Origin: Bugula neritina
Lineage: Eukaryota; Animalia; Bryozoa
NCBI GenBank assembly: GCA_964035545.1
Contig: OZ037766.1
Coordinates: forward strand, 9,414,722 to 9,478,721
Direction: 5' to 3'
DNA length: 64,000 nt
Shown: one piece after another, positions 1 to 64,000 of the stretch
Layout: each line of letters begins with the position of its first letter
How positions within the stretch are numbered: position 1 is the stretch's first letter
Made by a program: the position numbers and the translations under genes
Notes under the pieces: model-generated
The model's database searches: none
Told to the model about the DNA's origin: nothing
Seen by the model: only the letters and a program-made list of their open reading frames with translations

Positions 1-96
1 AATACAAAAGTCTATACTGTTTAGTTATTTTGAATGAAGCCCGTAAGGATATAAGATTTTTTTTGTTTACTACGTTGTTTGTAATATTTAATTTAG

Positions 97-963
97 GATT
101 CCGAAGTAATGGGTATGACAATGGATGTGACCAAGAAAGAGCATATGCTTCCTATATCAGACACTGAAGTTATGAAAATTACATGTAAACACTGCAATAT
201 GTCGCCAATTGTTGGAACAAGATTCAAGTGCGGGTATGTAGTTTCAGCTTGTTTTCTTTACTCAGTTTCTAATAAATTTCCTAAAGAGTTTCAAATGCAA
301 ACAGATCAAGAATTACACTTATAGTTTTTCAAGTTTCATCCTTGTAGTTTTGGCAGTGAAACACAATTATTGCTGGAATTGCTGACACGTTAGAATTGTA
401 GTGTAGGGGTTACAAGTGATGTCAAAAAAGGGAGTTATTCGAAACTGCATCTATACTACATCAGCAAAGGACAAATCCAATTGAAATCTAAGCTGTTTGC
501 AACAGTCCAGTTTTAGTACATACCTACTTTTTGTTTGCTATCACAATGTTCAAGTGGTAGAGTAATGCATGGCAGAAGTTTTGATTTGGTAAAACATTTT
601 TAAAATGAGTTTTGATACTTTTATGGTTATCTATTTATCTTTGTTAAATTATTATTTAAACTGAAGCTCTAATCATCAAATTCTAAATTAAGGAATATTC
701 ATTAAAATATTTTCCAATTTTGTGGTCCAATGAGTTGTTGAGTTGTCTGCTCATATAAATGAGTGTAGATATGCCCTTTAGTATTGCATGTGTATAAAGC
801 AGTTACATCTGTATGCAGGGTATGTAGTGACTATGACTTGTGTGAAACGTGTGAAAAGACGAGTGAAGAGTTCCATGACCCGAAGCACCTGTTCCTTGTG
901 TTCAGATACCCTGTCAACTTCCACACCACAGTTCCTCAACTAACTTGGGACTTCTACCAATAA
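97..963 (+). CDS. RING-ZZ array gene 0 (5'-truncated by the window edge): last two coding exons 97-233 and 819-963 encoding a C-terminal ZZ zinc finger
   Basis: Splicing TGC GG|gtatgt ... gcag|G GTA gives [40 protein letters not shown], a full ZZ ligand set, ending TAA at 961-963. The phase-2 intron is in the same position as in the downstream paralogs. A RING exon is not visible in the window. Confidence 0.85.
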
Positions 964-1471
964 TAGATTTTGTGAACTGCTTTAGACTCTGGATAAATAA
1001 TCATTTTCCTAAATTTTACTTACATATGTTTTTATTTTGTAATTTAGATTATCTATTGGCTTGGTATTTCTTTTAGAGATTTGCATTTCTTCTGCTAAAG
1101 ATAGTAATATTGTTTACTTAAAGCACCACGTTTCTATGCTGCCGAAGGCAGAAAGATAAAAATAATAAATGACATTTAAAAATTTCTTTTTAAATAAGTT
1201 TAAAATTTGGATGCTTTAGCCTGGCACTATTTAAATCTTAGAACTTTTACGCTGTTTGGTGTGATGGCCAATAGGATTTTCTAAAAACTGTTATTTATAC
1301 TTCTGCTGAAATGAAAATTGTTTTTGTGCTTCTTTACTAGCTTGCATAATTATCTTCAAGAACAAGCTTCTTCAAAAGAAAAAATATTTTGCCTGGAAAT
1401 GTTTTTATGCCTGAAATCTATATAGCAAAGTGACCTAAAGATCACTTGAGCTTCCTGCATAGATACCCGAT

Positions 1472-1535
<64 letters not shown>

Positions 1536-2470
1536 CTTCAATGTAGAATACTGTCTTATTGTGTTATTTGCTAGATTATTCTGAAATTTAAAATTAATTA
1601 TGTATTTTTAGATTAGTAATTATTGTTGGCATCAGTGATCAAATATATACAATCCTTTCAGCATATTTGATTACTTTAAAATAAACTTTTGTGCAAATTT
1701 TGCCAAATTGCACTGCTATAATTATATGAAATAAAGTGCTATATAAAACTGATATTATTGATATGTAATGGTAATTCGAACTTCAGATCATAAAGGATGA
1801 TATTATAATCTCAGGAAGTGTAATATAATAACCAGTAAATGTTTGTTACACATGTTGGCCCTTGATTTCTTATGTGTACAAGGTGTTTGGCTTTGTTATT
1901 ATTTACATTCAACATTATAATTACACTGCGTATTGTATGAATATCAATTTCTAAGTTAGCAATATGTATGACCACGTTCTACGGTTATGGTCATGTTCAA
2001 GTATACTCACTATCTTAGACACATAATATCACTGAACTGAAAAAGTGATTTTTAGTTCAGTGCATAATATCATATATAGCTTATCAACCATTAGGTAAAA
2101 TGAAACTGCACTGTGAGTAATTCAGGAAAATCCATGAATAGTATTTAACAGCCATTTAACTAAACTAGTTTCCTTTTAATAACTAGTCTCATAGTTGCCG
2201 TACTCACCCAGCCAAAGCTATAGAGATAGAGCCTGGTAGTGACTTTGAAGGTTCAAGTTTTCAGTGTCCTGTGAGTAGACCTGTTCTTTTGGTATGACAT
2301 AATTATGTAAAGACAACAATTTATCAGCTCAAGTTTCTAGCTGTTGGTTTAGAGTGCTACTGGGCAACATTGTAACATGCAACTATTGCTATTTGTTTTG
2401 TTTTTAAATACAAATCGTAATACAGCCTACCTTTCCCTTTTTAATTAATCTTGTAACTGCATTGAATAGT
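934..2470 (+). repeat. Duplicated intergenic/promoter segment, copy 1 (paralogous to about 5295-6890)
   Basis: Colinear shared blocks, e.g. CTAACTTGGGACTT(C/T)TACCA, TTAGATTATCTATTGGCTTGGTATTTCTTTT, CTTAAAGCACCA, TTTGATTACTTTAAAATAAACTTTT, ATAACCAGTAAAT, AAATGAAACTGCA, GACTTTGAAGGTT. Ends are approximate. Confidence 0.85.
1475..1530. repeat. (TA)n microsatellite
   Basis: Uninterrupted TA run; absent from the paralogous segment near 5835-5850. Confidence 0.95.
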
Positions 2471-2641
2471 TTGTATAGACCTCCCTCATAGTTAGTACTA
2501 TTAACTAATAATTTTATGTGCAATACATACTTTTATCATTTCTATGTACTCCTCAATGATATAAACTATCAAGTAAATGCATAAGCATAATCATTAAAAT
2601 AATCTCACATCGTTTAGGGGTACAAATGTTTAATAGCAAAA

Positions 2642-3242
2642 ATGGCCGATCAGTGGTACATTCCTGATGACACGAACGAGGAGGAAGTAGCTGTAACATG
2701 CAGAATATGCAGCAGGTTCTTTACTGATGCCAGAAGTTTGGAATGTGGAGACAGTTTTTGTTTCTGCTGCATAAAACGTGTTCAACAGAGTGAAGAGAAG
2801 ATAGCCTGCCCTGTGTGCACTACAGTGTGTGTGCCGGCCATGGTGGATTTGCATAGTTTACAGCCCAACTTCAATTTAAATAGCATGGTTGCAATAGTTA
2901 TGCAGCAAAAAGGTAAATTTAGAGGCATTGGTTTGCATTTAATTTATCTAGCATGCAACCTATAAAGATTGCATGTACAGTATAATAATTTAAATTTATA
3001 AAATATAAATGAAAAAACTTGACTTTCTATGCAAATTTTGCAGTTATTCAAGTTGAAAAAATTAAAAGCAAAGGGAACCACTGCACTGTGACATGTGATT
3101 TTTGTCGTGTCTCTCAATTTTATGGTCCAAGATACAAATGTGGGTAAGTGCAGAAAATGACATTACATTCATACTAGGAAAACTTGAGTTGATGGGTTAT
3201 GCAATGCATAAACATGATCCTTCTGCATAATATATCAAGAAA

Positions 3243-3304
<62 letters not shown>

Positions 3305-4478
3305 TGTTTACTCATCGCCCTATAATGAGTAAAAACAGCCATACAATTATACAGAGTGTGCGATGATTATGACCTCTGTGCAAAGTGCGAGGGAAAGCCG
3401 AGACAGGAAATTCACGATGAGTCTCACATATTCTTGAAGCTGAAGAGACCTCGCACTGCAGAAGGCTCACATGGGCCATCACTGACACAGGTTACTCTTG
3501 TTGCCCACAGATTTTCATAACCTATCATAAAATTATTCCCACAATTTGTTTTCATTCTTTAACTTCCTTTAATAAGATGTGAAATCAAATGGCATGCTAA
3601 AAATTACTTGTTAATGCACTAGATCCATATTGTAGCTTATTTTTGCTACATAAAGGTTAGTCTAGGTTACTTCTTATTTTTAAAATGTGGCTTTAAAACA
3701 TAGCTATTACCTATACATACTTTTTATACTAGATTCTTCTATATATCCTGTGGAAAACTTTCATTGTCACCTTCTGAAATAACTTTTAATAGGGATTTAT
3801 TGACAAAATAAAAGAGCTTAATGCACCGACTGGTACACAGACTCAAAATGAATGCTGTGCTCTCAAATGTACGGGATGTGAGAGTTCCATCCCAGAAGGT
3901 TATGTTTACAAGTGTGGGTAAGTTCAATAGTCTACAATTCAGCTATAATCACTATGTAGCAAACATGGCTACAATAATTGCTATTTTTACTAGTCGAACA
4001 CTGCTAGAACATTAATAGAACTTTTTAATTTGGCAAATTTACAATTTAGTTAAAATAAGCTAAAGTATAACTTTTCACTTCTACTCAGAAAACTAACATT
4101 ATGAATTGCTAAAGGCACTCAGAAATGTTATGCTGAAGTTATTGACAAAATAGACCTGTGTGTGTTGTGTGTGTTGTGTGTGCTGTGTGTGCTGTGTGTG
4201 TTGTGTGTGCTGTGTGTGCTATGTGTGCTGTGTGTGCTGTGTGTGTTGTGTTGTGTGTGTGTGTTTAAGAAACATTTGGATTACTCACAATTAGCAATAC
4301 TTCATTTACTATGACATTTTATAGATTATGCGAAGATTACATACTGTGTGACAATTGTGAAGACAACTCTGAAGAATTACATGACAAGAAACATGTATTT
4401 ATGAAAATACACGCCCAGCATCCTTTATGCAAAGATTTACCAAGAGAAGTGGTTTTGCAAGCAAAGTTCTATAAATAA
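2642..4478 (+). CDS. RING-ZZ-ZZ protein, paralog 1 (putative E3 ubiquitin ligase, 261 aa). Exons 2642-2912, 3044-3143, 3355-3490, 3793-3917, 4325-4478
   Basis: All introns are GT-AG and phases match (1,2,0,2); total 786 nt. RING CRIC-x11-CGDSFCFCC-x12-CPVC; ZZ1 CDFC..CGVCDDYDLCAKC..H-x3-H; ZZ2 CTGC..CGLCEDYILCDNC..H-x3-H. Probable non-coding first exon with donor GTGAGT at 2271. Confidence 0.88.
3243..3297. repeat. (CA)n microsatellite in intron 2 of paralog 1
   Basis: Direct observation. Confidence 0.95.
4157..4264. repeat. TG-rich minisatellite (about 9-bp TGTGTG(C/T)TG units) in intron 4 of paralog 1
   Basis: Tandem TGTGTGTTG/TGTGTGCTG units. Confidence 0.9.
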
Positions 4479-5294
4479 ATTACTGTGTATTATTTAAGTG
4501 AATCAGTATTTTCAACTGTGAAACTGTGTCTATATTAATTAAACTGTAATGCTAAGCGGGTGTATTTACATAGATTATATTATAATATATTAAATATACA
4601 TTATATACATTTGGTGAAATGCTTATATAATACTTTCCTGTGAAGAAAAGTTAGCAAACTGTACACAAATTAATTGTGATTATTTAAAACGATGTTTTAG
4701 CCTTATATACACTCCTGCTGCTGCTAATCTTACATAACAATTGCATACTTAACTTATAGCACCTCGGCTCTGTTGTAATTGAATTGTTGAGCATGTTTAC
4801 ATTAATTTTTCTGATTTAATGATAAAAGTTATATTAAAATAAAACTTGTTTTTCTAAAATAAACTCAAACGCTGCTATTATTTTGCTGTGGACTTTCAGC
4901 TTTCAACTAAATACTTCACATTGAGCTACCGTAAAATAAGGAACACAAAATAATATAAACATAACATTTATAGACACCACAGAAATAATGATACATTGGA
5001 TTGAATATTAAATCACCTGTTCCCAGAAAGCTTTTCTTTAAACAGTATACATCTCAAAAACTATATTCTAAAAACATATAATATGAACATAATTTGTAGT
5101 AATTGCATATTTAAATATTTATATGTACAGCTAAATTAGAGTTATAGTAGGTCTTGTAATAATTAATATAAAAGTAAATGTAAGTGGTGTAAATTTGTAG
5201 GCCAACAAATGAAACAGAAAACTACTTTTAGTTAAAACTTAGCTAGACTAACAATATTATTATACAACTGATCAGCTCATATAACAATTACATC

Positions 5295-6890
5295 CCTCAG
5301 CTAACTTGGGACTTTTACCATCATATATTCTGCTCCAGACTCTCACTAAACAATAAATGTCCTAAATTTTACTTACCCATGTGTTTTTTTATTTTGTATG
5401 TTTTTTAAGTTAGATTATCTATTGGCTTGGTATTTCTTTTATAGAGATTTGCATTTCCTCTGTTAAAGATAGTAATGCTGTTTACTTAAAGCACCAAGTT
5501 TCTATAATGCTGCAGAAGGCTAAAAGATAAAAATAAAAAATGACATTTGAAATTTTCTTTTTAAATGAGTTTAAAATTTGGATGCTTTTTCCTGGCACCT
5601 TTTAAATCTTAAAACTTTTATGTTGTTTGGTGTGATGGCTAATAAGATTTTTTGATAATTGTTATTTATACTTAGGCTGAAATGACAATTGTTTTCTATG
5701 CTCAAATAATTACCTTCAAGGCCGACCTTAATTCAAGGGAAAAAATACTTTGCCTGAAAATGTTGTCTTTATGCCTGAAATCTGGGTAACAAAGTGGCCC
5801 AAAGATCACTTGTGCTTCCGGCATAGATACAGATTATTGTATGTATAAGCTACTACACTGTAGAATAGCATCTTATTATACTATTTGCAAGATTATTCTC
5901 AAATTTAAAAGTAATTGTATATTTTTAGGTTAGTAATTATTGTTGGTATCAGTAATCAAATATATAGATTTCTTTCAGCTTATTTGATTACTTTAAAATA
6001 AACTTTTATGCAAATTTTGTCAAATAGTAGGGCCATAATTTTGTGAAATAAAGTGCTACATAAAACTAGCATTATTAATGTATCATATCTGTTCTGTGAA
6101 CTTCAGATTGTAAAGAATGATACTATAATCTCGGTAAGTGTAATATGATAACCAGTAAATATTTGTTACACACATTATTAGCCCTTAATTTCTTATGTGT
6201 ATAGGGCTTTGAGCTTTGGTATTACTTATATTCAAAATGCTGATTACAGTGCATATTATATGAATATGATTTTCCAAGTCAGCAGACAGCAATACAATGT
6301 GCTATGGGTTATGACTATGACTATGTGTAGTATAAATGCAAGTACACTCATTATATACACAGTATGTTTTGCCACCCAACCATCGGGCAAAATGAAACTG
6401 CATTATTGAGCCATGCAGGAAAGTCTACTGATAGTCTTTAACAAAAGCCTGCCATTAGAGCAGCTATTTAAAACAACTAGTTTTCTTTTAATAACTAGCC
6501 TTGTGTGTGCCTGGACCAGTGCTTACTCTGACAAAGCTATAGAGATTAAGATAGGGATTAGAGATAGAGCTTGGTAGTGATACTGACTTTGAAGGTTGGA
6601 GTTTTCACTGTGAGTATAGTTGCACCTTATATACCTTATGACCAGGTACTTAAGCCTTGAACTACTAAACTAGTACCATAAAGTATACACATTTATATAA
6701 AGATGACACTTGTCTCTTAGCTCAGGTTCGTAGCTGTTGTTTCATTGGCTGTTGCTACTGCTTTATTAAATAATATTGTTGCCACTATTGCTTTGTGTTG
6801 TTTTCAGTCTATACAATTATAGTAATACAGCATTCAAAAATGTCCATATTCTTCACATTTTGATTAATCTTGTAACTGTATTGAAACATT
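5295..6890 (+). repeat. Duplicated intergenic/promoter segment, copy 2, starting with a relic of the gene-0 terminal codons
   Basis: CCTCAGCTAACTTGGGACTTTTACCA matches the gene-0 end CCTCAACTAACTTGGGACTTCTACCAA; colinear with 934-2470; shared donor GTGAGT at 6610. Confidence 0.85.
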
Positions 6891-6955
6891 TTTGTAAAAC
6901 AAGTGCTGAAATAAAAACAGCTACATGCAGGTAATATAAAATATTGATTCAATAA

Positions 6956-7386
6956 TGTAGTGGTTGGGGGAAGTATACCCCTCACTGCCCCTGCTAAACA
7001 TAGTGTAACTAATGTCAAGGACGACAACTCCGCAAGCTATGCCGCAGTTCCATGCAGCGCCCATTACTCTTCACAATAACACCGCCGGAATCTTATATCA
7101 TCCAATCAGGATCAACCCTCTGTATATAAGCGATACCTTCCGGCACCCACAGCCAGTCTTGACAGTAGTAGTAGACAAACAGGTTAACTACATGTAACAT
7201 TTTTTGTCGAATTACATTTGTTCTCTTTTGTACTTATGAGTTATCTCTATTGTGTATAATTAACTATAATACAGTTCTTTCTTGAACGACCAACTAGTTT
7301 GGTTCCTCACATAACCTCACAAGTGGATATACAGTAAATACCAGCACACAATAACACCCTAACTAGTAGTGCACAAAACTACAACA
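6956..7386 (+). mobile_element. Solo LTR (431 bp), family unrelated to the 9645 element, in the presumed 5'-UTR intron of paralog 2
   Basis: TGTAG...CAACA termini, 4-bp TSD ATAA (6952-6955 and 7387-7390), internal CCAATCAGGATC and TATATAA motifs; homologous to 35773-36161. Confidence 0.8.
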
Positions 7387-7902
7387 ATAAAAACGAATTT
7401 TAGGCTGTCCATAAACATCTATGAAAATAGTTCTAATAATCTCTTTGAATAAACTCATATGCATTTTAAAAAGTTAGTTATCTATATAGCTACAGTGCAT
7501 GCATAGACTCTAACAATACTTGTCCAATGTCAGGGCCAATTGCTATTAGAATTTCAATATATAATATATATATATAAATCAGAATTCAACAACCTCTATT
7601 TAGCTTCTTATAAAAGTTATTGTTTCTATCAGTCATAAGAGAGTAACTGCAAAGCAAAATTGCATGTTTTAGATGTAATTATATTGTGGAATATCAACTA
7701 AATATTATTATGATTATTGATTAAATAAGCCTGTAGAGATGATGTATCTGGAACAAACTGGATGTAGACCTCTCTTATAGTTCAGACTGATAACTGTTAA
7801 TTACATTATTTCTATATACACTCCTCAATTATATAAATATAAACATAATAGTTATTATAATAGATACATACAATTTTAGTTTACAAATGTTTAATAGCAA
7901 AA

Positions 7903-10900
7903 ATGGCCGATCAGTGGTACATTCCTGATGACACGAACGAGGAGGAAGTAGCTGTAACATGCAGAATATGCAGCAGGTTCTTTACTGATGCCAGAAGTTT
8001 GGAATGTGGAGACAGTTTTTGTTTCTGCTGCATAAAACGTGTTCAACAGAGTGAAGAGAAGATAGCCTGCCCTGTGTGCACTACAGTGTGTGTGCCGGCC
8101 ATGGTGGATTTGCATAGTTTACAGCCCAACTTCAATTTAAATGGCAAAGTTTCTGCAGTTATGCAGCCAAAAGGTTGATATAATCTTATATGTATTTTAA
8201 AATCAATTTATGTCACATGCATGCATGTGCTCAGTTCGTCATTCCAATTTTAATCTACTAGATTAAAATGTAAGTCCCATGTAAATGTAGCTGTTTACGG
8301 TCTTAAATTCTTTGGTCAAATTCTAGAGCAACATAGGTATTTTTGTTGAATGGCCAAATATGCCAAAAGCAGTTATGATTGATGAATGCTCTGCTTGATT
8401 TAAGATACATATTTATAAATACAATTATTGATATTGAGTTTAGACTTCACCTGCATGTCTACCTTCCTACAAAAAATTTCTCTTAGGGACACCGATGAAA
8501 CGTAATTAAAATTAAACAGCAGACGCAGTGTGATTAAAACGCAAGTTAATGCCTCTAGTACCATGAACAGTTAGATATTAGCAGCTGCTGTTTTTATCAC
8601 TGCTGTAACATAATGATATGTAAAATATCTGTAGTCATTCAAGTCGAGAAAATAAAGAGAAGGGGAAAACACTTTGGAGTAACTTGTGACTTTTGTCAGA
8701 CTTTAGGATTCTATGGCCCAAGATATAAATGTGGGTAGGTGAATAAAATAATCTAGCAAAACATGTCTATAATAAAAAAGTCATGTTGTCAATGTGATTG
8801 ATAATAAAATTGGTTTGACATTTCATTTTTGAACTTTCCATGGAACCCAGCCTTTAAACCTTTCACACAAAGTTTGCCCTACTAGTTCCGAATAATAGCC
8901 CAGTAGCACTTATCACAACTGAGTGTATAAACTACTCACCTAATCTAATCAGTTATGTACTAATTTTATAAATGTTAAACTTTTGCCCAACTGCCAAATA
9001 ACTAATTTATCCTTCAATATAACAAAGGTATTATATGCTCTGTAGCAAATGCTAGTAATGCAAAACTATAAAGCGAGAGTATAATTGCAGACATGTAATT
9101 TTTAACATGTTTGCAATTCTCAAACATGTAACTTGAAAATATTGAAAAATGATCATAATTGAAGATTATTATTTAAGATAAAAAGTAGAACAAAGTTGCC
9201 CAACTATGTCATTCAAAAACATGCATTTTTGCAGCTAAACTTGCAAAATTTTATATAATTATAACTTATAATGGTGAGATATTAGAGTTGGTACACACCC
9301 CTGATCTCGTTTGATTTTTATATGATCTGGCATGGGGTGGAAAAGGAAACGTTATAGGGAAAAGCAGAAGTCACACTCATAGGCTAGTACAAGTCTAAGC
9401 CAACCTTGTAGTGCTTTGTTTCTATATGAATATGAACACATATTTATATTCTAAGTGCAATTGCAGCGTTTGTGATGACTACGATGTTTGTGAGAAATGT
9501 GAGGCTAAGCCACGAAATGAAGTTCATGATGTATCCCATGTGTTCATAAAACTGAAGAGACCTCAGACAGCTAAAGCATCCTATGGCCCCTCATTTACAC
9601 AGGTACTCAACTGCAGTGACATTTTGAATCAGCATTTATACTTGTGTGGTGGCTCGTGGAGCTACCAGCAGCACAGCATACAGGGTCGCGTAATTGACCC
9701 GGAACAATTGATAGCCAATTAGCGGGTTTGATAGTTAGCAGCAATAATAGTTTTCCTGCTGTTAGTCAGTCGAAGTTAGAGTGCTGAATAGACTAGATGT
9801 GTAAATTGTCAGATGTATTTGTCTCGTTTTTATAATGTATTATTGTGTGTAAAATATATACTCGTTCACTCGACTTATCTTGGTGCAGTTCTATAGCAAG
9901 TAATTAGACTCTCTGGATAGCATATCAACCCTAAATCTGAAAAACTTAACAGTGGTGGCAGTGGTGGGATAGTGCATCCAAGATGGAGACTGAAAATGCT
10001 GGAACGCAACCACCGGCAGTAGAAGGTGAGCGTAGAGACAATGCTGTAGAGACAATGCCTGTTAACCATGTAGTAGAAGAGCGAAGGGTTCCGCGAGAAC
10101 TAACTGAAGACCGCTACCGGTTAAAGGCGCCCACCTTCACGGGCGAAGAGGAGGTGGAACAATTTATCCAAGAGTTTAGCGACGTAATGGACGTCGCCCA
10201 GTGGCCCCCTAGGGTGGCCTTGCTGAAGCTTAGAATGGCATTGATGGACAAAGCCAAGCCTTATGGGCTGGGCGTAGACATTGATAATATCTTTGCTTCT
10301 CTGCGGGCCCGCTTCGGCCTCTCTGCTACAGATGCCAGGGCCCGATTGCAGAGGTTGCGGCGTGATCCCCGCACCCCGCTGCGGGAGCACGCCGCCGCGG
10401 TCATGAAGCTGGCACAGATTGCGTACAGCGACTTGCCCCCAGTCAACCGCGAGAGGTATACCCTCGACGCTTTCATAGCATCTGTCGACGATTTGGGTCT
10501 CCACCACCAGTTTCTAGCTAGGGGAGTCACCATCGTTGAAGATGCTCTGACTGAGGGAGAAGCTTACCTCCTAGCTAATCAAATGCATAAAAGTCGCGGG
10601 AGCTCCCGTCAAGTGGAGGTAGACCGCGCGGACACGGCCGCGGGACAAGGGGAGGAAACCCCCGCCGCGGCTGCCGTGTCCCAGCTGGCGACGGCATCGA
10701 AAGTCACTCAACTGACAGACATGCTGGCCAAACTGATAGCAACACTGACACCCCAAACCCCAGTGAGTACCGCCACTGAGCCCGTGCGGCCGCCGGCGCC
10801 GCCACAGGGAGAAGCAGTCAGTTTTTGCTGGGAGTGCGGAAATCAAGGACATTTCCGCCGATACTGTCCCTTCCTAAATCAGGGGTTAAACTACCGCGGC

Positions 10901-13900
10901 CCGCAGATGTTCCCACCTCCTGCGGGCCGACGATGAAACCTCCAGGGAAGAAGAAACGCAGGTCACCCAGACGGGTACTGCGTACTGGTAACCAACCGTG
11001 GCAACAGCCACGACGGACCAGCAAGGGGCTCCGCCCCGCCGCTACCTTTTCCATGCCCCTTCACAACAGATTCGCAGGGCTACAAGTCCAAGAATCTGTA
11101 TGGGAGCCCACAAAGGTAGCCGGGAATCTAGCCTCGGCACCCCCGAGGCCTACTTACCACCGCCCCAAGAGACCTCCTTCGCGACCCAAAGCGAGGGAGG
11201 TACTCCCTGCGAGAGTAAGGCCTGAAGGGAGAGTTCAGGTGCAGCCCCATGGGAACAGCTATTTCTTGCCCGGTAAACTGGAAGGCAAAGCTGTTACTTT
11301 CCTCATTGATTCGGGCTGTACCACGAACCTCTTGAGCCGCCAACTCTTCGACACCCTCAGTGCTAGGGCACCCTAGCTGACGGGTCATGCCTTCCCTTCT
11401 ATGGTATAATTGAGCTGACGGGACGAGTCCGTGATCAAACGATCCAAGAGACGTTCATCGTCAGTCAGCTCAAGGAGGACGCCATCCTCGGGATGCCATT
11501 CCTAAAACGGCACGGATGTCACATCGATTTTAGCAAATCTGCGATGATGATGTCCGGGCGAGAACTCGCCTGCGTCGACAAGTTCGGCCGCCCTTTAGTG
11601 GGAGGTGTGCAAGTGGTACGCAACCGTACCATACCAGGCCGCTCCCGGGCTACCATTCACTGCAGGGTGAATAATAGCCGGATCTCTGGACTCGGGGTAG
11701 TTGAAGGCGCGCACGAAAAGATCCAACTTGCCAGCAGTCTGAATCAGCTGACTGAGCAAGGGGAGATCTTAGTGCAGTGCGTCAACCCCTTTACCGAGTC
11801 TGTCAAGCTTCCGGCTGGGTCGATGCTGGGCCGTTTTCACTCTGTTCAGGAGGAGGACGTAGGCCCGTCGCTGGGTGATGCGACAGGGGCACTCCCTCAG
11901 TGCCCTACTCAAGGGCGAGGGACAGTCCCAGCACATCTCCGGGAGTTGTATGACACAGCCTGTAGCGGCTGCGCGAGTAACAGAGAACGCCAAGTTATGG
12001 CGAAGTTACTACGCAACTACGGTGATGTGTTCAGCAGCGGAGATCATGACGTGGGACTGACTGGAATTGTCAGACACGAAATACCGTTGACTGCAGGAAC
12101 ATTCCCTGTCCGGCAGCCCACACGCAGACTGGGGCCGGAGAAAGAGAAGGAGGTTAGCCGACAAGTACGGGATCTTCTGGACCGGGGACTGATAGAGCCC
12201 GCCCATAGTGCGTGGAGCTCGCCGGTCGTGCTGGTCCGGAAGAAAGACGGCAGTTGGCGGTTCTGTGTGGATTACCGCAAACTCAATAGCGTAACCATAC
12301 AGGACGCCTACCCTCTACCTCGTATTGACGAGTCGTTGGACGCCCTAGCCGGCAGCAAGTACTTCAGTACGTTAGACTTGCTGAGTGGCTATTGGCAAGT
12401 CCCTCTAAGTCCCGACGCCCAGGAAAAGGCGGCGTTTATCACACGGGACGGGTTGTGGAAGTGGAAGGTGTTGCCTTTCGGGTTGACCTCCGCCCCAGCC
12501 ACCTTCCAGAGGCTGATGGAGCAAGTCCTCAGCGGGCTCCATTGGAAGACACTGCTGATCTACCTCGATGATGTCATCGTGATCTCCCCAGACTTCGAGA
12601 CACATGTCAGTCGTCTGCAGGAGGTTTTCGAGAGACTCCGAGGTGCCGGTCTTAAGCTCAAACCTTCTAAGTGCGCTCTATTGCAGCCAGAGGTTAAGTA
12701 CCTGGGGCACGTTGTCGGGCGAAACGGCGTGGCAACGGATCCCGAGAAGGTGCGGGCAATAGAAGACTGGGTCAACCCCCAAGACTTGACCGGACTCCGG
12801 GCTTTCTTGGGGCTGGTAGGGTATTACAGACAATACATACCAGACTTTGCGGGCATAGCACAGCCATTAAACCGGCTCACCGCAAAGGGAGTGACGTGGC
12901 AGTGGACCCCAGTCGAACAAGGAGCGTTCGACCGCCTCAAGGGCTGCCTGCTAACGGCGCCCATCTTGGCCTACTCAGACCCCACTCTGGAGTACATCCT
13001 CGACACGGACGCCAGTGACCAAAATGTTGGCGCTGTGTTGTCTCAAGTGCAGGAAGGCCGAGAGGTAGTAGTAGCCTACTACAGCAAGTCTCTCTCACCC
13101 ACTGAATGAAATTACTGCACTACCCGCAAAGAGCTGCTGGCAGTAATCAAGTCAGTGAAGCACTTCAGACCATACCTATATGGCAGGAAGTTCCGGCTGC
13201 GTACGGATCATGCCTCGCTGATCTGGTTGTGCAAGAGAGCAGAGCCCTCTAGTCAGGTCGCCTGGTGGCTCGAAATCCTAGCTGAATTCTCATACCGGAT
13301 CGAACATCGACCGGGCAAGAGACACAGCAATGCGGATGGGTTGAGTCGCCGACCTGATGGAGGTTGCAAACAGTGTCTCAACATCGAGAGGAGGGATGGA
13401 GGTCCCCCGCGATGCGAGTTGGAGACGCTGGCTCACCACGGAGCACCGTTTGACTGGGACCAGGGTCAACTCAGACAGGAAGTTGATGAGTCCCCGGAGG
13501 GTGTACAAAACCTCCGCGCCAACCCTGTACTGGCCGGTAATGTTCGAGAGCTGAAGAAGCTCCAAGAAGAGCTGCCTGGAGTCGTGGCAGACATATACCG
13601 GGCCAAAGGGGAAGGGCGACGACCCAGCGAGGAACGCATACGACAGGGATGCGCCGAGTTCCGGCTATACTGTCAGCGTTGGGACTCGCTGCGGATCGGG
13701 CAGGATGGGTTACTAACCATCTCTTTAGCCGCCAGCGGCAGACACCCGGAGAGGAAGAGGGTAGTCTGCCCCACTGCCATCCGCCGTGAGTTGATTTGGG
13801 ATACTCACAAACAGGCCCACGCAGGGGTCAAGAGAGTGATGTCCAAATTACGACTCCGGTGGTATTGGCCACAAATGGAGCGTGACGTCCGGCTCAGAGT

Positions 13901-16900
13901 CAAACAGTGTGAGATCTGCCAGGCCAGTAAGCATAGCCGTCCCCCTGGTGAAGCAGGACGGCGGAGGCTATATGCTGGTAGGCCCTGGCAAGTAGTCGCT
14001 GTAGACCTGGTCGGACCCATGCCCCTGACCCCCAGAGGCAATAGTTGGATCTTAGTACTAACCGACCACTTTACTAGGTGGGCGGATGCTCTGGCTATCC
14101 CAGATGCGTCAGCCCCAACAGTGGCCAGGGCACTAGACCAACATGTATTCTGTTATTTTGGTCTCCCCGAACAGATACACTCTGATCAAGGCGCTCAATT
14201 CCAGTCTCAACTGATGAGCGACCTTTGCCACCTCTGGGGAGTAAATCAGAGCCGGACCACCCCCTACCACCCTCAAGGTAATGGGGTGGTGGAGCGCAAC
14301 AACCGGATGCTAGGTGATGCGCTCCGGAGTCTTCTCCTTGGACGAGGCCAAGAGGAATGGGATACGGTGTTGCCGCAAGTCATGCGTGCATACCGTAGCA
14401 CCCCACACACCAGTACTGGTGAGACCCCAAACCTCTTGATGCTCGGGAGAGAGACTCGTGTCCCTGACCATCTCACCTACCACGTTCCAGAGCAAGACAA
14501 CTCGGTTCACGAGTATGCCAGTGAACTAGTGGAACGGATGAAGGCCGCACACGATATACTGCGCGAACAGCAGTGGAAGGTGCGGCACGAAGATTCCGAT
14601 GAACCACCTCTCTACCAAACGGGAGATAAGGTGTGGATGGTCAATTACCGTAGGCGTCGCGGACAGGCTGATAAACTGAAGCCTAAGTTCGTAGGACCCT
14701 ACGTGATCGTCGAGGCTATGCCCAATCATACGTACAAGATTGAGCGCTCAGGACAGGTGTCTATCCAGAATGAGTCTCGCTTGAAACCGTATTGGGCTAG
14801 CCCCGACGCAGTGGGAGAAGCCCCCCCGTTGTTGGAACCCAGGAGGCAGACAACAACGCGCGGGCGACGGCGGCATGGACCTGAATACGAAGTGGTCATA
14901 CCGCGGGAAGAAAACTTGGTGAGAGAGGAGCGACAGCTTTTGCCAACGGAAGCGTGTCCGCCACCGCCAAGTTTAATTCCATCACTTCCAGAAACCGAGC
15001 CGGTTCCGGAAGTGCAAAACCCCACGGAGGGAGGGGCTCCATCCGGAGAACAAGAAGAGGTGACCGCTAACGGTGAAGTGGAGACGCCATTAGAGGCCCC
15101 TACTAATGAACCGGCGAGCGTGTCACCCCCCCTAGAACGGGGGCAGCGTACGAGACAACCCCCCGCATACTTGAAGGACTTCGTATGCGACTGCGTTAGA
15201 AGCGGCGCGTATGAAAGTCTAGGGGAAAACCGTACGAGAAAAGTATCGAGCAAACGTGGGAGTTGTCAACACCACGAAAATATCAACTTTTGTATCGGCG
15301 GAAATAGAAACAAAATTCATCCGCCGGGTGCACAAAGTCTTAATCACGCACCCCAACCACGTTGCTCGATCTTTTCATACGCTGATGCAGTCAGGAGTAG
15401 ACGTGTTTCTAAGCAGTAGTTCAAACCATTTCACACATTCAGTATGTCTTACGACAACAGATCGTGGGGTGAGTTAACTATATCTTAATATGAAACTAGA
15501 TTGCATCGCTCAGCTCCGACTCACTGAGTCAATCGAGCTGGAGATAGGTTAGTGAAATACCGTAGTAAGAACTCAGTTTGACTTAGAGATTTTTATAATC
15601 TCATTGCAATACGTGTTCTATCTGACTATTCACTACCATAAATCTCTACGAGGTAACTGAATGAGGAGTTGCCAGGCTATTCAAGCCGACAACACGGCAG
15701 TGTACTGTACTAACACTGTTGAAACTTTTTCAGATTACACTCGACCCGCTACAACCAGGGTACGGGATAGAGCACTTCCCGCTCCGCATCCTGGGGAGTA
15801 TGCCAATGGTGACCGGCCCGAGCCACTGCGCCGCCGTTGGCGGTGGGTGTCTCCAGAAACAGAGGAGCAGATAGAAACGGCCTGGGGGTCCAGAGGACGG
15901 ACGCGGTGCCAGATTTGTGGCGAAGAATGTGCCTCTCACTGCTCCTTGAAGCTACATGTCAACGCCCATCTCTTACTCACATTCTGCCCCTGCGGATACA
16001 ATGATGTCTACCCCTACCCTGTCACCAGACATCGAGCAACAGGCTGTTTCTCCGGAGAGAATTACGTGGTAGATGCCAAGCTCTATCCAGAATTCCTCAC
16101 TCTGATACGACCTCTAGTAAAGAAGGCGATGTTGTTAGCCGTCCTGACCTCGGGTTTCCAGCGTGTACTAAACAATGCCAGGCAACAATCTCCATTGGTA
16201 TCTGACCGCCCTCAGATTGCGTACACTCCCGAAGAGTTTTCCTATCCCGAAGAAGGAGAGGTCTCCCCTACCCCGATGAAGAGACGAACCAGGTCTCCCA
16301 GTCCCCCTCTGCGCCGCAGACGGACACTGTCCCCAGACCCTGCTCGCCTGGCCACAGTAGAGGAACGTCTCCTCCGATTACAGGAGGAATTTACCCAGTT
16401 AGCACCCGACCTGCTCAACACCACGACGGGGCTCTTCCAACTGAAAGGATCAGTGGGCCGGATCAAGCGGAAGCTACGTACATGCCAAGCCAAACATCGG
16501 CGTGCCCAACATTGACTCTGGTTCTGCTACCCGGAATAATCCACAACTTCGTCCTCTTGGGAGACCCAAGACTATCATGCAAATGCTTGACTGCTCGACA
16601 GGTCGACTCTTTGTCCAATACACAGTTAGTTTAAGGTCATTACTTTCCAAATTCAGGCACTGCTTTATGTTATATATAAACGGTTTCCAGGGGATAGCTC
16701 GAACAGTTTTTGTCTCACATTAACAAGTTTTACATGAAAAGATAGCTCTTGCATTCCTCTTTCATATACTTTTTTAATTTTTCAATAAAAAATTTTCTGA
16801 GAAAGTTGTTGCATAATAAGTAAAATTTTACACCCTCCATGTTCCACTGCTGTAGCACAGGGGATTCGTTTTATAAAGTCTAAAAGTTAAACTTGACATT

Positions 16901-19900
16901 CCTTGATATGTTTTCTCTAATATACTTTCTTTGTTTTTTGAAATTCTGTTTATGCTCTTCACAATTTGGTAAAAACATACACCATTTTGCAAGTTTCACT
17001 GCAATTTTCTAAATTCTTCATATGGTGGTTCTAGCTACGCTCCTGTGACTAATTATAACATTCCTAGTACGTTTGCCGCTCTGCGCTATCACAATAACAT
17101 ATAGTACCCTCTCGCACAAATTGGCAATCTATTGGATTTCTGCCAATATAATGTTCCCTGTTTTACATTAGCACTTAGCTGAATCATCTCACTATGTTAC
17201 AATAATAATATATTGAAAATGCCTCAGCACAACATAATTCTTTGTTTGTTTGGCAGAGTTAATTTCAGCTAAATCACTTCACTTTGCAGTCTTGTCAGTA
17301 AAGGTCTGTCTATAGCGCAGCAGGTGTATACTTTCAGTTTCTCTAATTCACATATGATTATTTTAAGTACATTGTATTCTATAAGATCAATTTAAGGTTT
17401 AGTCCAGTGTTCAGTATCTAATTATTATGCATGTATGTTGTCTTACTGTTGAACAAAAGTTAAAAAAAAACTTTACAATTATAGCCATATTTATTATACA
17501 TGCGTAGGATTTGCATAAGTTGACAAAAAAAATTGCAACAAAATAGGGTTGAACCATGACCAACCAACTCGTCGCTGACGCCTCTAACCTCTGGACCACG
17601 CAGTCATTATTCAAAAGACGCGCACTATATGAGTCACTATGATTACATAAATATTTCGCTCGCAAATGGGTTATAATTATTAGGCTGTCAATTCATGTTG
17701 ATAGCAGTCAACTGTTGCAATAGTCTCGGGTTACTAGCAAAGCTAATGGTTTTGAACAAATAACCCAAAAGTTTAAAAATAAGTAGCTTGCGTATTACTA
17801 GCTACAAAAACAGGTCTGAAATAGACTGGTAAAGCAAGCTCTTATTGTAGAATTTGCAGATGTGCTCTAAAATAAAACTTAAACTGTATGCTATTACATA
17901 AGTATTTGTATGCGAGAGATAAATGGACATTACTGAGTTTCTGGAAAACAACATACTTGAAGTTAACTTTGACAATGGTGTGTTATTTTCATCATAGCTA
18001 GCCTATAGCATAAATCTCTAATCATATGAATCTTTATGAAGCCCACAGCTCATGTAAGGGTGGCAATGTAATTTGAAATGAACAATTATGTTGCTGCATT
18101 GTGTCTAAGGTATATTAGAGAGCAAAATTTGGTTTTACTAGCCTACCCCAACGGCATTCTACAATGCAGCTTATATGCTGGCAGTTGTAATAAGTACTGC
18201 CAATAGCAAGGTTACTATCACTGCTAGCTCTGTGCAGCATGTAACCTCTTGAATAATTGCGCCAATTTTAAACTCATGGAAGTTGGCCAAGTTATCATAT
18301 CGCAGCCAGCCACCGGAGACAAAGCATCAGAGCTATTCATATAATATTATACTAATGCACTTGGTAGCAGAGTGGCTAATCTAATATAGTTCATAGTTCC
18401 ACACCCTTTACTTTGGGAATACAGCCTCTTTTTTTAGGTTTACCTTACAAAGCATGAAAATATCTAAACTGATATTCTGATAATTTAGAGGTACATTTTG
18501 AAAACTAGGTTAATTGCACTTGTTTGCACAACAACAATAATAAAATAGATATTATGCAGTATAATAAAAACACACATAATACTATATAATATATTACAAT
18601 GATAATAATATAATATTATAAGTACCATTACTGCATTTTATAAATCACATGATTGCCAAAAAAATGTATCACAAATTTTGTAATTATACATCAAAAATAG
18701 AACTAGCTAGGCAGCAGGTTAGAATAAAGTAAATTTTTAAAACATGAAATCATGATTTGACTATTGTTTTATTTAGGCCAACCAACCTAGGAATACAAGA
18801 TTGGGTTTTAGCTGACAGTTTATAACATTTAGCTTTTGAGCCAGCAGCACTGGCACTTGTGAAGTATAGGCAAAGTTAGTGAAGCGAGACTAACAAGCAC
18901 TCAAATACAAGGCATATTGAGACACAATAACAAGTCAGGAGCGTATAAATTGAAAAGAATGTGGAAGGGGGACTATGTTTTTCAACAAGCTATAACTTAA
19001 ACATGAATTGGCTTTTGAAAAAAATAAAAAAGTATATTGGAGAACATAAGTTTCTTTATCTTTTCATATTTTTTTTGTTCCTGTGACATTCAACCTGTTC
19101 GAGCTATCAGTGGAACATTGTTCATATAGAACATAAAGCACCTGGCAAAGAGCCAGAAAATGAAAAGTATGACCTTAAACCAACTGTGTACTACAGCTAG
19201 CCGGTATTCCTCCTCTATAGCTGGCCAATTGTATGTAACTTGCTGTTATAATGACTCTGTCTGTTATTAGATATCTTTATATGTGTTATGTACTATCTTT
19301 TGGTCTACTGATGTATGTGGTTAATGATGAATGTTTTTTTATCAGAAAGAGGGCTTTCTGCTGGTGGGGGCGGTGTGGTGGCTCGTGGAGCTACCAGCAG
19401 CACAGCATACAGGGTCGCGTAATTGACCCGGAACAATTGATAGTCAATTAGCGGGTTTGATAGTTAGCAGCAATAATAATTTTCCCGCTGTTAGTCAGTC
19501 GAAGTTAGAGTGCTGAATAGACTAGATGTGTAAATTGTCAGATGTATTTGTCTCGTTTTTGTAATGTATTATTGTGTGTAAAATATATACTCGTTCACTC
19601 GACTTATCTTGGTGCAGTTCTATAGCAAGTAATTAGACTCTCTGGATAGCATATCAACCCTAAATCTGAAAAACTTAACACTTGTACATTTGATAGAATA
19701 ATGTTCACGCTTGTAGTAATTACTGAAATGTTGTTAAAATATTATTTATATATTATGTGTTTATAGCTTAGCTAATACAACTGATTGAGTTAGCATTGCA
19801 AAGGTTTAAACAACAAATACCAGCAGGTTAATTTTTTATCAAGAAGTAATAAAATTTTAGATAATTACAATAACTTTAATTTTCAAACATTTTGAAGCAA

Positions 19901-20631
19901 TTCATTGACCAAATGAAAGAACCTAAACCGGAAACACAGACTTGGAAAGAATCTGATTTTCTCAAATGCAACCAATGTAAGATTTCTATTCAAGATGGTC
20001 ACGTTTATAAATGTGGGTAAGGAAAAATAATTTCTATCCCTACTTAAAAAGTTAACACGAAATATGCTTTTAATATGTCTAACAATATATCTACATATAT
20101 GAAACAACTTGTAAATATTACATTCAGGCTAACAATGCTGTAATGTATAAGAGACACTGAATTAACACCATTTTGAGATACAAAATTTAAGCTACTTTTC
20201 AAGACTATATAGGCGGCCAGTAGAAATATAACTAAATTTGACTATTTTACAAACTATTCTAGGCGTTGCTTAGCTGGTAAGACTACATAAAATTGTTGTA
20301 GAAATTTTTAGTGAAGAGCCTACATGTGAATTATGACCAATTTATTTGACACTTGCTTGAATTAATTAAACAGCTCATAATAAATGACCTACTCAGTTGC
20401 AGAGTAAGTTCAAAGGCCGGGCCATTAGTTGAGCCAACTGCAGGTAATATAATGCTTATGTTTACTATAATATACAGATCATGTGAGGACTACATACTGT
20501 GTGAAAATTGTGAGGACAAGTCTGAAGAATTTCATGACAAGAAACATCTATTTATGAAAATACACGCCCAGCATCCTTTATGCAAAGAGCTGCCTAAAGA
20601 AGTGGTTCTGCAAAGAGAATTCTACAAATGA
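7903..20631 (+). CDS. RING-ZZ-ZZ protein, paralog 2 (259 aa). Exons 7903-8173, 8635-8734, 9467-9602, 19898-20016, 20478-20631; intron 3 contains the Gypsy element
   Basis: Exon sizes 271/100/136/119/154 mirror paralog 1 (271/100/136/125/154) with the same phases; the spliced frame is open to TGA at 20629-20631. The exon 4 acceptor is a weak TTTTGAAG. Confidence 0.85.
9645..9951 (+). repeat. 5' LTR (307 bp)
   Basis: TGTGGTGGCTCG...AAACTTAACA; differs from the 3' LTR at 4 positions by my count, all transitions. Confidence 0.97.
9953..9970 (+). promoter_or_regulatory. Primer-binding site complementary to the tRNA-Leu 3' end
   Basis: TGGTGGCAGTGGTGGGAT begins 1 nt after the LTR and is the reverse complement of the metazoan tRNA-Leu (AAG/TAG-type) end ...AUCCCACC(A/G)CUGCCACCA. 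Confidence 0.85.
9983..10936 (+). CDS. gag: Gag (317 aa) with C-terminal CCHC zinc knuckle
   Basis: Intact ORF 12 nt after the PBS; capsid-like APTFTG..EQFI..F..V..W region; CWECGNQGHFRRYC knuckle. Confidence 0.93.
   Translation: METENAGTQPPAVEGERRDNAVETMPVNHVVEERRVPRELTEDRYRLKAPTFTGEEEVEQFIQEFSDVMDVAQWPPRVALLKLRMALMDKAKPYGLGVDIDNIFASLRARFGLSATDARARLQRLRRDPRTPLREHAAAVMKLAQIAYSDLPPVNRERYTLDAFIASVDDLGLHHQFLARGVTIVEDALTEGEAYLLANQMHKSRGSSRQVEVDRADTAAGQGEETPAAAAVSQLATASKVTQLTDMLAKLIATLTPQTPVSTATEPVRPPAPPQGEAVSFCWECGNQGHFRRYCPFLNQGLNYRGPQMFPPPAGRR
10885..10949 (+). promoter_or_regulatory. Programmed -1 ribosomal frameshift signal (gag to pol)
   Basis: G_TTA_AAC (10885-10891) in the gag frame, 5-nt spacer, perfect 10-bp stem CGGCCCGCAG (10897-10906) / CTGCGGGCCG (10920-10929); loop TTCCC can pair with GGGAA (10945-10949). 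The -1 frame is open into the protease. Confidence 0.85.
10891..15419 (+). pseudogene. pol: Pol (aspartic protease, RT, RNase H, integrase with GPY motif), inactivated
   Basis: LIDSG protease motif (about 11302-11316), YLDD (12561-12572), LDTDAS RNase H, HHCC and D,D35E integrase, KFVGPY, terminal RTRQPPAYLKDFV. Frame break near 11367 (TLSAR then GTLADG in another frame) and in-frame TGA at 13107-13109. Confidence 0.95.
15661..16515 (+). CDS. Retrotransposon ORF3 in the env position: C2H2 plus C2HC zinc fingers, basic SP-rich segment, coiled coil; probably expressed as spliced 9983-10025 + 15734-16515 (274 aa)
   Basis: CQIC-x12-H-x3-H and CPC-x12-H-x4-C; KRRTRSPSPPLRRRRTLSP; heptad-like LATVEERLLRLQEEFTQL; GC-rich like gag/pol; no signal peptide or convincing TM anchor. 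Confidence 0.8.
   Translation: MRSCQAIQADNTAVYCTNTVETFSDYTRPATTRVRDRALPAPHPGEYANGDRPEPLRRRWRWVSPETEEQIETAWGSRGRTRCQICGEECASHCSLKLHVNAHLLLTFCPCGYNDVYPYPVTRHRATGCFSGENYVVDAKLYPEFLTLIRPLVKKAMLLAVLTSGFQRVLNNARQQSPLVSDRPQIAYTPEEFSYPEEGEVSPTPMKRRTRSPSPPLRRRRTLSPDPARLATVEERLLRLQEEFTQLAPDLLNTTTGLFQLKGSVGRIKRKLRTCQAKHRRAQH
15708..15733 (+). promoter_or_regulatory. Branch point plus 3' splice site for an ORF3 subgenomic mRNA (partner donor at 10025/10026)
   Basis: TACTAAC at 15708-15714 and ACTTTTTCAG ending at 15733; donor GAAG|GTGAGC in gag codon 15. The join G+AT restores ORF3 codon GAT. Confidence 0.75.
16621..19188. mobile_element. Non-autonomous TIR DNA transposon, copy A (2,568 bp; CMC/EnSpm-like), nested in the Gypsy 3' UTR
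   Basis: 20-bp TIR CACAGTT(A/G)GTTTAAGGTCAT ... ATGACCTTAAACCAACTGTG, 2-bp TSD TA, subterminal inverted GATAGCTCGAACAG, no long ORF; near-identical inverted copy at 43416-45967. Confidence 0.92.
19363..19373 (+). promoter_or_regulatory. Polypurine tract
   Basis: GGTGGGGGCGG abutting the 3' LTR. Confidence 0.7.
19374..19680 (+). repeat. 3' LTR (307 bp)
   Basis: Direct repeat of 9645-9951 followed by TSD CTTG. Confidence 0.97.
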
Positions 20632-21673
20632 GTTGGACATCAATTATAATTGCAGCACCAAAACTTGAGTGCAAAAGACAAAATGCAAGTGTATGGAAGC
20701 AATTAACTATAAAATGCAGCTTTATATTGTATGCGATAGAAAAATTTGAATATAGTAAGCCTACTGCTATAATATGGTGAAAAAGCCTCAGCTGTTTTTG
20801 GTTGGTTTATTTTGCTTTTTGTGAAATTTAAAGTATAAATTTTTGGATGCTTGATTCTTTTTTATAACTCTCATCTTATGTCCAACAAAATACTCTTTTC
20901 AATGAACTATCTCAAGAAAACATTTCTAACTATTTCTATACATTGATTTTTAATCTTAATTTATTTTTTCAAAGTGGCTATATTCTACAAATATATATTA
21001 TAAATGTAATTTGTAGTATTTAATTATTCATCATATTATGTACAGCTACATTTTATTTATAGTAGGCGTCATAATAATTATATATGCAAGTGGTGCAAAA
21101 TAACTCTTAAAGCAGTACTATTCTGATTGCAGCTGAAACATGGCTAGACTATATTGTTATACAACCGATGAGCACATAGCCAAGTAGGCAATAACTGGCA
21201 TTGTGTATGTTCAATAGAGACATGGCAATAACAACAAAATGAAACTGATTTGGGAAATTTTAAAATCATTTCCGCGTAGCTTATCGTGCAGTTACAAAGG
21301 CTTGGGGTAGTAATGAAATGCCAAAAGCCACAGTAGTAAGACAGTTGGACTTTACAAGCTAAGATAAAACAAAAGACTATACTGGTTAGTAGCTTTATCA
21401 TATTTTAGTAGATTCAACAATTAGCACTCTAACATTTTATTTCATGAACTACAATGTTGTCAGGGATGGATCTTCAAAGTTAAACCTATATTAGATATTT
21501 GACTTTGATTCATTAAATCAATCAATTTGCCAATATAAAACAAGCAAACCCAATTTCAATTTTAAATTGACAACTTTTAATTTCAAAGTAGGTGCTTGAT
21601 AAAAAAGTATAAAACATAATGAAAAGACTACATGATGAGTATGAATACTAGTTTACTGCAGAGAGGTGATAAG

Positions 21674-24600
21674 ATGGCTAGCCTTCCTCTTCGAGGGATG
21701 GAGGATGTGGTGACGTGTAGCATTTGCCAGGAGCTATACACAGATGCTAGAACTCTCACCTGTGAGCACTGCTTTTGTATGAAATGTCTCCTCTCCTACC
21801 AGACGTCCATAGTGATCAAACCATGCCCTATGTGTAGGGAAGAAACGGTGCCGGCAGCTAGGGAGCTACACAGGCTGCCCAGTAACAAGGCTGTCAACGA
21901 GATGGTGGGACTGATTGTTAGACATAGGAGTAAGCATTGTTCTTTTATCTAGTTGAGTTAATTTGTGTTTTAATTCACTACTTATAAATCAGAAAATGTA
22001 AAATTGATAATAATACAGTCTTAAGACCCTGGCTATGACCATCTAGTAAACTGATCCAAGCAAAAGATACACAAACACTTGAATTCTCTGCTTTAACAAA
22101 GTTACATGCACTGTGTTGATGCATCATGTTGAAACCAAGCTATTTATTCACCCCAGTACTATTCATAAAGTGAAATCCAAAAAATGAAAGCTTGTGATTT
22201 GTTAGATTCATATTTTTATAATGCACGAATGCCATCCTGTTTATTTCTAACTTTTCAGGTAACCAGACCGGAGACAAAACAACAGGTCAAGCTGCAGGTC
22301 AATCAGCAAGTAATGCAGCAGGTAATGCAGCAGGTCAAGCTGCAGGTCAACCAGCAAGTAATGCAGCAGGTAATGCAGCAGATAGTGCAGTAGATAACAC
22401 AGCAGGAAATGCAGCAGATAGTGCAGTAGATAACACAGTATAGATTATGCAGTAGGTAAAGCCAGCAAATATAAAAAATATGTCTGTAAATGTTGTAATT
22501 TTGGAATTCTTTTGATCTACCTTACTCTGATACCTGCTTATAATAACTCTATTGAAAAAATATGTTCCTGAATTGTTTTCACATGGATAATACATACTAT
22601 TGGAGTTGTGTTACCAACTAGTGGGTTGAAGTCTCAGGCACTGAACTGAAACTATAATAGTTCAATGGTCTCAGGAATAACTCATTCAACCAGCTTTTGT
22701 TGATTGACTAGGTTAAAAGTCATTATTAGAAAATTGCATAGTTGGGTGAGCATGGACATGAAATAATTGCCATAATATACATTACTATGCCATAGACTAT
22801 AGAGCAGGGCTGTCCAACAAGCAACCCCAGGGCCGGATGTGGCCCCCAGCCTACATTTATGTGGCCCTTAGATACATAACACATAAAATTATTTTCACAC
22901 TGTACTTATATAAATTAGTTAATGAAAAGCCACCTTTTAAGATGTCTTATTTATACACACGCTACTAAACATGTAGTCTGTAGTCATTATTTGGACTTTA
23001 TTGTGTAATGATTCATAAGAAGTTGGAATAAAGTAATTTGAAAAGACTGATGCTGTGGCCCCCAGCACAAACTAAAGTTGACAACGTGGCCCTCGCCACG
23101 AAATGTTCCTTTTTAGTGGCCCTCGCTCTGAAAAGGTTGGACACCCCTGCTATAGAGTATACATTACTATGCCATAGGGCATAGACTATAGAGTGAGGTA
23201 ACACCAAGTAACAGCTTTGAATACTTAGCAGATATGGGAATAAAACATTAGCATATAGGCTACATATAGTTAACTTTTCTGAGAAGTATATTTTATCATG
23301 TAAAATATATAATATGGTATAATCTACATCAAGGCCTATTGAAAATTAAAAAATGGCCATCAAGATGGCTCTTAATAAGTTATTCTAAAATTAAGAAAGG
23401 TATTTTTTACCCATTACAGGAAATTCAGGCACTAAAACGACTTTAAACAGTGCTAAGCAAGCATCTACTGGAGTGAGTCTGGCAGAGCTTCTTGCAGGCC
23501 GTAGAGCACCACGGACAGCAGACCCAGCGCCTGCTCCTTCAGGTAAACATGCCAGTTCTTGCTTTGCAGAAATTCTAGTGGTCATTGTTGTACCGTGTTA
23601 TAAGCTGCTCATCAATCTAAAGCTTGAACTTAATTTACCATTTCAGTGAAAACTTCTGCGAAAAATGTCCATTCTTTACCTGAACCAAGAAATCAATCAA
23701 TAGCTGAGATCACTCTAACAGAGTTGATAGAGCGTAGGGAGCAGCAACAGAGAGAAGCTAGAGCTGCTAGAGCAGCTAAAGCGGCAGCAGCAGCGCAATT
23801 AGAAGCAGCAGTAGAGTCTTTGGCTGAAGCTTTTGCTTTTATATCCAATGGTGAAATACTAGATTATGTTTATTCAATTTTAGATGAGCAGCTCTATTGT
23901 CTAAATGCTCCTACTGTAAATGTTACAAACTACATTTAACAATCTTGACATGCCCAAATTAGAAGGGCTTGTAGTGATTCAACTAAAACAATTAAATGAA
24001 GCCAATAAGTAGAGCAGGTCAAGTCGAAGTGAGTTCAACTCACGTTGTTTTGTATAAGAAAGTCCCCTCTAACTTTACCGCCTACAATCTAGATTATCAT
24101 CAGATAATCAGCTTCACTAAAAGTTGTTTGATAGTAAAGTTTAAGTTATAAAGTGTTTGTTATGTAGATGATAATAAAACAATGTCTTTAGATAGCAGAC
24201 CAGGGTCCGGAGCTGTACACAATGGTGTAACCTGTGATGAATGCTATGCTACAGATATCAGAGGAGTACGTTATAAGTGTGGGTAGGTTGAGTATGCCAA
24301 CTTGGTATGTTATAAATAAGAATATTTGTTGCACAGCTACCTATAACACATTTGGCAATTTTAAACTCAACTTAGCATATGAATTAAACTTTAAAGTATA
24401 AGTAATAAATGATATTGTTTCACAATTTGAAAGTTTTTAGCTTACGCCATGTTAGGTGGTAGCATTAATAATTGATCTCAATAATATATATAATTAATAA
24501 TCAATAAAGAAAACATTGATTGGTATGGCTTATTATTATCTACCTATCATATAATTTTCACATCAGAATACTGCAAAGATTTTATAAAATGATACTACAG

Positions 24601-25852
24601 TGTTTATAACAAAAGCAAGCTATTTTAATAACATTAGATTTGCTCAGCATTACCTTTCCATTCAACTATTTACTGTTTTCAAACACTTAGCACATATATT
24701 GATTAATACAAAGCAATTTCGGAACTTTTAACAAACTGCTCAATTTGTGTCTTTTACAGAATATGTGATGACTATGATTTGTGTGAGAAGTGTGAACAGA
24801 AGCCAAGACGGTTTGTTCATGATAAGACTCATATTTTCATCAAGCTAGATAGACGAGCCTCCCGAGGAGTTAGAGGACGTGTGCTTGATTTGGTAAATCT
24901 TTGCTCCCATTGTCATTTACTCCACAATACTTCATAATTTATTTACCTATATACATTTTTGAATTTCAACTTTAAAAGATGCAGAATATTTCAGTAAAAA
25001 TAACTCTTTTAAAGTAATTGTTTTTGGTTTTGTACCATGGAGTGCAGCTACATAACTCTTTAAAAAAATCAGGTGGCCTATGGAATCGGGCAGAAGATGA
25101 ACTTTGGCAGTAATGTGCAGACAATATCAGTTCCTCTAGGAATATTTAATGCAAGTGTGCAGGTACCTATAGATTGCGACAGATGTGGTAAGAAACCTAT
25201 CATTGGAACAAGATACAAGTGTGGGTAGGTTGATTAATAATTTTTATTCTTGAGCTTGAAAATAAAAATAGTGACTTTGATGTTTTCGTGAATAATGATT
25301 TAATACTTTAAACTGGTGTTTGCATTAGAAATCAAATAAACTTGGATTATTGATTTTTAACGACATATATGTATGCATGGGTTTCTCATTCTACGAGATA
25401 AAAAAATGATTAGTAAGGCGCATTATAAGGACCGGCAACCAGTATAAAAGTGGCAATTGGTGCTGACATAAGCATCTGACTTTCCAATAAATAAATGAAT
25501 TGCTTAAATAAACGGCTACTTTACATTAATAAAAAAAATTTTAGTCTATAAAAAGCAATGTTTACCAAACCCTACAGGGCATTCTGTTTTGTGACTCAAC
25601 ATATGTTTAAAAGTGGTTAGAATACAACTTAATGTTTTTAGTACACAAACTATATTTGTATTTATGTTATATGTAAATAATGGATCATATTCTTTATTTA
25701 CTCACAGAATGTGTGAAGGCTATGATCTATGTGGAGATTGTGAAAAACAGAAAAACTCTTTCCATCCATCCGATCATGTTTTTCTTGTTATCTATCACCC
25801 GTCTTCACAACTAGGGCAATGCAAGAGATTGATGAGGTGTGCTATGTACTAA
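21674..25852 (+). CDS. RING-linker-coiled coil-ZZ-ZZ protein, paralog 3. Exons 21674-21929, 22259-about 22369 (donor uncertain), 23420-23542, 23647-23850, 24168-24282, 24760-24892, 25073-25224, 25708-25852
   Basis: Canonical C3HC4 RING CSIC..CEHCFCMKC..CPMC; three symmetric phase-1 linker exons; ZZ1 CDEC..CGICDDYDLCEKC..HDKTH; ZZ2 CDRC..CGMCEGYDLCGDC..HPSDH; same ZZ intron positions as the other paralogs. Confidence 0.8.
22285..22456 (+). repeat. 12-bp coding minisatellite, consensus GGTAATGCAGCA, encoding (G/S/D)(N/Q/S)AA
   Basis: Units such as GGTCAAGCTGCA, AGTAATGCAGCA, GGTAATGCAGCA, GATAGTGCAGTA, GATAACACAGCA. Confidence 0.9.
22805..23149. mobile_element. hAT-family MITE (345 bp) in intron 2 of paralog 3
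   Basis: TIR CAGGGCTGTCCAAC / GTTGGACACCCCTG; exact 8-bp TSD CTATAGAG (22797-22804 and 23150-23157); subterminal GTGGCCC motifs. Confidence 0.92.
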
Positions 25853-26989
25853 CAAAGCTATTGCCTCCTCAAAGAAAAATAATTGAAAACTTAAAAAGAA
25901 TGGCTATTAAGTTTATTTTGTAACACAATATATTTTTGTTCACATCTTACATATATATCTATATATATAAATGCACATTTACAAATTAATAATTTTTACA
26001 GCAAAATAATTAGTATTATAGTTTTGAAAATTGGGTAAAATAATTATATGTAAGCTATATATAGTACAATTCAGTTTTATAAAACTATAACACTTGATAA
26101 AGTTATAATATAACATAAAATGATGTATAAAAACAATATTTTCAATAAAGTTTGAAAATATTTAAAAAAGTTCCTATAATATATACAACAGTAGCAGCAT
26201 GCATGTACATGCATTACATGTACTAATACGTTACTAATTACTACTATTCAATCACATAGGTTTTCACACTGCTATTATTATACGCACTGTGTGTGTTGTA
26301 GTTTTATGATTTAAAAGAAAAGAAAACAAAGTTTCATTAAAACAACCTTTTCATCTCTGTACTAAAACAACTTTCAATTGACTGTTCTGCACAATGAATT
26401 ACAACTTATTATACATAGTTCAAACTATGCTACAGTTCAATGGTTCTGCATATGAACTTTTTACTAACCGACATAAGCCATACACACATTTGGTTCACCC
26501 TGTACATTCTACGATAAAAGCTACAGATCTAACAAGGGCCTGGTGGAACCTACCCCAAGATAAACTCACAAAATAAAGGCTACTACACACTCAACCACAG
26601 GCTTAATAATACTCTTACTTCACACATTCAAACTGATGCTGCTCCCACATAAACTTCTAACCATCACATCCACTCATGAGTATCCCACCAGGTTTTCCAA
26701 ATTCAGCTTAGATATCCTTCAACAACTGGCACAGATCATCGGAGAGAGGGGATGGGGAGGCTGGTTTTAAATTTATGTGAATTGAGGAACTTCTCAATGG
26801 TAAAACCTATTTGTTGAATTAAAACTAAGTTTCTTTTATTGTTTAAGTAGTAGAATTTTGCTATTGCGCCATAGAGCAGGGTTATTATGCTTCTTCTGCT
26901 ATATGCAATTTTTCTATCTCTTGTGACTAAATATAACAACACATAACACACAACATATATCTACACTGACTAACTCTAACACTGGCTCT

Positions 26990-27130
26990 ATGGCAGAGAC
27001 AGATCTAGGCATGACAATTCCAACTAAGCCAGGCATCACACTTCAACATGCAACAGACTGCAAGAGTCGAGGTCAACTAAGAAGGTCTCAACGCAATCAA
27101 AAGCAGCCCTATATGTCCGAGTATGTGACA
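26990..27130 (+). mobile_element. Decayed LTR-retrotransposon integrase tail remnant (may extend upstream to about 26400)
   Basis: Translation LRRSQRNQKQPYMSEYV resembles the RRSxRxRxxPxxLxDYV end of Gypsy integrases; no intact domains. Confidence 0.4.
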
Positions 27131-29082
27131 TCTAATAATTCCATTCATATTTACCACCTGAAAAACTGTTTTAGTAAACTGTGTGAAAATAAATGGTTTA
27201 AATGTTGGTGTAAGTGTAAGCAGGAGAAAACAGCTATTTTGAACCTAAACACCGGTTTAAGAGGAAACCCAACGTATTCATTCAATGTCACCAACTATTG
27301 AATAATTGAAATTTCATCATCACTGATAGCACCATGCAAATAACTGCCAATATACAATGGCTTATTAGCCCTGATGTAAATAATGTATATATTATAAATA
27401 ATGTATATATTATATACATGTTGTAGTGTCTTGCTAGCAGTTAGAGTTTGGCTAACCGGGTCAATGTATTTGTTGTAGGTTTTATTCAGATACTAAAAAT
27501 TCAACTTTACAAGCATAAGATATTTTTATTATATTGTTTTTCTTTTACAGGTAAAAAAAATCACAGGGTTGTGTAAAATATCATCGACACGGAACCCATT
27601 TTGCTAACTTGGGAACTTTATATCAATCCTTGCAGTTTGAAAACAACACTATTCACACCACAATTACAAACCCCAGAACTAGCTAAGCCGATTATTCAAT
27701 AATTTATCAACTATTTAACTTTGTATAAGACAACTCCTAAATAGCTTGCCAGCACTGTGCATAGTTGCCTACTACCTTGAAACTACCAATAGTTGTATCT
27801 CAGTGTAACTACAAGATAACACTGAAACACTTGAAAGATATTATGGCACCACTACAACGTTTAATAAGGCTTATCTAATTGAATGTTGGTAGATATGTAT
27901 GCTGTTATCTTTTTTCACAGCCTCACATTATTTTGTTGAGTAAATAAGTCAATTGTGAAGCAGTGATCCAACTTAAAACTTTTTTAAAAAATTGAGAAGT
28001 GCATTTCCATAATGATTTTTCACGCCAAATAGGCAAGTAAGTGAAAATACATTCACTGATGACTGAAATTTTGTAACTGGTTACAGCTAACATAGAGAAA
28101 TATTCAGATAAGCGAAGTTTGCTGTGAATATAAATATATCTATAATCTATATGAACAGTAGCAGGCTTGCATCATACAATTGTACAATTTCCTAGAAATA
28201 TATAATTTCAATAGTTCCTAGTTCCAATTAAAGGATTGCTCAATCTTAGTTTATTACAATCACATTATAATTATGAACTATAATCTAATGTGTATGCAAA
28301 CAATTGTGGCTTTGCAAAGGGATATGTGCCTAGAAAACAGCTTTTCAAAATTCCAATTCTGAGGGAGGTAAAATTTTCAGCCATGAAAAAGAAGAGCCTA
28401 AAACGTGACGTGTGAACGCCAGTAACTATGCTGCACGTGCTAACTATAACGCTAGTATTCAAGGTTGCTGGGCGCAACATCAACCAATAACCCTCAAGCA
28501 GTTACAGTGCGCTATATAGGTCAGCTTTGGTGTGCCCGTAATATTGCATAATCTGACCTAGTTTAGATCGATCGCAGGCATTCATCCTAAAGAATGCATG
28601 TTTTTGCAAGGCTTTTTCTAATGCTTACAAGCAAAATATAGCCTAATGCTATCACATACATGTTATTTAAAATGTCAAAAAACTATAGGTTGAGATAATT
28701 CACATTTGCACTTCTATAAATATACAAATTACAAGCTAAAAGATTACATCTCACAGTCATATTTCTATAGTTATTCATTTGTATAGTCACGTGACCAGCA
28801 GGAATGCTGGCGCTGTTACGTCACATTTCCCAGCTCATTTCAAAATCGGCGTTTTGGCTGTTACCAATTTACACCCTCAACTTCAACTAACTTTTTCTAC
28901 CTTTGGTCAAATGCTTTTTGTCAATGCATGCTTAGAAAAACACAATATTATGTGTGTTTGACCTAAATGGCCATTTATTAGACAAGATAGAGCAATCCTT
29001 TAAATCTTTAATACCATAGCAGCAATGTCAATCGACAGTCGTAAGAAAATACATACAGAAAAAACTACAGGAAGAGCCAGTA

Positions 29083-32000
29083 CTAACCAGTGGCAGTGGA
29101 GCTGGGCATATAATTAGGGTCCAAGTAATTGTAATGTCCAGGAATATTAAATTTACTAGGAAGGTAGTCTTTATCATCAACTTTGTTAGCTGTGGCCGTG
29201 TGTTCTGGAATAATAGCAGCTTCTTTATATTCGTTTCCTCCAACAGCATCTTTGATAACAGCCATCTTGTGCTCTGGATGGTGACTAGCAAATGTAATGG
29301 TCTTACTAAAATCATAAATGCTAATCATCACCATATACAAGTAGACAAAAAGTGATTTAATTGGTTTATAAATTCTCACCGTAACTGCTTTAATCTTTGC
29401 GATAACGGGTTACTGGTTTATTAATATGCCAAGCATTGAGTGTTCAACACAAGTCTACTAACAAACTAATAAAATTCTGTCTTCTCTTTTGTGGAGAACA
29501 ACGGAAGCACAACTTCAATAACAAATATTGCTTAATCATAAGTCATGAAAACATAAAACCTAAACGGCAACAGAAATAGAATATCTGACTATACACACTG
29601 ACCTGTTGCATAAGCCACAGAAATCCACACTACTTTCCTGAGGACATTCTACACAGTGGTATCTCACGCCAACAATAGGTTCCTCACCGCAGCCATCACA
29701 CTGCACAAAGGAGAAAGTTGAAAGACCCACTAAAAGCTCTAATATTGGCTGTGATTTAATATTAGCACACTGAGTAACTTGAAAGGCTGTAACCAATACT
29801 AAGGCATAAGTTAGCGCTACACATTGCGATATCTCCTGTGCTATGAATACTTGTTGTAAGTAGCATAACATGTACACAAAACTAGTGAAACCCTAAAGTA
29901 GATTAGTGTCTATTAACAAACATCCAAATGAAATATATGAATTATTTACGCAGAAAAATCTAAATAGTTTGAAAATGTGACCCCATATCGATTGATACTA
30001 TATTACTTACCTTGTAGCCATAATGCTCAGCGCTACCTCCTAACTTGACTTGTCGAAGACTCTTTAAAGCCATCAACTCTTTATACTCAGCCGTCTCTTT
30101 GACACTGTTGGGGAGGTCAAGGTCACTGTCTGAGCCCTCTTCTGATTCGCTATCAACACTACTGTTGACTGACGACACGGTGTCAGCAACATTATCCTCA
30201 GGCATGTACACTGGTGGCACGTATGCCTGCAGGAATGTGGACGGCATACCGGGCTAAAGGAAATAATTGAAAAATATTGAAACTGCTCTGACTGGTTTGC
30301 TGCATTCCTAATTATACTTGATTCACATTTAATCATCATTGAAAACACTTAACTCATAGCTCGAATACTAATTCATTTATTCAATTATAGCTAATTTTAA
30401 TTCATAATTGATGTCTATTTCAATGAATAGCCTTCATTTAGATTCATCTTTAGGAGCCATGAGCAATTTTGGCAGTTTTGAAGTGTCCTGTTAAAACACA
30501 CATTGACAACAAAAGATCCATAACTATAAATCATATTTCTCATTTTTTACAGCACACATACATACTTTATGTTTGAGCTGATGTCTATTCTTGGACTTCC
30601 TCTTTATAGAAGAGTAATGAGGGACTCTACCGGGTACAGGCAGACCGCACTGAGCCAATCGGATAAAATACTTCTGAACTCGACTAGCAACCTAACATTA
30701 AGACATGTAAATTCGTTGAATAATGATTTTAGTAATTAATGAAATGAAACAGCTTTCTATGTCAAACTTAGATATTGGCAAGAAGATGACAAACTGAAAA
30801 AAATCAACACCTTTGCATTTTCATTGCAAAACAGTCAGCCTAACACATGAAATATATCAACTTAATAGACCCTTTTCCCTTGTTTTAGATACCCAATTTT
30901 CAATAAAGAGTTGTGCATAACACGACATTTCATCTGCTAACCACATTATTTAGAACAACTCTAACAACTGTATGAGGCTGCCCTTGTTTAAAAAGTGTAC
31001 TATTATGGTGGGCACAACTCTTAACTAAAACTTTAAAAGTAGAGACATGGAGAAAATAACATATTTCAGCTTGCATATTGGATATACAACAATCCTAGCA
31101 AGATAAGTAAAGAACCTGCTGCAAGGTTTTGGTTCCCAGTCTATCAGCAATTTTCCTATAGCGACGGGCTTCAATCCTTTCAGGAGGAAACTCTATGAGC
31201 AGCTCTTCCAGTTTCCGCTGCTCTTCGGTTGTCCACAGCTGATTGAAGGTCTCAGGCTTCTGTTCATCCTTCAGCCGACCTCTTACTAACATTTCATTCT
31301 CACCTAGTTCGGCGGACTTTACGCTAGTCTTCTGGATCCACTCTGAAAACATGTTCAGACATTTACCAATTACAATATTAAATGACACGACTTTGGTGTA
31401 TAAACAGTAGAGGCACATCATGCTGCTTTTAGATAATACTGTTTATGGTCATTCAGTTTCAGCAATTATGAATTTTAGCTAAAGAAATTCCAACATATTT
31501 CATTAAGTTAATTACAAAGTATATACACATACAATGCTACAACAATCTGTCAATGAAGAACTAAGATGATCTGTTAATTAAGAGTAGGCAAACTTCACAA
31601 ATGCTTTATATTACTGCCAAGGGTAGCTTTTCTGCTACATGAATCTATTTGAAACATGTTCTGTAAAGAGATTGCAACTCTAAAACTTGCTAGATTTGAT
31701 ATTTTAGATTTGAAATTTTAAAGACACTGTATATTATAGGAAACTTGGGAAGTTTACTTCAAATTTGTCTTCAGAAATATACTAAACTCTAAAGCAACAT
31801 TGCAGCTAATACAATAATTATTATTGAATTGACTTGAAAATAAAGCAGCGATAGAGCACCTTTAATGTTTCCACAAATTTTTAATTGCAAATCTGAAAAT
31901 ATAAATTATAGCAAATTGGTTAACTCATTTAGTAATTAGTATTCAAGATATCTAAACTTTAATTGAATGGGTATCTGCATGTTATATTATTCAAGCAAAC

Positions 32001-33482
32001 CTTGAGGAATAGGAACTTTTTTATTTCGTGTTGAGCGGGCACCATGAGCAACAGTGACATCACTTCCACTGTACGCATATTTACTCCAGTCTATCACAGG
32101 GACATCGGGAATCTTTGGTCGAGAAGGTATGTTTAAAGACTACAATGTTGAGGATTGTTGATGTAACGACAAGGTGGCAATAGGGATATAGGTGATCTCG
32201 CAACAGGTAGCTAGAAATAGTCTAAATCAAAAGCTTTGAATTTATCACAAATATTAAAGCTCTATTCTGTCAAAAATGTGCTGTTAATTTGAGCCTACCT
32301 TAGGATTTGATTGCAGTTTTTGAACAAACTCTGAAGGGTTTGCAAGTGCCACCTTCTTTATATCATGCAGTTTGTCTAAATCACTTAAAGCTTTGGACCG
32401 AATTGCCTCAAATTTAGCTATAGATGAAAGGACTAAATGGTAATCTTCATTTCCTAAAAACAATGCATAAACTGTGTTAACACCATAATGTCTGCTTATA
32501 TAAACTTTTGAAATGCTCAATTTAGTTGCCTGGACATGACATTGAGTGTGATTACATTGGCATTAAACTGCATGAAAATGAGAATAAAAATAGCCAACCT
32601 GCTAAGGTCCAAGAAACTTGCAGGCATATGATAAAATTATCAATAATACAAATAGTAGATACAGCTACACCGAAGCATTTTACCTCTTTTATGCATTGTC
32701 ATGTTATTGCCAATTTTCAGTAAATCTAAATTTTATTAAGCAGTAAAAATATTAATGTGCATCAACGGTCTTCTGATATAACACTTTCTCACATAAGAAA
32801 AAGTCTACCCAGCTTTGAGTACTGTAAAAGTATATTATACAGTATAGGTAAACAAATTTCTCGTTGAGAAGCCACTTTTTGTCAACATAATTCAAAAAAC
32901 TTATTTTTCTAATACAATGTAGAATTAGTAAATCACAAATTTCCTAATAATATAAAAATGCTTTAAAGGTTTGCAAGTGAATCCTAACAATATTGATAGC
33001 AATTAAAAATATAAAAGCATAAAAATCGAATAGCAAGGACACCAAGTTAGATGATAGGTTAGGTGTTTACTGTTTACAACTACAAAGTTTCATTTCAAAT
33101 CTAGTCCAGTAACTCACACTGTAACTGAACTAATATCTTCAACATTGTTCTATTAGTAATATTCAAATAGTAACAACAAGTATAACTATAATAATAACAG
33201 TTATGGTTACACCGTAAATAAAATATCAGCTTAGTGACAATCTGATAACATAAATATAAATTAAAATACTAGCAGTACTAAATAAATTGATGAATCAAAA
33301 TATTACTATTGCTATTAGCATTTATTACAGATAAAATCAAATCTACTAATATACGCAGCAAATGTAAAAATTAATAAGTACTAACTAATGTATTAAATTG
33401 ATAATTATAATAATAACTTACCTTTCAAAGCAAGCTGATCTGATTCAAGATTGAATGAGTAGGATGCGTCTAAATGAGCCAT
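29083..33482 (-). CDS. ZZZ3: ZZ-type zinc finger-containing protein 3 (ATAC complex subunit; SANT/Myb + ZZ), 423 aa. Exons 33482-33422, 32453-32299, 32139-32001, 31342-31116, 30691-30566, 30253-30011, 29700-29603, 29305-29083
   Basis: Recognisable motifs [74 protein letters not shown] and terminal YNYLDPNY; 1272 nt with consistent phases. Confidence 0.93.
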
Positions 33483-33587
33483 ATTAATTTTGCACGTAGT
33501 CTTACAGACTTCAGCACTCTAAAAGTAATCAGTAAGAATAAAAGTAAAACTAAATCATTTGATTAATGATTAATTTTAAATAATGAT

Positions 33588-33860
33588 TTTAGGTAAAAAT
33601 GGCACAGGTAATAATGGCGCAAATGGAAAAGTAGGTAAAAATAGTACACCGATGTTAAATTTTCCCACACCCCAAACTCGAATCCCCCACCCCAAAACCT
33701 TAAACCCTCAACCCAAATCCCTAACCCCACCCCAAACCCCAGTCTTGAAAATGTGCCATTTTTATCTAATTTTCCATTTGTGCCATCATTACCTGTGCCG
33801 TTATTACCTGTGCCGTTATTACCTGTGCCATTATTAACTGTGCCATTTTACCAAACACCT
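33588..33860. mobile_element. Foldback MITE-like element with 15-bp subrepeats, about 100 bp upstream of the ZZZ3 start codon
   Basis: GGTAAAAATGGCACAGGTAATAATGGC at the left is inverted with GCCATTATTAACTGTGCCATTTTACC at the right; tandem TTATTACCTGTGCCG; C-rich core. Exact ends and TSD unclear. Confidence 0.7.
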
Positions 33861-35772
33861 TAAATAATAATTATATTTATATCATCATTATATTATTATT
33901 ATAAACTAAAAAAACTCTAAAAGTAAAAGTAAAACTTACAGTTACACAAATTTCAAACTCAGTCAGTGTGACTATCACTATGACAATAGAATTTAATGAC
34001 TATCAAGTATCAACTATGACTTGAGTATGAATATCAATATCATAATCACAATCATAATGGCAATGCAAAACTCACTCACGATGTGCATGTCAACGTGATA
34101 CTCATAGTCATAACCATAGTGATAGTCATACTAATACTATGAGTGATACTCATACTCATGGCCATACTGATATGTGATATTGAATTTGATAATTCAAAAT
34201 ACTTAGAGTTAGGCTTAGTCTTACTCTTAGACTGTTGGACGTTGGTGTTACACTTACAGTTACTGTTTCAGTATTTGAGCATTGCTGCTTGAATTTTCAT
34301 TTTGATTTATTAGTTCAAATTCAACTTTGAGAATGACTATTACTAATATTATTACTATGAGTATGAGTATTACTATCACTATCAGTGAAGTATCACTAGA
34401 CTAAGACTTAGACTAAGAGTAAGAGTAACTGTAACACTAACTGTAAGTCTAACAAGTCTAACAAACTGATATATAAGATTGCTAATGCTTCTCTTGATTT
34501 TAACTTCAAATCAGAATCAACAAAAAATTAACATTTCGTTTCATTTGTAACTTCGAGATAAATACCAAGATAGAGATATTGTGAGTTGTGACTAAATCTG
34601 GCAATAATTCACTAATTGTTATTGTAAATTAGGGTCAATCACGAATGTGAGAACATAAACACCACAGTTTCATGCTCTTCGAATTTATTAAGGAACTAAG
34701 CTCACACGCTGTTATTGCGCACTTATCTCCCTGCAATATTATCGTTTAAGCGCATTATGTGCATCATGTGTGTGGGTTGTTAAATCGAGTTTACATTGCC
34801 TGTGGATTATGATGGCCATTTACATTCTCAAGATTGTGTTAATAAGAATTGTATGCCAACTGTGAAGTCAGCAGAAGTAACTGTGATACCCACACTAAAA
34901 TAGTTTCCCAAAAATTAAACTATTTCAGGAAAAAGCTTTATATTGCAGAGTGCACCAAAGTATGTTTGAAATACAAGCTGATAAAGATACAGCCATTTAT
35001 ATTTAGAAAAATGTATCCTATTTTGTTTGTACAATGGTCAGCTTTGTACACAAGGACAGACATGCATTTATAAATTGTTGTTCGTTATTCTCATGCAATT
35101 ATTATGTAATTATTTAACTGTTATTAACAAATCCCTGTCATGCAACAGTTTATTTATTGCACAATTCTAAGTGGTACAATTATTGCATTATAATATTTTT
35201 AGATGCTTGTAGTACAAATAAATTGCTTGTAAGTATTCGAGTTTATTGTAAATAATGGTTTACAAGGAACCTCTGGCTAGCTGTAAATTCTTAAGTCCCT
35301 ATAACACTTTACTGATGCATTTTGTACTGCAGCAGTAATTTTCTACACAACAATCAAAATGTAGCTGGTTAAGCAGGTAAATTAAGTAAAAACTAAAATA
35401 TTTTTTTAGATCCGCATGTTAGAACAGTAAATTTTATGAAAAGCTAAGAAAGATGTATTGTAAGCCAAATTATTTTTACACAGAATGAGAAAAATGTACA
35501 AATAAATATAATCATGTGTTGTGGTTGTTGTTTTCTCTTGCTGTGGAGAACTTGACTTACTAGGTGGAAATACAACTCCAATAATAAAATAAACCAGTTA
35601 ATTCGTGTTCATAACACCTTGTGCTTCAGACCGTTTACAAAACTTACTAAAATTTCAATTAGAACAATTAGGATTAGCCAACAAAATGCAAATGGTAGTT
35701 TTATTAATTGTGGTTTCATGCCAAGAGCATCTGATTCATTATTATCACTTTTATAAAAAGTAGAATAGCCCC

Positions 35773-36161
35773 TGTAATGGCTGTGGGAAGTACACCCCCT
35801 GCTTAAGTACTTGTACTATATTATGAGGCATGCTGCAGCTACGTGCGGCACCGCACCACTTCTACGGAACCTTATACCAACCAATCAGGATCCACCTTTT
35901 GGATATAGGTAGCGCCTTCTGGGTGCCCACGAGCAGTCGGACGATAGCTATTAACTAAATAAGCTAACCTTGTGTAATCATTCTTATGTTGTACTCTTTT
36001 AGCTCGTTTTCTATGAATTTGATTATATGTAATTAGAATTTTAATACAGTTCTCTCATTAAACACCAACTAGTTCGGTTCCTCACATAACCTCACAAAGA
36101 TATGCAGTAATTTTTCGAGCACACAATAATACCCCCAAGAGTAGTGCATAAAACTGCAACA
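35773..36161 (+). mobile_element. Solo LTR (389 bp), same family as 6956-7386
   Basis: TGTAA...CAACA; shares GGGAAGTA(C/T)ACCCC, CCAATCAGGATC, ACCAACTAGTT(C/T)GGTTCCTCACATAACCTCACAA and TAGTGCA(T/C)AAAACT(G/A)CAACA; TSD imperfect (GCCCC/GCCCT). Confidence 0.75.
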
Positions 36162-36800
36162 GCCCTTCCTACAAATTGATTACAATCATAAAATGAAAAT
36201 TGTTACTCATTCTTGTAAGGGTGAAAATACGAGTAAAACTGGAATGAAGCCAGGTAGACATGGTGAGCAGCTTTGAAAATACCTCATTTTGTAATGTTAA
36301 AAGTGTGTTTTATTTGATCATAAAAAGGTGATTTATGAAAATAACTATGTAAAGCAGCTTGGAGCAGCAAATCACAATGTTAATTAATAATTAGACTAGT
36401 GTTTGGAATGAACATGCTTGCCCTTTGCAGATACAAATATCTTGAAATGTAAAATATGATAATGATTTTGTAGCCTGAAAGAAGTGTTTTTAACAAATAA
36501 AATGGGCAAGGTTTCATGCAGTAGATTGTGAGAGACGTATACCATTTCTAATAGATGCATTGCAAAATTAGAGACTATAAATTATAAGCATTGCTGTGCT
36601 AAGTATAAAAATATCCAGTAATTACTTATAAACAAAATATACAAATTATAAAATTAAATTATTCTTAGCATGAAGTAATGAAATTTTGCATTGCACTTAA
36701 TTTAGAAAATAATGCAGCCATGAAAAAATAAAATAAAAAAGCTGCCGACATCAGTACCTGATTGTATGGCAGCAAAAAAGAAATACTGGAACTAAGCAAT

Positions 36801-39800
36801 TTAGACAATTACTTCATATATAACTTTTTTAGCTCTACTGTCAGGTGTGGAGTAGCCACTCTCACTAAAATTTGAGAACCTCTGGTAGTGAGGCATGTTA
36901 CCAACAATGTCGGGGAAATCGGGGAAGTCAGGTGAGTCAAGCGTATCCACAGGAAACGCTGACAGGTCATTGTCTAGTGTATCTTGTTCTGAAATAATAT
37001 ACATAAAGCCATATTAGCCATGCCATGAACGCTATGCAGCTTAATTACAACTTTATACAAGTTTTCTTTATTAGTGAAATTTCAACAAAGATGGACTGAT
37101 TGCTAAATAAAATAGTAAATATATTGATATTATGGTGTACAGAGTAACGTCTGACTATATATCTAATAAATATAAAGTGTTATTTCTTTTAGTGATTTGA
37201 AAGCATTATGCTTCTATCCTCAATAGAAATAAACAAATTATACCACTTTGTATTATAAGAGAGCAGAAAAAAACCATGTTATTAACAGTAAAACCTGAAC
37301 AGAAGCTAGTAGGCATACTAATAAAGACTAGTGCAATATACGTAATATACAGAAAGAAAATATTCAAAAACAATGTGGGTAAAATAAAAGCTATTTTATT
37401 AATAGAATTGCACTGTGATGAGCAGGAAGCGATTGTATAAACTGCCAGCACCTGTAAACACCAGGTATAGCATACAATGTCCACGAGTTGTAGGAAGTAG
37501 GTCAAGTATACGACTATATTACCTGTATTATCAGAGTTTGACTCTGCTGGCGGAGTACTAAGGTGTCTCCCAAGTTCAGCCTCATGCGTTCTTGTCGCAC
37601 TACAGTCAGCCAAAGACTTCTGTTCCGCAGACTTCTTTTGTACTGAAGCGTAGGTATAGTCATAGTTTTCTAGTTCATGTTGTTGGGCTAGAAAATCAAA
37701 AAACAACAGTTGAAGTAAGATATAAATATAGACTGAGGTATAGGGTTGTTATTACTACTTGTGAAAATCAAGTCACTTTTTACTTTTCTTCTTACAAAAT
37801 TTACCCTCTAAATTTTCTTTGGAATTTTTGTAGAATAAGAAATAAAGTCCTGTATTAAAAAGAAAGTCAAAGTCTGAGACTTTGACAGCAAAATTTTATT
37901 TTTTAAAAGATAAAATCCCTGCTTAGAACATAAGATACTTTAGACTAATACATATAAGATAAACAGAATTATGTGCCTCAGCTAACCCCCTTTATGAAAA
38001 TACTTAGCTCAACTATAACACTCTATGTATATGCAATTACAATGATACAAAATTCCAGTAATGTATTCTAAATTGGATTGGTAAGTTGCTACAGCAAAAA
38101 AACCCAGCAATACTTAAGAGGTGGACCAGAATACAACACGTTTTCCTTATCTAATTGTTCAGTGCCAAAATTTGCTAATTTTATGTAAAAAGCAATTAAC
38201 ATAATGCTAGAAATATTAGGAAAAAATAGAATGCTTTACCTGCTTTAAATTCACTATTAAATGTATTAAGGTTGTTGCTGGGTGGAATATAAGTAGAATA
38301 AGGCTGCTCTAGGTCAATATCTAGCTCCTCTCTATAAATACATAGAGATGTGTACATTAACATAATATATTCTGTCTCTAGAAATATAGACAATGGTCAG
38401 GTTTCAACTGAGGACTGTATGCTACATTGTGCTTGGGTCACTTCGCTTTATTTAGTACACACACTGTGCTTCGTAGTTTGTTGTTGATTTTATAAAATTA
38501 TTGCTGCAAGTATACATGTTTTTTTTACTTAAAACTATATAAGTTTCAACAAGTAAAACCAAATAATTAAACATTTTATTAGATATATTAGACCTTTTGT
38601 TAAATTTATAGTGAGAAAACATACATTAGATTTCAATGATGATTTGTAAATTATAGTTAATAGTTATAGTTATAGTTATAGTTAATAGGTAAACCAGAGG
38701 AGTTGATGAGTGATGAGATAGCTTAAACTTCAAGTATAAACTTTTAGTTTGCAAATACAGTATGCATAAAGATAGGTATTTTATGTTTCTCTGTTATACC
38801 CTTGGTTCCTTTTTCAACATAATGGATTGACTGGTCTTCAGGTGCTACTGCCCCCTCCCCAACATGCTACTAAGTTCCATGTGTATGGCGTACTTTATGC
38901 ATACTGTTATACTCTTGGTTTATTCCTTAAACCACCCACTTGTGCTAGCCATACAAACATCATACTAAGTAAAAAGTATATTGTCTGAATACAAGTCACT
39001 ATAGAGTTAGCATACTCCTTATTAAAGAAAAACAAGTTAATAACTTACGAAGATGTCATCACAGGGTTAATATGACCGCTTTTGCTGATTGGTGCAGATA
39101 TTGATGCTTTAGTTAGTTTTTTGTTTGATCCCTTCTGCTGCCGAATTATCACAGCTATAATAGCTATAATTAGAACCACTGCAATGATCCCAGCAACTGA
39201 GCCAATGACTATCCATTTTGTAGAATCATCTTTTTTAACTGAAATTTCTACAACTGCACAAACCAATATGATTACAGAAAATTTTATTAGATTTGGTAAG
39301 TTTCAAATCAAACAGGTTGAAATTGCATGAACAAAACTAGGTGTTAGGTTATGCTCAACAAGCTACTGTCATATCTCAAATATAGTTGAAGATCAGAATT
39401 TAGCAAACCGTTTCTAAGAGAAGAAATCTCGAAACAATCTATGTTCTCGAAAGATTTCCAACCACACCCTAAACCACACTAGAGAAAAACATTCTAAAAT
39501 TCACCAACAATTAGAAAAAGATATGAAATTATGCTCTAAAATAGCTGAAAAACCATTCAATTGGTTCATGAAATTATAAATGCTAGTCATTACCACACCA
39601 TACCCATATTGCAGAAAAACATGCAAACAACTTGCAATGATTTTTAAGCTTTATACAATGAAGCAGGCATTGCGTTTCAATGACTTCTTAGGATAAAGTA
39701 CTCACTTTCTGACACTGCACTGCAGACATCATTGCTCCTGCCAACAACACAAGACTTAGCAGCGTAGTTTGAATAGAAAGGGGAGACAAGTTCAAAATGT

Positions 39801-42800
39801 TTGGTTCCCTCCACTTTGTAGCACTCACCATCAAAGATAGGGGTGTAAGTAATACCATCATCACTACCCTACAATAAAAATTCATTGATTTGCACCTCAT
39901 TAGATGATTATACTGCAATATGAAGCCATTTTAATTTTGAAAATTAATAAAACAAAGCTAATTTTTTAGAGTGAGCATTTTTCTAAAATATATAATTCAC
40001 AATCAACTCACCTATACTATAAGAAATGTGTGTAACTCTACTTGCGGGAAGAAAATTTAACTAAATGCAAATTAATGTATGAGTGTTTAAGATAAAGCAT
40101 TCTGCAAAACATTACATCTTCTACGCTGTCAAAACTTGTTTTCTCTTGTATTTTAGCAGAGTAAGAATTTCATTTACATGGTAACTACCCCGGTACAGTA
40201 TATGATACAATACTAACCATAATGACAACACAGAATTTGGACGAGTTGAGATACACAGTCACTATGTTTTCTTCGCTGTCTACTTGAATAGTTGGAACAA
40301 GGAAGTCTAGTGAGTCAGTAGTAACTAGTAAATCCGGTGTGGCTGTGCTACTACCAAGGGAGTTAGTTGCTAACACTGATATCTTGTACTCAGTTTCAGG
40401 GTATAGTGCTACACAAAAAATGAAAAAATATTATTATTGTAAGCGTTGTTATCAATCATAATGTTTTAAATAACTATTGAAATTACTTTGAAAATGACGA
40501 CACAGGTTTGGCAGTTTATATTATATCTGTAACATAGCTTAACAAATGACAGGTGGCACAAAGTACTTTGTCCAAAACAGTCAAAATTGTTTTTGTATTC
40601 GGGGCTGAATTATCAGTCCATCTTTTCTATGAATACATGCTTTTCTATAGCATTCATCATTTTTAACACATTTTCTCCAGGATAATCATAAATTGTTCAT
40701 CTGGAATGACAAAATTTTAGCCCTGGGGGTTTTAATGCTAATATTAACAAAAAATAAATTAAATGGTTTATTAAATAGTATGCCAAACTTCAAAAATTTA
40801 TGTTTCAAGATGAAAGCTTATTAAACAATTATGTTTATGTTAGTTAGCTTTAAACACTCTACAAATTTTAAAATGGGAAACATGTCTACAAAAATTTAGA
40901 TTAACATATGCCTGACTACAATGAATTTCACTCAGTGAATGTGTATTGAAACAGGCATTTAAATGGTGTTGGTTTATACGTATATGAAACACTTGCTTGT
41001 CAATTGGGTAGAGTGGCCAGAGATGGGCTTCAACTGTCTTCCATCTTTGGATACAATAAAGCTTTGAGCTCTGCCACCATCAAAACCAGGGTTCCATTCA
41101 ATATCAATTGAGTCCCAAGTTTTGCCAGTCAGGATAAGGTGGCTGGGTGTATCGGGAGCACCTTTCAATTATACATGTTGAAATCAATTTGTTATGCAGA
41201 TTCATTTGACAGCCATGAATATTTATGATTATTTCATTAGCTTCACCCAAAGTTTAAGTAGTTCTTAAAACGGCATATTATATTTTAAAATCATCATTTG
41301 CACTGTAAAATAATTAAGGTTAAATATAGCAATTAAAATAATTAGTCTAATATCTTCCGTATGCTTAAATTGTAATGATTTTCAGCTTCATACAACATTT
41401 TATAGATTTAGAAGTTGTCCCACTTTCAACAGATGTGACCAGTGTGAACATGGTGAACAATGTGAACATGCATTTCAATAATCTTTCTGAAGCAATTTAA
41501 ATTGTTTACATAATTATTTTGCTGTTTTCGTTGGAATAGCTAGAGCCAATTTTTCCTGCTTGAAGAATAAAATATTTCCTCTAAGCACTGCATTAATTGT
41601 ACACAATATGATCTTAAGTAGTTTCTAAAAGTATTAACATTAACATTAGAAATGCAAAAAGTTGACACATATTTGCTAACCTGATTCTTGCAGCGTTATA
41701 GTCCTTTCTACACGCCCTAAACTGTTGACAGCCTGACATTCATACTCTCCAAGATCTGTTGGTCTCACCGAGTCTATAGTTACAGACTTGTGTTGCTTGT
41801 ATGTTGCATCCACATTGTAGGTTATGTCTGTTACATTGTACCGGGGTCCAGTTGTAATTATATTACCATCTCGTAGTATGTCTAGAGATGTAACTTTAGG
41901 AGAGCCAAGTACTTCACAAGTTATTGTAGCCTTTTCTCCAACATCTGCTGCAGCTTTTCCATATCCCATAACTTCAGGTGTGACTGGAAGTATAAAATAT
42001 ATCATACATGATGATGTAAGACAATCTACATAAAAAAATTAATTATAATAGAATATGAACTACAGCCACAGCATTATATTGAATTACATAATGTCACATA
42101 GGAAATTAGATTTGTAAGATATTTTGCTTACTAAATTGCAAATTTTGTTTCATGAAATTCAACAAGCATAATATTGTATATTTTAGGACTTCCAGGTAAG
42201 CAATTAGCATATAAAAGAAACTTACAAAGAAAGTCGACTACGAAGTGACGGTCAGTATTAGTTCCGCCTATTTCCGACTTGGCACTACATTTATATGAGC
42301 CAATATCATGAATATCAACCTGTGTCCTTGTAGAACCTGTAGATACATTTAATATTATTATCTTGATGCCTATTCTCATTCAATACTGCCTATGCCTGTT
42401 TTATGATAACTTCTGCCATCGCTTTCAGGGCAATTCAATTTTTTGAGTTGCACTAAAAATGCACACCTTTGAGACCAGTACAAGCAACATACAAAGTCTC
42501 AACTCATTGGAATTTGTTTCTTAAGATGTCCATATCATCTTTTAGTAAAATTTAAAAAAAATCAAATAAGAAGTAGAAATTACTGCAATCTAAAATTTTA
42601 ACAAATCTCATAGCTTATTATATTGTTCACCAATTTTACTTTGTGAAAGCATTTTAATTTTTACAGGCAGTTTAGAACTGTAAGTTACCTGAAAATAGTA
42701 GCTGAGACTGGGAGCTCCAGAAACCATCCACTAAGGAATATGAGTTGTTGAAGGAGTACTTGCTAGAATCATCTGGAATCAGTTCATCATTGAAATACCA

Positions 42801-45800
42801 GGAGACTTCTGGCCTTGGGACACCATGAAACCCACACTGGAGGGATGGCTGCACACTGTCCCTGGTGAAGTTTATCTCAGATTCAGATGAGGAAATCAGC
42901 TCTGGGACATCTGAATATAAAATAAAATCAGATTCTAATTGTCTTTATCCAAATGTCAGTAAACATCATGAATTAGGTAAACATAGCCTATTCAGTCTTA
43001 CAGTTAGCATGTAAAATTAAGTACCACAGTAAAGTATGCAAAATATTCAGTTCAATTATATTCTATTTCAATATAAACTCTAAATATCTGGACAATAGTT
43101 GATGTTGTAACAGAACAGAAGCCAATAATTTGATATTGACATGCAAGCTTGCCAAGAAAGCAAATTGCTTCTGACATATTGAAAATTGCAAGGATAAAAG
43201 ACATGGCAGATGGTCAAATCTTACCATAGAATTTCACATGCAGAGTTTCTGCCTGCTTGGAACCAAGAAGGTTTGCGGCAGTGCAGCTGTAGTTGCCAGT
43301 ATCTTGGTACCTTGTGGGACTAATAGTGAGCTCGCTTGAATTTTCTGCTAGTTGAGTATCATATCTAAACCACTGATACATTGCAGTCGGATAACCATAA
43401 CCTAAACAAACATCACACAGTTGGTTTAAGGTCATACTTTTCATTTTCTGGCTCTTTGCCAGGTGCTTTATGTTCTATATGAACAATGTTCCACTGATAG
43501 CTCGAACAGGTTGAATGTCACAGGAACAAAAAAAATATGAAAAGATAAAGAAACTTATGTTCTCCAATATACTTTTTTATTTTTTTCAAAAGCCAATTCA
43601 TGTTTAAGTTATAGCTTGTTGAAAAACATTGTCCCCCTTCCACATTCTTTTCAATTTATACGCTCCTGACTTGTTATTGTGTCTCAATATGCCTTGTATT
43701 TGAGTGCTTGCTAGTCTCGCTTCACTAACTTTGCCTTTACTTCACAAGTGCCAGTGCTGCTGGCTCAAAAGCTAAATTTTATAAACTGTCAGCTAAAACC
43801 CAATCTTGCATTCCTAGGTTGGTTGGCCTAAATAAAACAATAGTCAAATCATGATTTCATGTTTTAAAAATTTACTCTATTCTAACCTGCTGCCTAGCTA
43901 GTTCTATTTTTGATGTATAATTACAAAATTTGTGATACATTTTTTTGGCAACCATGTGATTTATAAAATGCAGTAATGGTACTTATAATATTATATTATT
44001 ATCATTATAATATATTATATAGTATTATGTGTGTTTTTATTATACTGCATAATATCTATTTTATTATTGTTGTTGTGCAAACAAGTGCAATTAACCTAGT
44101 TTTCAAAATGTACCTCTAAATTATCAGAATGTCAGTTTAGATATTTTCATGCTTTGTAAGGTAAACCTAAAAAAAGAGGCTGTATTCCCAAAGTAAAGGG
44201 TGTTGAACTATGAACTATATTAGATTAGCCACTCTGCTACCAAGTGCATCAGTATAATATTATATGAATAGCTCTGATGCTTTGTCTCCGGTGGCTGGCT
44301 GCGATATGATAACTTGGCCAACTTCCAAGAGTTTAAAATTGGCGCAATTATTCAAGAGGTTACATACTGCACAGAGCTAGCAGTGATAGTAACCTTGCTA
44401 TTGGCAGTACTTATTACAACTGCCAGCATATAAGCTGCATTGTAGAATGCCGTTGGGGTAGGCTAGTAAAACCAAATTCTGCTCTCTAATATACCTTAGA
44501 CACAATGCAGCAACATAATTGTTCATTTCAAATTACATTGCCACCCTTACATGAGCTGTGGGCTTCATAAAGATTCATATGATTAGAGATTTATGCTATA
44601 GGCTAGCTATGATGAAAATAACACACCATTGTCAAAGTTAACTTCAAGTATGTTGTTTTCCAGAAACTCAGTAATGTCCATTTATCTCTCGCATACAAAT
44701 ACTTATGTAATAGCATACAGTTTAAGTTTTATTTTAGAGCACATCTGCAAACTCTACAATAAGAGCTTGCTTTACCAGTCTATTTCAGACCTGTTTTTGT
44801 AGCTAGTAATACGCAAGCTACTTATTTTTAAACTTTTGGGTTATTTGTTCAAAACCATTAGCTTTGCTAGTAACTATTGCAACAGTTGACTGCTATCAAC
44901 ATGAATTGACAGCTTAATAATTATAACCCATTTGCCCGCGAAATATTTATGTAATGATAGTGACTCATATAGTGCGCGTCTCAATAACGATGTCTGCGTG
45001 GTCCAGAGGTTAGAGGCGTCAGCGACGAGTTGGTTGGTCATGGTTCAACCCTGTTTTGTTGCATTTTTTTTGTCAACTTATGCAAATCCTACGCATGTAT
45101 AATAAATATGGCTATAATTGTAAAGTTTTTTTTAACTTTTGTTCAACAGTAAGACAACATACATGCATAATAATTAGATACTGAACACTGGACTAAACCT
45201 TAAATTGATCTTATAGAATACAATGTACTTAAAATAATCATGTGAATTAGAGAAACTGAAAGTACACCTGCTGTGCTATAGACAGACCTTTACTGACAAG
45301 ACTGCAAAGTGAAGTGATTTAGCTGAAATTAACTCTGCCAAACAAACAAAGAATTATGTTGTGCTGAGGCATTTTCAATATATTATTGTAACATAGTGAG
45401 ATGATTCAGCTAAGTGCTAATGTAAAACAGGGAACATTATATTGGCAGAAATCCAATAGATTGCCAATTTGTGCGAGAGGGTACTATATGTTATTGTGAT
45501 AGCGCAGAGCGGCAAACGTACAAGGAATGCTATAATTAGTCACAGGAGCGTAGCTAGAACCACCATATGAAGAATTTAGAAAATTGCAGTGAAACTTGCA
45601 AAATGGTGTATGTTTTTACCAAATTGTGAAGAGCATAAACAGAATTTCAAAAAACAAAGAAAGTATATTAGAGAAAACATATCAAGGAATGTCAAGTTTA
45701 ACTTTTAGACTTTATAAAATGAATCCCCTGTGCTACAGCAGTGGAACATGGAGGGTGTAAAATTTTACTTATTATGCAACAACTTTCTCAGAAAATTTTT

Positions 45801-48800
45801 TGTTGAAAAATTAAAAAAGTATATGAAAGAGGAATGCAAGAGCTATCTTTTCATGTAAAATTTGTTAATGTGAGACAAAAACTGTTCGAGCTATCCCCTG
45901 GAAACCGTTTATATATAACATAAAGCAGTGCCTGAATCTGGAAAGTAATGACCTTAAACCAACTGTGCAAGATTAAAACATCCACTGGGAGTAAAAATGC
46001 AATGAAAATAGTACAAATAGTATGCGTTGGTTGTTTAATTACCTGGGAACTGCTAGTCACAAATGATTTCCTTTGGGAAATAACCTTAATTATTATTTCA
46101 CAACTATTGTGGAAATTAAACTAAGCATCAAAATTCTAAAGAACATGACTGCTCACAAAGCAATCTACTAGCCTACATAATCAATGCATAATACTATTTA
46201 CATTCAGAACTTTAATTTAGTTAAATCTTTGTCATTGCTGCTTGCAATCAGGTAAAATTAATGAGGTGTAAATATTATCAGATGGCTTACCTTCATCAGG
46301 AAGAATGCAATGAAAAGTTATTATTCCTCCTGCTCTATAAATGTTAGAAGGTTCTGGATTCTGTACAGATACTGTCGGCTGTCCAGGTTTATCTAGATTA
46401 CCAAGCAGATATATTGCATCAGAGCATCAAATGTATGGTATAGAATATCCACTAAATAGTACAAATTTATTCTTAGCATATCACCAGAATAAAGGTCTGT
46501 TTTGCTGATAGATGTGTATACATATGCTTTATTGGTAGCTTGTGTGTAACAGAAACTATTTGTGACCTAATAATAAGGAATATGCTAGAAATTGATTGAC
46601 ATTACTGGTTTGGTGTTATTTTAATTAGACATTACATTAGTCACTGCATTGAATTTATTCAAGCCTTTATTTTTGTGTAGCATTTTATGTGGTTATTAGG
46701 TAATGAGATTTTGAAAGCATTAATTATTGAAGAGTGGAATTAGTCATATGACAAGCCTGCTATAAGATATGCATGAAGCAAATGCTTTATATTCAAAAGG
46801 TGTTGTTTATAATTAACCCCAACCAACAACTGGGGTAGTATTTATAAAGATTCAGGGTAAAAAAAAATTACATTTGAGAAAGAATAGTGAAATTTAAACT
46901 ATTTGATCAGCAAAAATATTCCCTACTATGGAACTTTAGGGTACAATTATATAATAGAGTGCACAGTTTAAACTGGATCTTCCCCATTGTACTGAATAAT
47001 AGAGTGTTCCAGAGAAAACTGAAAGAGAAATTATCAATACCCTTACATGGTTAAATGCTATTATATTGGTACAATTGCACCCTAATATAAGTTTAGCAGG
47101 AGCTCTAAAACTTCAAAGGAATTCCCTGCAAGCTAACTGTGTAAACAAAGACAGGAATGATGGTGTAGAATACGCAGCATGTTATGCATGCTCAATAAAC
47201 AAAATTACAATGATCAAAATTTATACCAATTTATTTGCCAAATGCTGTTCAACCAACAGTCAATCTGTGAAATTATCCTTCACAACAGTTTATTTTGAGA
47301 CTATGGTGAGAGTATTTTTAACTATTCCATCATTCCATTTCAAAATCATGATAGAAAGCTAACCAACTGAGGTTTTGACATCAGCTAATTGAGATAATTT
47401 GGAGTTATGGACTCGTTTTGTAATGTGATTTCTGACAGCAATACTAATAGCCATTTCAAAAAGAGTCTGCCCATATATAGGAAGAGGACTTGGTGATACT
47501 GCTTAAAAAATCATATCATTTAAATGAGTAGGTAATGTTATACTATGTTATAGGTGATTTACCATAATATATTCACAAGCATCATGCAGTGCAGCCATCG
47601 GCAATAAATTCAGGACTAGACATATCCTTTATTTATCAATAAAAGCTGCAATGACTTAAATAAGGTAGCACTAGGGATTATGGGAAAGATGATGACTAAC
47701 TAAATATTTAGAGGAAAACCAGATTGGTGTTCAAGTTAGTAAACAATTTTTCTCTTCATTCAAAGGTTATATTATACACATGGAAAAGACCTCAAATCAT
47801 TTAAATAAAACAGATTTTTTTTCTCTCAACACTGGGGTGAAGTACTATCATGTATCTGGTACACTTTACTAACATTCTGGGTCACTGTGAATGAAAAGAG
47901 TACATCATAATATTTTTATAATAAGTAAAGTTACAGCCAACAGCAGAAACAACTTATGAAGGCTGATGAATCAGTTGCACTCAAATGATATTACCTAAGA
48001 GCTGTTTATTGCACTTACAGTTAACATGCACTTGTATAGACTCGTTCCTTGCCGTTGTGACACCCAGGGGCTGGTTAGATGCAATACAAGTGTATATCCC
48101 AGCCATCTCCCTCGTCATAGAATTTATAGCCAAAGTCTTTGCCCTGACCATCACAGCACCATCTAAAAGGCACATTTGGATAATCAACTTTTCAAAAAGA
48201 AGATTTTATTTCATTTTATTTCAAATTAAATCAACATTTCAGCTTTAATAATAATTAAAGATTTGACCTCAGATGAATCCAATAGTTGGATATACAATAA
48301 ATGTCAACCAATATTTATGGCACATGAGACCACAGGGAGCTGTCACAAATGCTGTTTCCTTATCACCATTTTGAAAGAGAAAAATGTGTTCCTAATTTTA
48401 TAGATCATGCTGAAGTGTGTGGAAGATAATTGCTCATCTGATCTCAATACTTCTACTATTTGTCATTTTTCTATCAGTGGTAATTCTAATGAAAAGAATT
48501 TGACAAATACCTTGCATACTTCAGATTGTCTATATCTATATGACGAACTTTAGGTCATCACAAGACCCCTGGTGGAAGGTGTTTTTGTTAAATCGAGCCA
48601 AGGACTTATTCAGATGGGGCACAGGAGCAATTATGACTAAATGCTCTTCCTAACATCACCAATGGCCTTTGTGGGGTTCAAACCCATGACTTCCTGTTTG
48701 CTAAGCAAATACTCTAACCTCTAGACCACAGCTGCTCTCCTTCAAGTCATTACAACAGTCAGCTTAAAATACTGAAATGCCTTAACAATAGACTACCTTT

Positions 48801-51800
48801 CACCCATCTGTATGATACAACACTTGGGACAGCATCTGCATTGCAGTTTAGCTCTAAGTTGGTGCTTTCATTCACAGCCATCACAGCTCCCTTATCAATA
48901 CTGACTTTTGGTGCATCTACAATATGTGCTGATGATTATTCTAGAGCAGTGTGCAGTAGTCTGTTGCTGCATGCAGAATATGATCCTTGCTTGTTATTAG
49001 TAATTCTATTATAGTGTGGTTTTTACACCTAAAATGATATCTGTATACAAAAGCTTAAAAAGAATATCTATTAATAAGAAGTTGCATAGTGTCAAATTTA
49101 TATCTTTACTTTATTTCAATGGAAAAAACTATTATTCCAAGGTAATGCATTTTATGTAATGCATGCCTGATAATACATAGAAGCGATTAGCATGGCAGCT
49201 GAACCTTAAGGTAAAATTTCAAGCCTACAGCTTACACAACAAATGTTCTACTGCCTTTGTAGGCGCACATATTTTTATAACTCTGTCTCAATTTTCAAAT
49301 GTTGCTCTTTTAAATGGAGAGGCAATTATTACATGAGCTGAACAAAAGATTGCAAATACAAGAGTGAGGGGCTGACACTTACAGTGAACACTGACACTAA
49401 GTATGCCATTAGCCTTGTCTACTGAGTTCTCCACTTCACACTCGTACACAGTATCTTGGTTAATGCCTCCAGGTTGACTGAGTGTCAATGAAGATTCTCC
49501 CTCCAGCACTAAAGAGTTTTTCTTCCATGTTATAGATTTCAACTCCTGAGGATTGGCATCGGCACTGCATATGACGTCAAAACTGCTTTGCTGGAGAACT
49601 ACACTGATTCCGCCATCGAGTTTTACAGTGACCTTTGGCTTGTCTGTAAAATGGCCACAATAAAAAGATAATGCAAATGATTGTATGGCATTTCATTGCT
49701 ATGTGAAGCTTACACATACCTAGAAAGAACCAATTTCAATGAATAATATAATATAGTACCTATACAATGTAATATAATCAGTATAAATATACTATATCAT
49801 AATAAAATACTTACAGTATATAAAGCATTGGTAGACTATGAACAACAGCTTATCTAGAAATTAGACGTTAGTCATAAAATATCTTTTGCTATTCCTTGTT
49901 TACATAGAAACTTATCAATTTATATTTTATATTATGACAGCAAGTTATGGAAAGATAAGATAAATGTAATGCTAAATTACTGCTAGTATTAGTAATATCT
50001 GTTTTACATATTCACTAATGGCACAAGATGGAATAAACTAGAGATGACTAAGCAAAGTCATCAGATCCCTCACAGCTGCCATTGCAACATAGAAGAGTCT
50101 GTGGTGTAAAGTTCCAAAGAATTGCACAAAAATAAATTTCATATATTACTAATGAGGCATTTGTAGTGACAGCAATTATGCAAGGTGTGTTGCTTTAAAA
50201 GACAGCAAAAAGAATAAAAGAATTCTGTGTTGTTAAAAATAACAAATGAAGCTGAATTTGTGCCACAGAATAGCAATTATTTCAAAAGAAAATTTGCTAC
50301 ACAAATAAGTGCAACGCTGACATTGCTTATAATGCTTTTTTGAAAATACGATTAGCAATAACTTGAGGTATGTGAAACGTGAGTACTGAATGCAGCTTTT
50401 TAAATTTTAAATTTATACCCGATAGCAGGGGGCTAACTTAATTTTAATACTTTAAACTACTAATAGGATTCAAAATGCATGAGACGATTATTTCTTAAAT
50501 CGATTGTAATAAATATTAAATATATGTACTTTAGATTTCATCTACCAACAAATATATTCAGGGATTTTCATAATATGAAATGTATATACTACATAAACAT
50601 AGATAAAGAGCCAGAAAGAAAGGTGCAGATTCTTGGTAACCCACTCAACCCTATGAGTAGGATGTGCTGTATAAGCAGACAATGTTTAGGGTACTACCAT
50701 ATTGTAGTAGCTATTCATCCATTGTTCATTGTCCTACTGACTAGGAAAACTAGTATATGACTAAAATCTATATAAAATTATATAATTCTGTTGAATAAGC
50801 ACATTATTTTTTACACAATGAGTCTCGCAGAGTTAACAGTGAGGACGTAATGCTACTTTTGGTGAGTTGCTTAGAGATAGGTGCAGTAAAAAAAATTGAG
50901 AAAAACCTGTGTTCTAGATTAGAAATGTAGCATAAGAAGTTTAGTCCTAGCAAAAATTTCAACCCAAGACCCCAACTAAAATTTAATAATGGAATTAAAG
51001 CACTTCGGCTATCTCAATTTCTCCCCCTACTGCTCCTAAATGATTGCTTAAAGGTTGGTCTTCGGGACACAATTATACCCCAACAGCCTGTAAACTTTCT
51101 TAGACTGACCAATGAAACACACAGCACCACTTACACTGTACATCTAGTGTGTGTGTAGCAGTAAGTGTCCTCTGAAGCTCATTGGTCACATCACATCTCA
51201 CTTCCTTCGTGTTATCTGCATGAGTCAGAGTTACCTCCAGTGTACTTATGGCCAGACCTCCGTCCGAAGTTGGAACAGTGTAGGAGGTTTCTGGATATAC
51301 CTGGTTATCAATGCTCCAGGTGAATGTTGGATTCGGGTATCCACCTGTAGACTCACACCTGAATGTCCCTGGTGTGTCCTCTGTGATCTGGCTAGGTGCA
51401 GAGAGGGTTGGCTGACCAGGTGCATCTAAATTATATAGATACAATAAGAGTTACTGAAATTGAGGAGCAGTCTTGGTCCAGGGATTAGAGCATTTGCCTA
51501 GTAAGCACGAAGTCATAGGTTCAAGTACCGACAAAGGCTATTGGTGATTTTAGGAAGAGCATCCAGTTAAAATTGCTCCTGTGCCCCATCTGAATAAGTC
51601 CTTAGCCTGATTTAACAAAAAAAACCTTTCAATTAGGGGTTTCTCACAGGGATGGGGACTGTGAACTTGCGTGAGTGAGAATAGGAGTTACTGAAATTAT
51701 TTGACAGGCAATAAAGGCAATACTTTAAACATGAAGGAAGTCTTTCAAAATGAAGAGAAGGCATTAACAAGGTTACAAAAACAATGTTACTTGGGCAAAA

Positions 51801-54800
51801 ACATGACACTAGTGAAATATAATATATGCCAGATAGTAGCTTCAGTGCATTTGAAATCATACAATAATGAAAATGAGTAAACCGTGAAAGATAATGGACA
51901 TGCTTTTCAGTGTTGATAAACTTGTATTACAATAAATGGAGTCATGGTAGTTTACAATAATGTTTGTATGTCTAGTTATTGTTGTTTTGTTTAGTGGTCT
52001 GTCTTATTCAAGCACAAATTAAATTGCTGTTGTTACAAGCCTAAATAGAGACATGTACATTAATTACAATTTACTTGCAGCCACAACTTGACACCATAAG
52101 CAAACCAAAGGCACTTGACTTGGTAAATAAATTAACTTGCCAACATTTATGGAGTAATAAAAGGGAAGACTGAAATGAACTTCCAAACGAAGTTGATGTT
52201 TGTAATAAATCAATGGAGAAGTTAATGAATTTTCTCTGCATAATGAATTAAACATTACCTGAAGTAATGGGACTACACACAGGTTTAACCAGTACATGTC
52301 CATAGCATATTATTATGTATTTAAAACTTCACCTTTCCTGTGCTAATAGGTATGAAGTGACATTAAAGTCTTCAAATGACATTTATTGCTCTTTACCAAG
52401 GAAGAGACATAAAAGCAGTGTCAATTAAGTAAATTACTTTCTGAAGTAGATGTTGAAAATATGGATTATACAAACTAGATTATAAAACTTCATGAAAGAA
52501 TTGCAGGCAGAGAATTTAATGCAACTCTCCATGAAACTAGTGGAGAAAAAATGGAGAGCTCTCTTCAGCCAAGCATATGTGTAAATGATAAGCCACAGGT
52601 TCTATATCCAGCTGAAAGCTAGTGTCACAATTATTTAAAGTATGTTATCATTTGAAAAGAGCATATGGTGCAATTAATAGAAAGCTAATTTTACTATCTC
52701 ATTTACACTTTACAGTGAATTGAAACTCAGAGTTTGCTGATGACACGCCAGGTACAGATGTTATCACCTGGGTTGTAATTAGTTGTTAACATTTTACTTG
52801 TTTGCCTTCATCAGGTTACTATCTCCCACCTCAGACAACCAGCAGCCATCTCTTTTCTTTCAACAAATAAAGTTAATTATTTTTTCAAAAACTAAAAGTG
52901 TATATCCGGTTACAGTTAAGCACCTGCTTTTACAAGCAAATTTTATTTCCTGCCAGCTTAGCGTAAATCATTGGAAATAAATAAACTTAAACAAGAAGAA
53001 TTATAGACCTTTATAGATTATAGATCTGAGACATTATTATTTACAACAAAATTATAATTCATGATTCACCAGAGTCAGTTTATTTAATCAATTACACAAA
53101 AGAGAAACAAATAGGAACAAAGTATTACAAGGTGATTTAACACTGCCTTTGCAATGAAAACCCACTGGGAATTCAGTCACACATTATGCTTTGAGTTGGT
53201 TGATAGCCAGTTTGATAATCAACTATTGAAAGTTTACTAAGAATGGAAGGCTGCTCAAATGAATGGAAATCTAAAGCCAGTTTTTTAAAACATTATTGCG
53301 CACTTCTGATGCCAATTTAACATAATTATTCACCAACTGCTGCCGTGTTTATTAAATGAGTCACACACAACGTATACACACAAGGACCTTTATCAGGATG
53401 GGTATCCCAAGTTTGGCAGTGACCCCTTTCCCCAACCCCCCCCCTTCATACTCTGGAATTTTTGGCTATCTAATATTGACGTAGGAGATAATCTAGCTGA
53501 GAGCCTTGAGTCCCACTTAGAGATAAAATTGAAAGATTTATAGCAAGGAGGAGGTACTCGTACAATGATGACTCACTAACAATATTTTCATGTCACAAAG
53601 CTAAGATCTGACTAGAGAGGTCAGGTTGTTGTTGATACAGCTGACACATACGCAAAGTACTCTACACAGCGTAGTAGTGTACCTGCCACTGACTGTCATA
53701 GTTCATACTTGATGGGCATGAGCTATGTTCAGTAATCAGCGTTGCTAAAGCTCAAAACCCAAACTTTTTATTAATACTAAGTGTACACAGATTAAGAAGC
53801 AAACTGAAGCAAATCAATCAGTAGAAAAGCTTGTCATAGACTGTTTGCTACGGATAAACAATGAGCTAAAACCATAGACTAGGTGAAGCCATCTTTAGGA
53901 AGCACTACAAACTTTGTACAGTAATTGTTTGAAATTATGAAAAGCAAATTTTAGCTGAAGTGGCTGCCAATGCCATGAGCATCCCAGCTGTGTTTCATTA
54001 AGTTATTTTTTAGATAATAGCATGCATGAGTTAAAGGTTTGCAGGAATTAAAGGCTATGCAATTAAATTTATATTATGCAGGTGTGGCTAGACATTATAT
54101 TACAGTAACAGAGGGTGTATCCAGTTGTTGCTCTTGCATTTATGCAGCTGTTGCTACTTGTAAATACACCCATAAATACACAGTATCTATATATAATAAA
54201 TAATACAACAGCTCTTAATTTATGAAATTTTCAATTTTTCAAGTTTTAATTATTTATCAGCCATTTTAATTTTTATTATATCCGAGGGAATATCAGTTGA
54301 ATAACAGCATTAACTACAAATAATTATGCATTAATTATTTTTCAAACTAGAATAATTTTAAGGTGGTTAGTTTGGTTAGTTCCTGTACAGATATATATAT
54401 AAAACATGATTGATGGCTTTAAATACTTTGACAAAAAACTATTAGGTATTTGGAAATTAGCCAGAGTATTCCCACTCTAGGCTACAGTTAAACAATTCAT
54501 CCAACAGGAATAATATAATTAAAATAATGGAAGTGAATTTTATGCCTTCATTATACAGTTGGTATAAATAAACATGAATTACAGCCATCAGTAAAATTAC
54601 TTGGTATATTATAGCAAGAATGCAGCTATTCTACTACCAGTAGTACTAACTCAACATTCATTGTGCACTAAACACGATTGTTAAATTTCTTCGGAGTCTA
54701 CAAAAAGCTTTAGTGAAAGTGTGTCTATTTACACACAAAACAATTTGTGAATCAATTTAATTTTCCAATTATTTGTAATCAGTAGCTTAATGCATTATTA

Positions 54801-56632
54801 GAAGTGTTACTAAGTGGGACTGCTACATGTAGCCAGTTTGTACGGATGATTTGACCCATACATTAGCCCAAAAGAAGGTTTATATTACTAACAATTTATG
54901 CTAACTTCAACACAATAGATGCTGATAAATGAGCAAGCACTAAGATAAGACATAGAATAGTAGTAGCAAATGGCGTCACTTTGAATAGATCACATACTAT
55001 ATTCAATAAGAATATTCTTCCTTTTGTTATAAGAATTTCAACTTGTTCAAAAATACAAGAGAACTCAAGCATTACATAACATTTTAGTCTACAGAATAGA
55101 TACATGTATGTCTCGTAAATTGAACAAATTGTATCCTTGGAACATGAAAGAAATGGGATAATTCAGACAATGATCTGTCTTGTGTGATGACAGCTATCAA
55201 TCACCATGTTTAATAATTATAGTCTGATTATAAGCTTGAAATATAAAAATCAATTAGGATATAACATGCTACAGCTGTGGCAGCGTTGAGCTCAGGCTGC
55301 AGATGTGACAGCGTGAGCTCACACTGATTGGGGTCCTTCGTTCTTGACCCCATCTGTAGTCTACTTAAGGCAAAGTTGTAAACTCTTGCTTAGCTTGGGT
55401 TTATAACTTATCAGTTTGGTGTTTTGGTTTGGGGGAGGGTGCAAGCAAACAGATACCAGCTAGAACTATGACTAAGTTTGTATTTACTGCAACTTTAGAT
55501 AAACTTGTGCCTTACACAAGTTAAGACTCTATAAATTTCTTACTTTGTTAGTTATAACATGCTAGTTTTTGCAACTAAATTGAGCATGCTGGTTTAAAGA
55601 ATCATATAGTAATACGATCATCAAAATAATAAGGCTGCAAAAAGTGAAAGCTAAAAAAACTAAAAATGAAAAGCTTATTGGCTACCAAAATGGACAGAAA
55701 ATTCGGCTATAGTTCAACAGTTTAAGTTATGAAATCAGAGATATAAACATGTACGAGAATGGGATGGAACACTTGTATGGAAATCATAAGAAATAAACCA
55801 GCAGACACTTAAGGAGTCTATAATCTATTTATAGTAACAGCTTGCCACTAATCCGTCTTTTTATTGCTCAGTCTGTCACCAGTTCAAAATAACTACTTGC
55901 CAATAATATAACATTTATATTAAGTTCCCCAATAAGCATTTAATTGTTTAAAACAAACCAGTAATAGAGGATTTTAATAATAAAATTATAGAATATCTAT
56001 AAAAACAAAATATTCTACCTTAAGTTAGCTGCTTCAGCTACACATGCTATAATATTATTTTACTAAGTTGGAGCACTGGAGCATCCTTTTAAATTTAAAT
56101 ATGCACTAAACCAATAGAGTCTAAAATGTGTGCACCCAAGAAAACTAAATTAATGAAGGGGCAGTCAATGGCTTGAATAATAACACAGCCCAAATCTAAT
56201 TTCAATTTATGTAAACAAATCACCTATAGCCTACTGGTCTATAAGAAAGTAAAGCTAATAAATACCTGCAACTAAGATAACTCCAATTAAAGTTTCAGCG
56301 CTGGAGTACTGGCACCTGTAGGTATCGCTGTCATTCCTGTTGAGATTTTTAATCACCAGAGAATAGTTGCCTGTAGTTGAGGCATTGGCATCAACAGAGT
56401 ACTTTTCACCAACAAGACTTCCGCCAGCACCACTGTAAATTGTTCCCACTTTTGCTCGGCTCCAAAATATTAGTCGATAATCTGCTGTTGGTTGCATAAC
56501 GCAAGGAAGGTAGCCGACTAGGTCTTGACCATTCTCATATACTAAGGATCCTTCGTAGGGTGGAGTTATTATTATTGCGGTCCAAGAACACTGTACCAGC
56601 AGCACCAACAGAAGTGTGTTTTTCAAGGTCAT
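36801..56632 (-). CDS. ed: Echinoid/Friend-of-echinoid-like adhesion receptor: signal peptide, 7 Ig, 2 FN3-like, TM, cytoplasmic tail (1088 aa). Exons 56632-56266, 51425-51135, 49643-49383, 48916-48797, 48162-48019, 46392-46291, 43401-43225, 42910-42689, 42336-42226, 41983-41681, 41161-40997, 40408-40218, 39868-39706, 39253-39049, 38331-38240, 37687-37523, 36988-36801
   Basis: Seventeen exons join in one open frame (3267 nt); Ig C..W..DxGxYxC motifs; FN3 WNPGFDGG and LYPETEYKISV; TM WIVIGSVAGIIAVVLIIAIIAVII; tail ESGYSTPDSRAKKVIYEVIV. The domain count and the EVIV end match Drosophila Echinoid (7 Ig, 2 FN3, EIIV PDZ ligand). Orthology is from memory, not from a search. Confidence 0.8.
43416..45967. 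mobile_element. Non-autonomous TIR DNA transposon, copy B (2,552 bp), inverted relative to copy A, in intron 6 of the Ig receptor
   Basis: Perfect 20-bp TIR CACAGTTGGTTTAAGGTCAT; 2-bp TSD CA (43414-43415 and 45968-45969); reverse complement of 16621-19188 along its length apart from scattered substitutions and small indels. Confidence 0.93.
48565..48739 (-). mobile_element. tRNA-derived SINE, copy 1
   Basis: Minus strand reads TGGTCTAGAGGTTAGAG (A box) ... GGGTTTGAACCC (B box) ... AATTGCTCCTGTGCCCCATCTGAATAAGTCCTT, shared with the 51462 copy. Confidence 0.8.
51462..51684 (+). mobile_element. tRNA-derived SINE, copy 2 (full length)
   Basis: A box TGGTCCAGGGATTAGAG, B box GGTTCAAGTACC, GTGAGTGAG tail, 14-bp TSD GAGTTACTGAAATT (51448-51461 and 51685-51698). 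Confidence 0.88.
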
Positions 56633-58028
56633 GATGGCACCTGTCAGGTGAGTCAAACTAATACAGAGCTGTGTTACAGATTTACAACCTATAATATAAT
56701 AATATAAATAAACCTCAACTAATACCTTTGATAATTCAAGACCTCATAAACTAATTAGTAAACTTGACCAGCCTGCACCATAAAGCAGCAGACGTCTTCA
56801 AATTTACAGTTTGATAATTTGAAACAGTCCCTATAAATATTACGTCACTAAGTAGGATTAGTATATTTTGTATGCCCTTGAAAGACAATGACTGAAGAAG
56901 AGCGCACTCAAGTCTACGAGTTTGAGACTTTGCCAACATTATTCAGTGCACAGGAGGAACAAGAAGTATAAGAATCATGCAAGCAGTCTATATTTATGGA
57001 TATTTTTTAATGTTTTCTACACATAAAACTTTGCAATATAGTTTTTTCTAAGCTTGAGCTTAGTGATTAAAACTTTTCTGCCTTTTAAGTCATCAATAAT
57101 CTAGAAGATATTTTTGGCTTGATACTTTACAAAATTCAAATAAAACGGCTAAATTAAGCCTACTTTACAATAAATTTGGTTGTTTACATTTTAACCAAAC
57201 AAGTAAATATACATAATTTATGCAAAAAACAGTTCTATAGCTTTGCAAAGCATACGAATACAATATCAATCTGATACAGTTTGTAAAAGCATGCAATAAG
57301 GATAAATATAGTGCTATCATTTAATTGTACTATAATATATACTAACTACTGTTGATTGAAACTCAGTATGTGTGTAGAACTAAATGTAGTGGAACAAATG
57401 TAATTGAGATAAAAGATGTCACTATAAAAAATGTGACTGGAATGCTAATTAATGGGTAATAGTGTTTGGATAATATATAAGAAAAAGGCAGCATTTAGAA
57501 AGAAATTAGACTGCTGACTCTAACTGCAGCACTGAATCAATAAACATTTCCCAAAGAAATAAATTATTCTCAGCCAACATCATCACAAATGGTTTATTTT
57601 GCTGGTTTTGACATGATGATGTTTATAGAAAACCTGGGAGAATTGCTACATTAGCTATAGCAAGTTTTAACTTGTGTCAGAATAGTCATAAATCTTATAT
57701 ACCATCGCCTGTGTAAGTTATAGTTACACCAGCGATGGTTTATTTTAGATATGCTGACGCTGTGAATGGGCCTATAATTTCAATTTTCAAGGGAAGTCTA
57801 AAGTTTCGTAATGCAGTACTAGCATACAGCTAATATTCTAAAATAAAACAAGCTAAATGCAGCAGTAATGTAGTTTAACTTCAAGTAGCAAATGCAAAAA
57901 TACGAACAATAAATATAATAAAACTTCAAGTTGCAACCTGGTTTTGAAATCTCTAAAAAGTAGTAAGGATTTAGTTTAAAAAATCGTTTCTACAACCAAT
58001 AAAATTATAATTGATAGCTTAAGCTTAC

Positions 58029-58560
58029 CTGCAAGTAGAGGACAAGGTTCGGGTTGCTATATTGAGACTCTCCACACAGTTTATTAAATAATTAATAATC
58101 CCTGAAGTGTATAGAAAACCAGCAGTATGAGTAAATATTTTTATCCAACTATTACTATGTCTATAATAAATACGTATTATTCTTATTATATTCTTGTGGG
58201 TTATGTGACTACCACATTATGATTATCAGCATTCCTCGTTTTTTTTAAAGGCAACTATAAGTATAACTATAATAAGTATTATAGACTTATAGAAATTAGT
58301 AATTTCTGGTGAACTCGCAGAGTTAATAATTCGCAGTTCCAGTTAGTCACTAGTCTAAGTGAACTGAGCAACTGCAGTTTCGTAAAGCAAATAGCACTAT
58401 CAATAAATAACTGATAAGCGAAGCTCTCTGTCTCTCTCCATTACTATCAAACAAATTTTGCAATAGCTCTCTGCTACACGCATGTGGTCATTAGATTTTC
58501 ACTAGCGCTAGGCACTTGTCAAGTGGGCTGGGGGGGAAAGGTTTTAGCTCCGCCCATAAG
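58029..58560 (-). promoter_or_regulatory. Candidate non-coding first exon and promoter of the Ig receptor
   Basis: Strong minus-strand donor GCAG|GTAAGC at 58029/58028; GC-box-like GGGCGG and a G-run at 58523-58556 in otherwise AT-rich DNA. Inference only. Confidence 0.35.
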
Positions 58561-60133
58561 AATTTATGGAGGGGATAACTTTTAATTCCTATGGCAGCTT
58601 ATCAATTCAAATTACAACCAAAACAATCAACAATGGATACCAACTATTATTTTGAAATGCTATAGCTCAACAAAATAGTTAAAAAGAATAAAAGATTTTA
58701 CCAAAAGCATTACATATTACAAATGTTTGAAAATTAATTTATTAAACACACATTAGACGATACCTTAGTAAAAAAATTTTTTATAGCTCTGCAACTATTG
58801 TGACCAAAAAATATATTTTAGAGCACTCTTGGAATGAATTAGCAGTGAAAGGCGTAACCATGCAATTTCATTTGTCTGCTAGCAGCTCATAAAGAAGGGA
58901 TCAAACTGTTGAACAAGTAAGTACTGCAGCAGCTGTTACTCTTCTCTCTGTTTTCTCAGCACATTGATAGTTGAGGAATATTATATATATATATATATAT
59001 ATATTTGGTATTGGTACAATTTTGGATATAAAAATAAACTTATATATTCATTTTATCGACTACAATATTGAATTCTTTTGATTCATTTTTTAATTATAGA
59101 AACTATATATATATATATATATATTAGAAAGCATCAGTGCAGTTTTTATCATAGCAATGAAATACTTATAAATGCAATCTTTTTTCAACTAGTGTGTTAT
59201 TCCGAAATCAGAAACTTTGGTGACCTAAAAGTTGTATATAATACAATATATAGAATACAACTTAATGCTTTTTTTAATTTTTATTATTTTATTATTATGT
59301 CAGTAATAAAAAGTTGGCTTTTACTGTGTACATTTATTTTACATGGTATACACTTTCATCAAAATTTGGTAGATAAGCTTGCAACACAATGTAATGCACA
59401 GAGGATTGTTTATTGGAGTTATCTCATATACTGACTATCTTAAGCCGAAGTTTAGTTTGGTTTATTTTAGTATGCATGGCAAACAATAATACCTGCAAAA
59501 ATTACAACAAAATGTGTGTAACCAGTAACATTGTTGCTACTGCTAGTCCAAGACAGCTAGTGTAACATAAACGGTCATGATTTTATTGCTGGTTAAAATT
59601 TAGTGATCTTCAACAGTGCTTCTACAGCTGCTTTTTTGTACAGCAGTAATCGAAATGACCATTTTGTATATAGCCTATGCACTAATAACACTATAATAAC
59701 ACTACAACGCTTTCTTTAAAAGCTGTCCTGTTCTTTCTAATGATCATTTTAAAGTTTTCAATTATAACTTATAGTGTAATTCACCGATGGGTCCTATAAC
59801 TAGATTAAATTAATAAGGCTGAATAACTAATTTTGCATATATTATGTATGAAGCAGTATTATTTTAGTTAGCAACAACATAATTTTGTATAGAATTCAAA
59901 CTATGACCAGGCAAATAATCTAAAACTTTTTTTATATATTGAGCAGTTGAGAAAAGGTTTCCAGAACAATTATTGTATTAAGTGCATTTAAGCATACAGA
60001 ATGGCTGGAATAAGTGATACTTATGGATGTAAGTTGTCTTTCCTGCTAAGCATTGACTTTTGCCATGCATATATGGCTTTATTTCGCTCCATGAAAATGC
60101 AGCGAACACAATTTATGCAGAAGTGCATGTGTG

Positions 60134-60318
<185 letters not shown>

Positions 60319-60716
60319 CGTGCGTGTGGTGCAAGTTTTTCTACAACACTCAATTGCATCACTGTTGTCACTAATACTGTAAAGAAATTATAAAGCCTTG
60401 TCATCTGCTGTGCCTAATGATTTATTGTAACATGTTTTTGGTCATAATCTAAAGCCACAATCATTTATCTGCACTGTATGGTCGGCTGCCTTTGTTCTTG
60501 TTTGATTGCTATGTAGTCTAGTTCCATCGGCATGGTTAGTTTTTTGCCAGTCAGTGCAAGAGTGTGAATAATCGTCAGTCTGTTTGGTCATTATAGCTGC
60601 TAACACCAGGTTTTACTCCACAATTTATAAATTATAGCTACCAGCAATTTACATTAAGCTTATAAGTTATACTAATGCAGGAATAGGAGGCAAAGGGTTA
60701 GTGTTTTAGCAATATA

Positions 60717-62017
60717 GGGGTAACGGGGCACAACGGTCATAGGGGTACAAAAAGCCGGCCAAATTGTGAGAGAACTTATTGACTTAGAGTTGTGATTTTT
60801 TTATCATAAAAAGATATTGACGTAATTATTCAGTCTTTGTAGTTTCAACACTTGCGGAACATAAATGTTGAAAAGGCGAGTAAAAAACTGTTTTTACCTA
60901 CTTTTTGTAAATTTTTTAGGATATCGTTAAAGCTTTATAACTTTTTACACCCAAAGGCAAGAAGCCTATATTTTACCAATATTGTTGCCATTGCTTGCCT
61001 CTACATTGCTTAACTAGTATAACAGCAAACACTGAAATAAATTTTCTTTGAGGCACATTTATTTTCAATTTCGCCACGCGGGGCACAATGGGCCAAGCTG
61101 ATTATTGCACCCTGATCACTGTTATTAGTTTGTTTGCCAAAAAAGATGGTTGAAATGTTACTAAAATTTATAGGTATAGCCATTTCTGACCTTTTTGTAA
61201 AATATCAAAGACATCATGATAAGACTACAAAACTACAAGTTGAAGCTCCCCTAATATATACATCTGGTGAGGTTAAAGCTTTGCCATTTTATACATAATA
61301 CAAAACACTCTGCTGTTGCTACTAGTAGGTAGTCATGATAATCATTATATATTACACCATTGAGGGAATATACATGTATTTGGCTAAAATAAATTTTGGT
61401 TTGCTCATTTGCTCCCCCCTCTCCCTTCCGTACTCCAGTCACAAACCTCAGCCATGCATGCACCTCAGCTACAGTTTATACAAAAAAATTCCACTCGAAA
61501 TTTTGTAGTACATATTACTAAAGTTTTTTTTTAATAAACGTTCCTCTGAGGTGAAAATAACAGAACATATTTAGTTCTAAGCAGTAATGATAATGGCACT
61601 GCAGAACCGAGTGACGTGCATTTGATTTTGCCTTCCTCTGCTATCCGTAGTGGCACAAACTGTACAGCTAAAACATGAATTTTGCTGTAGATCTGAAAGA
61701 GTATCTTTATTTATTTGTAATACTAAATAAATAAAGATCATATGTAACAAAATACTCAAAATTTCAATATATTTGTTGTGTCCCACCCAGTGGCCCATTG
61801 TACCCCGGTACCGGGGCACAATGGGCCAATTTTTTCGTCATGAAAATTTCATTATTCTGAAAGTTGTGAGAGAGATAGAAACAACAAACTGGTACCTGTA
61901 ATAGACAACAGATGCAGCATTTAGACTAGAGATTATTGAACTAGTAACTTGAAAAACAGACGAATGAGAGCAACAAATGCAAAATTCGGCCCGTTGTGCC
62001 CCCCCCCCCGTTACCCC
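60717..62017. mobile_element. Non-autonomous TIR element (1.3 kb), TA-flanked, possibly Tc1-mariner/pogo-like
   Basis: GGGGTAACGGGGCACAACGG ... CCGTTGTGCCCCCCCCCCCGTTACCCC, each end flanked by TA; internal copies of GGGCACAATGGGCCAA near 61081 and 61814. Confidence 0.8.
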
Positions 62018-62560
62018 TACTATTTAAACATTATATTTTACTCTTGCTATACAGTGTGTACATTTCATGCTTTTACTATATAAATTTATTGTAGACTTCG
62101 CGGTGTTATTTTAATAAAATACATCAGTTAGAATCTAATCCACCAGAAAAAGCTGCATTATCACACAATAAATATCTAGCAACACTGAAGTGCTGCTAGA
62201 AATAAGGATAGCTATTATGAGTTGAAACTGGTCCACCGGTCTGTCTATACCAAATATCTTTCGAATTAGTGTTGCTTTATTGGAGAATCACGTTGAAACA
62301 ACAGTGTCTTCATGCCATCAAGTAGCTTTTGAGTTTAAGCTTATCCAAGAGCTAGCAAGTATAAATTACTAAAATATTTTGCTATTATAAAAGGCATGTG
62401 CTGTAGATAGGATCCAACAAAGTTTATCTCCCATGTTTGAACAAGACCCTAACAGTGTGATAAGGTAGCAATATGATGACTGATAGGCAATGTGCTGCAT
62501 TGCAGAATCAAATGTTTTGGTGTTCAGTAGATTAACTGCTAAAGCTAAAGTACTTTGTAA

Positions 62561-62613
62561 AAAGGTGCAAGAAGATACAAGAAGGTACCAGAAGGTGCAA
62601 GAAGGTGCAAGAA
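62561..62613 (+). repeat. 10-bp tandem repeat (GAAGGTGCAA-like, 5 units) just upstream of the carrier ATG
   Basis: AAAGGTGCAA GAAGATACAA GAAGGTACCA GAAGGTGCAA GAAGGTGCAA. Confidence 0.85.
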
Positions 62614-62638
62614 AAGCTAAAAGTACACATAAAATAAA

Positions 62639-64000
62639 ATGTCTTCTACTGAAAATATTCAGTCTGGCAAGAGAGAAGTCTATCTCAGGTTCTTGTTGGG
62701 AGGTTTATCAAATGGCACCGGCTCAGCAGGTGAAGTTGCATGTGTCCTACCAGTTATTGCTACTATTAATAGATATAGCAATATCAAAAAGCAGTGCATA
62801 TTGTAATGAAAAATATGTATTTTAAAATTATTTAAAAAATTTTTTGCAAGCATATTACATAATAATATAGTTTTAAAACAGTAGTACTATAGTATAAATT
62901 TTTATGCATGCTAAAAAAGCTGTGAGAATTAATATTTAATTGTTGTAGAACCAAATCTTAATTATATTTATTTCACTCACTTCAACCCGTTTTTGAATGG
63001 CTAAATATTAACATATATTATAACATAATGTTATAATAGGTATTAGAGCTCTATGTTTCGCTATGCTACAACGTTGTTATAATAAACCAGATGTATTATA
63101 GCAGCTAGGTATGGGCATAGTTAAAATAGCAAAAACTATGGCTATCACTTCTGTACCTAATTAACCCGTTAGATTGCAGATTGCATAATTTTGTTCAGAA
63201 TTGATTTATTATAGCTATTTAGTAAAATAAAGACTTGGTCTCAACTATATAAACAAATCAAGCATATGATGGCTCCTTATTTTGCATGTACTGCTCAATA
63301 AATAAGACCTCTCTCTGTTACAGTAATGCACCCAATGGACACCATGAAGGTTCGGCTGCAGTTAGACAATGAGCTCTCAGCTAAAACTAATAACATATTT
63401 AAAGATAGATACTACAAAGGAGTGTTTAGAGGTTGTTACAGAGTGATTAGTGAAGAAGGTATTAGGGCTCTGTACAGAGGGTAGTATAGAAGTAATAAAT
63501 ACCCTAGCTGTACCAACAGCTAGTTCAAGAGTAATGATTGCAAGCCTTTTGCACAACGTATCGTATTTTATCATTCAAGTTGCGAAGTGGCTGCGCAGCA
63601 GGTTTTAGCTGGCATACCAAATCTTACGGTAAATCATCTATTATAGAGCTTTTCTTGAGCTGTCCATGACAGTCTTAAACCATGTGGCAAATAACGGAAA
63701 ATTGTCAATCAGCAATATGTCCCTAAACTCAAACTTGTACCACATCTTCATTGATTAAACTGAGATATTCTGCAACCATTTACAAGCTAATGTTGACCCC
63801 TATTCTAAAATTTTAAGAATAAATCTTAATTCATCTGTGGGAGCATCCATTCGCATAATGCAAGGCAATAGAAACGCAGTGCATTACTCTGAACTTTTGA
63901 GAGTGAATCTTCTCCTTGTAGTCTTACTGCTTCCATGCTCCGTGAAATCACATATAGTTCTATAAGAAGTGGCTTCTACGAGCCAATCAAAGTTCTTCTT
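62639..64000 (+). CDS. SLC25 mitochondrial carrier (UCP-like subgroup), 5' part. Exons 62639-62729, 63324-63480, 63922 to the window end
   Basis: Not in the ORF track. Spliced translation MSSTENIQSGKREVYLRFLLGGLSNGTGSAVMHPMDTMKVRLQLDNEL...YKGVFRGCYRVISEEGIRALYRGLTASMLREITYSSIRSGFYEPIK contains the Px[DE]xx[KR]x[RK] and EGxxxLY[RK]G carrier signatures. Confidence 0.92.

Follow-up and report, generated by a model that had tools for sequence, protein, structure and literature searches.

Conserved tandem genes for small RING-ZZ-ZZ proteins in bryozoans and a predicted N-terminus-binding pocket in their first ZZ finger

Organization of the Array

The window analyzed here, a 64,000-nucleotide stretch of Bugula neritina DNA, carries on its + strand, between positions 97 and 25852, the 3′ part of one gene (A) and three complete genes (B, C, and D), as delineated by six-frame motif scans and codon-level reading of the junctions. 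In each complete gene, a single TRIM-like RING is encoded ahead of two ZZ fingers, while gene A, the 5′ part of which lies off the window, contributes a single ZZ; the four same-strand RING-ZZ genes of a preliminary description of this DNA are thus recovered, A as a fragment. The individual features are as follows.

97–233, + strand: gene A, exon for the N-half of the terminal ZZ, with Lys where p62 has Asp129; matched best by ZZ2 of the first gene at Watersipora subatra locus L003
819–963, + strand: gene A, exon for the C-half of the ZZ, including the stop codon; PF00569 positions 24–38, E 4e-4
2642–2912, + strand: gene B exon 1, TRIM-like RING, aligned to the TRIM21 RING; His zinc ligand replaced by Asp, linchpin Arg by Thr
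3044–3143, + strand: gene B exon 2, ZZ1 N-half (motif, junctions, residue alignment)
3355–3490, + strand: gene B exon 3, ZZ1 C-half (junctions, Pfam)
3793–3917, + strand: gene B exon 4, N-half of ZZ2, with Thr in place of Asp129 and Val in place of Arg139
4325–4478, + strand: gene B exon 5, C-half of ZZ2, with Ile in place of Asp149; includes the stop codon
7903–8173, + strand: gene C exon 1, RING; 97% nucleotide identity with gene B exon 1
8635–8734, + strand: gene C exon 2, ZZ1 N-half (junctions, Pfam)
9467–9602, + strand: gene C exon 3, ZZ1 C-half (junctions, Pfam)
9645–19680, + strand: Ty3/gypsy LTR retrotransposon, 10,036 bp, in gene C intron 3; separate from the gene itself
19898–20016, + strand: gene C exon 4, ZZ2 N-half (motif, junctions)
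20478–20631, + strand: gene C exon 5, C-half of ZZ2, including the stop codon (junctions)
21632–21929, + strand: gene D exon 1, canonical C3HC4 RING; likely start at the ATG at 21674; 62% identity with P0154
23420–23542, + strand: gene D exon 2, linker; both ends phase 1; open and conserved in L001
23647–23850, + strand: gene D exon 3, Ala/Glu/Arg-rich helical linker; in-frame 6-nt indel in L001
24192–24282, + strand: gene D exon 4, ZZ1 N-half (junctions, Pfam)
24760–24892, + strand: gene D exon 5, ZZ1 C-half (junctions, Pfam)
25073–25224, + strand: gene D exon 6, ZZ2 N-half; exon start from the P0154 alignment
25708–25852, + strand: gene D exon 7, C-half of ZZ2, including the stop codon (junctions, Pfam, L001 comparison)
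2642–2873 in B and 7903–8134 in C, + strand: gene-conversion tract; bases 2642–2841 of B are 100% identical to C

All junctions follow GT..AG, and in each gene the summed exon length is divisible by 3, with coding sequences of 786 nt in B and 780 nt in C, each in five exons. Gene D has seven exons and encodes approximately 367–381 amino acids. Its exons 2 and 3, which are in-frame and phase 1, encode a Pro/Ala/Glu-rich helical linker of about 110 residues with coiled-coil-like Pfam matches that are all sub-threshold; we placed these exons, as well as the start of the ZZ2 N-half at 25073, on the basis of the alignment with the W. subatra orthologue P0154 and of conservation in the related-species locus L001. 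The proteins had been described as minimal RING-ZZ-ZZ proteins, which is correct as to the order of domains but does not extend to gene D with its two extra exons.

As the preliminary description had it, every ZZ is interrupted by an intron: a phase-2 GT-AG intron splits all seven fingers (7/7) at the same Gly codon, after xKCG, with the donor TG[TC]GG|GTA[ATG]G and an acceptor (y)nAG followed by 1 nt. This identical placement cannot be chance. The Ty3/gypsy element in gene C is absent at the orthologous site in L001.

Orthologues and Extent of the Family

Orthologues are found in Watersipora subatra, where they are RefSeq entries named "uncharacterized protein" and also stand in tandem, and among Bugula neritina entries, one B. 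neritina paralogue having been automatically named "nhl-1"; members include W. subatra XP_067935727.1 and XP_067948732.1 and B. neritina A0A7J7KQX6. The W. subatra RefSeq models P0154 (RING and two ZZ, with 73.8 bits for the two ZZ) and P0157 have the same architecture, and the intronless, cDNA-like contig L005 contains the RING and both ZZ in a single uninterrupted reading frame, which provides support for the RING-ZZ-ZZ architecture that is independent of our gene models. Common to the family are the RING, the ZZ1-spacer-ZZ2 module, an aromatic-Tyr C-terminus, and, within each ZZ, a phase-2 intron that interrupts the Gly codon following the third Cys. The module aligns colinearly between subfamilies and, on our reading, has a single origin.

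In Watersipora, the ZZ intron lies at the same place, three such genes stand in tandem, and genes of the A and D types are already adjacent, while B and C each have an orthologue in a sister species. The array is therefore old, and the local expansion previously suggested for it is not a recent one. These genes are real and conserved, and so far known only as uncharacterized bryozoan predictions. Protein searches and literature searches, neither of them exhaustive, returned no RING+ZZ proteins outside bryozoans, in line with the earlier expectation that no family of this architecture has been described; as far as could be searched, the family appears to be restricted to bryozoans.

ZZ Fingers and the Predicted N-Terminus Pocket

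Pfam profiles were applied exon by exon to the genes of the window. The N-halves of the ZZ fingers correspond to positions 1–22 of PF00569 and the C-halves to positions 24–39, and the zinc ligands (Cx2C...Cx2C...Cx2C...Hx3H) are complete in 7/7 fingers, placing them in this Pfam family. In B and C, divergence of the ZZ2 halves is too great for an exon-wise Pfam score, yet all eight zinc ligands are kept. Structure prediction for the ZZ-ZZ module gave a pLDDT of only 46.

Among solved structures, ZZ1 is closest to the ZZ of HERC2 (E 6e-10), with that of p62 at E 2e-8. The roles of the Asp and Arg residues with which p62 binds N-termini are established (PMC6098011), and in the PRT1 ZZ two conserved Asp residues hold the α-amino group of the substrate (PMC12370974). 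In B, C, and D, ZZ1 has equivalents of all four p62 residues, Asp129, Asp147, Asp149, and Arg139, and thus the two-Asp clamp (Asp129 and Asp149); the specificity position occupied by Asn132 in p62 is Arg in B, Gln in C, and Tyr in D. The second finger of D also has the two-Asp clamp and keeps the N-terminus-binding aspartates in part, whereas the clamp Asp residues are lost from ZZ2 of B (Thr, Ile), ZZ2 of C (Asn, Ile), and the ZZ of A (Lys at position 129). In a second subfamily (P0157, P0159, and P0160), both ZZ fingers are without the Asp129 equivalent. Since all these fingers are without the clamp, N-terminus reading cannot be the function of every member.

The RING Domain

Exon 1 scores as a RING in Pfam in each complete gene (zf-C3HC4_4, 6e-9, in B and C; zf-RING_UBOX, 6.5e-8, in D). 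The RING of gene D is canonical, at 32.9 bits for zf-RING_UBOX (cut-off 25.2) and 28.6 for zf-C3HC4 (cut-off 21). Those of B and C reach 36.3 against a cut-off of 30 for zf-C3HC4_4, yet have Asp at the His ligand; with this replacement, the eight cross-brace zinc ligands of a C3HC4 RING are found throughout, in a TRIM-like arrangement. The linchpin motif is CPxCRE in D and P0154, with the Arg present, and CPVCTT in B and C, with Thr in its place. Both the Asp-for-His and the Thr-for-Arg replacements in B and C are common to the two species, and the E2-contacting Ile after Cys1 and Pro after Cys7 are kept in all RINGs compared.

The solved structures closest to the RING and its downstream helix are the RINGs of TRIM2/3, TRIM21, and TRIM5, and of the 74 proteins of medium length among the top RING matches, 39 are RING-B-box proteins. 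Exon-wise Pfam found no B-box, SPRY, ankyrin, PB1, or HECT region, as had been noted from the sequence at the outset. Membership in the TRIM family proper (RING-B-box-coiled coil) was rejected, as no exon, nor P0154 or P0157, has a match to B-box or TRIM_CC. The TRIM-like RING with its C-terminal helix is predicted to be an E2-recruiting and probably dimerizing module.

Selection and Gene Conversion

Comparison with the orthologous locus L001 gives dN/dS values of 0.19 (gene C) and 0.14 (gene D), in both cases significantly below 1 (Fisher p 1e-7 and 1e-10). The genes are under ordinary purifying selection, with no signature of an arms race or of defense, contrary to the defense-type pattern previously suggested. 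The RING of B and C is under strong purifying selection (pN 0.023). Between these two paralogues, dS is 0.03 in the RING exon, whereas the ZZ1 exons are saturated at synonymous sites, and the ZZ exons are strongly diverged, most of all in the N-half of ZZ2 (pN 0.40).

The near-identity of the two RINGs is due to gene conversion: within nucleotides 1–229, grouping by species is seen at 11 sites and grouping by paralogue at 0, whereas at nucleotides 245–266, 7 sites group by paralogue. Continuing gene conversion thus homogenizes the RING-coding part of B and C. The suggestion of a shared catalytic module with variable ZZ readers is literally true of this pair, with the qualification that the sharing of the RING comes from conversion.

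Proposed Function and Alternative Interpretations

Taken together, we consider it probable, if by no means secure, that these genes form a conserved bryozoan tandem family of small RING-type ubiquitin ligases, in which N-termini are read via ZZ1. By analogy with p62, PRT1, and HERC2, ZZ1 would bind the free α-amino end of a substrate through its two aspartates and the Asp/Arg pair, and the RING would then ubiquitinate the bound protein, possibly marking it for degradation. N-terminal preference may differ from one paralogue to the next according to the residue that takes the place of p62 Asn132 (Arg in B, Gln in C, Tyr in D). A structural or other protein-binding role is more likely for ZZ2 of B and C and the ZZ of A, in which the zinc module is intact without the clamp, and the RING of B and C, with Asp for the His ligand and no linchpin Arg, is possibly a weaker ligase or dependent on a partner. 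We offer more tentatively, as possible rather than probable, the fuller proposal that these are bryozoans' own minimal N-recognin ligases, parallel to plant PRT1, in which the Arg, Gln, or Tyr of the ZZ1 pocket sets specificity and gene conversion keeps the RING uniform while the readers diverge.

ZZ domains with the same aspartates often read the N-termini of histone H3 or SUMO rather than degrons, as in HERC2, ZZZ3, and p300, and N-terminus binding therefore does not imply degradation. The family could accordingly consist of signaling or chromatin E3s that read N-termini for docking and are not N-recognins. The best solved match of ZZ1 is indeed the HERC2 ZZ crystallized with the SUMO1 and H3 N-termini, and docking and degron reading use the same acidic residues. 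However, the sequences do not separate the two modes, and Pfam found no nuclear or chromatin domains in the exons or in the W. subatra orthologues; we regard docking as rather unlikely, but as the alternative to be taken most seriously.

We give less credence still to the possibility that B and C are weak or inactive RINGs, serving a canonical RING, for example that of D, as substrate adaptors or heterodimer partners, in the manner of BARD1/BRCA1 or BMI1/RING1B. The two replacements in both species point in this direction, as do the conservation of the post-RING helix, a dimerization element in TRIMs, and the gene conversion that holds the B and C RINGs identical. Some RINGs, however, use Asp as a zinc ligand, the E2-contacting Ile and Pro are kept, and the purifying selection on this RING is compatible with either reading.

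A fast-evolving local array of defense or quality-control ligases with diversifying ZZ readers is more doubtful again: the tandem arrangement, the divergence of the B and C ZZ exons (notably ZZ2-N), and the variation of the specificity residue among paralogues would fit it, but the dN/dS of orthologues is low, the array has only four genes, the A and D types are already neighbors in Watersipora, the duplication behind B and C is old, with dS saturated, and immune-type domains were not found in the genes. Finally, that the gene models are artifactual, with RING and ZZ exons in separate transcripts or in decaying pseudogenes, can be given very little weight, since, despite the 10-kb retrotransposon in an intron of gene C, in two species every frame is open and dN/dS lies far below 1, Watersipora RefSeq models join the RING and ZZ exons, as does the single frame of L005, and the intron phases are compatible.

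Comparison with Known Systems

Returning to the ligase reading, a close parallel is Arabidopsis PRT1, a plant N-recognin (RING-RING-ZZ) that is likewise a small E3 of RING and ZZ only, and whose α-amino-holding Asp pair has equivalents in ZZ1 of B, C, and D. PRT1 differs from the proteins described here in its pair of RINGs and its lone C-terminal ZZ, the loops of which are long and hydrophobic, and the ZZ similarity is weak (E 2.5e-4, vs 6e-10 for HERC2). We rejected orthology with PRT1, given the one RING and two ZZ and a PRT1 ZZ that scores far below those of HERC2, p62, and KCMF1; the comparison indicates parallel architecture rather than orthology.

The likeness to p62/SQSTM1 lies in the ZZ fold and its Asp and Arg residues, but p62 is a PB1-ZZ-UBA autophagy receptor without a RING, and differs at the Asn132 position. 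HERC2 shares the HxxxH zinc site, and its ZZ binds free N-termini, but it is a HECT ligase of giant size and has only one ZZ. The RING and following helix align with those of TRIM2/TRIM3/NHL-1, TRIM21, and TRIM5; unlike the TRIMs, these proteins have no B-box, TRIM coiled coil, NHL, or SPRY, and two ZZ occupy the place of the B-box. KCMF1, MIB1/2, and ZSWIM2 also present a ZZ in an E3 context (E 3e-7 to 5e-5 for their ZZ against P0154), but KCMF1 is without a RING, MIB has MIB/HERC2 and ankyrin domains with C-terminal RINGs, ZSWIM2 is SWIM-RING-ZZ-RING, and the order RING-ZZ-ZZ occurs in none of them.

In animals, N-termini are known to be read by the ZZ domains of large or non-ligase proteins (p62, HERC2, KCMF1 with UBR4, ZZZ3, and p300), and, to our knowledge, plant PRT1 is the only compact RING and ZZ ligase that acts as an N-recognin. 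The functional claims made here are predictions, and their practical impact is moderate because bryozoans are not experimental models. The locus itself is a clean natural example of exon-limited gene conversion, in which the RING is homogenized and the readers are free to diverge, a pattern that is frequently postulated for modular ligase families, although its boundaries are seldom found to be so sharp. If the proposed function is correct, a small animal TRIM-type RING joined to a ZZ with a full N-terminus clamp would illustrate parallel domain assembly and provide a simple and tractable second example after PRT1.

Structures of the RING/ZZ Genes

Outside one G+C-rich insert, the window has a G+C content of ~32%, with short GT-AG introns and microsatellites. 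Gene models rest on a six-frame motif scan and on the codons read across every exon boundary, with exon lengths added up per gene; searches and folds used single exons and database orthologues. This places four RING/ZZ genes on one strand, with GT..AG at every junction and per-gene exon-length sums divisible by three (ZZ1 and ZZ2 denote the first and second ZZ finger):

97-233/819-963, forward strand: gene A, truncated by the start of the window, with one ZZ finger visible
2642-4478, forward strand: gene B, five exons, encoding a RING, ZZ1 and ZZ2 in ~260 codons
7903-20631, forward strand: gene C, five exons, encoding a RING, ZZ1 and ZZ2 in ~260 codons
23420-23542 and 23647-23850, forward strand: two extra exons of gene D, from protein alignment, phase 1 at both ends of each
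955-960 (A), 4467-4475 (B), 20620-20628 (C) and 25844-25849 (D), forward strand: possible C-terminal aromatic/hydrophobic-Tyr motif

All seven ZZ fingers are split by a phase-2 intron at the same spot, the Gly codon after the third Cys, with the boundary pattern TGYGG/GTAxG ... yAG/N (slashes marking the splice junctions), which is why they are absent from ORF lists, as had been proposed. Exon by exon, Pfam assigns exon 1 to RING families, the N-terminal ZZ halves to positions 1-22 of the PF00569 profile and the C-terminal halves to positions 24-39, and detects no domain other than RING and ZZ in genes A-D. The motif scan, junction codons and exon-wise Pfam assignments thus confirm the same-strand tandem array put forward in the preliminary description, of three RING-ZZ-ZZ genes and a fourth showing a terminal ZZ, and genes B and C have the RING and two ZZ fingers described there. 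Gene D, however, also contains two linker exons within its apparent intron 1, to which its 363-residue Watersipora subatra orthologue (P0154) aligns; both remain open, and are conserved, in the colinear contig L001, with one indel there, of 6 nt, keeping the frame. The same alignment places the acceptor of the N-half exon of ZZ2 earlier, at 25073. Gene D therefore encodes a RING, a Pro-rich and Ala/Glu/Arg-rich helical linker, ZZ1 and ZZ2, in a product of ~367 residues counted from the ATG at 21674.

We note that all family members carry, at or beside the C-terminus, a Tyr together with an aromatic or hydrophobic residue (FYK, FYQ, AMY, NFY or LLY before the stop, also in the W. subatra proteins P0154 and P0157), which may be a conserved terminal motif. 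Microsatellites or short tandem repeats lie in introns of B and D (3230-3290, 4160-4260 and 22184-22393).

Relatives in Other Bryozoans

At the protein level, the window RING exons are 94-96% identical to ORFs of exon size (P0001-P0003) from JGI metagenome contigs. Contigs L001, L002 and L006 run colinear with positions 1889-25848 of the window at ~83-90% nucleotide identity. Relatives of full length are W. subatra proteins in RefSeq and one B. neritina protein in GenBank/UniProt. These relatives make a bugulid-like cheilostome bryozoan the most likely source of the window, with L001 and L006 stemming from a sister species or lineage. Scoring 1.84 billion representative proteins with a profile built from the three RING exons gave 4980 matches at E<=1e-3. 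At their head stand fragmentary exon ORFs and two proteins of W. subatra, P0011/P0154 (XP_067935728.1 and XP_067935727.1) and P0072/P0157 (XP_067948739.1 and XP_067948732.1). Both W. subatra proteins are a RING plus two ZZ fingers in Pfam, both are labelled "uncharacterized protein", and among the best 150 of the 4980 matches they alone contain a ZZ. A B-box occurs in 39 of the 74 matches of 180-800 residues among the best matches, and the RING is therefore of the TRIM type.

The Watersipora locus encoding P0154 (L003) holds three tandem same-strand RING/ZZ genes, with this same intron in their ZZ fingers. The first matches gene A, sharing Lys at the position of p62 Asp129 and a PVN[FY]HT tail, and the second is the orthologue of D, with no B/C counterpart between them; the sister lineage (L006, L001) has orthologues of both B and C.

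A second subfamily, comprising W. subatra P0157, B. neritina P0159 and P0160 (encoded on a JGI contig, L005), has a hydrophobic stretch of ~35-40 residues between the RING and ZZ1, possibly a membrane anchor, and the Asp129 equivalent is missing from both ZZ fingers. P0159 is auto-named "nhl-1", with another RING+ZZ gene close by on the B. neritina locus L004; positions 10001-12228 of L004 belong to this subfamily. L005 is an intronless contig of 1273 nt that looks like cDNA, and RING, ZZ1 and ZZ2 share one frame on it; this transcript-type evidence argues that the three belong to one gene. As the ZZ1-spacer-ZZ2 module is colinear in an alignment of both subfamilies, the double ZZ is older than the diversification of the family. 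Two side observations concern these loci: an in-frame TAG interrupts L005 17 codons ahead of the conserved end, and on the minus strand of L004 (2267-4167) the B. neritina assembly has two models arranged head to tail, one with a RING alone (164 aa) and one with a ZZ alone (141 aa), which the annotation has probably split from a single RING-ZZ gene.

Purifying Selection and Gene Conversion

Exon-summed Nei-Gojobori counts of the window against L001 give a dS of 0.187 and a dN of 0.036 for gene C (ratio 0.19), and a dS of 0.205 and a dN of 0.030 for gene D (ratio 0.14). Both genes are under purifying selection (Fisher p = 1.5e-7 for C and 1.5e-10 for D), and because the ratios are far below 1, the genes appear to be functional and constrained; no gene-wide arms-race signature is seen in this comparison of C and D.

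Gene conversion recurs between genes B and C, within the RING-coding stretch of exon 1 only:

2642-2873 (B) and 7903-8134 (C), forward strand: gene-conversion tract, RING-coding part of exon 1 only

Between B and C, synonymous sites of the ZZ1 exons are saturated (pS ~0.86); in exon 1 dS is 0.03, with 100% identity from 2642 to 2841. When B and C of both lineages are compared, 11 variable sites within nt 1-229 of exon 1 sort by species and none by paralogue, and in nt 245-266 seven sites group by paralogue. The ZZ1 C-half exon follows orthology, with 12-19 differences between orthologues versus 40-44 between paralogues. The 3' boundary of the tract is sharp (~nt 232-245 of exon 1), and the DNA upstream of exon 1 is merely ~60-70% identical.

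Readings of the array as pseudogenes or as mis-joined exons are rejected, as is a recent local expansion, on the strength of the Watersipora tandem, the dN/dS ratios and their Fisher tests, the saturation between B and C, the single frame on L005 and the B and C orthologues in the sister lineage. The interpretation offered previously is partly supported. The RING-ZZ-ZZ architecture stands, with no described family among the proteins and literature searched; a recent local expansion is not supported, given the tandem, the saturated ZZ1 exons and the B/C orthologues, and nor is a defence-type character, the dN/dS check having returned purifying values for C and D.

Gene C contains one large insertion:

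9645-19680, forward strand: LTR retrotransposon of the Ty3/gypsy type, within the 10.3-kb intron 3 of gene C

Its LTRs (308 bp) are identical at 304/308 positions, the target-site duplication is CTTG, and the exons of gene C are intact despite the insertion, which is recent and lineage-specific since L001 is empty exactly at the junction. Three separate frames carry gag, protease and RT, and pol has an in-frame stop at 13107-13109. The element also contains an additional 284-aa ORF (15661-16515) and an unusually AT-rich 3' part without ORFs (16.6-19.37 kb).

Other features of the window are as follows:

29560-32520, minus strand: neighbouring gene with an unsplit ZZ finger (29700-29653, PF00569 E 4.6e-7), lacking the intron of the RING-ZZ-ZZ family, and a Myb/SANT domain (31098-31421); by domain content, a ZZZ3-like architecture
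39045-56656, minus strand: run of immunoglobulin-domain exons (I-set, C2-set, V-set) with a transmembrane-like exon (39045-39266); resembles one or several surface-protein genes of the Ig superfamily
60060-60400: repeats, including a long (CA)n tract at about 60.2 kb

RING and ZZ Residues and a Proposed Mechanism

The RING and the helix following it align with the RINGs of TRIM2/3, TRIM21 and TRIM5. In D and P0154 the RING has canonical ligands and the linchpin Arg; in B and C of both lineages, Asp replaces the His ligand and Thr the linchpin. ZZ1 aligns best with the ZZ domains of HERC2 and p62. In p62, the alpha-amino group is held by Asp129 (between Cys128 and Cys131) and Asp149 (between Cys145 and Cys151); the first peptide nitrogen is bound by Asp147 and the second residue by Arg139, and side-chain selection falls to Asn132 (PMC6098011). 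Plant PRT1 relies on this same Asp pair (PMC12370974). Zinc ligands are complete in all seven ZZ fingers of the array.

Residues of the ZZ fingers at the p62 reference positions
Finger: Asp129, Asp147, Asp149, Arg139, Asn132 position
B-ZZ1: Asp, Asp, Asp, Arg, Arg
C-ZZ1: Asp, Asp, Asp, Arg, Gln
D-ZZ1: Asp, Asp, Asp, Arg, Tyr
D-ZZ2: Asp, Gly, Asp, Arg, Gly
A, last ZZ: Lys, Asp, Asp, Arg, Asn
B-ZZ2: Thr, Asp, Ile, Val, Glu
C-ZZ2: Asn, Asp, Ile, Val, Lys

The sequences themselves show the gene structures, the architecture, conservation, purifying selection and gene conversion, and from them we infer ligase activity, N-terminus binding and specificity. In the mechanism with the best support, ZZ1 of the RING E3 would dock on the free N-terminus of a protein, which the RING E3 would then ubiquitinate, and ZZ2 would be a structurally intact module with a different function. 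An AlphaFold2 model of P0154 residues 185-363, from a four-sequence alignment, was too poor to use (mean pLDDT 46), and an alignment mixing full-length orthologues with single window exons was discarded for mis-registering the ZZ halves.

Comparison with Known Families

Plant PRT1 would be the nearest analogue in function, but its architecture is RING-RING-ZZ and its ZZ sequence differs, so that A-D are not PRT1 orthologues. Nor are they TRIMs, having neither B-box nor coiled coil, though the RING is TRIM-like; KCMF1, MIB and ZSWIM2 identities were likewise rejected. Word-index protein searches with P0011, P0154 residues 190-363 and P0157 brought up bryozoan relatives and one other match, P0158, a RING-less protist protein of PB1-like/3xZZ type. 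No RING-ZZ-ZZ protein from beyond the bryozoans was among these matches, and some Watersipora paralogues already known escaped the searches as well. Absence outside bryozoans is thus provisional, holding for these searches and for the best 150 of the 4980 profile matches. No description of a RING-ZZ-ZZ family was found in the literature searched on RING-ZZ or tandem-ZZ families and bryozoan genomes. Genes A-D are members of an unnamed family, so far apparent only in bryozoans. A RING E3 with ZZ readers is already known as a kind, and the most attractive reading of this family is directly testable.

Follow-up and report, generated by a model that had tools for sequence, protein, structure and literature searches.

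The window, a stretch of 64,000 nucleotides of Bugula neritina DNA, contains a complete Ty3/gypsy (Metaviridae) element at positions 9645-19680 (Table 1). The element has the hallmarks of that group, namely, a TG...CA pair of LTRs with 4 mismatches over 307 bases, a 4-bp target-site duplication, a polypurine tract, and a primer-binding-site-like sequence that we take to be of the tRNA-Leu type. The gene order, gag followed by pol (protease-RT-RNase H-integrase), also fits Ty3/gypsy, and the Pfam domains Asp_protease_2, RVT_1, RT_RNaseH, Integrase_H2C2, rve, and SH3_Tf2-1 were found in pol. In this particular copy, pol is disrupted by a shift of frame around position 11370 and by a stop codon at 13107-13109, so that intact Gag-Pol cannot be made from it; the gag reading frame and that of a third gene, ORF3, are both intact. 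A 2.57-kb inserted DNA element separates the ORF3 side of the element from its 3' LTR. A search of positions 9600-19700 against Rfam gave no match.

Table 1. Positions of the Gypsy element's features within the window
Feature	Positions	Strand	Remarks
5' target-site duplication CTTG	9641-9644		second copy at 19681-19684
5' LTR, TG...CA, 307 nt	9645-9951	+	4 mismatches vs 3' LTR
Primer-binding-site-like sequence	9953-9970	+	immediately 3' of LTR
gag ORF, intact, 317 aa, one CCHC knuckle	9983-10936	+	
Exon 1 (gag codons 1-14 plus one base)	9983-10025	+	donor 10025/10026
Predicted intron (all of pol, most of gag)	10026-15733	+	
pol (protease, RT, RNase H, integrase with SH3-like C terminus)	10780-15419	+	disrupted near 11370 and by a stop at 13107-13109
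Probable -1 ribosomal frameshift signal, G_TTA_AAC followed by GC-rich hairpin	10885-10932	+	
Branch point TACTAAC, pyrimidine tract, acceptor AG	15708-15733	+	
Exon 2/ORF3	15734-16515	+	
Folded tandem C2H2-type zinc-finger domain	15820-16170	+	fingers ~15907-15969 and ~15985-16047
Arg/Ser-Pro-rich stretch, subfamily specific	16279-16323	+	3/111 homologues
C-terminal long helix/coiled coil with basic tail	16339-16509	+	
Noncoding DNA insert with terminal inverted repeats, inside 3' untranslated region	16621-19188		
Polypurine-tract-like sequence	19360-19373	+	
3' LTR	19374-19680	+	

The initial annotation had proposed a frameshifted Gag-Pol, and a -1 frameshift signal between gag and pol is well supported by the sequence G_TTA_AAC, the hairpin behind it (z of -1.64 for an 86-nt piece), and the residues L-N, which 29 of the 35 Gag relatives have at the corresponding point. 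Gag would thus be translated from the unspliced RNA and Gag-Pol via the frameshift.

The same annotation had described ORF3 as the second exon of a gene spliced to the start of gag, and a direct recheck of the letters bore out the donor, the TACTAAC branch point, the acceptor, the matching phase, and the 274-aa product. Exon 1 begins with the ATG at 9983 and is 43 nt long, ending in phase 1 at TAGAAG/GTGAGC, the sole AG/GTRAG among 10 GTRAG sites in 9645-16620. The TACTAAC at 15708 places the branch A 20 nt 5' of the acceptor CTTTTTCAG at 15733. This heptamer is not rare per se (the window's + strand has 14, and the element has 3); among 25 listed pyrimidine-AG sites, the acceptor at 15733 is the one that combines a perfect branch point with the longest pyrimidine run ending in CAG. 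Position 15734 is the second base of an ORF3 codon, and the joined frame comprises 825 nt. Removal of the predicted intron would therefore yield the 274-aa protein.

The ORF3 frame is open over 15661-16515, and an in-frame ATG at 15661 is a possible start here and in the homologue P0002. As a rule for the family we rejected this start, since P0050 is without that Met and the upstream frames differ in most relatives. A downstream Met is present in the large ORF3 subfamily; the protein encoded in the window has none before residue 132.

Homologues of ORF3 (75 found by search and 144 close ones by profile, 39 to 95% identical) gave family-level evidence for the junction. Their similarity to ORF3 starts at the acceptor with the pattern [FL][SL]/D[YH]TR, while the frames upstream vary; the pattern matched in 29 ORF3 homologues, with 27 of the 29 being true matches. 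On the donor side, the residues E-G-E occur in 43 of the 54 N-terminally complete Gag relatives among 120 listed, and Gag columns 14 to 16 have conservation values of 0.89, 0.89, and 1.0, compared with 0.32 to 0.45 for columns 4 to 13. A database protein, P0024, carries 14 N-terminal residues identical to those of Gag P0181 and then continues into exon 2 at the predicted residue; through it, the errantivirus-type trait of a third ORF made from a spliced subgenomic RNA was found at the level of the family. An intronless LTR-exon 1-exon 2-LTR copy would be the expected source of P0024. Homologues of Gag and ORF3 also occurred on same-size contigs (at least 5.5 kb) in 6 cases versus 0.095 expected, with a maximum of 1 in 400 shifts. 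Scans with the ORF3 pattern gave 247 matches in metagenome contigs, of which 0 were confirmed, and no match in viral contigs. A profile search of 79 RT-related loci (72 of which were kept in the RT tree) found no ORF3 homologue, the lowest E value, 0.018, belonging to a hit on a minus strand; L001 and L029, which are nearest to the element by RT, stop short of the ORF3 region. Taken together, the splice signals, the homologues, the E-G-E residues, and P0024 support the non-env third gene of the initial annotation well, and we conclude with high confidence that the element carries a conserved gene behind the integrase that is predicted to be spliced from the Gag start.

These data bear on whether ORF3 might instead be a recently captured host exon that is passively carried, with the splice signals or P0024 being incidental, for example, through a chance deletion. 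Such a capture could account for the related domains in proteins annotated for Watersipora subatra and Bugula neritina (the named distant relatives of the finger domain are bryozoan proteins) and for the fact that the joined Gag-ORF3 form was seen only once, in P0024, among 249 family proteins. However, those host-annotated proteins are distant from the element's clade, which has a FastTree support of 0.999, and an in-frame deletion hitting both predicted sites is improbable. Moreover, conservation of the donor residues extends across the 10-codon as well as the 14-codon Gag subfamilies, and ORF3 subfamilies that are ~50% identical retain the frame, the zinc ligands (0.83 to 0.98), and the coil, with their linker drifting to ~0.4. 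We therefore regard passive capture as very improbable.

The motifs and a structure model bore out the canonical C2H2 finger and the second, variant finger ascribed to the intact ORF3. The two read C-x2-C-x12-H-x3-H and C-x-C-x12-H-x4-C, finger 2 being a shortened C-x-C variant. Finger 1 has the classical C2H2 motif in 51 of the 71 homologues that cover both fingers, zf-C2H2_4 matched at an E value of ≤0.1 in 22 of 76 members, and the zinc ligands are present in 70 to 76 of 76 sequences, down to ~20% identity. The coil is as well conserved as the fingers (~0.8 per column), and behind it lies a basic tail with a median of 8 K/R in 22 aa (74 homologues). Among 60 distant members, the recognition helices are Arg rich, an acidic N-terminal region was found in 32 of 39 and a basic C-terminal region in 31 of 36, and 18 of 26 show a heptad pattern within their last 60 aa, compared with 3 of 23 controls. 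The long acidic N termini belong to these distant members; the window's own ORF3 has only short acidic patches.

The best 19-aa hydropathy value of ORF3, 1.51, falls in an amphipathic helix of the model, which argues against a transmembrane anchor; the maxima of the homologues have a median of 1.22, with 6 of 127 exceeding 1.8. ORF3 was thus confirmed to be without signal peptide or transmembrane anchor, and these absences, the soluble zinc-finger fold, and the lack of any env Pfam match rule it out as env. An Arg/SP-rich stretch resembling a nuclear localization signal (NLS) is present in the window's protein as annotated, but it is not a family trait, being found in only 3 of the 111 close homologues whose sequence covers the linker. 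In the ORF3 family more widely, basic patches are recurrent. We infer that the ORF3 product is nuclear.

The tandem finger domain was modeled with a pLDDT of 93; an earlier model from a shallow alignment had reached 54, and a fold search with it came back empty. Residues 35 to 84 of the model superpose on the DNA-bound tandem C2H2 pairs of ZBTB7A, ZBTB20, CTCF, and ZBTB38 (root mean square deviation of 2.5 to 2.7 Å over 50 residues, Z of 2.8 to 3.1). Because these Z-scores are low and DNA-bound C2H2 proteins are abundant in the PDB, the superpositions do not in themselves show DNA binding. Neither a Pfam family nor a whole-domain fold match was found: Foldseek with the pLDDT 93 model, run as a check for a known fold of ORF3, returned nothing at an E value of ≤0.001 in the PDB or BFVD, a VIA fold comparison gave no Z of ≥5 (best, 3.5), and the ESM Atlas yielded unnamed clusters and generic C2H2 leads only. 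This absence of a match does not amount to a new fold.

The domain layout fits the accessory-regulator role suggested in the initial annotation. For the family, the order of acidic N terminus, fingers, basic patch, and coiled coil is suggestive of a regulator that acts in the nucleus, an activator binding the LTR being the likeliest kind, and we tentatively favor the view that the ORF3 product is a nuclear DNA-binding activator of the element's own LTR. The 274-aa protein would dimerize through its C-terminal coil, the tandem fingers would contact nucleic acid, and the acidic segments would raise transcription or keep the LTR from silencing, giving a positive feedback comparable to that of foamy-virus Tas or HTLV Tax. 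In the close family, helix positions 1 to 3 of finger 2 read P-Y-P (16, 16, and 15 of 16), unlike those of typical DNA readers, and finger 1 has Leu at helix position 6; both count against an LTR activator. So does the LTR itself, within which no recurring motif of ≥9 nt turned up as a candidate binding site.

A close rival, which we hold to be possible at a lower probability, is that ORF3 encodes a Rev/CERV-like factor that binds the unspliced genomic RNA, multimerizes via the coil, and allows escape from splicing and exit from the nucleus. The near-consensus donor, branch point, and acceptor flank all of gag-pol, so that unspliced RNA would need protection, and the basic tail after the coil would suit such a factor. 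The intron is also more stable than its shuffles (mean z of -1.86, with 16 of 38 folding windows below -2), compared with a mean of -0.1 for exon 2 (0 of 10) and 0.14 for host DNA (2 of 40). However, its reverse complement folds well too (mean z of -1.45), no single response element was distinct, and the geometry of the finger pair is that of tandem C2H2 DNA binders. The precedent is CERV of the Caenorhabditis elegans Ty3/gypsy element Cer1, which, as described in the excerpts of PMC10309623, is a nuclear, Cys-rich, leucine-zipper protein made from a spliced mRNA, has its N terminus in common with Gag, and is required for export. CERV shows that RNA export instead can be the task of a Gypsy element's spliced, Cys-rich zipper protein. 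On the other side, ORF3 shows no evident resemblance to the CERV H, M, and G domains as described there, and spliced-env elements export their RNA without such a protein, as is established for simple retroviruses (PMC10309623, in excerpt).

C2H2 fingers and coiled coils also frequently serve protein contacts. A selected accessory protein with another job, such as anti-silencing directed at the piRNA or chromatin proteins of the host, an adaptor that targets integration, or a repressor of copy number, would be in keeping with this, with a coil as conserved as the fingers, and with the Pro-rich finger 2, which speaks against plain DNA reading. Yet 48 of the 60 distant members have a net basic domain, with Arg conserved on each of the two helices, a finding that speaks for nucleic acid, and no partner protein emerged from any analysis. 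We consider this reading rather unlikely.

The initial annotation's remark that such a gene had not been described holds for this protein family within the literature searched but not for the concept, which Cer1 CERV and bdelloid ORF3s already represent. Like CERV, the putative nuclear regulator ORF3 would combine a Gypsy spliced mRNA, the Gag N terminus, a Cys-rich putative zinc finger, a leucine zipper, and a candidate NLS. It is set apart by length, exon layout, and domain type: in the published description, as excerpted, CERV has 517 aa, five exons (three in the gag frame), a C4 loop, a G-protein-like domain, and no obvious homology outside nematodes (PMC10309623), whereas ORF3, with 274 aa and a tandem C2H2-type domain, comes from an exon that sits in the env position behind a single long predicted intron. 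With the spliced env of errantiviruses, retroviruses, and Oikopleura Tor3a, as excerpted in PMC4402516, ORF3 shares a donor near the gag start, an acceptor behind pol, and a 5' LTR subgenomic RNA, but its product is a zinc-finger protein without signal peptide or membrane anchor. In the bdelloid Vesta/Juno Gypsy elements, the non-env ORF3s encode a DEDDy exonuclease, a GDSL esterase, or transmembrane/coiled-coil proteins; in PMC5408684 as excerpted, the word "zinc" is absent and splicing is assumed, not mapped. Maize Grande gene23, an example of the additional ORFs of plants, is likewise an accessory gene situated after pol and before the 3' LTR with a nuclear product likened to retroviral accessory factors, but it is antisense with its own promoter, and the excerpts of PMC7264820 mention no zinc finger. 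The sORF1 (predicted helix-turn-helix) and sORF2 (fusogen) of the Drosophila MDG1 group are also accessory ORFs of an animal Gypsy group but lie upstream of gag, are unspliced, and encode 70 to 110 aa (PMC11952523, in excerpt). Excerpts of PMC7264820 and PMC10309623 also describe the retroviral Tat and Rev.

ORF3 may be likened to Tas, Tax, Rev, and Rex in that its product, made from a spliced RNA of the 3' region, would act back on expression of the element, although no sequence or fold match to them was found and the analogy is functional only. These retroviral proteins are accessory regulators of virus expression, and element-encoded regulators are a hallmark of complex retroviruses. LTR retrotransposons, on the other hand, are generally held to rely on host factors for transcription and RNA export.

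The confidently modeled finger domain is absent from Pfam. Finger/coil ORFs that appear unrelated to ORF3 occur in a separate RT clade (L035, L051, L075, L079, and probably L031); when the ORF3 profile was compared with the finger ORFs of L079 and L075, only the first finger aligned, with a probability below 1%, and homology is therefore unsupported. A speculative wider reading, which we think doubtful, is that marine-invertebrate Gypsy elements repeatedly placed a zinc-finger transcription regulator in the env slot, switching on their own LTRs via a spliced product, and that some copies of the domain were domesticated; that this repeated acquisition takes in both the ORF3 family and the separate clade is equally uncertain.

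In the literature searched, CERV is the sole worked-out Gypsy regulator, and ORF3 would add a second, structurally different case. The finding cautions that ORFs behind pol should not be called env from position alone, and it allows a direct test of whether transactivators or export factors are encoded by retrotransposons themselves. With the related bryozoan proteins comes the question whether the domain was captured or domesticated. If the reading of repeated acquisition is true, these elements would be envelope-less "complex" retrotransposons.

The Ty3/gypsy retrotransposon that encloses ORF3, the third gene, is complete and retains both long terminal repeats (LTRs; see table). A primer-binding-like sequence, presumably of the tRNA-Leu type, lies directly 3' of the 5' LTR; just ahead of the 3' LTR there is a purine tract. 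The Pfam domains follow the Ty3/gypsy order: protease, reverse transcriptase (RT), RNase H, H2C2 finger, integrase core, SH3-like. pol, which is disrupted in the window copy, occupies the −1 frame relative to gag and is preceded by a likely frameshift signal, G_TTA_AAC with a GC-rich hairpin; L-N at this place recurs in 29 of 35 Gag relatives with a knuckle. Because a complete LTR element with this gag/pol layout surrounds ORF3, ORF3 belongs to the element and occupies the env position. The gag-pol region (10026-15733) exceeds shuffles in folding stability over most of its span (z < −2 in 16 of 38 windows), an excess that ORF3 does not have. Between ORF3 and the 3' LTR sits an inserted 2.57-kb non-coding DNA element, which we take to be CACTA/CMC-like, with terminal inverted repeats ending in CAC and 2-bp flanks of TA at one site and CA at the other; one of its two copies is nested inside the Gypsy 3' UTR.

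Features of the element, the surrounding DNA and related sequences (window coordinates unless a locus handle, L0xx, precedes them)
Feature	Position	Description
LTRs	9645-9951 and 19374-19680	307 nt each; 4 differing positions; CTTG duplication as flanks
gag	9983-10936	open frame
pol disruptions	near 11370; 13107-13109	frame change; stop
Strongest gag-pol folding	near 10995-11144 and 11670-11819
2.57-kb element	16621-19188 and 43416-45967	98% identical
Tandemly duplicated host genes	100-9603 and ~20476-20625	RING exon (Pfam zf-C3HC4_4, E 6e-9)
Other host DNA	22268-22435, 33591-34172, 56255-56743	coding-like 12-15-nt tandem repeats; Ig-like ORF with signal-peptide-like start
Separate-clade finger ORFs	L079:6765-8744, L051:7333-7638, L075:6991-7779, L035:4599-5219, L031:~9053-9139	plus strand
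Env-like ORFs behind integrase, RT-related loci	L016:5565-7654, L052:6553-8622	judged by eye
P0024		ORF3 homologue; 261 aa; 5320-nt JGI contig

The donor, branch point, acceptor, phase and 274-aa product proposed in the initial annotation were all re-derived from the sequence. Exon 1 is 43 nt long and ends in phase 1, the joined frame has 274 codons, the donor is the sole AG/GTRAG among the element's 10 GTRAG sites (the slash marks the splice site), and the branch A of TACTAAC lies 20 nt upstream of the acceptor CTTTTTCAG/. TACTAAC by itself is frequent, with 14 occurrences on the plus strand of the window, so independent evidence for splicing was required.

Such evidence came from relatives in JGI, ENA or Logan, where a single-sequence search found 75 ORF3 homologues and a profile search 144. 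In those reaching far enough, similarity begins at the acceptor with [FL][SL]/D[YH]TR, the encoded product of YAG/A in phase 1, and the frames upstream vary. On the donor side, at least 120 Gag homologues were listed, and among these matches 43 of the 54 with a complete N terminus contain E-G-E, the translation of AG/GTGAG; Gag has two length classes, which place this motif at residue 10 and residue 14. Conservation of the E-G-E columns is 0.89, 0.89 and 1.0, against 0.32-0.45 in the ten preceding columns. One database protein, P0024, alone among 249 examined, has the joined form: its first 14 residues are identical to those of Gag P0181 (12-13 of 14 for 18 other Gags), and it runs directly into exon 2 at the point where Gag reads G-E. 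P0024 would stem from the spliced RNA, directly as a transcript or by way of reverse transcription. Physical linkage was gauged indirectly, by contigs of exactly equal nucleotide size: six ORF3/Gag pairs occurred on equal-sized contigs of at least 5.5 kb, where chance would give 0.095, and a Gag partner of this kind existed for 5 of 10 ORF3 contigs measuring at least 7 kb; matches of all sizes numbered 9 against 2.3 expected. One pair connects ORF3 with the 10-codon Gag class. The donor residues conserved across the family, the similarity starting at the acceptor and the P0024 junction bear out the splicing proposed in the initial annotation and indicate that this Gypsy lineage has a genuine, conserved, non-env third gene that is very probably spliced.

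Some Gag and ORF3 homologues share equal-sized contigs of just 3.5-6 kb (P0074/P0141, P0087/P0161 and P0029/P0188), and some Gags carry a fused fragment of RNase H or protease (P0131, P0189). These are likely internally deleted non-autonomous copies retaining gag and ORF3.

ORF3 encodes an uncatalogued tandem zinc-finger domain and a coiled coil. The canonical C2H2 finger, second finger and C-terminal coil noticed initially are conserved in the close family: conservation there is 0.83-0.98 at the eight Cys/His positions and about 0.8 in the coil, against about 0.4 in the linker, and the finger motifs are intact in 51/71 and 64/71 of the proteins covering them. The Arg/SP-rich stretch proposed as a nuclear localization signal is present but occurs in only 3 of 111 close relatives; a basic tail follows the coil (median, 8 K/R in 22 aa; n = 74). 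We found no membrane anchor in the ORF3 protein. A profile search through all 1.84 billion representatives yielded 121 matches, many distant and limited to the finger domain; among 20 that were checked, three clusters carried organism names (Watersipora subatra twice, Bugula neritina once). Judged by these distant relatives, the element probably resides in a bryozoan. Seven zinc ligands are present in 70-76 of 76 aligned sequences, with which AlphaFold produced a compact 140-residue domain (pLDDT 93, pTM 0.86). No Pfam family spans this domain (zf-C2H2_4 touches 22/76 members at E ≤ 0.1), and a fold search with the model gave no whole-domain match at Z ≥ 5. Model residues 35-84, however, can be overlaid on tandem C2H2 pairs bound to DNA (2.5-2.7 Å over 50 residues). 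The 60 distant members are acidic before the domain (32/39) and basic after it (31/36), with C-terminal heptads in 18/26 (controls, 3/23) and Arg-rich finger helices, a layout that reads as transcription factor-like. Finger 2 of the close family carries P-Y-P, unlike the distant members' pattern.

The element, its splice signals, their conservation and one natural junction, P0024, form the established part. One LTR transcript would then give three products, of which the spliced one would be nuclear and act on the element itself. The geometry of the C2H2 tandem, together with the acidic/basic/coil layout, leads us tentatively to favor a DNA-binding activator of the LTR, analogous in function to the retroviral regulators Tas and Tax. 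A close rival, if a somewhat unlikely one, is an RNA export factor: the splice signals are strong and the intron folds beyond shuffles while exon 2 does not, but the intron's reverse complement likewise folds beyond shuffles. A precedent for export is CERV (PMC10309623), a Cys-rich zipper protein of the nucleus that is made from spliced RNA, shares the N terminus of Gag and is required for genomic RNA export; the Gypsy origin, splicing, Cys richness, zipper and Gag N terminus would be common to both products. Some other accessory role for ORF3 is rather improbable, and we give very little credence to its being passively carried.

No ORF3 homologue was found in the 79 loci retrieved through RT similarity. 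In their RT tree, which lacks resolution at deep nodes, a separate clade (FastTree support, 1.0) has its own plus-strand Cys/His finger ORFs behind integrase. In L035, L075 and L079, acceptor-like sites precede these ORFs and the C-terminal segments are coil-like. Among the 17 loci whose sequence extends 1 kb or more downstream, a strict motif scan found finger ORFs in 3 on the plus strand and in none on the minus strand; visual inspection and tblastn contributed those of L075 and L031. Profile comparisons of the L079 and L075 ORFs with the window ORF3 gave no significant similarity. This layout may have evolved repeatedly, or its copies may have diverged past recognition.

In an unrooted tree of the domain, members of the element's family group as one clade (support, 0.999), a long way from the bryozoan proteins that bear names. 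Those annotated proteins are possibly domesticated copies or the source of a capture, which an unrooted tree does not distinguish. W. subatra XP_067940964.1 and XP_067940963.1 carry the domain twice in tandem plus a terminal coil, and the same domain occurs in W. subatra XP_067944745.1 and B. neritina KAF6040922.1 (database proteins of the P0265/P0364, P0313, P0368 set).

The duplicated host genes also have short Cys/His exons, which by eye resemble ZZ fingers but have no Pfam match. Since the element lies in sense orientation between two such host exons, host transcripts could be trapped by its strong acceptor.

The literature covered, which excluded Repbase Reports, a possible place for such ORFs, and most subscription journals, yielded no paper on an animal Gypsy element with a C2H2 ORF3; the accessible portions of PMC13524379, PMC8220671 and PMC13326412 do not mention such a gene. 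As far as the parts available to us describe them, related cases are non-env ORF3s in bdelloid Gypsy elements (PMC5408684), Tor3a, with a donor near the gag start and an acceptor before env (PMC4402516), extra ORFs carried by plant LTR retrotransposons (PMC7264820) and sORFs in MDG1 (PMC11952523). The initial suggestion that the system was undescribed therefore stands in part: both this mode of expression and the concept of a nuclear regulator encoded by a Gypsy element are already known, and the literature searched contained no description of the ORF3 protein family in the env slot.
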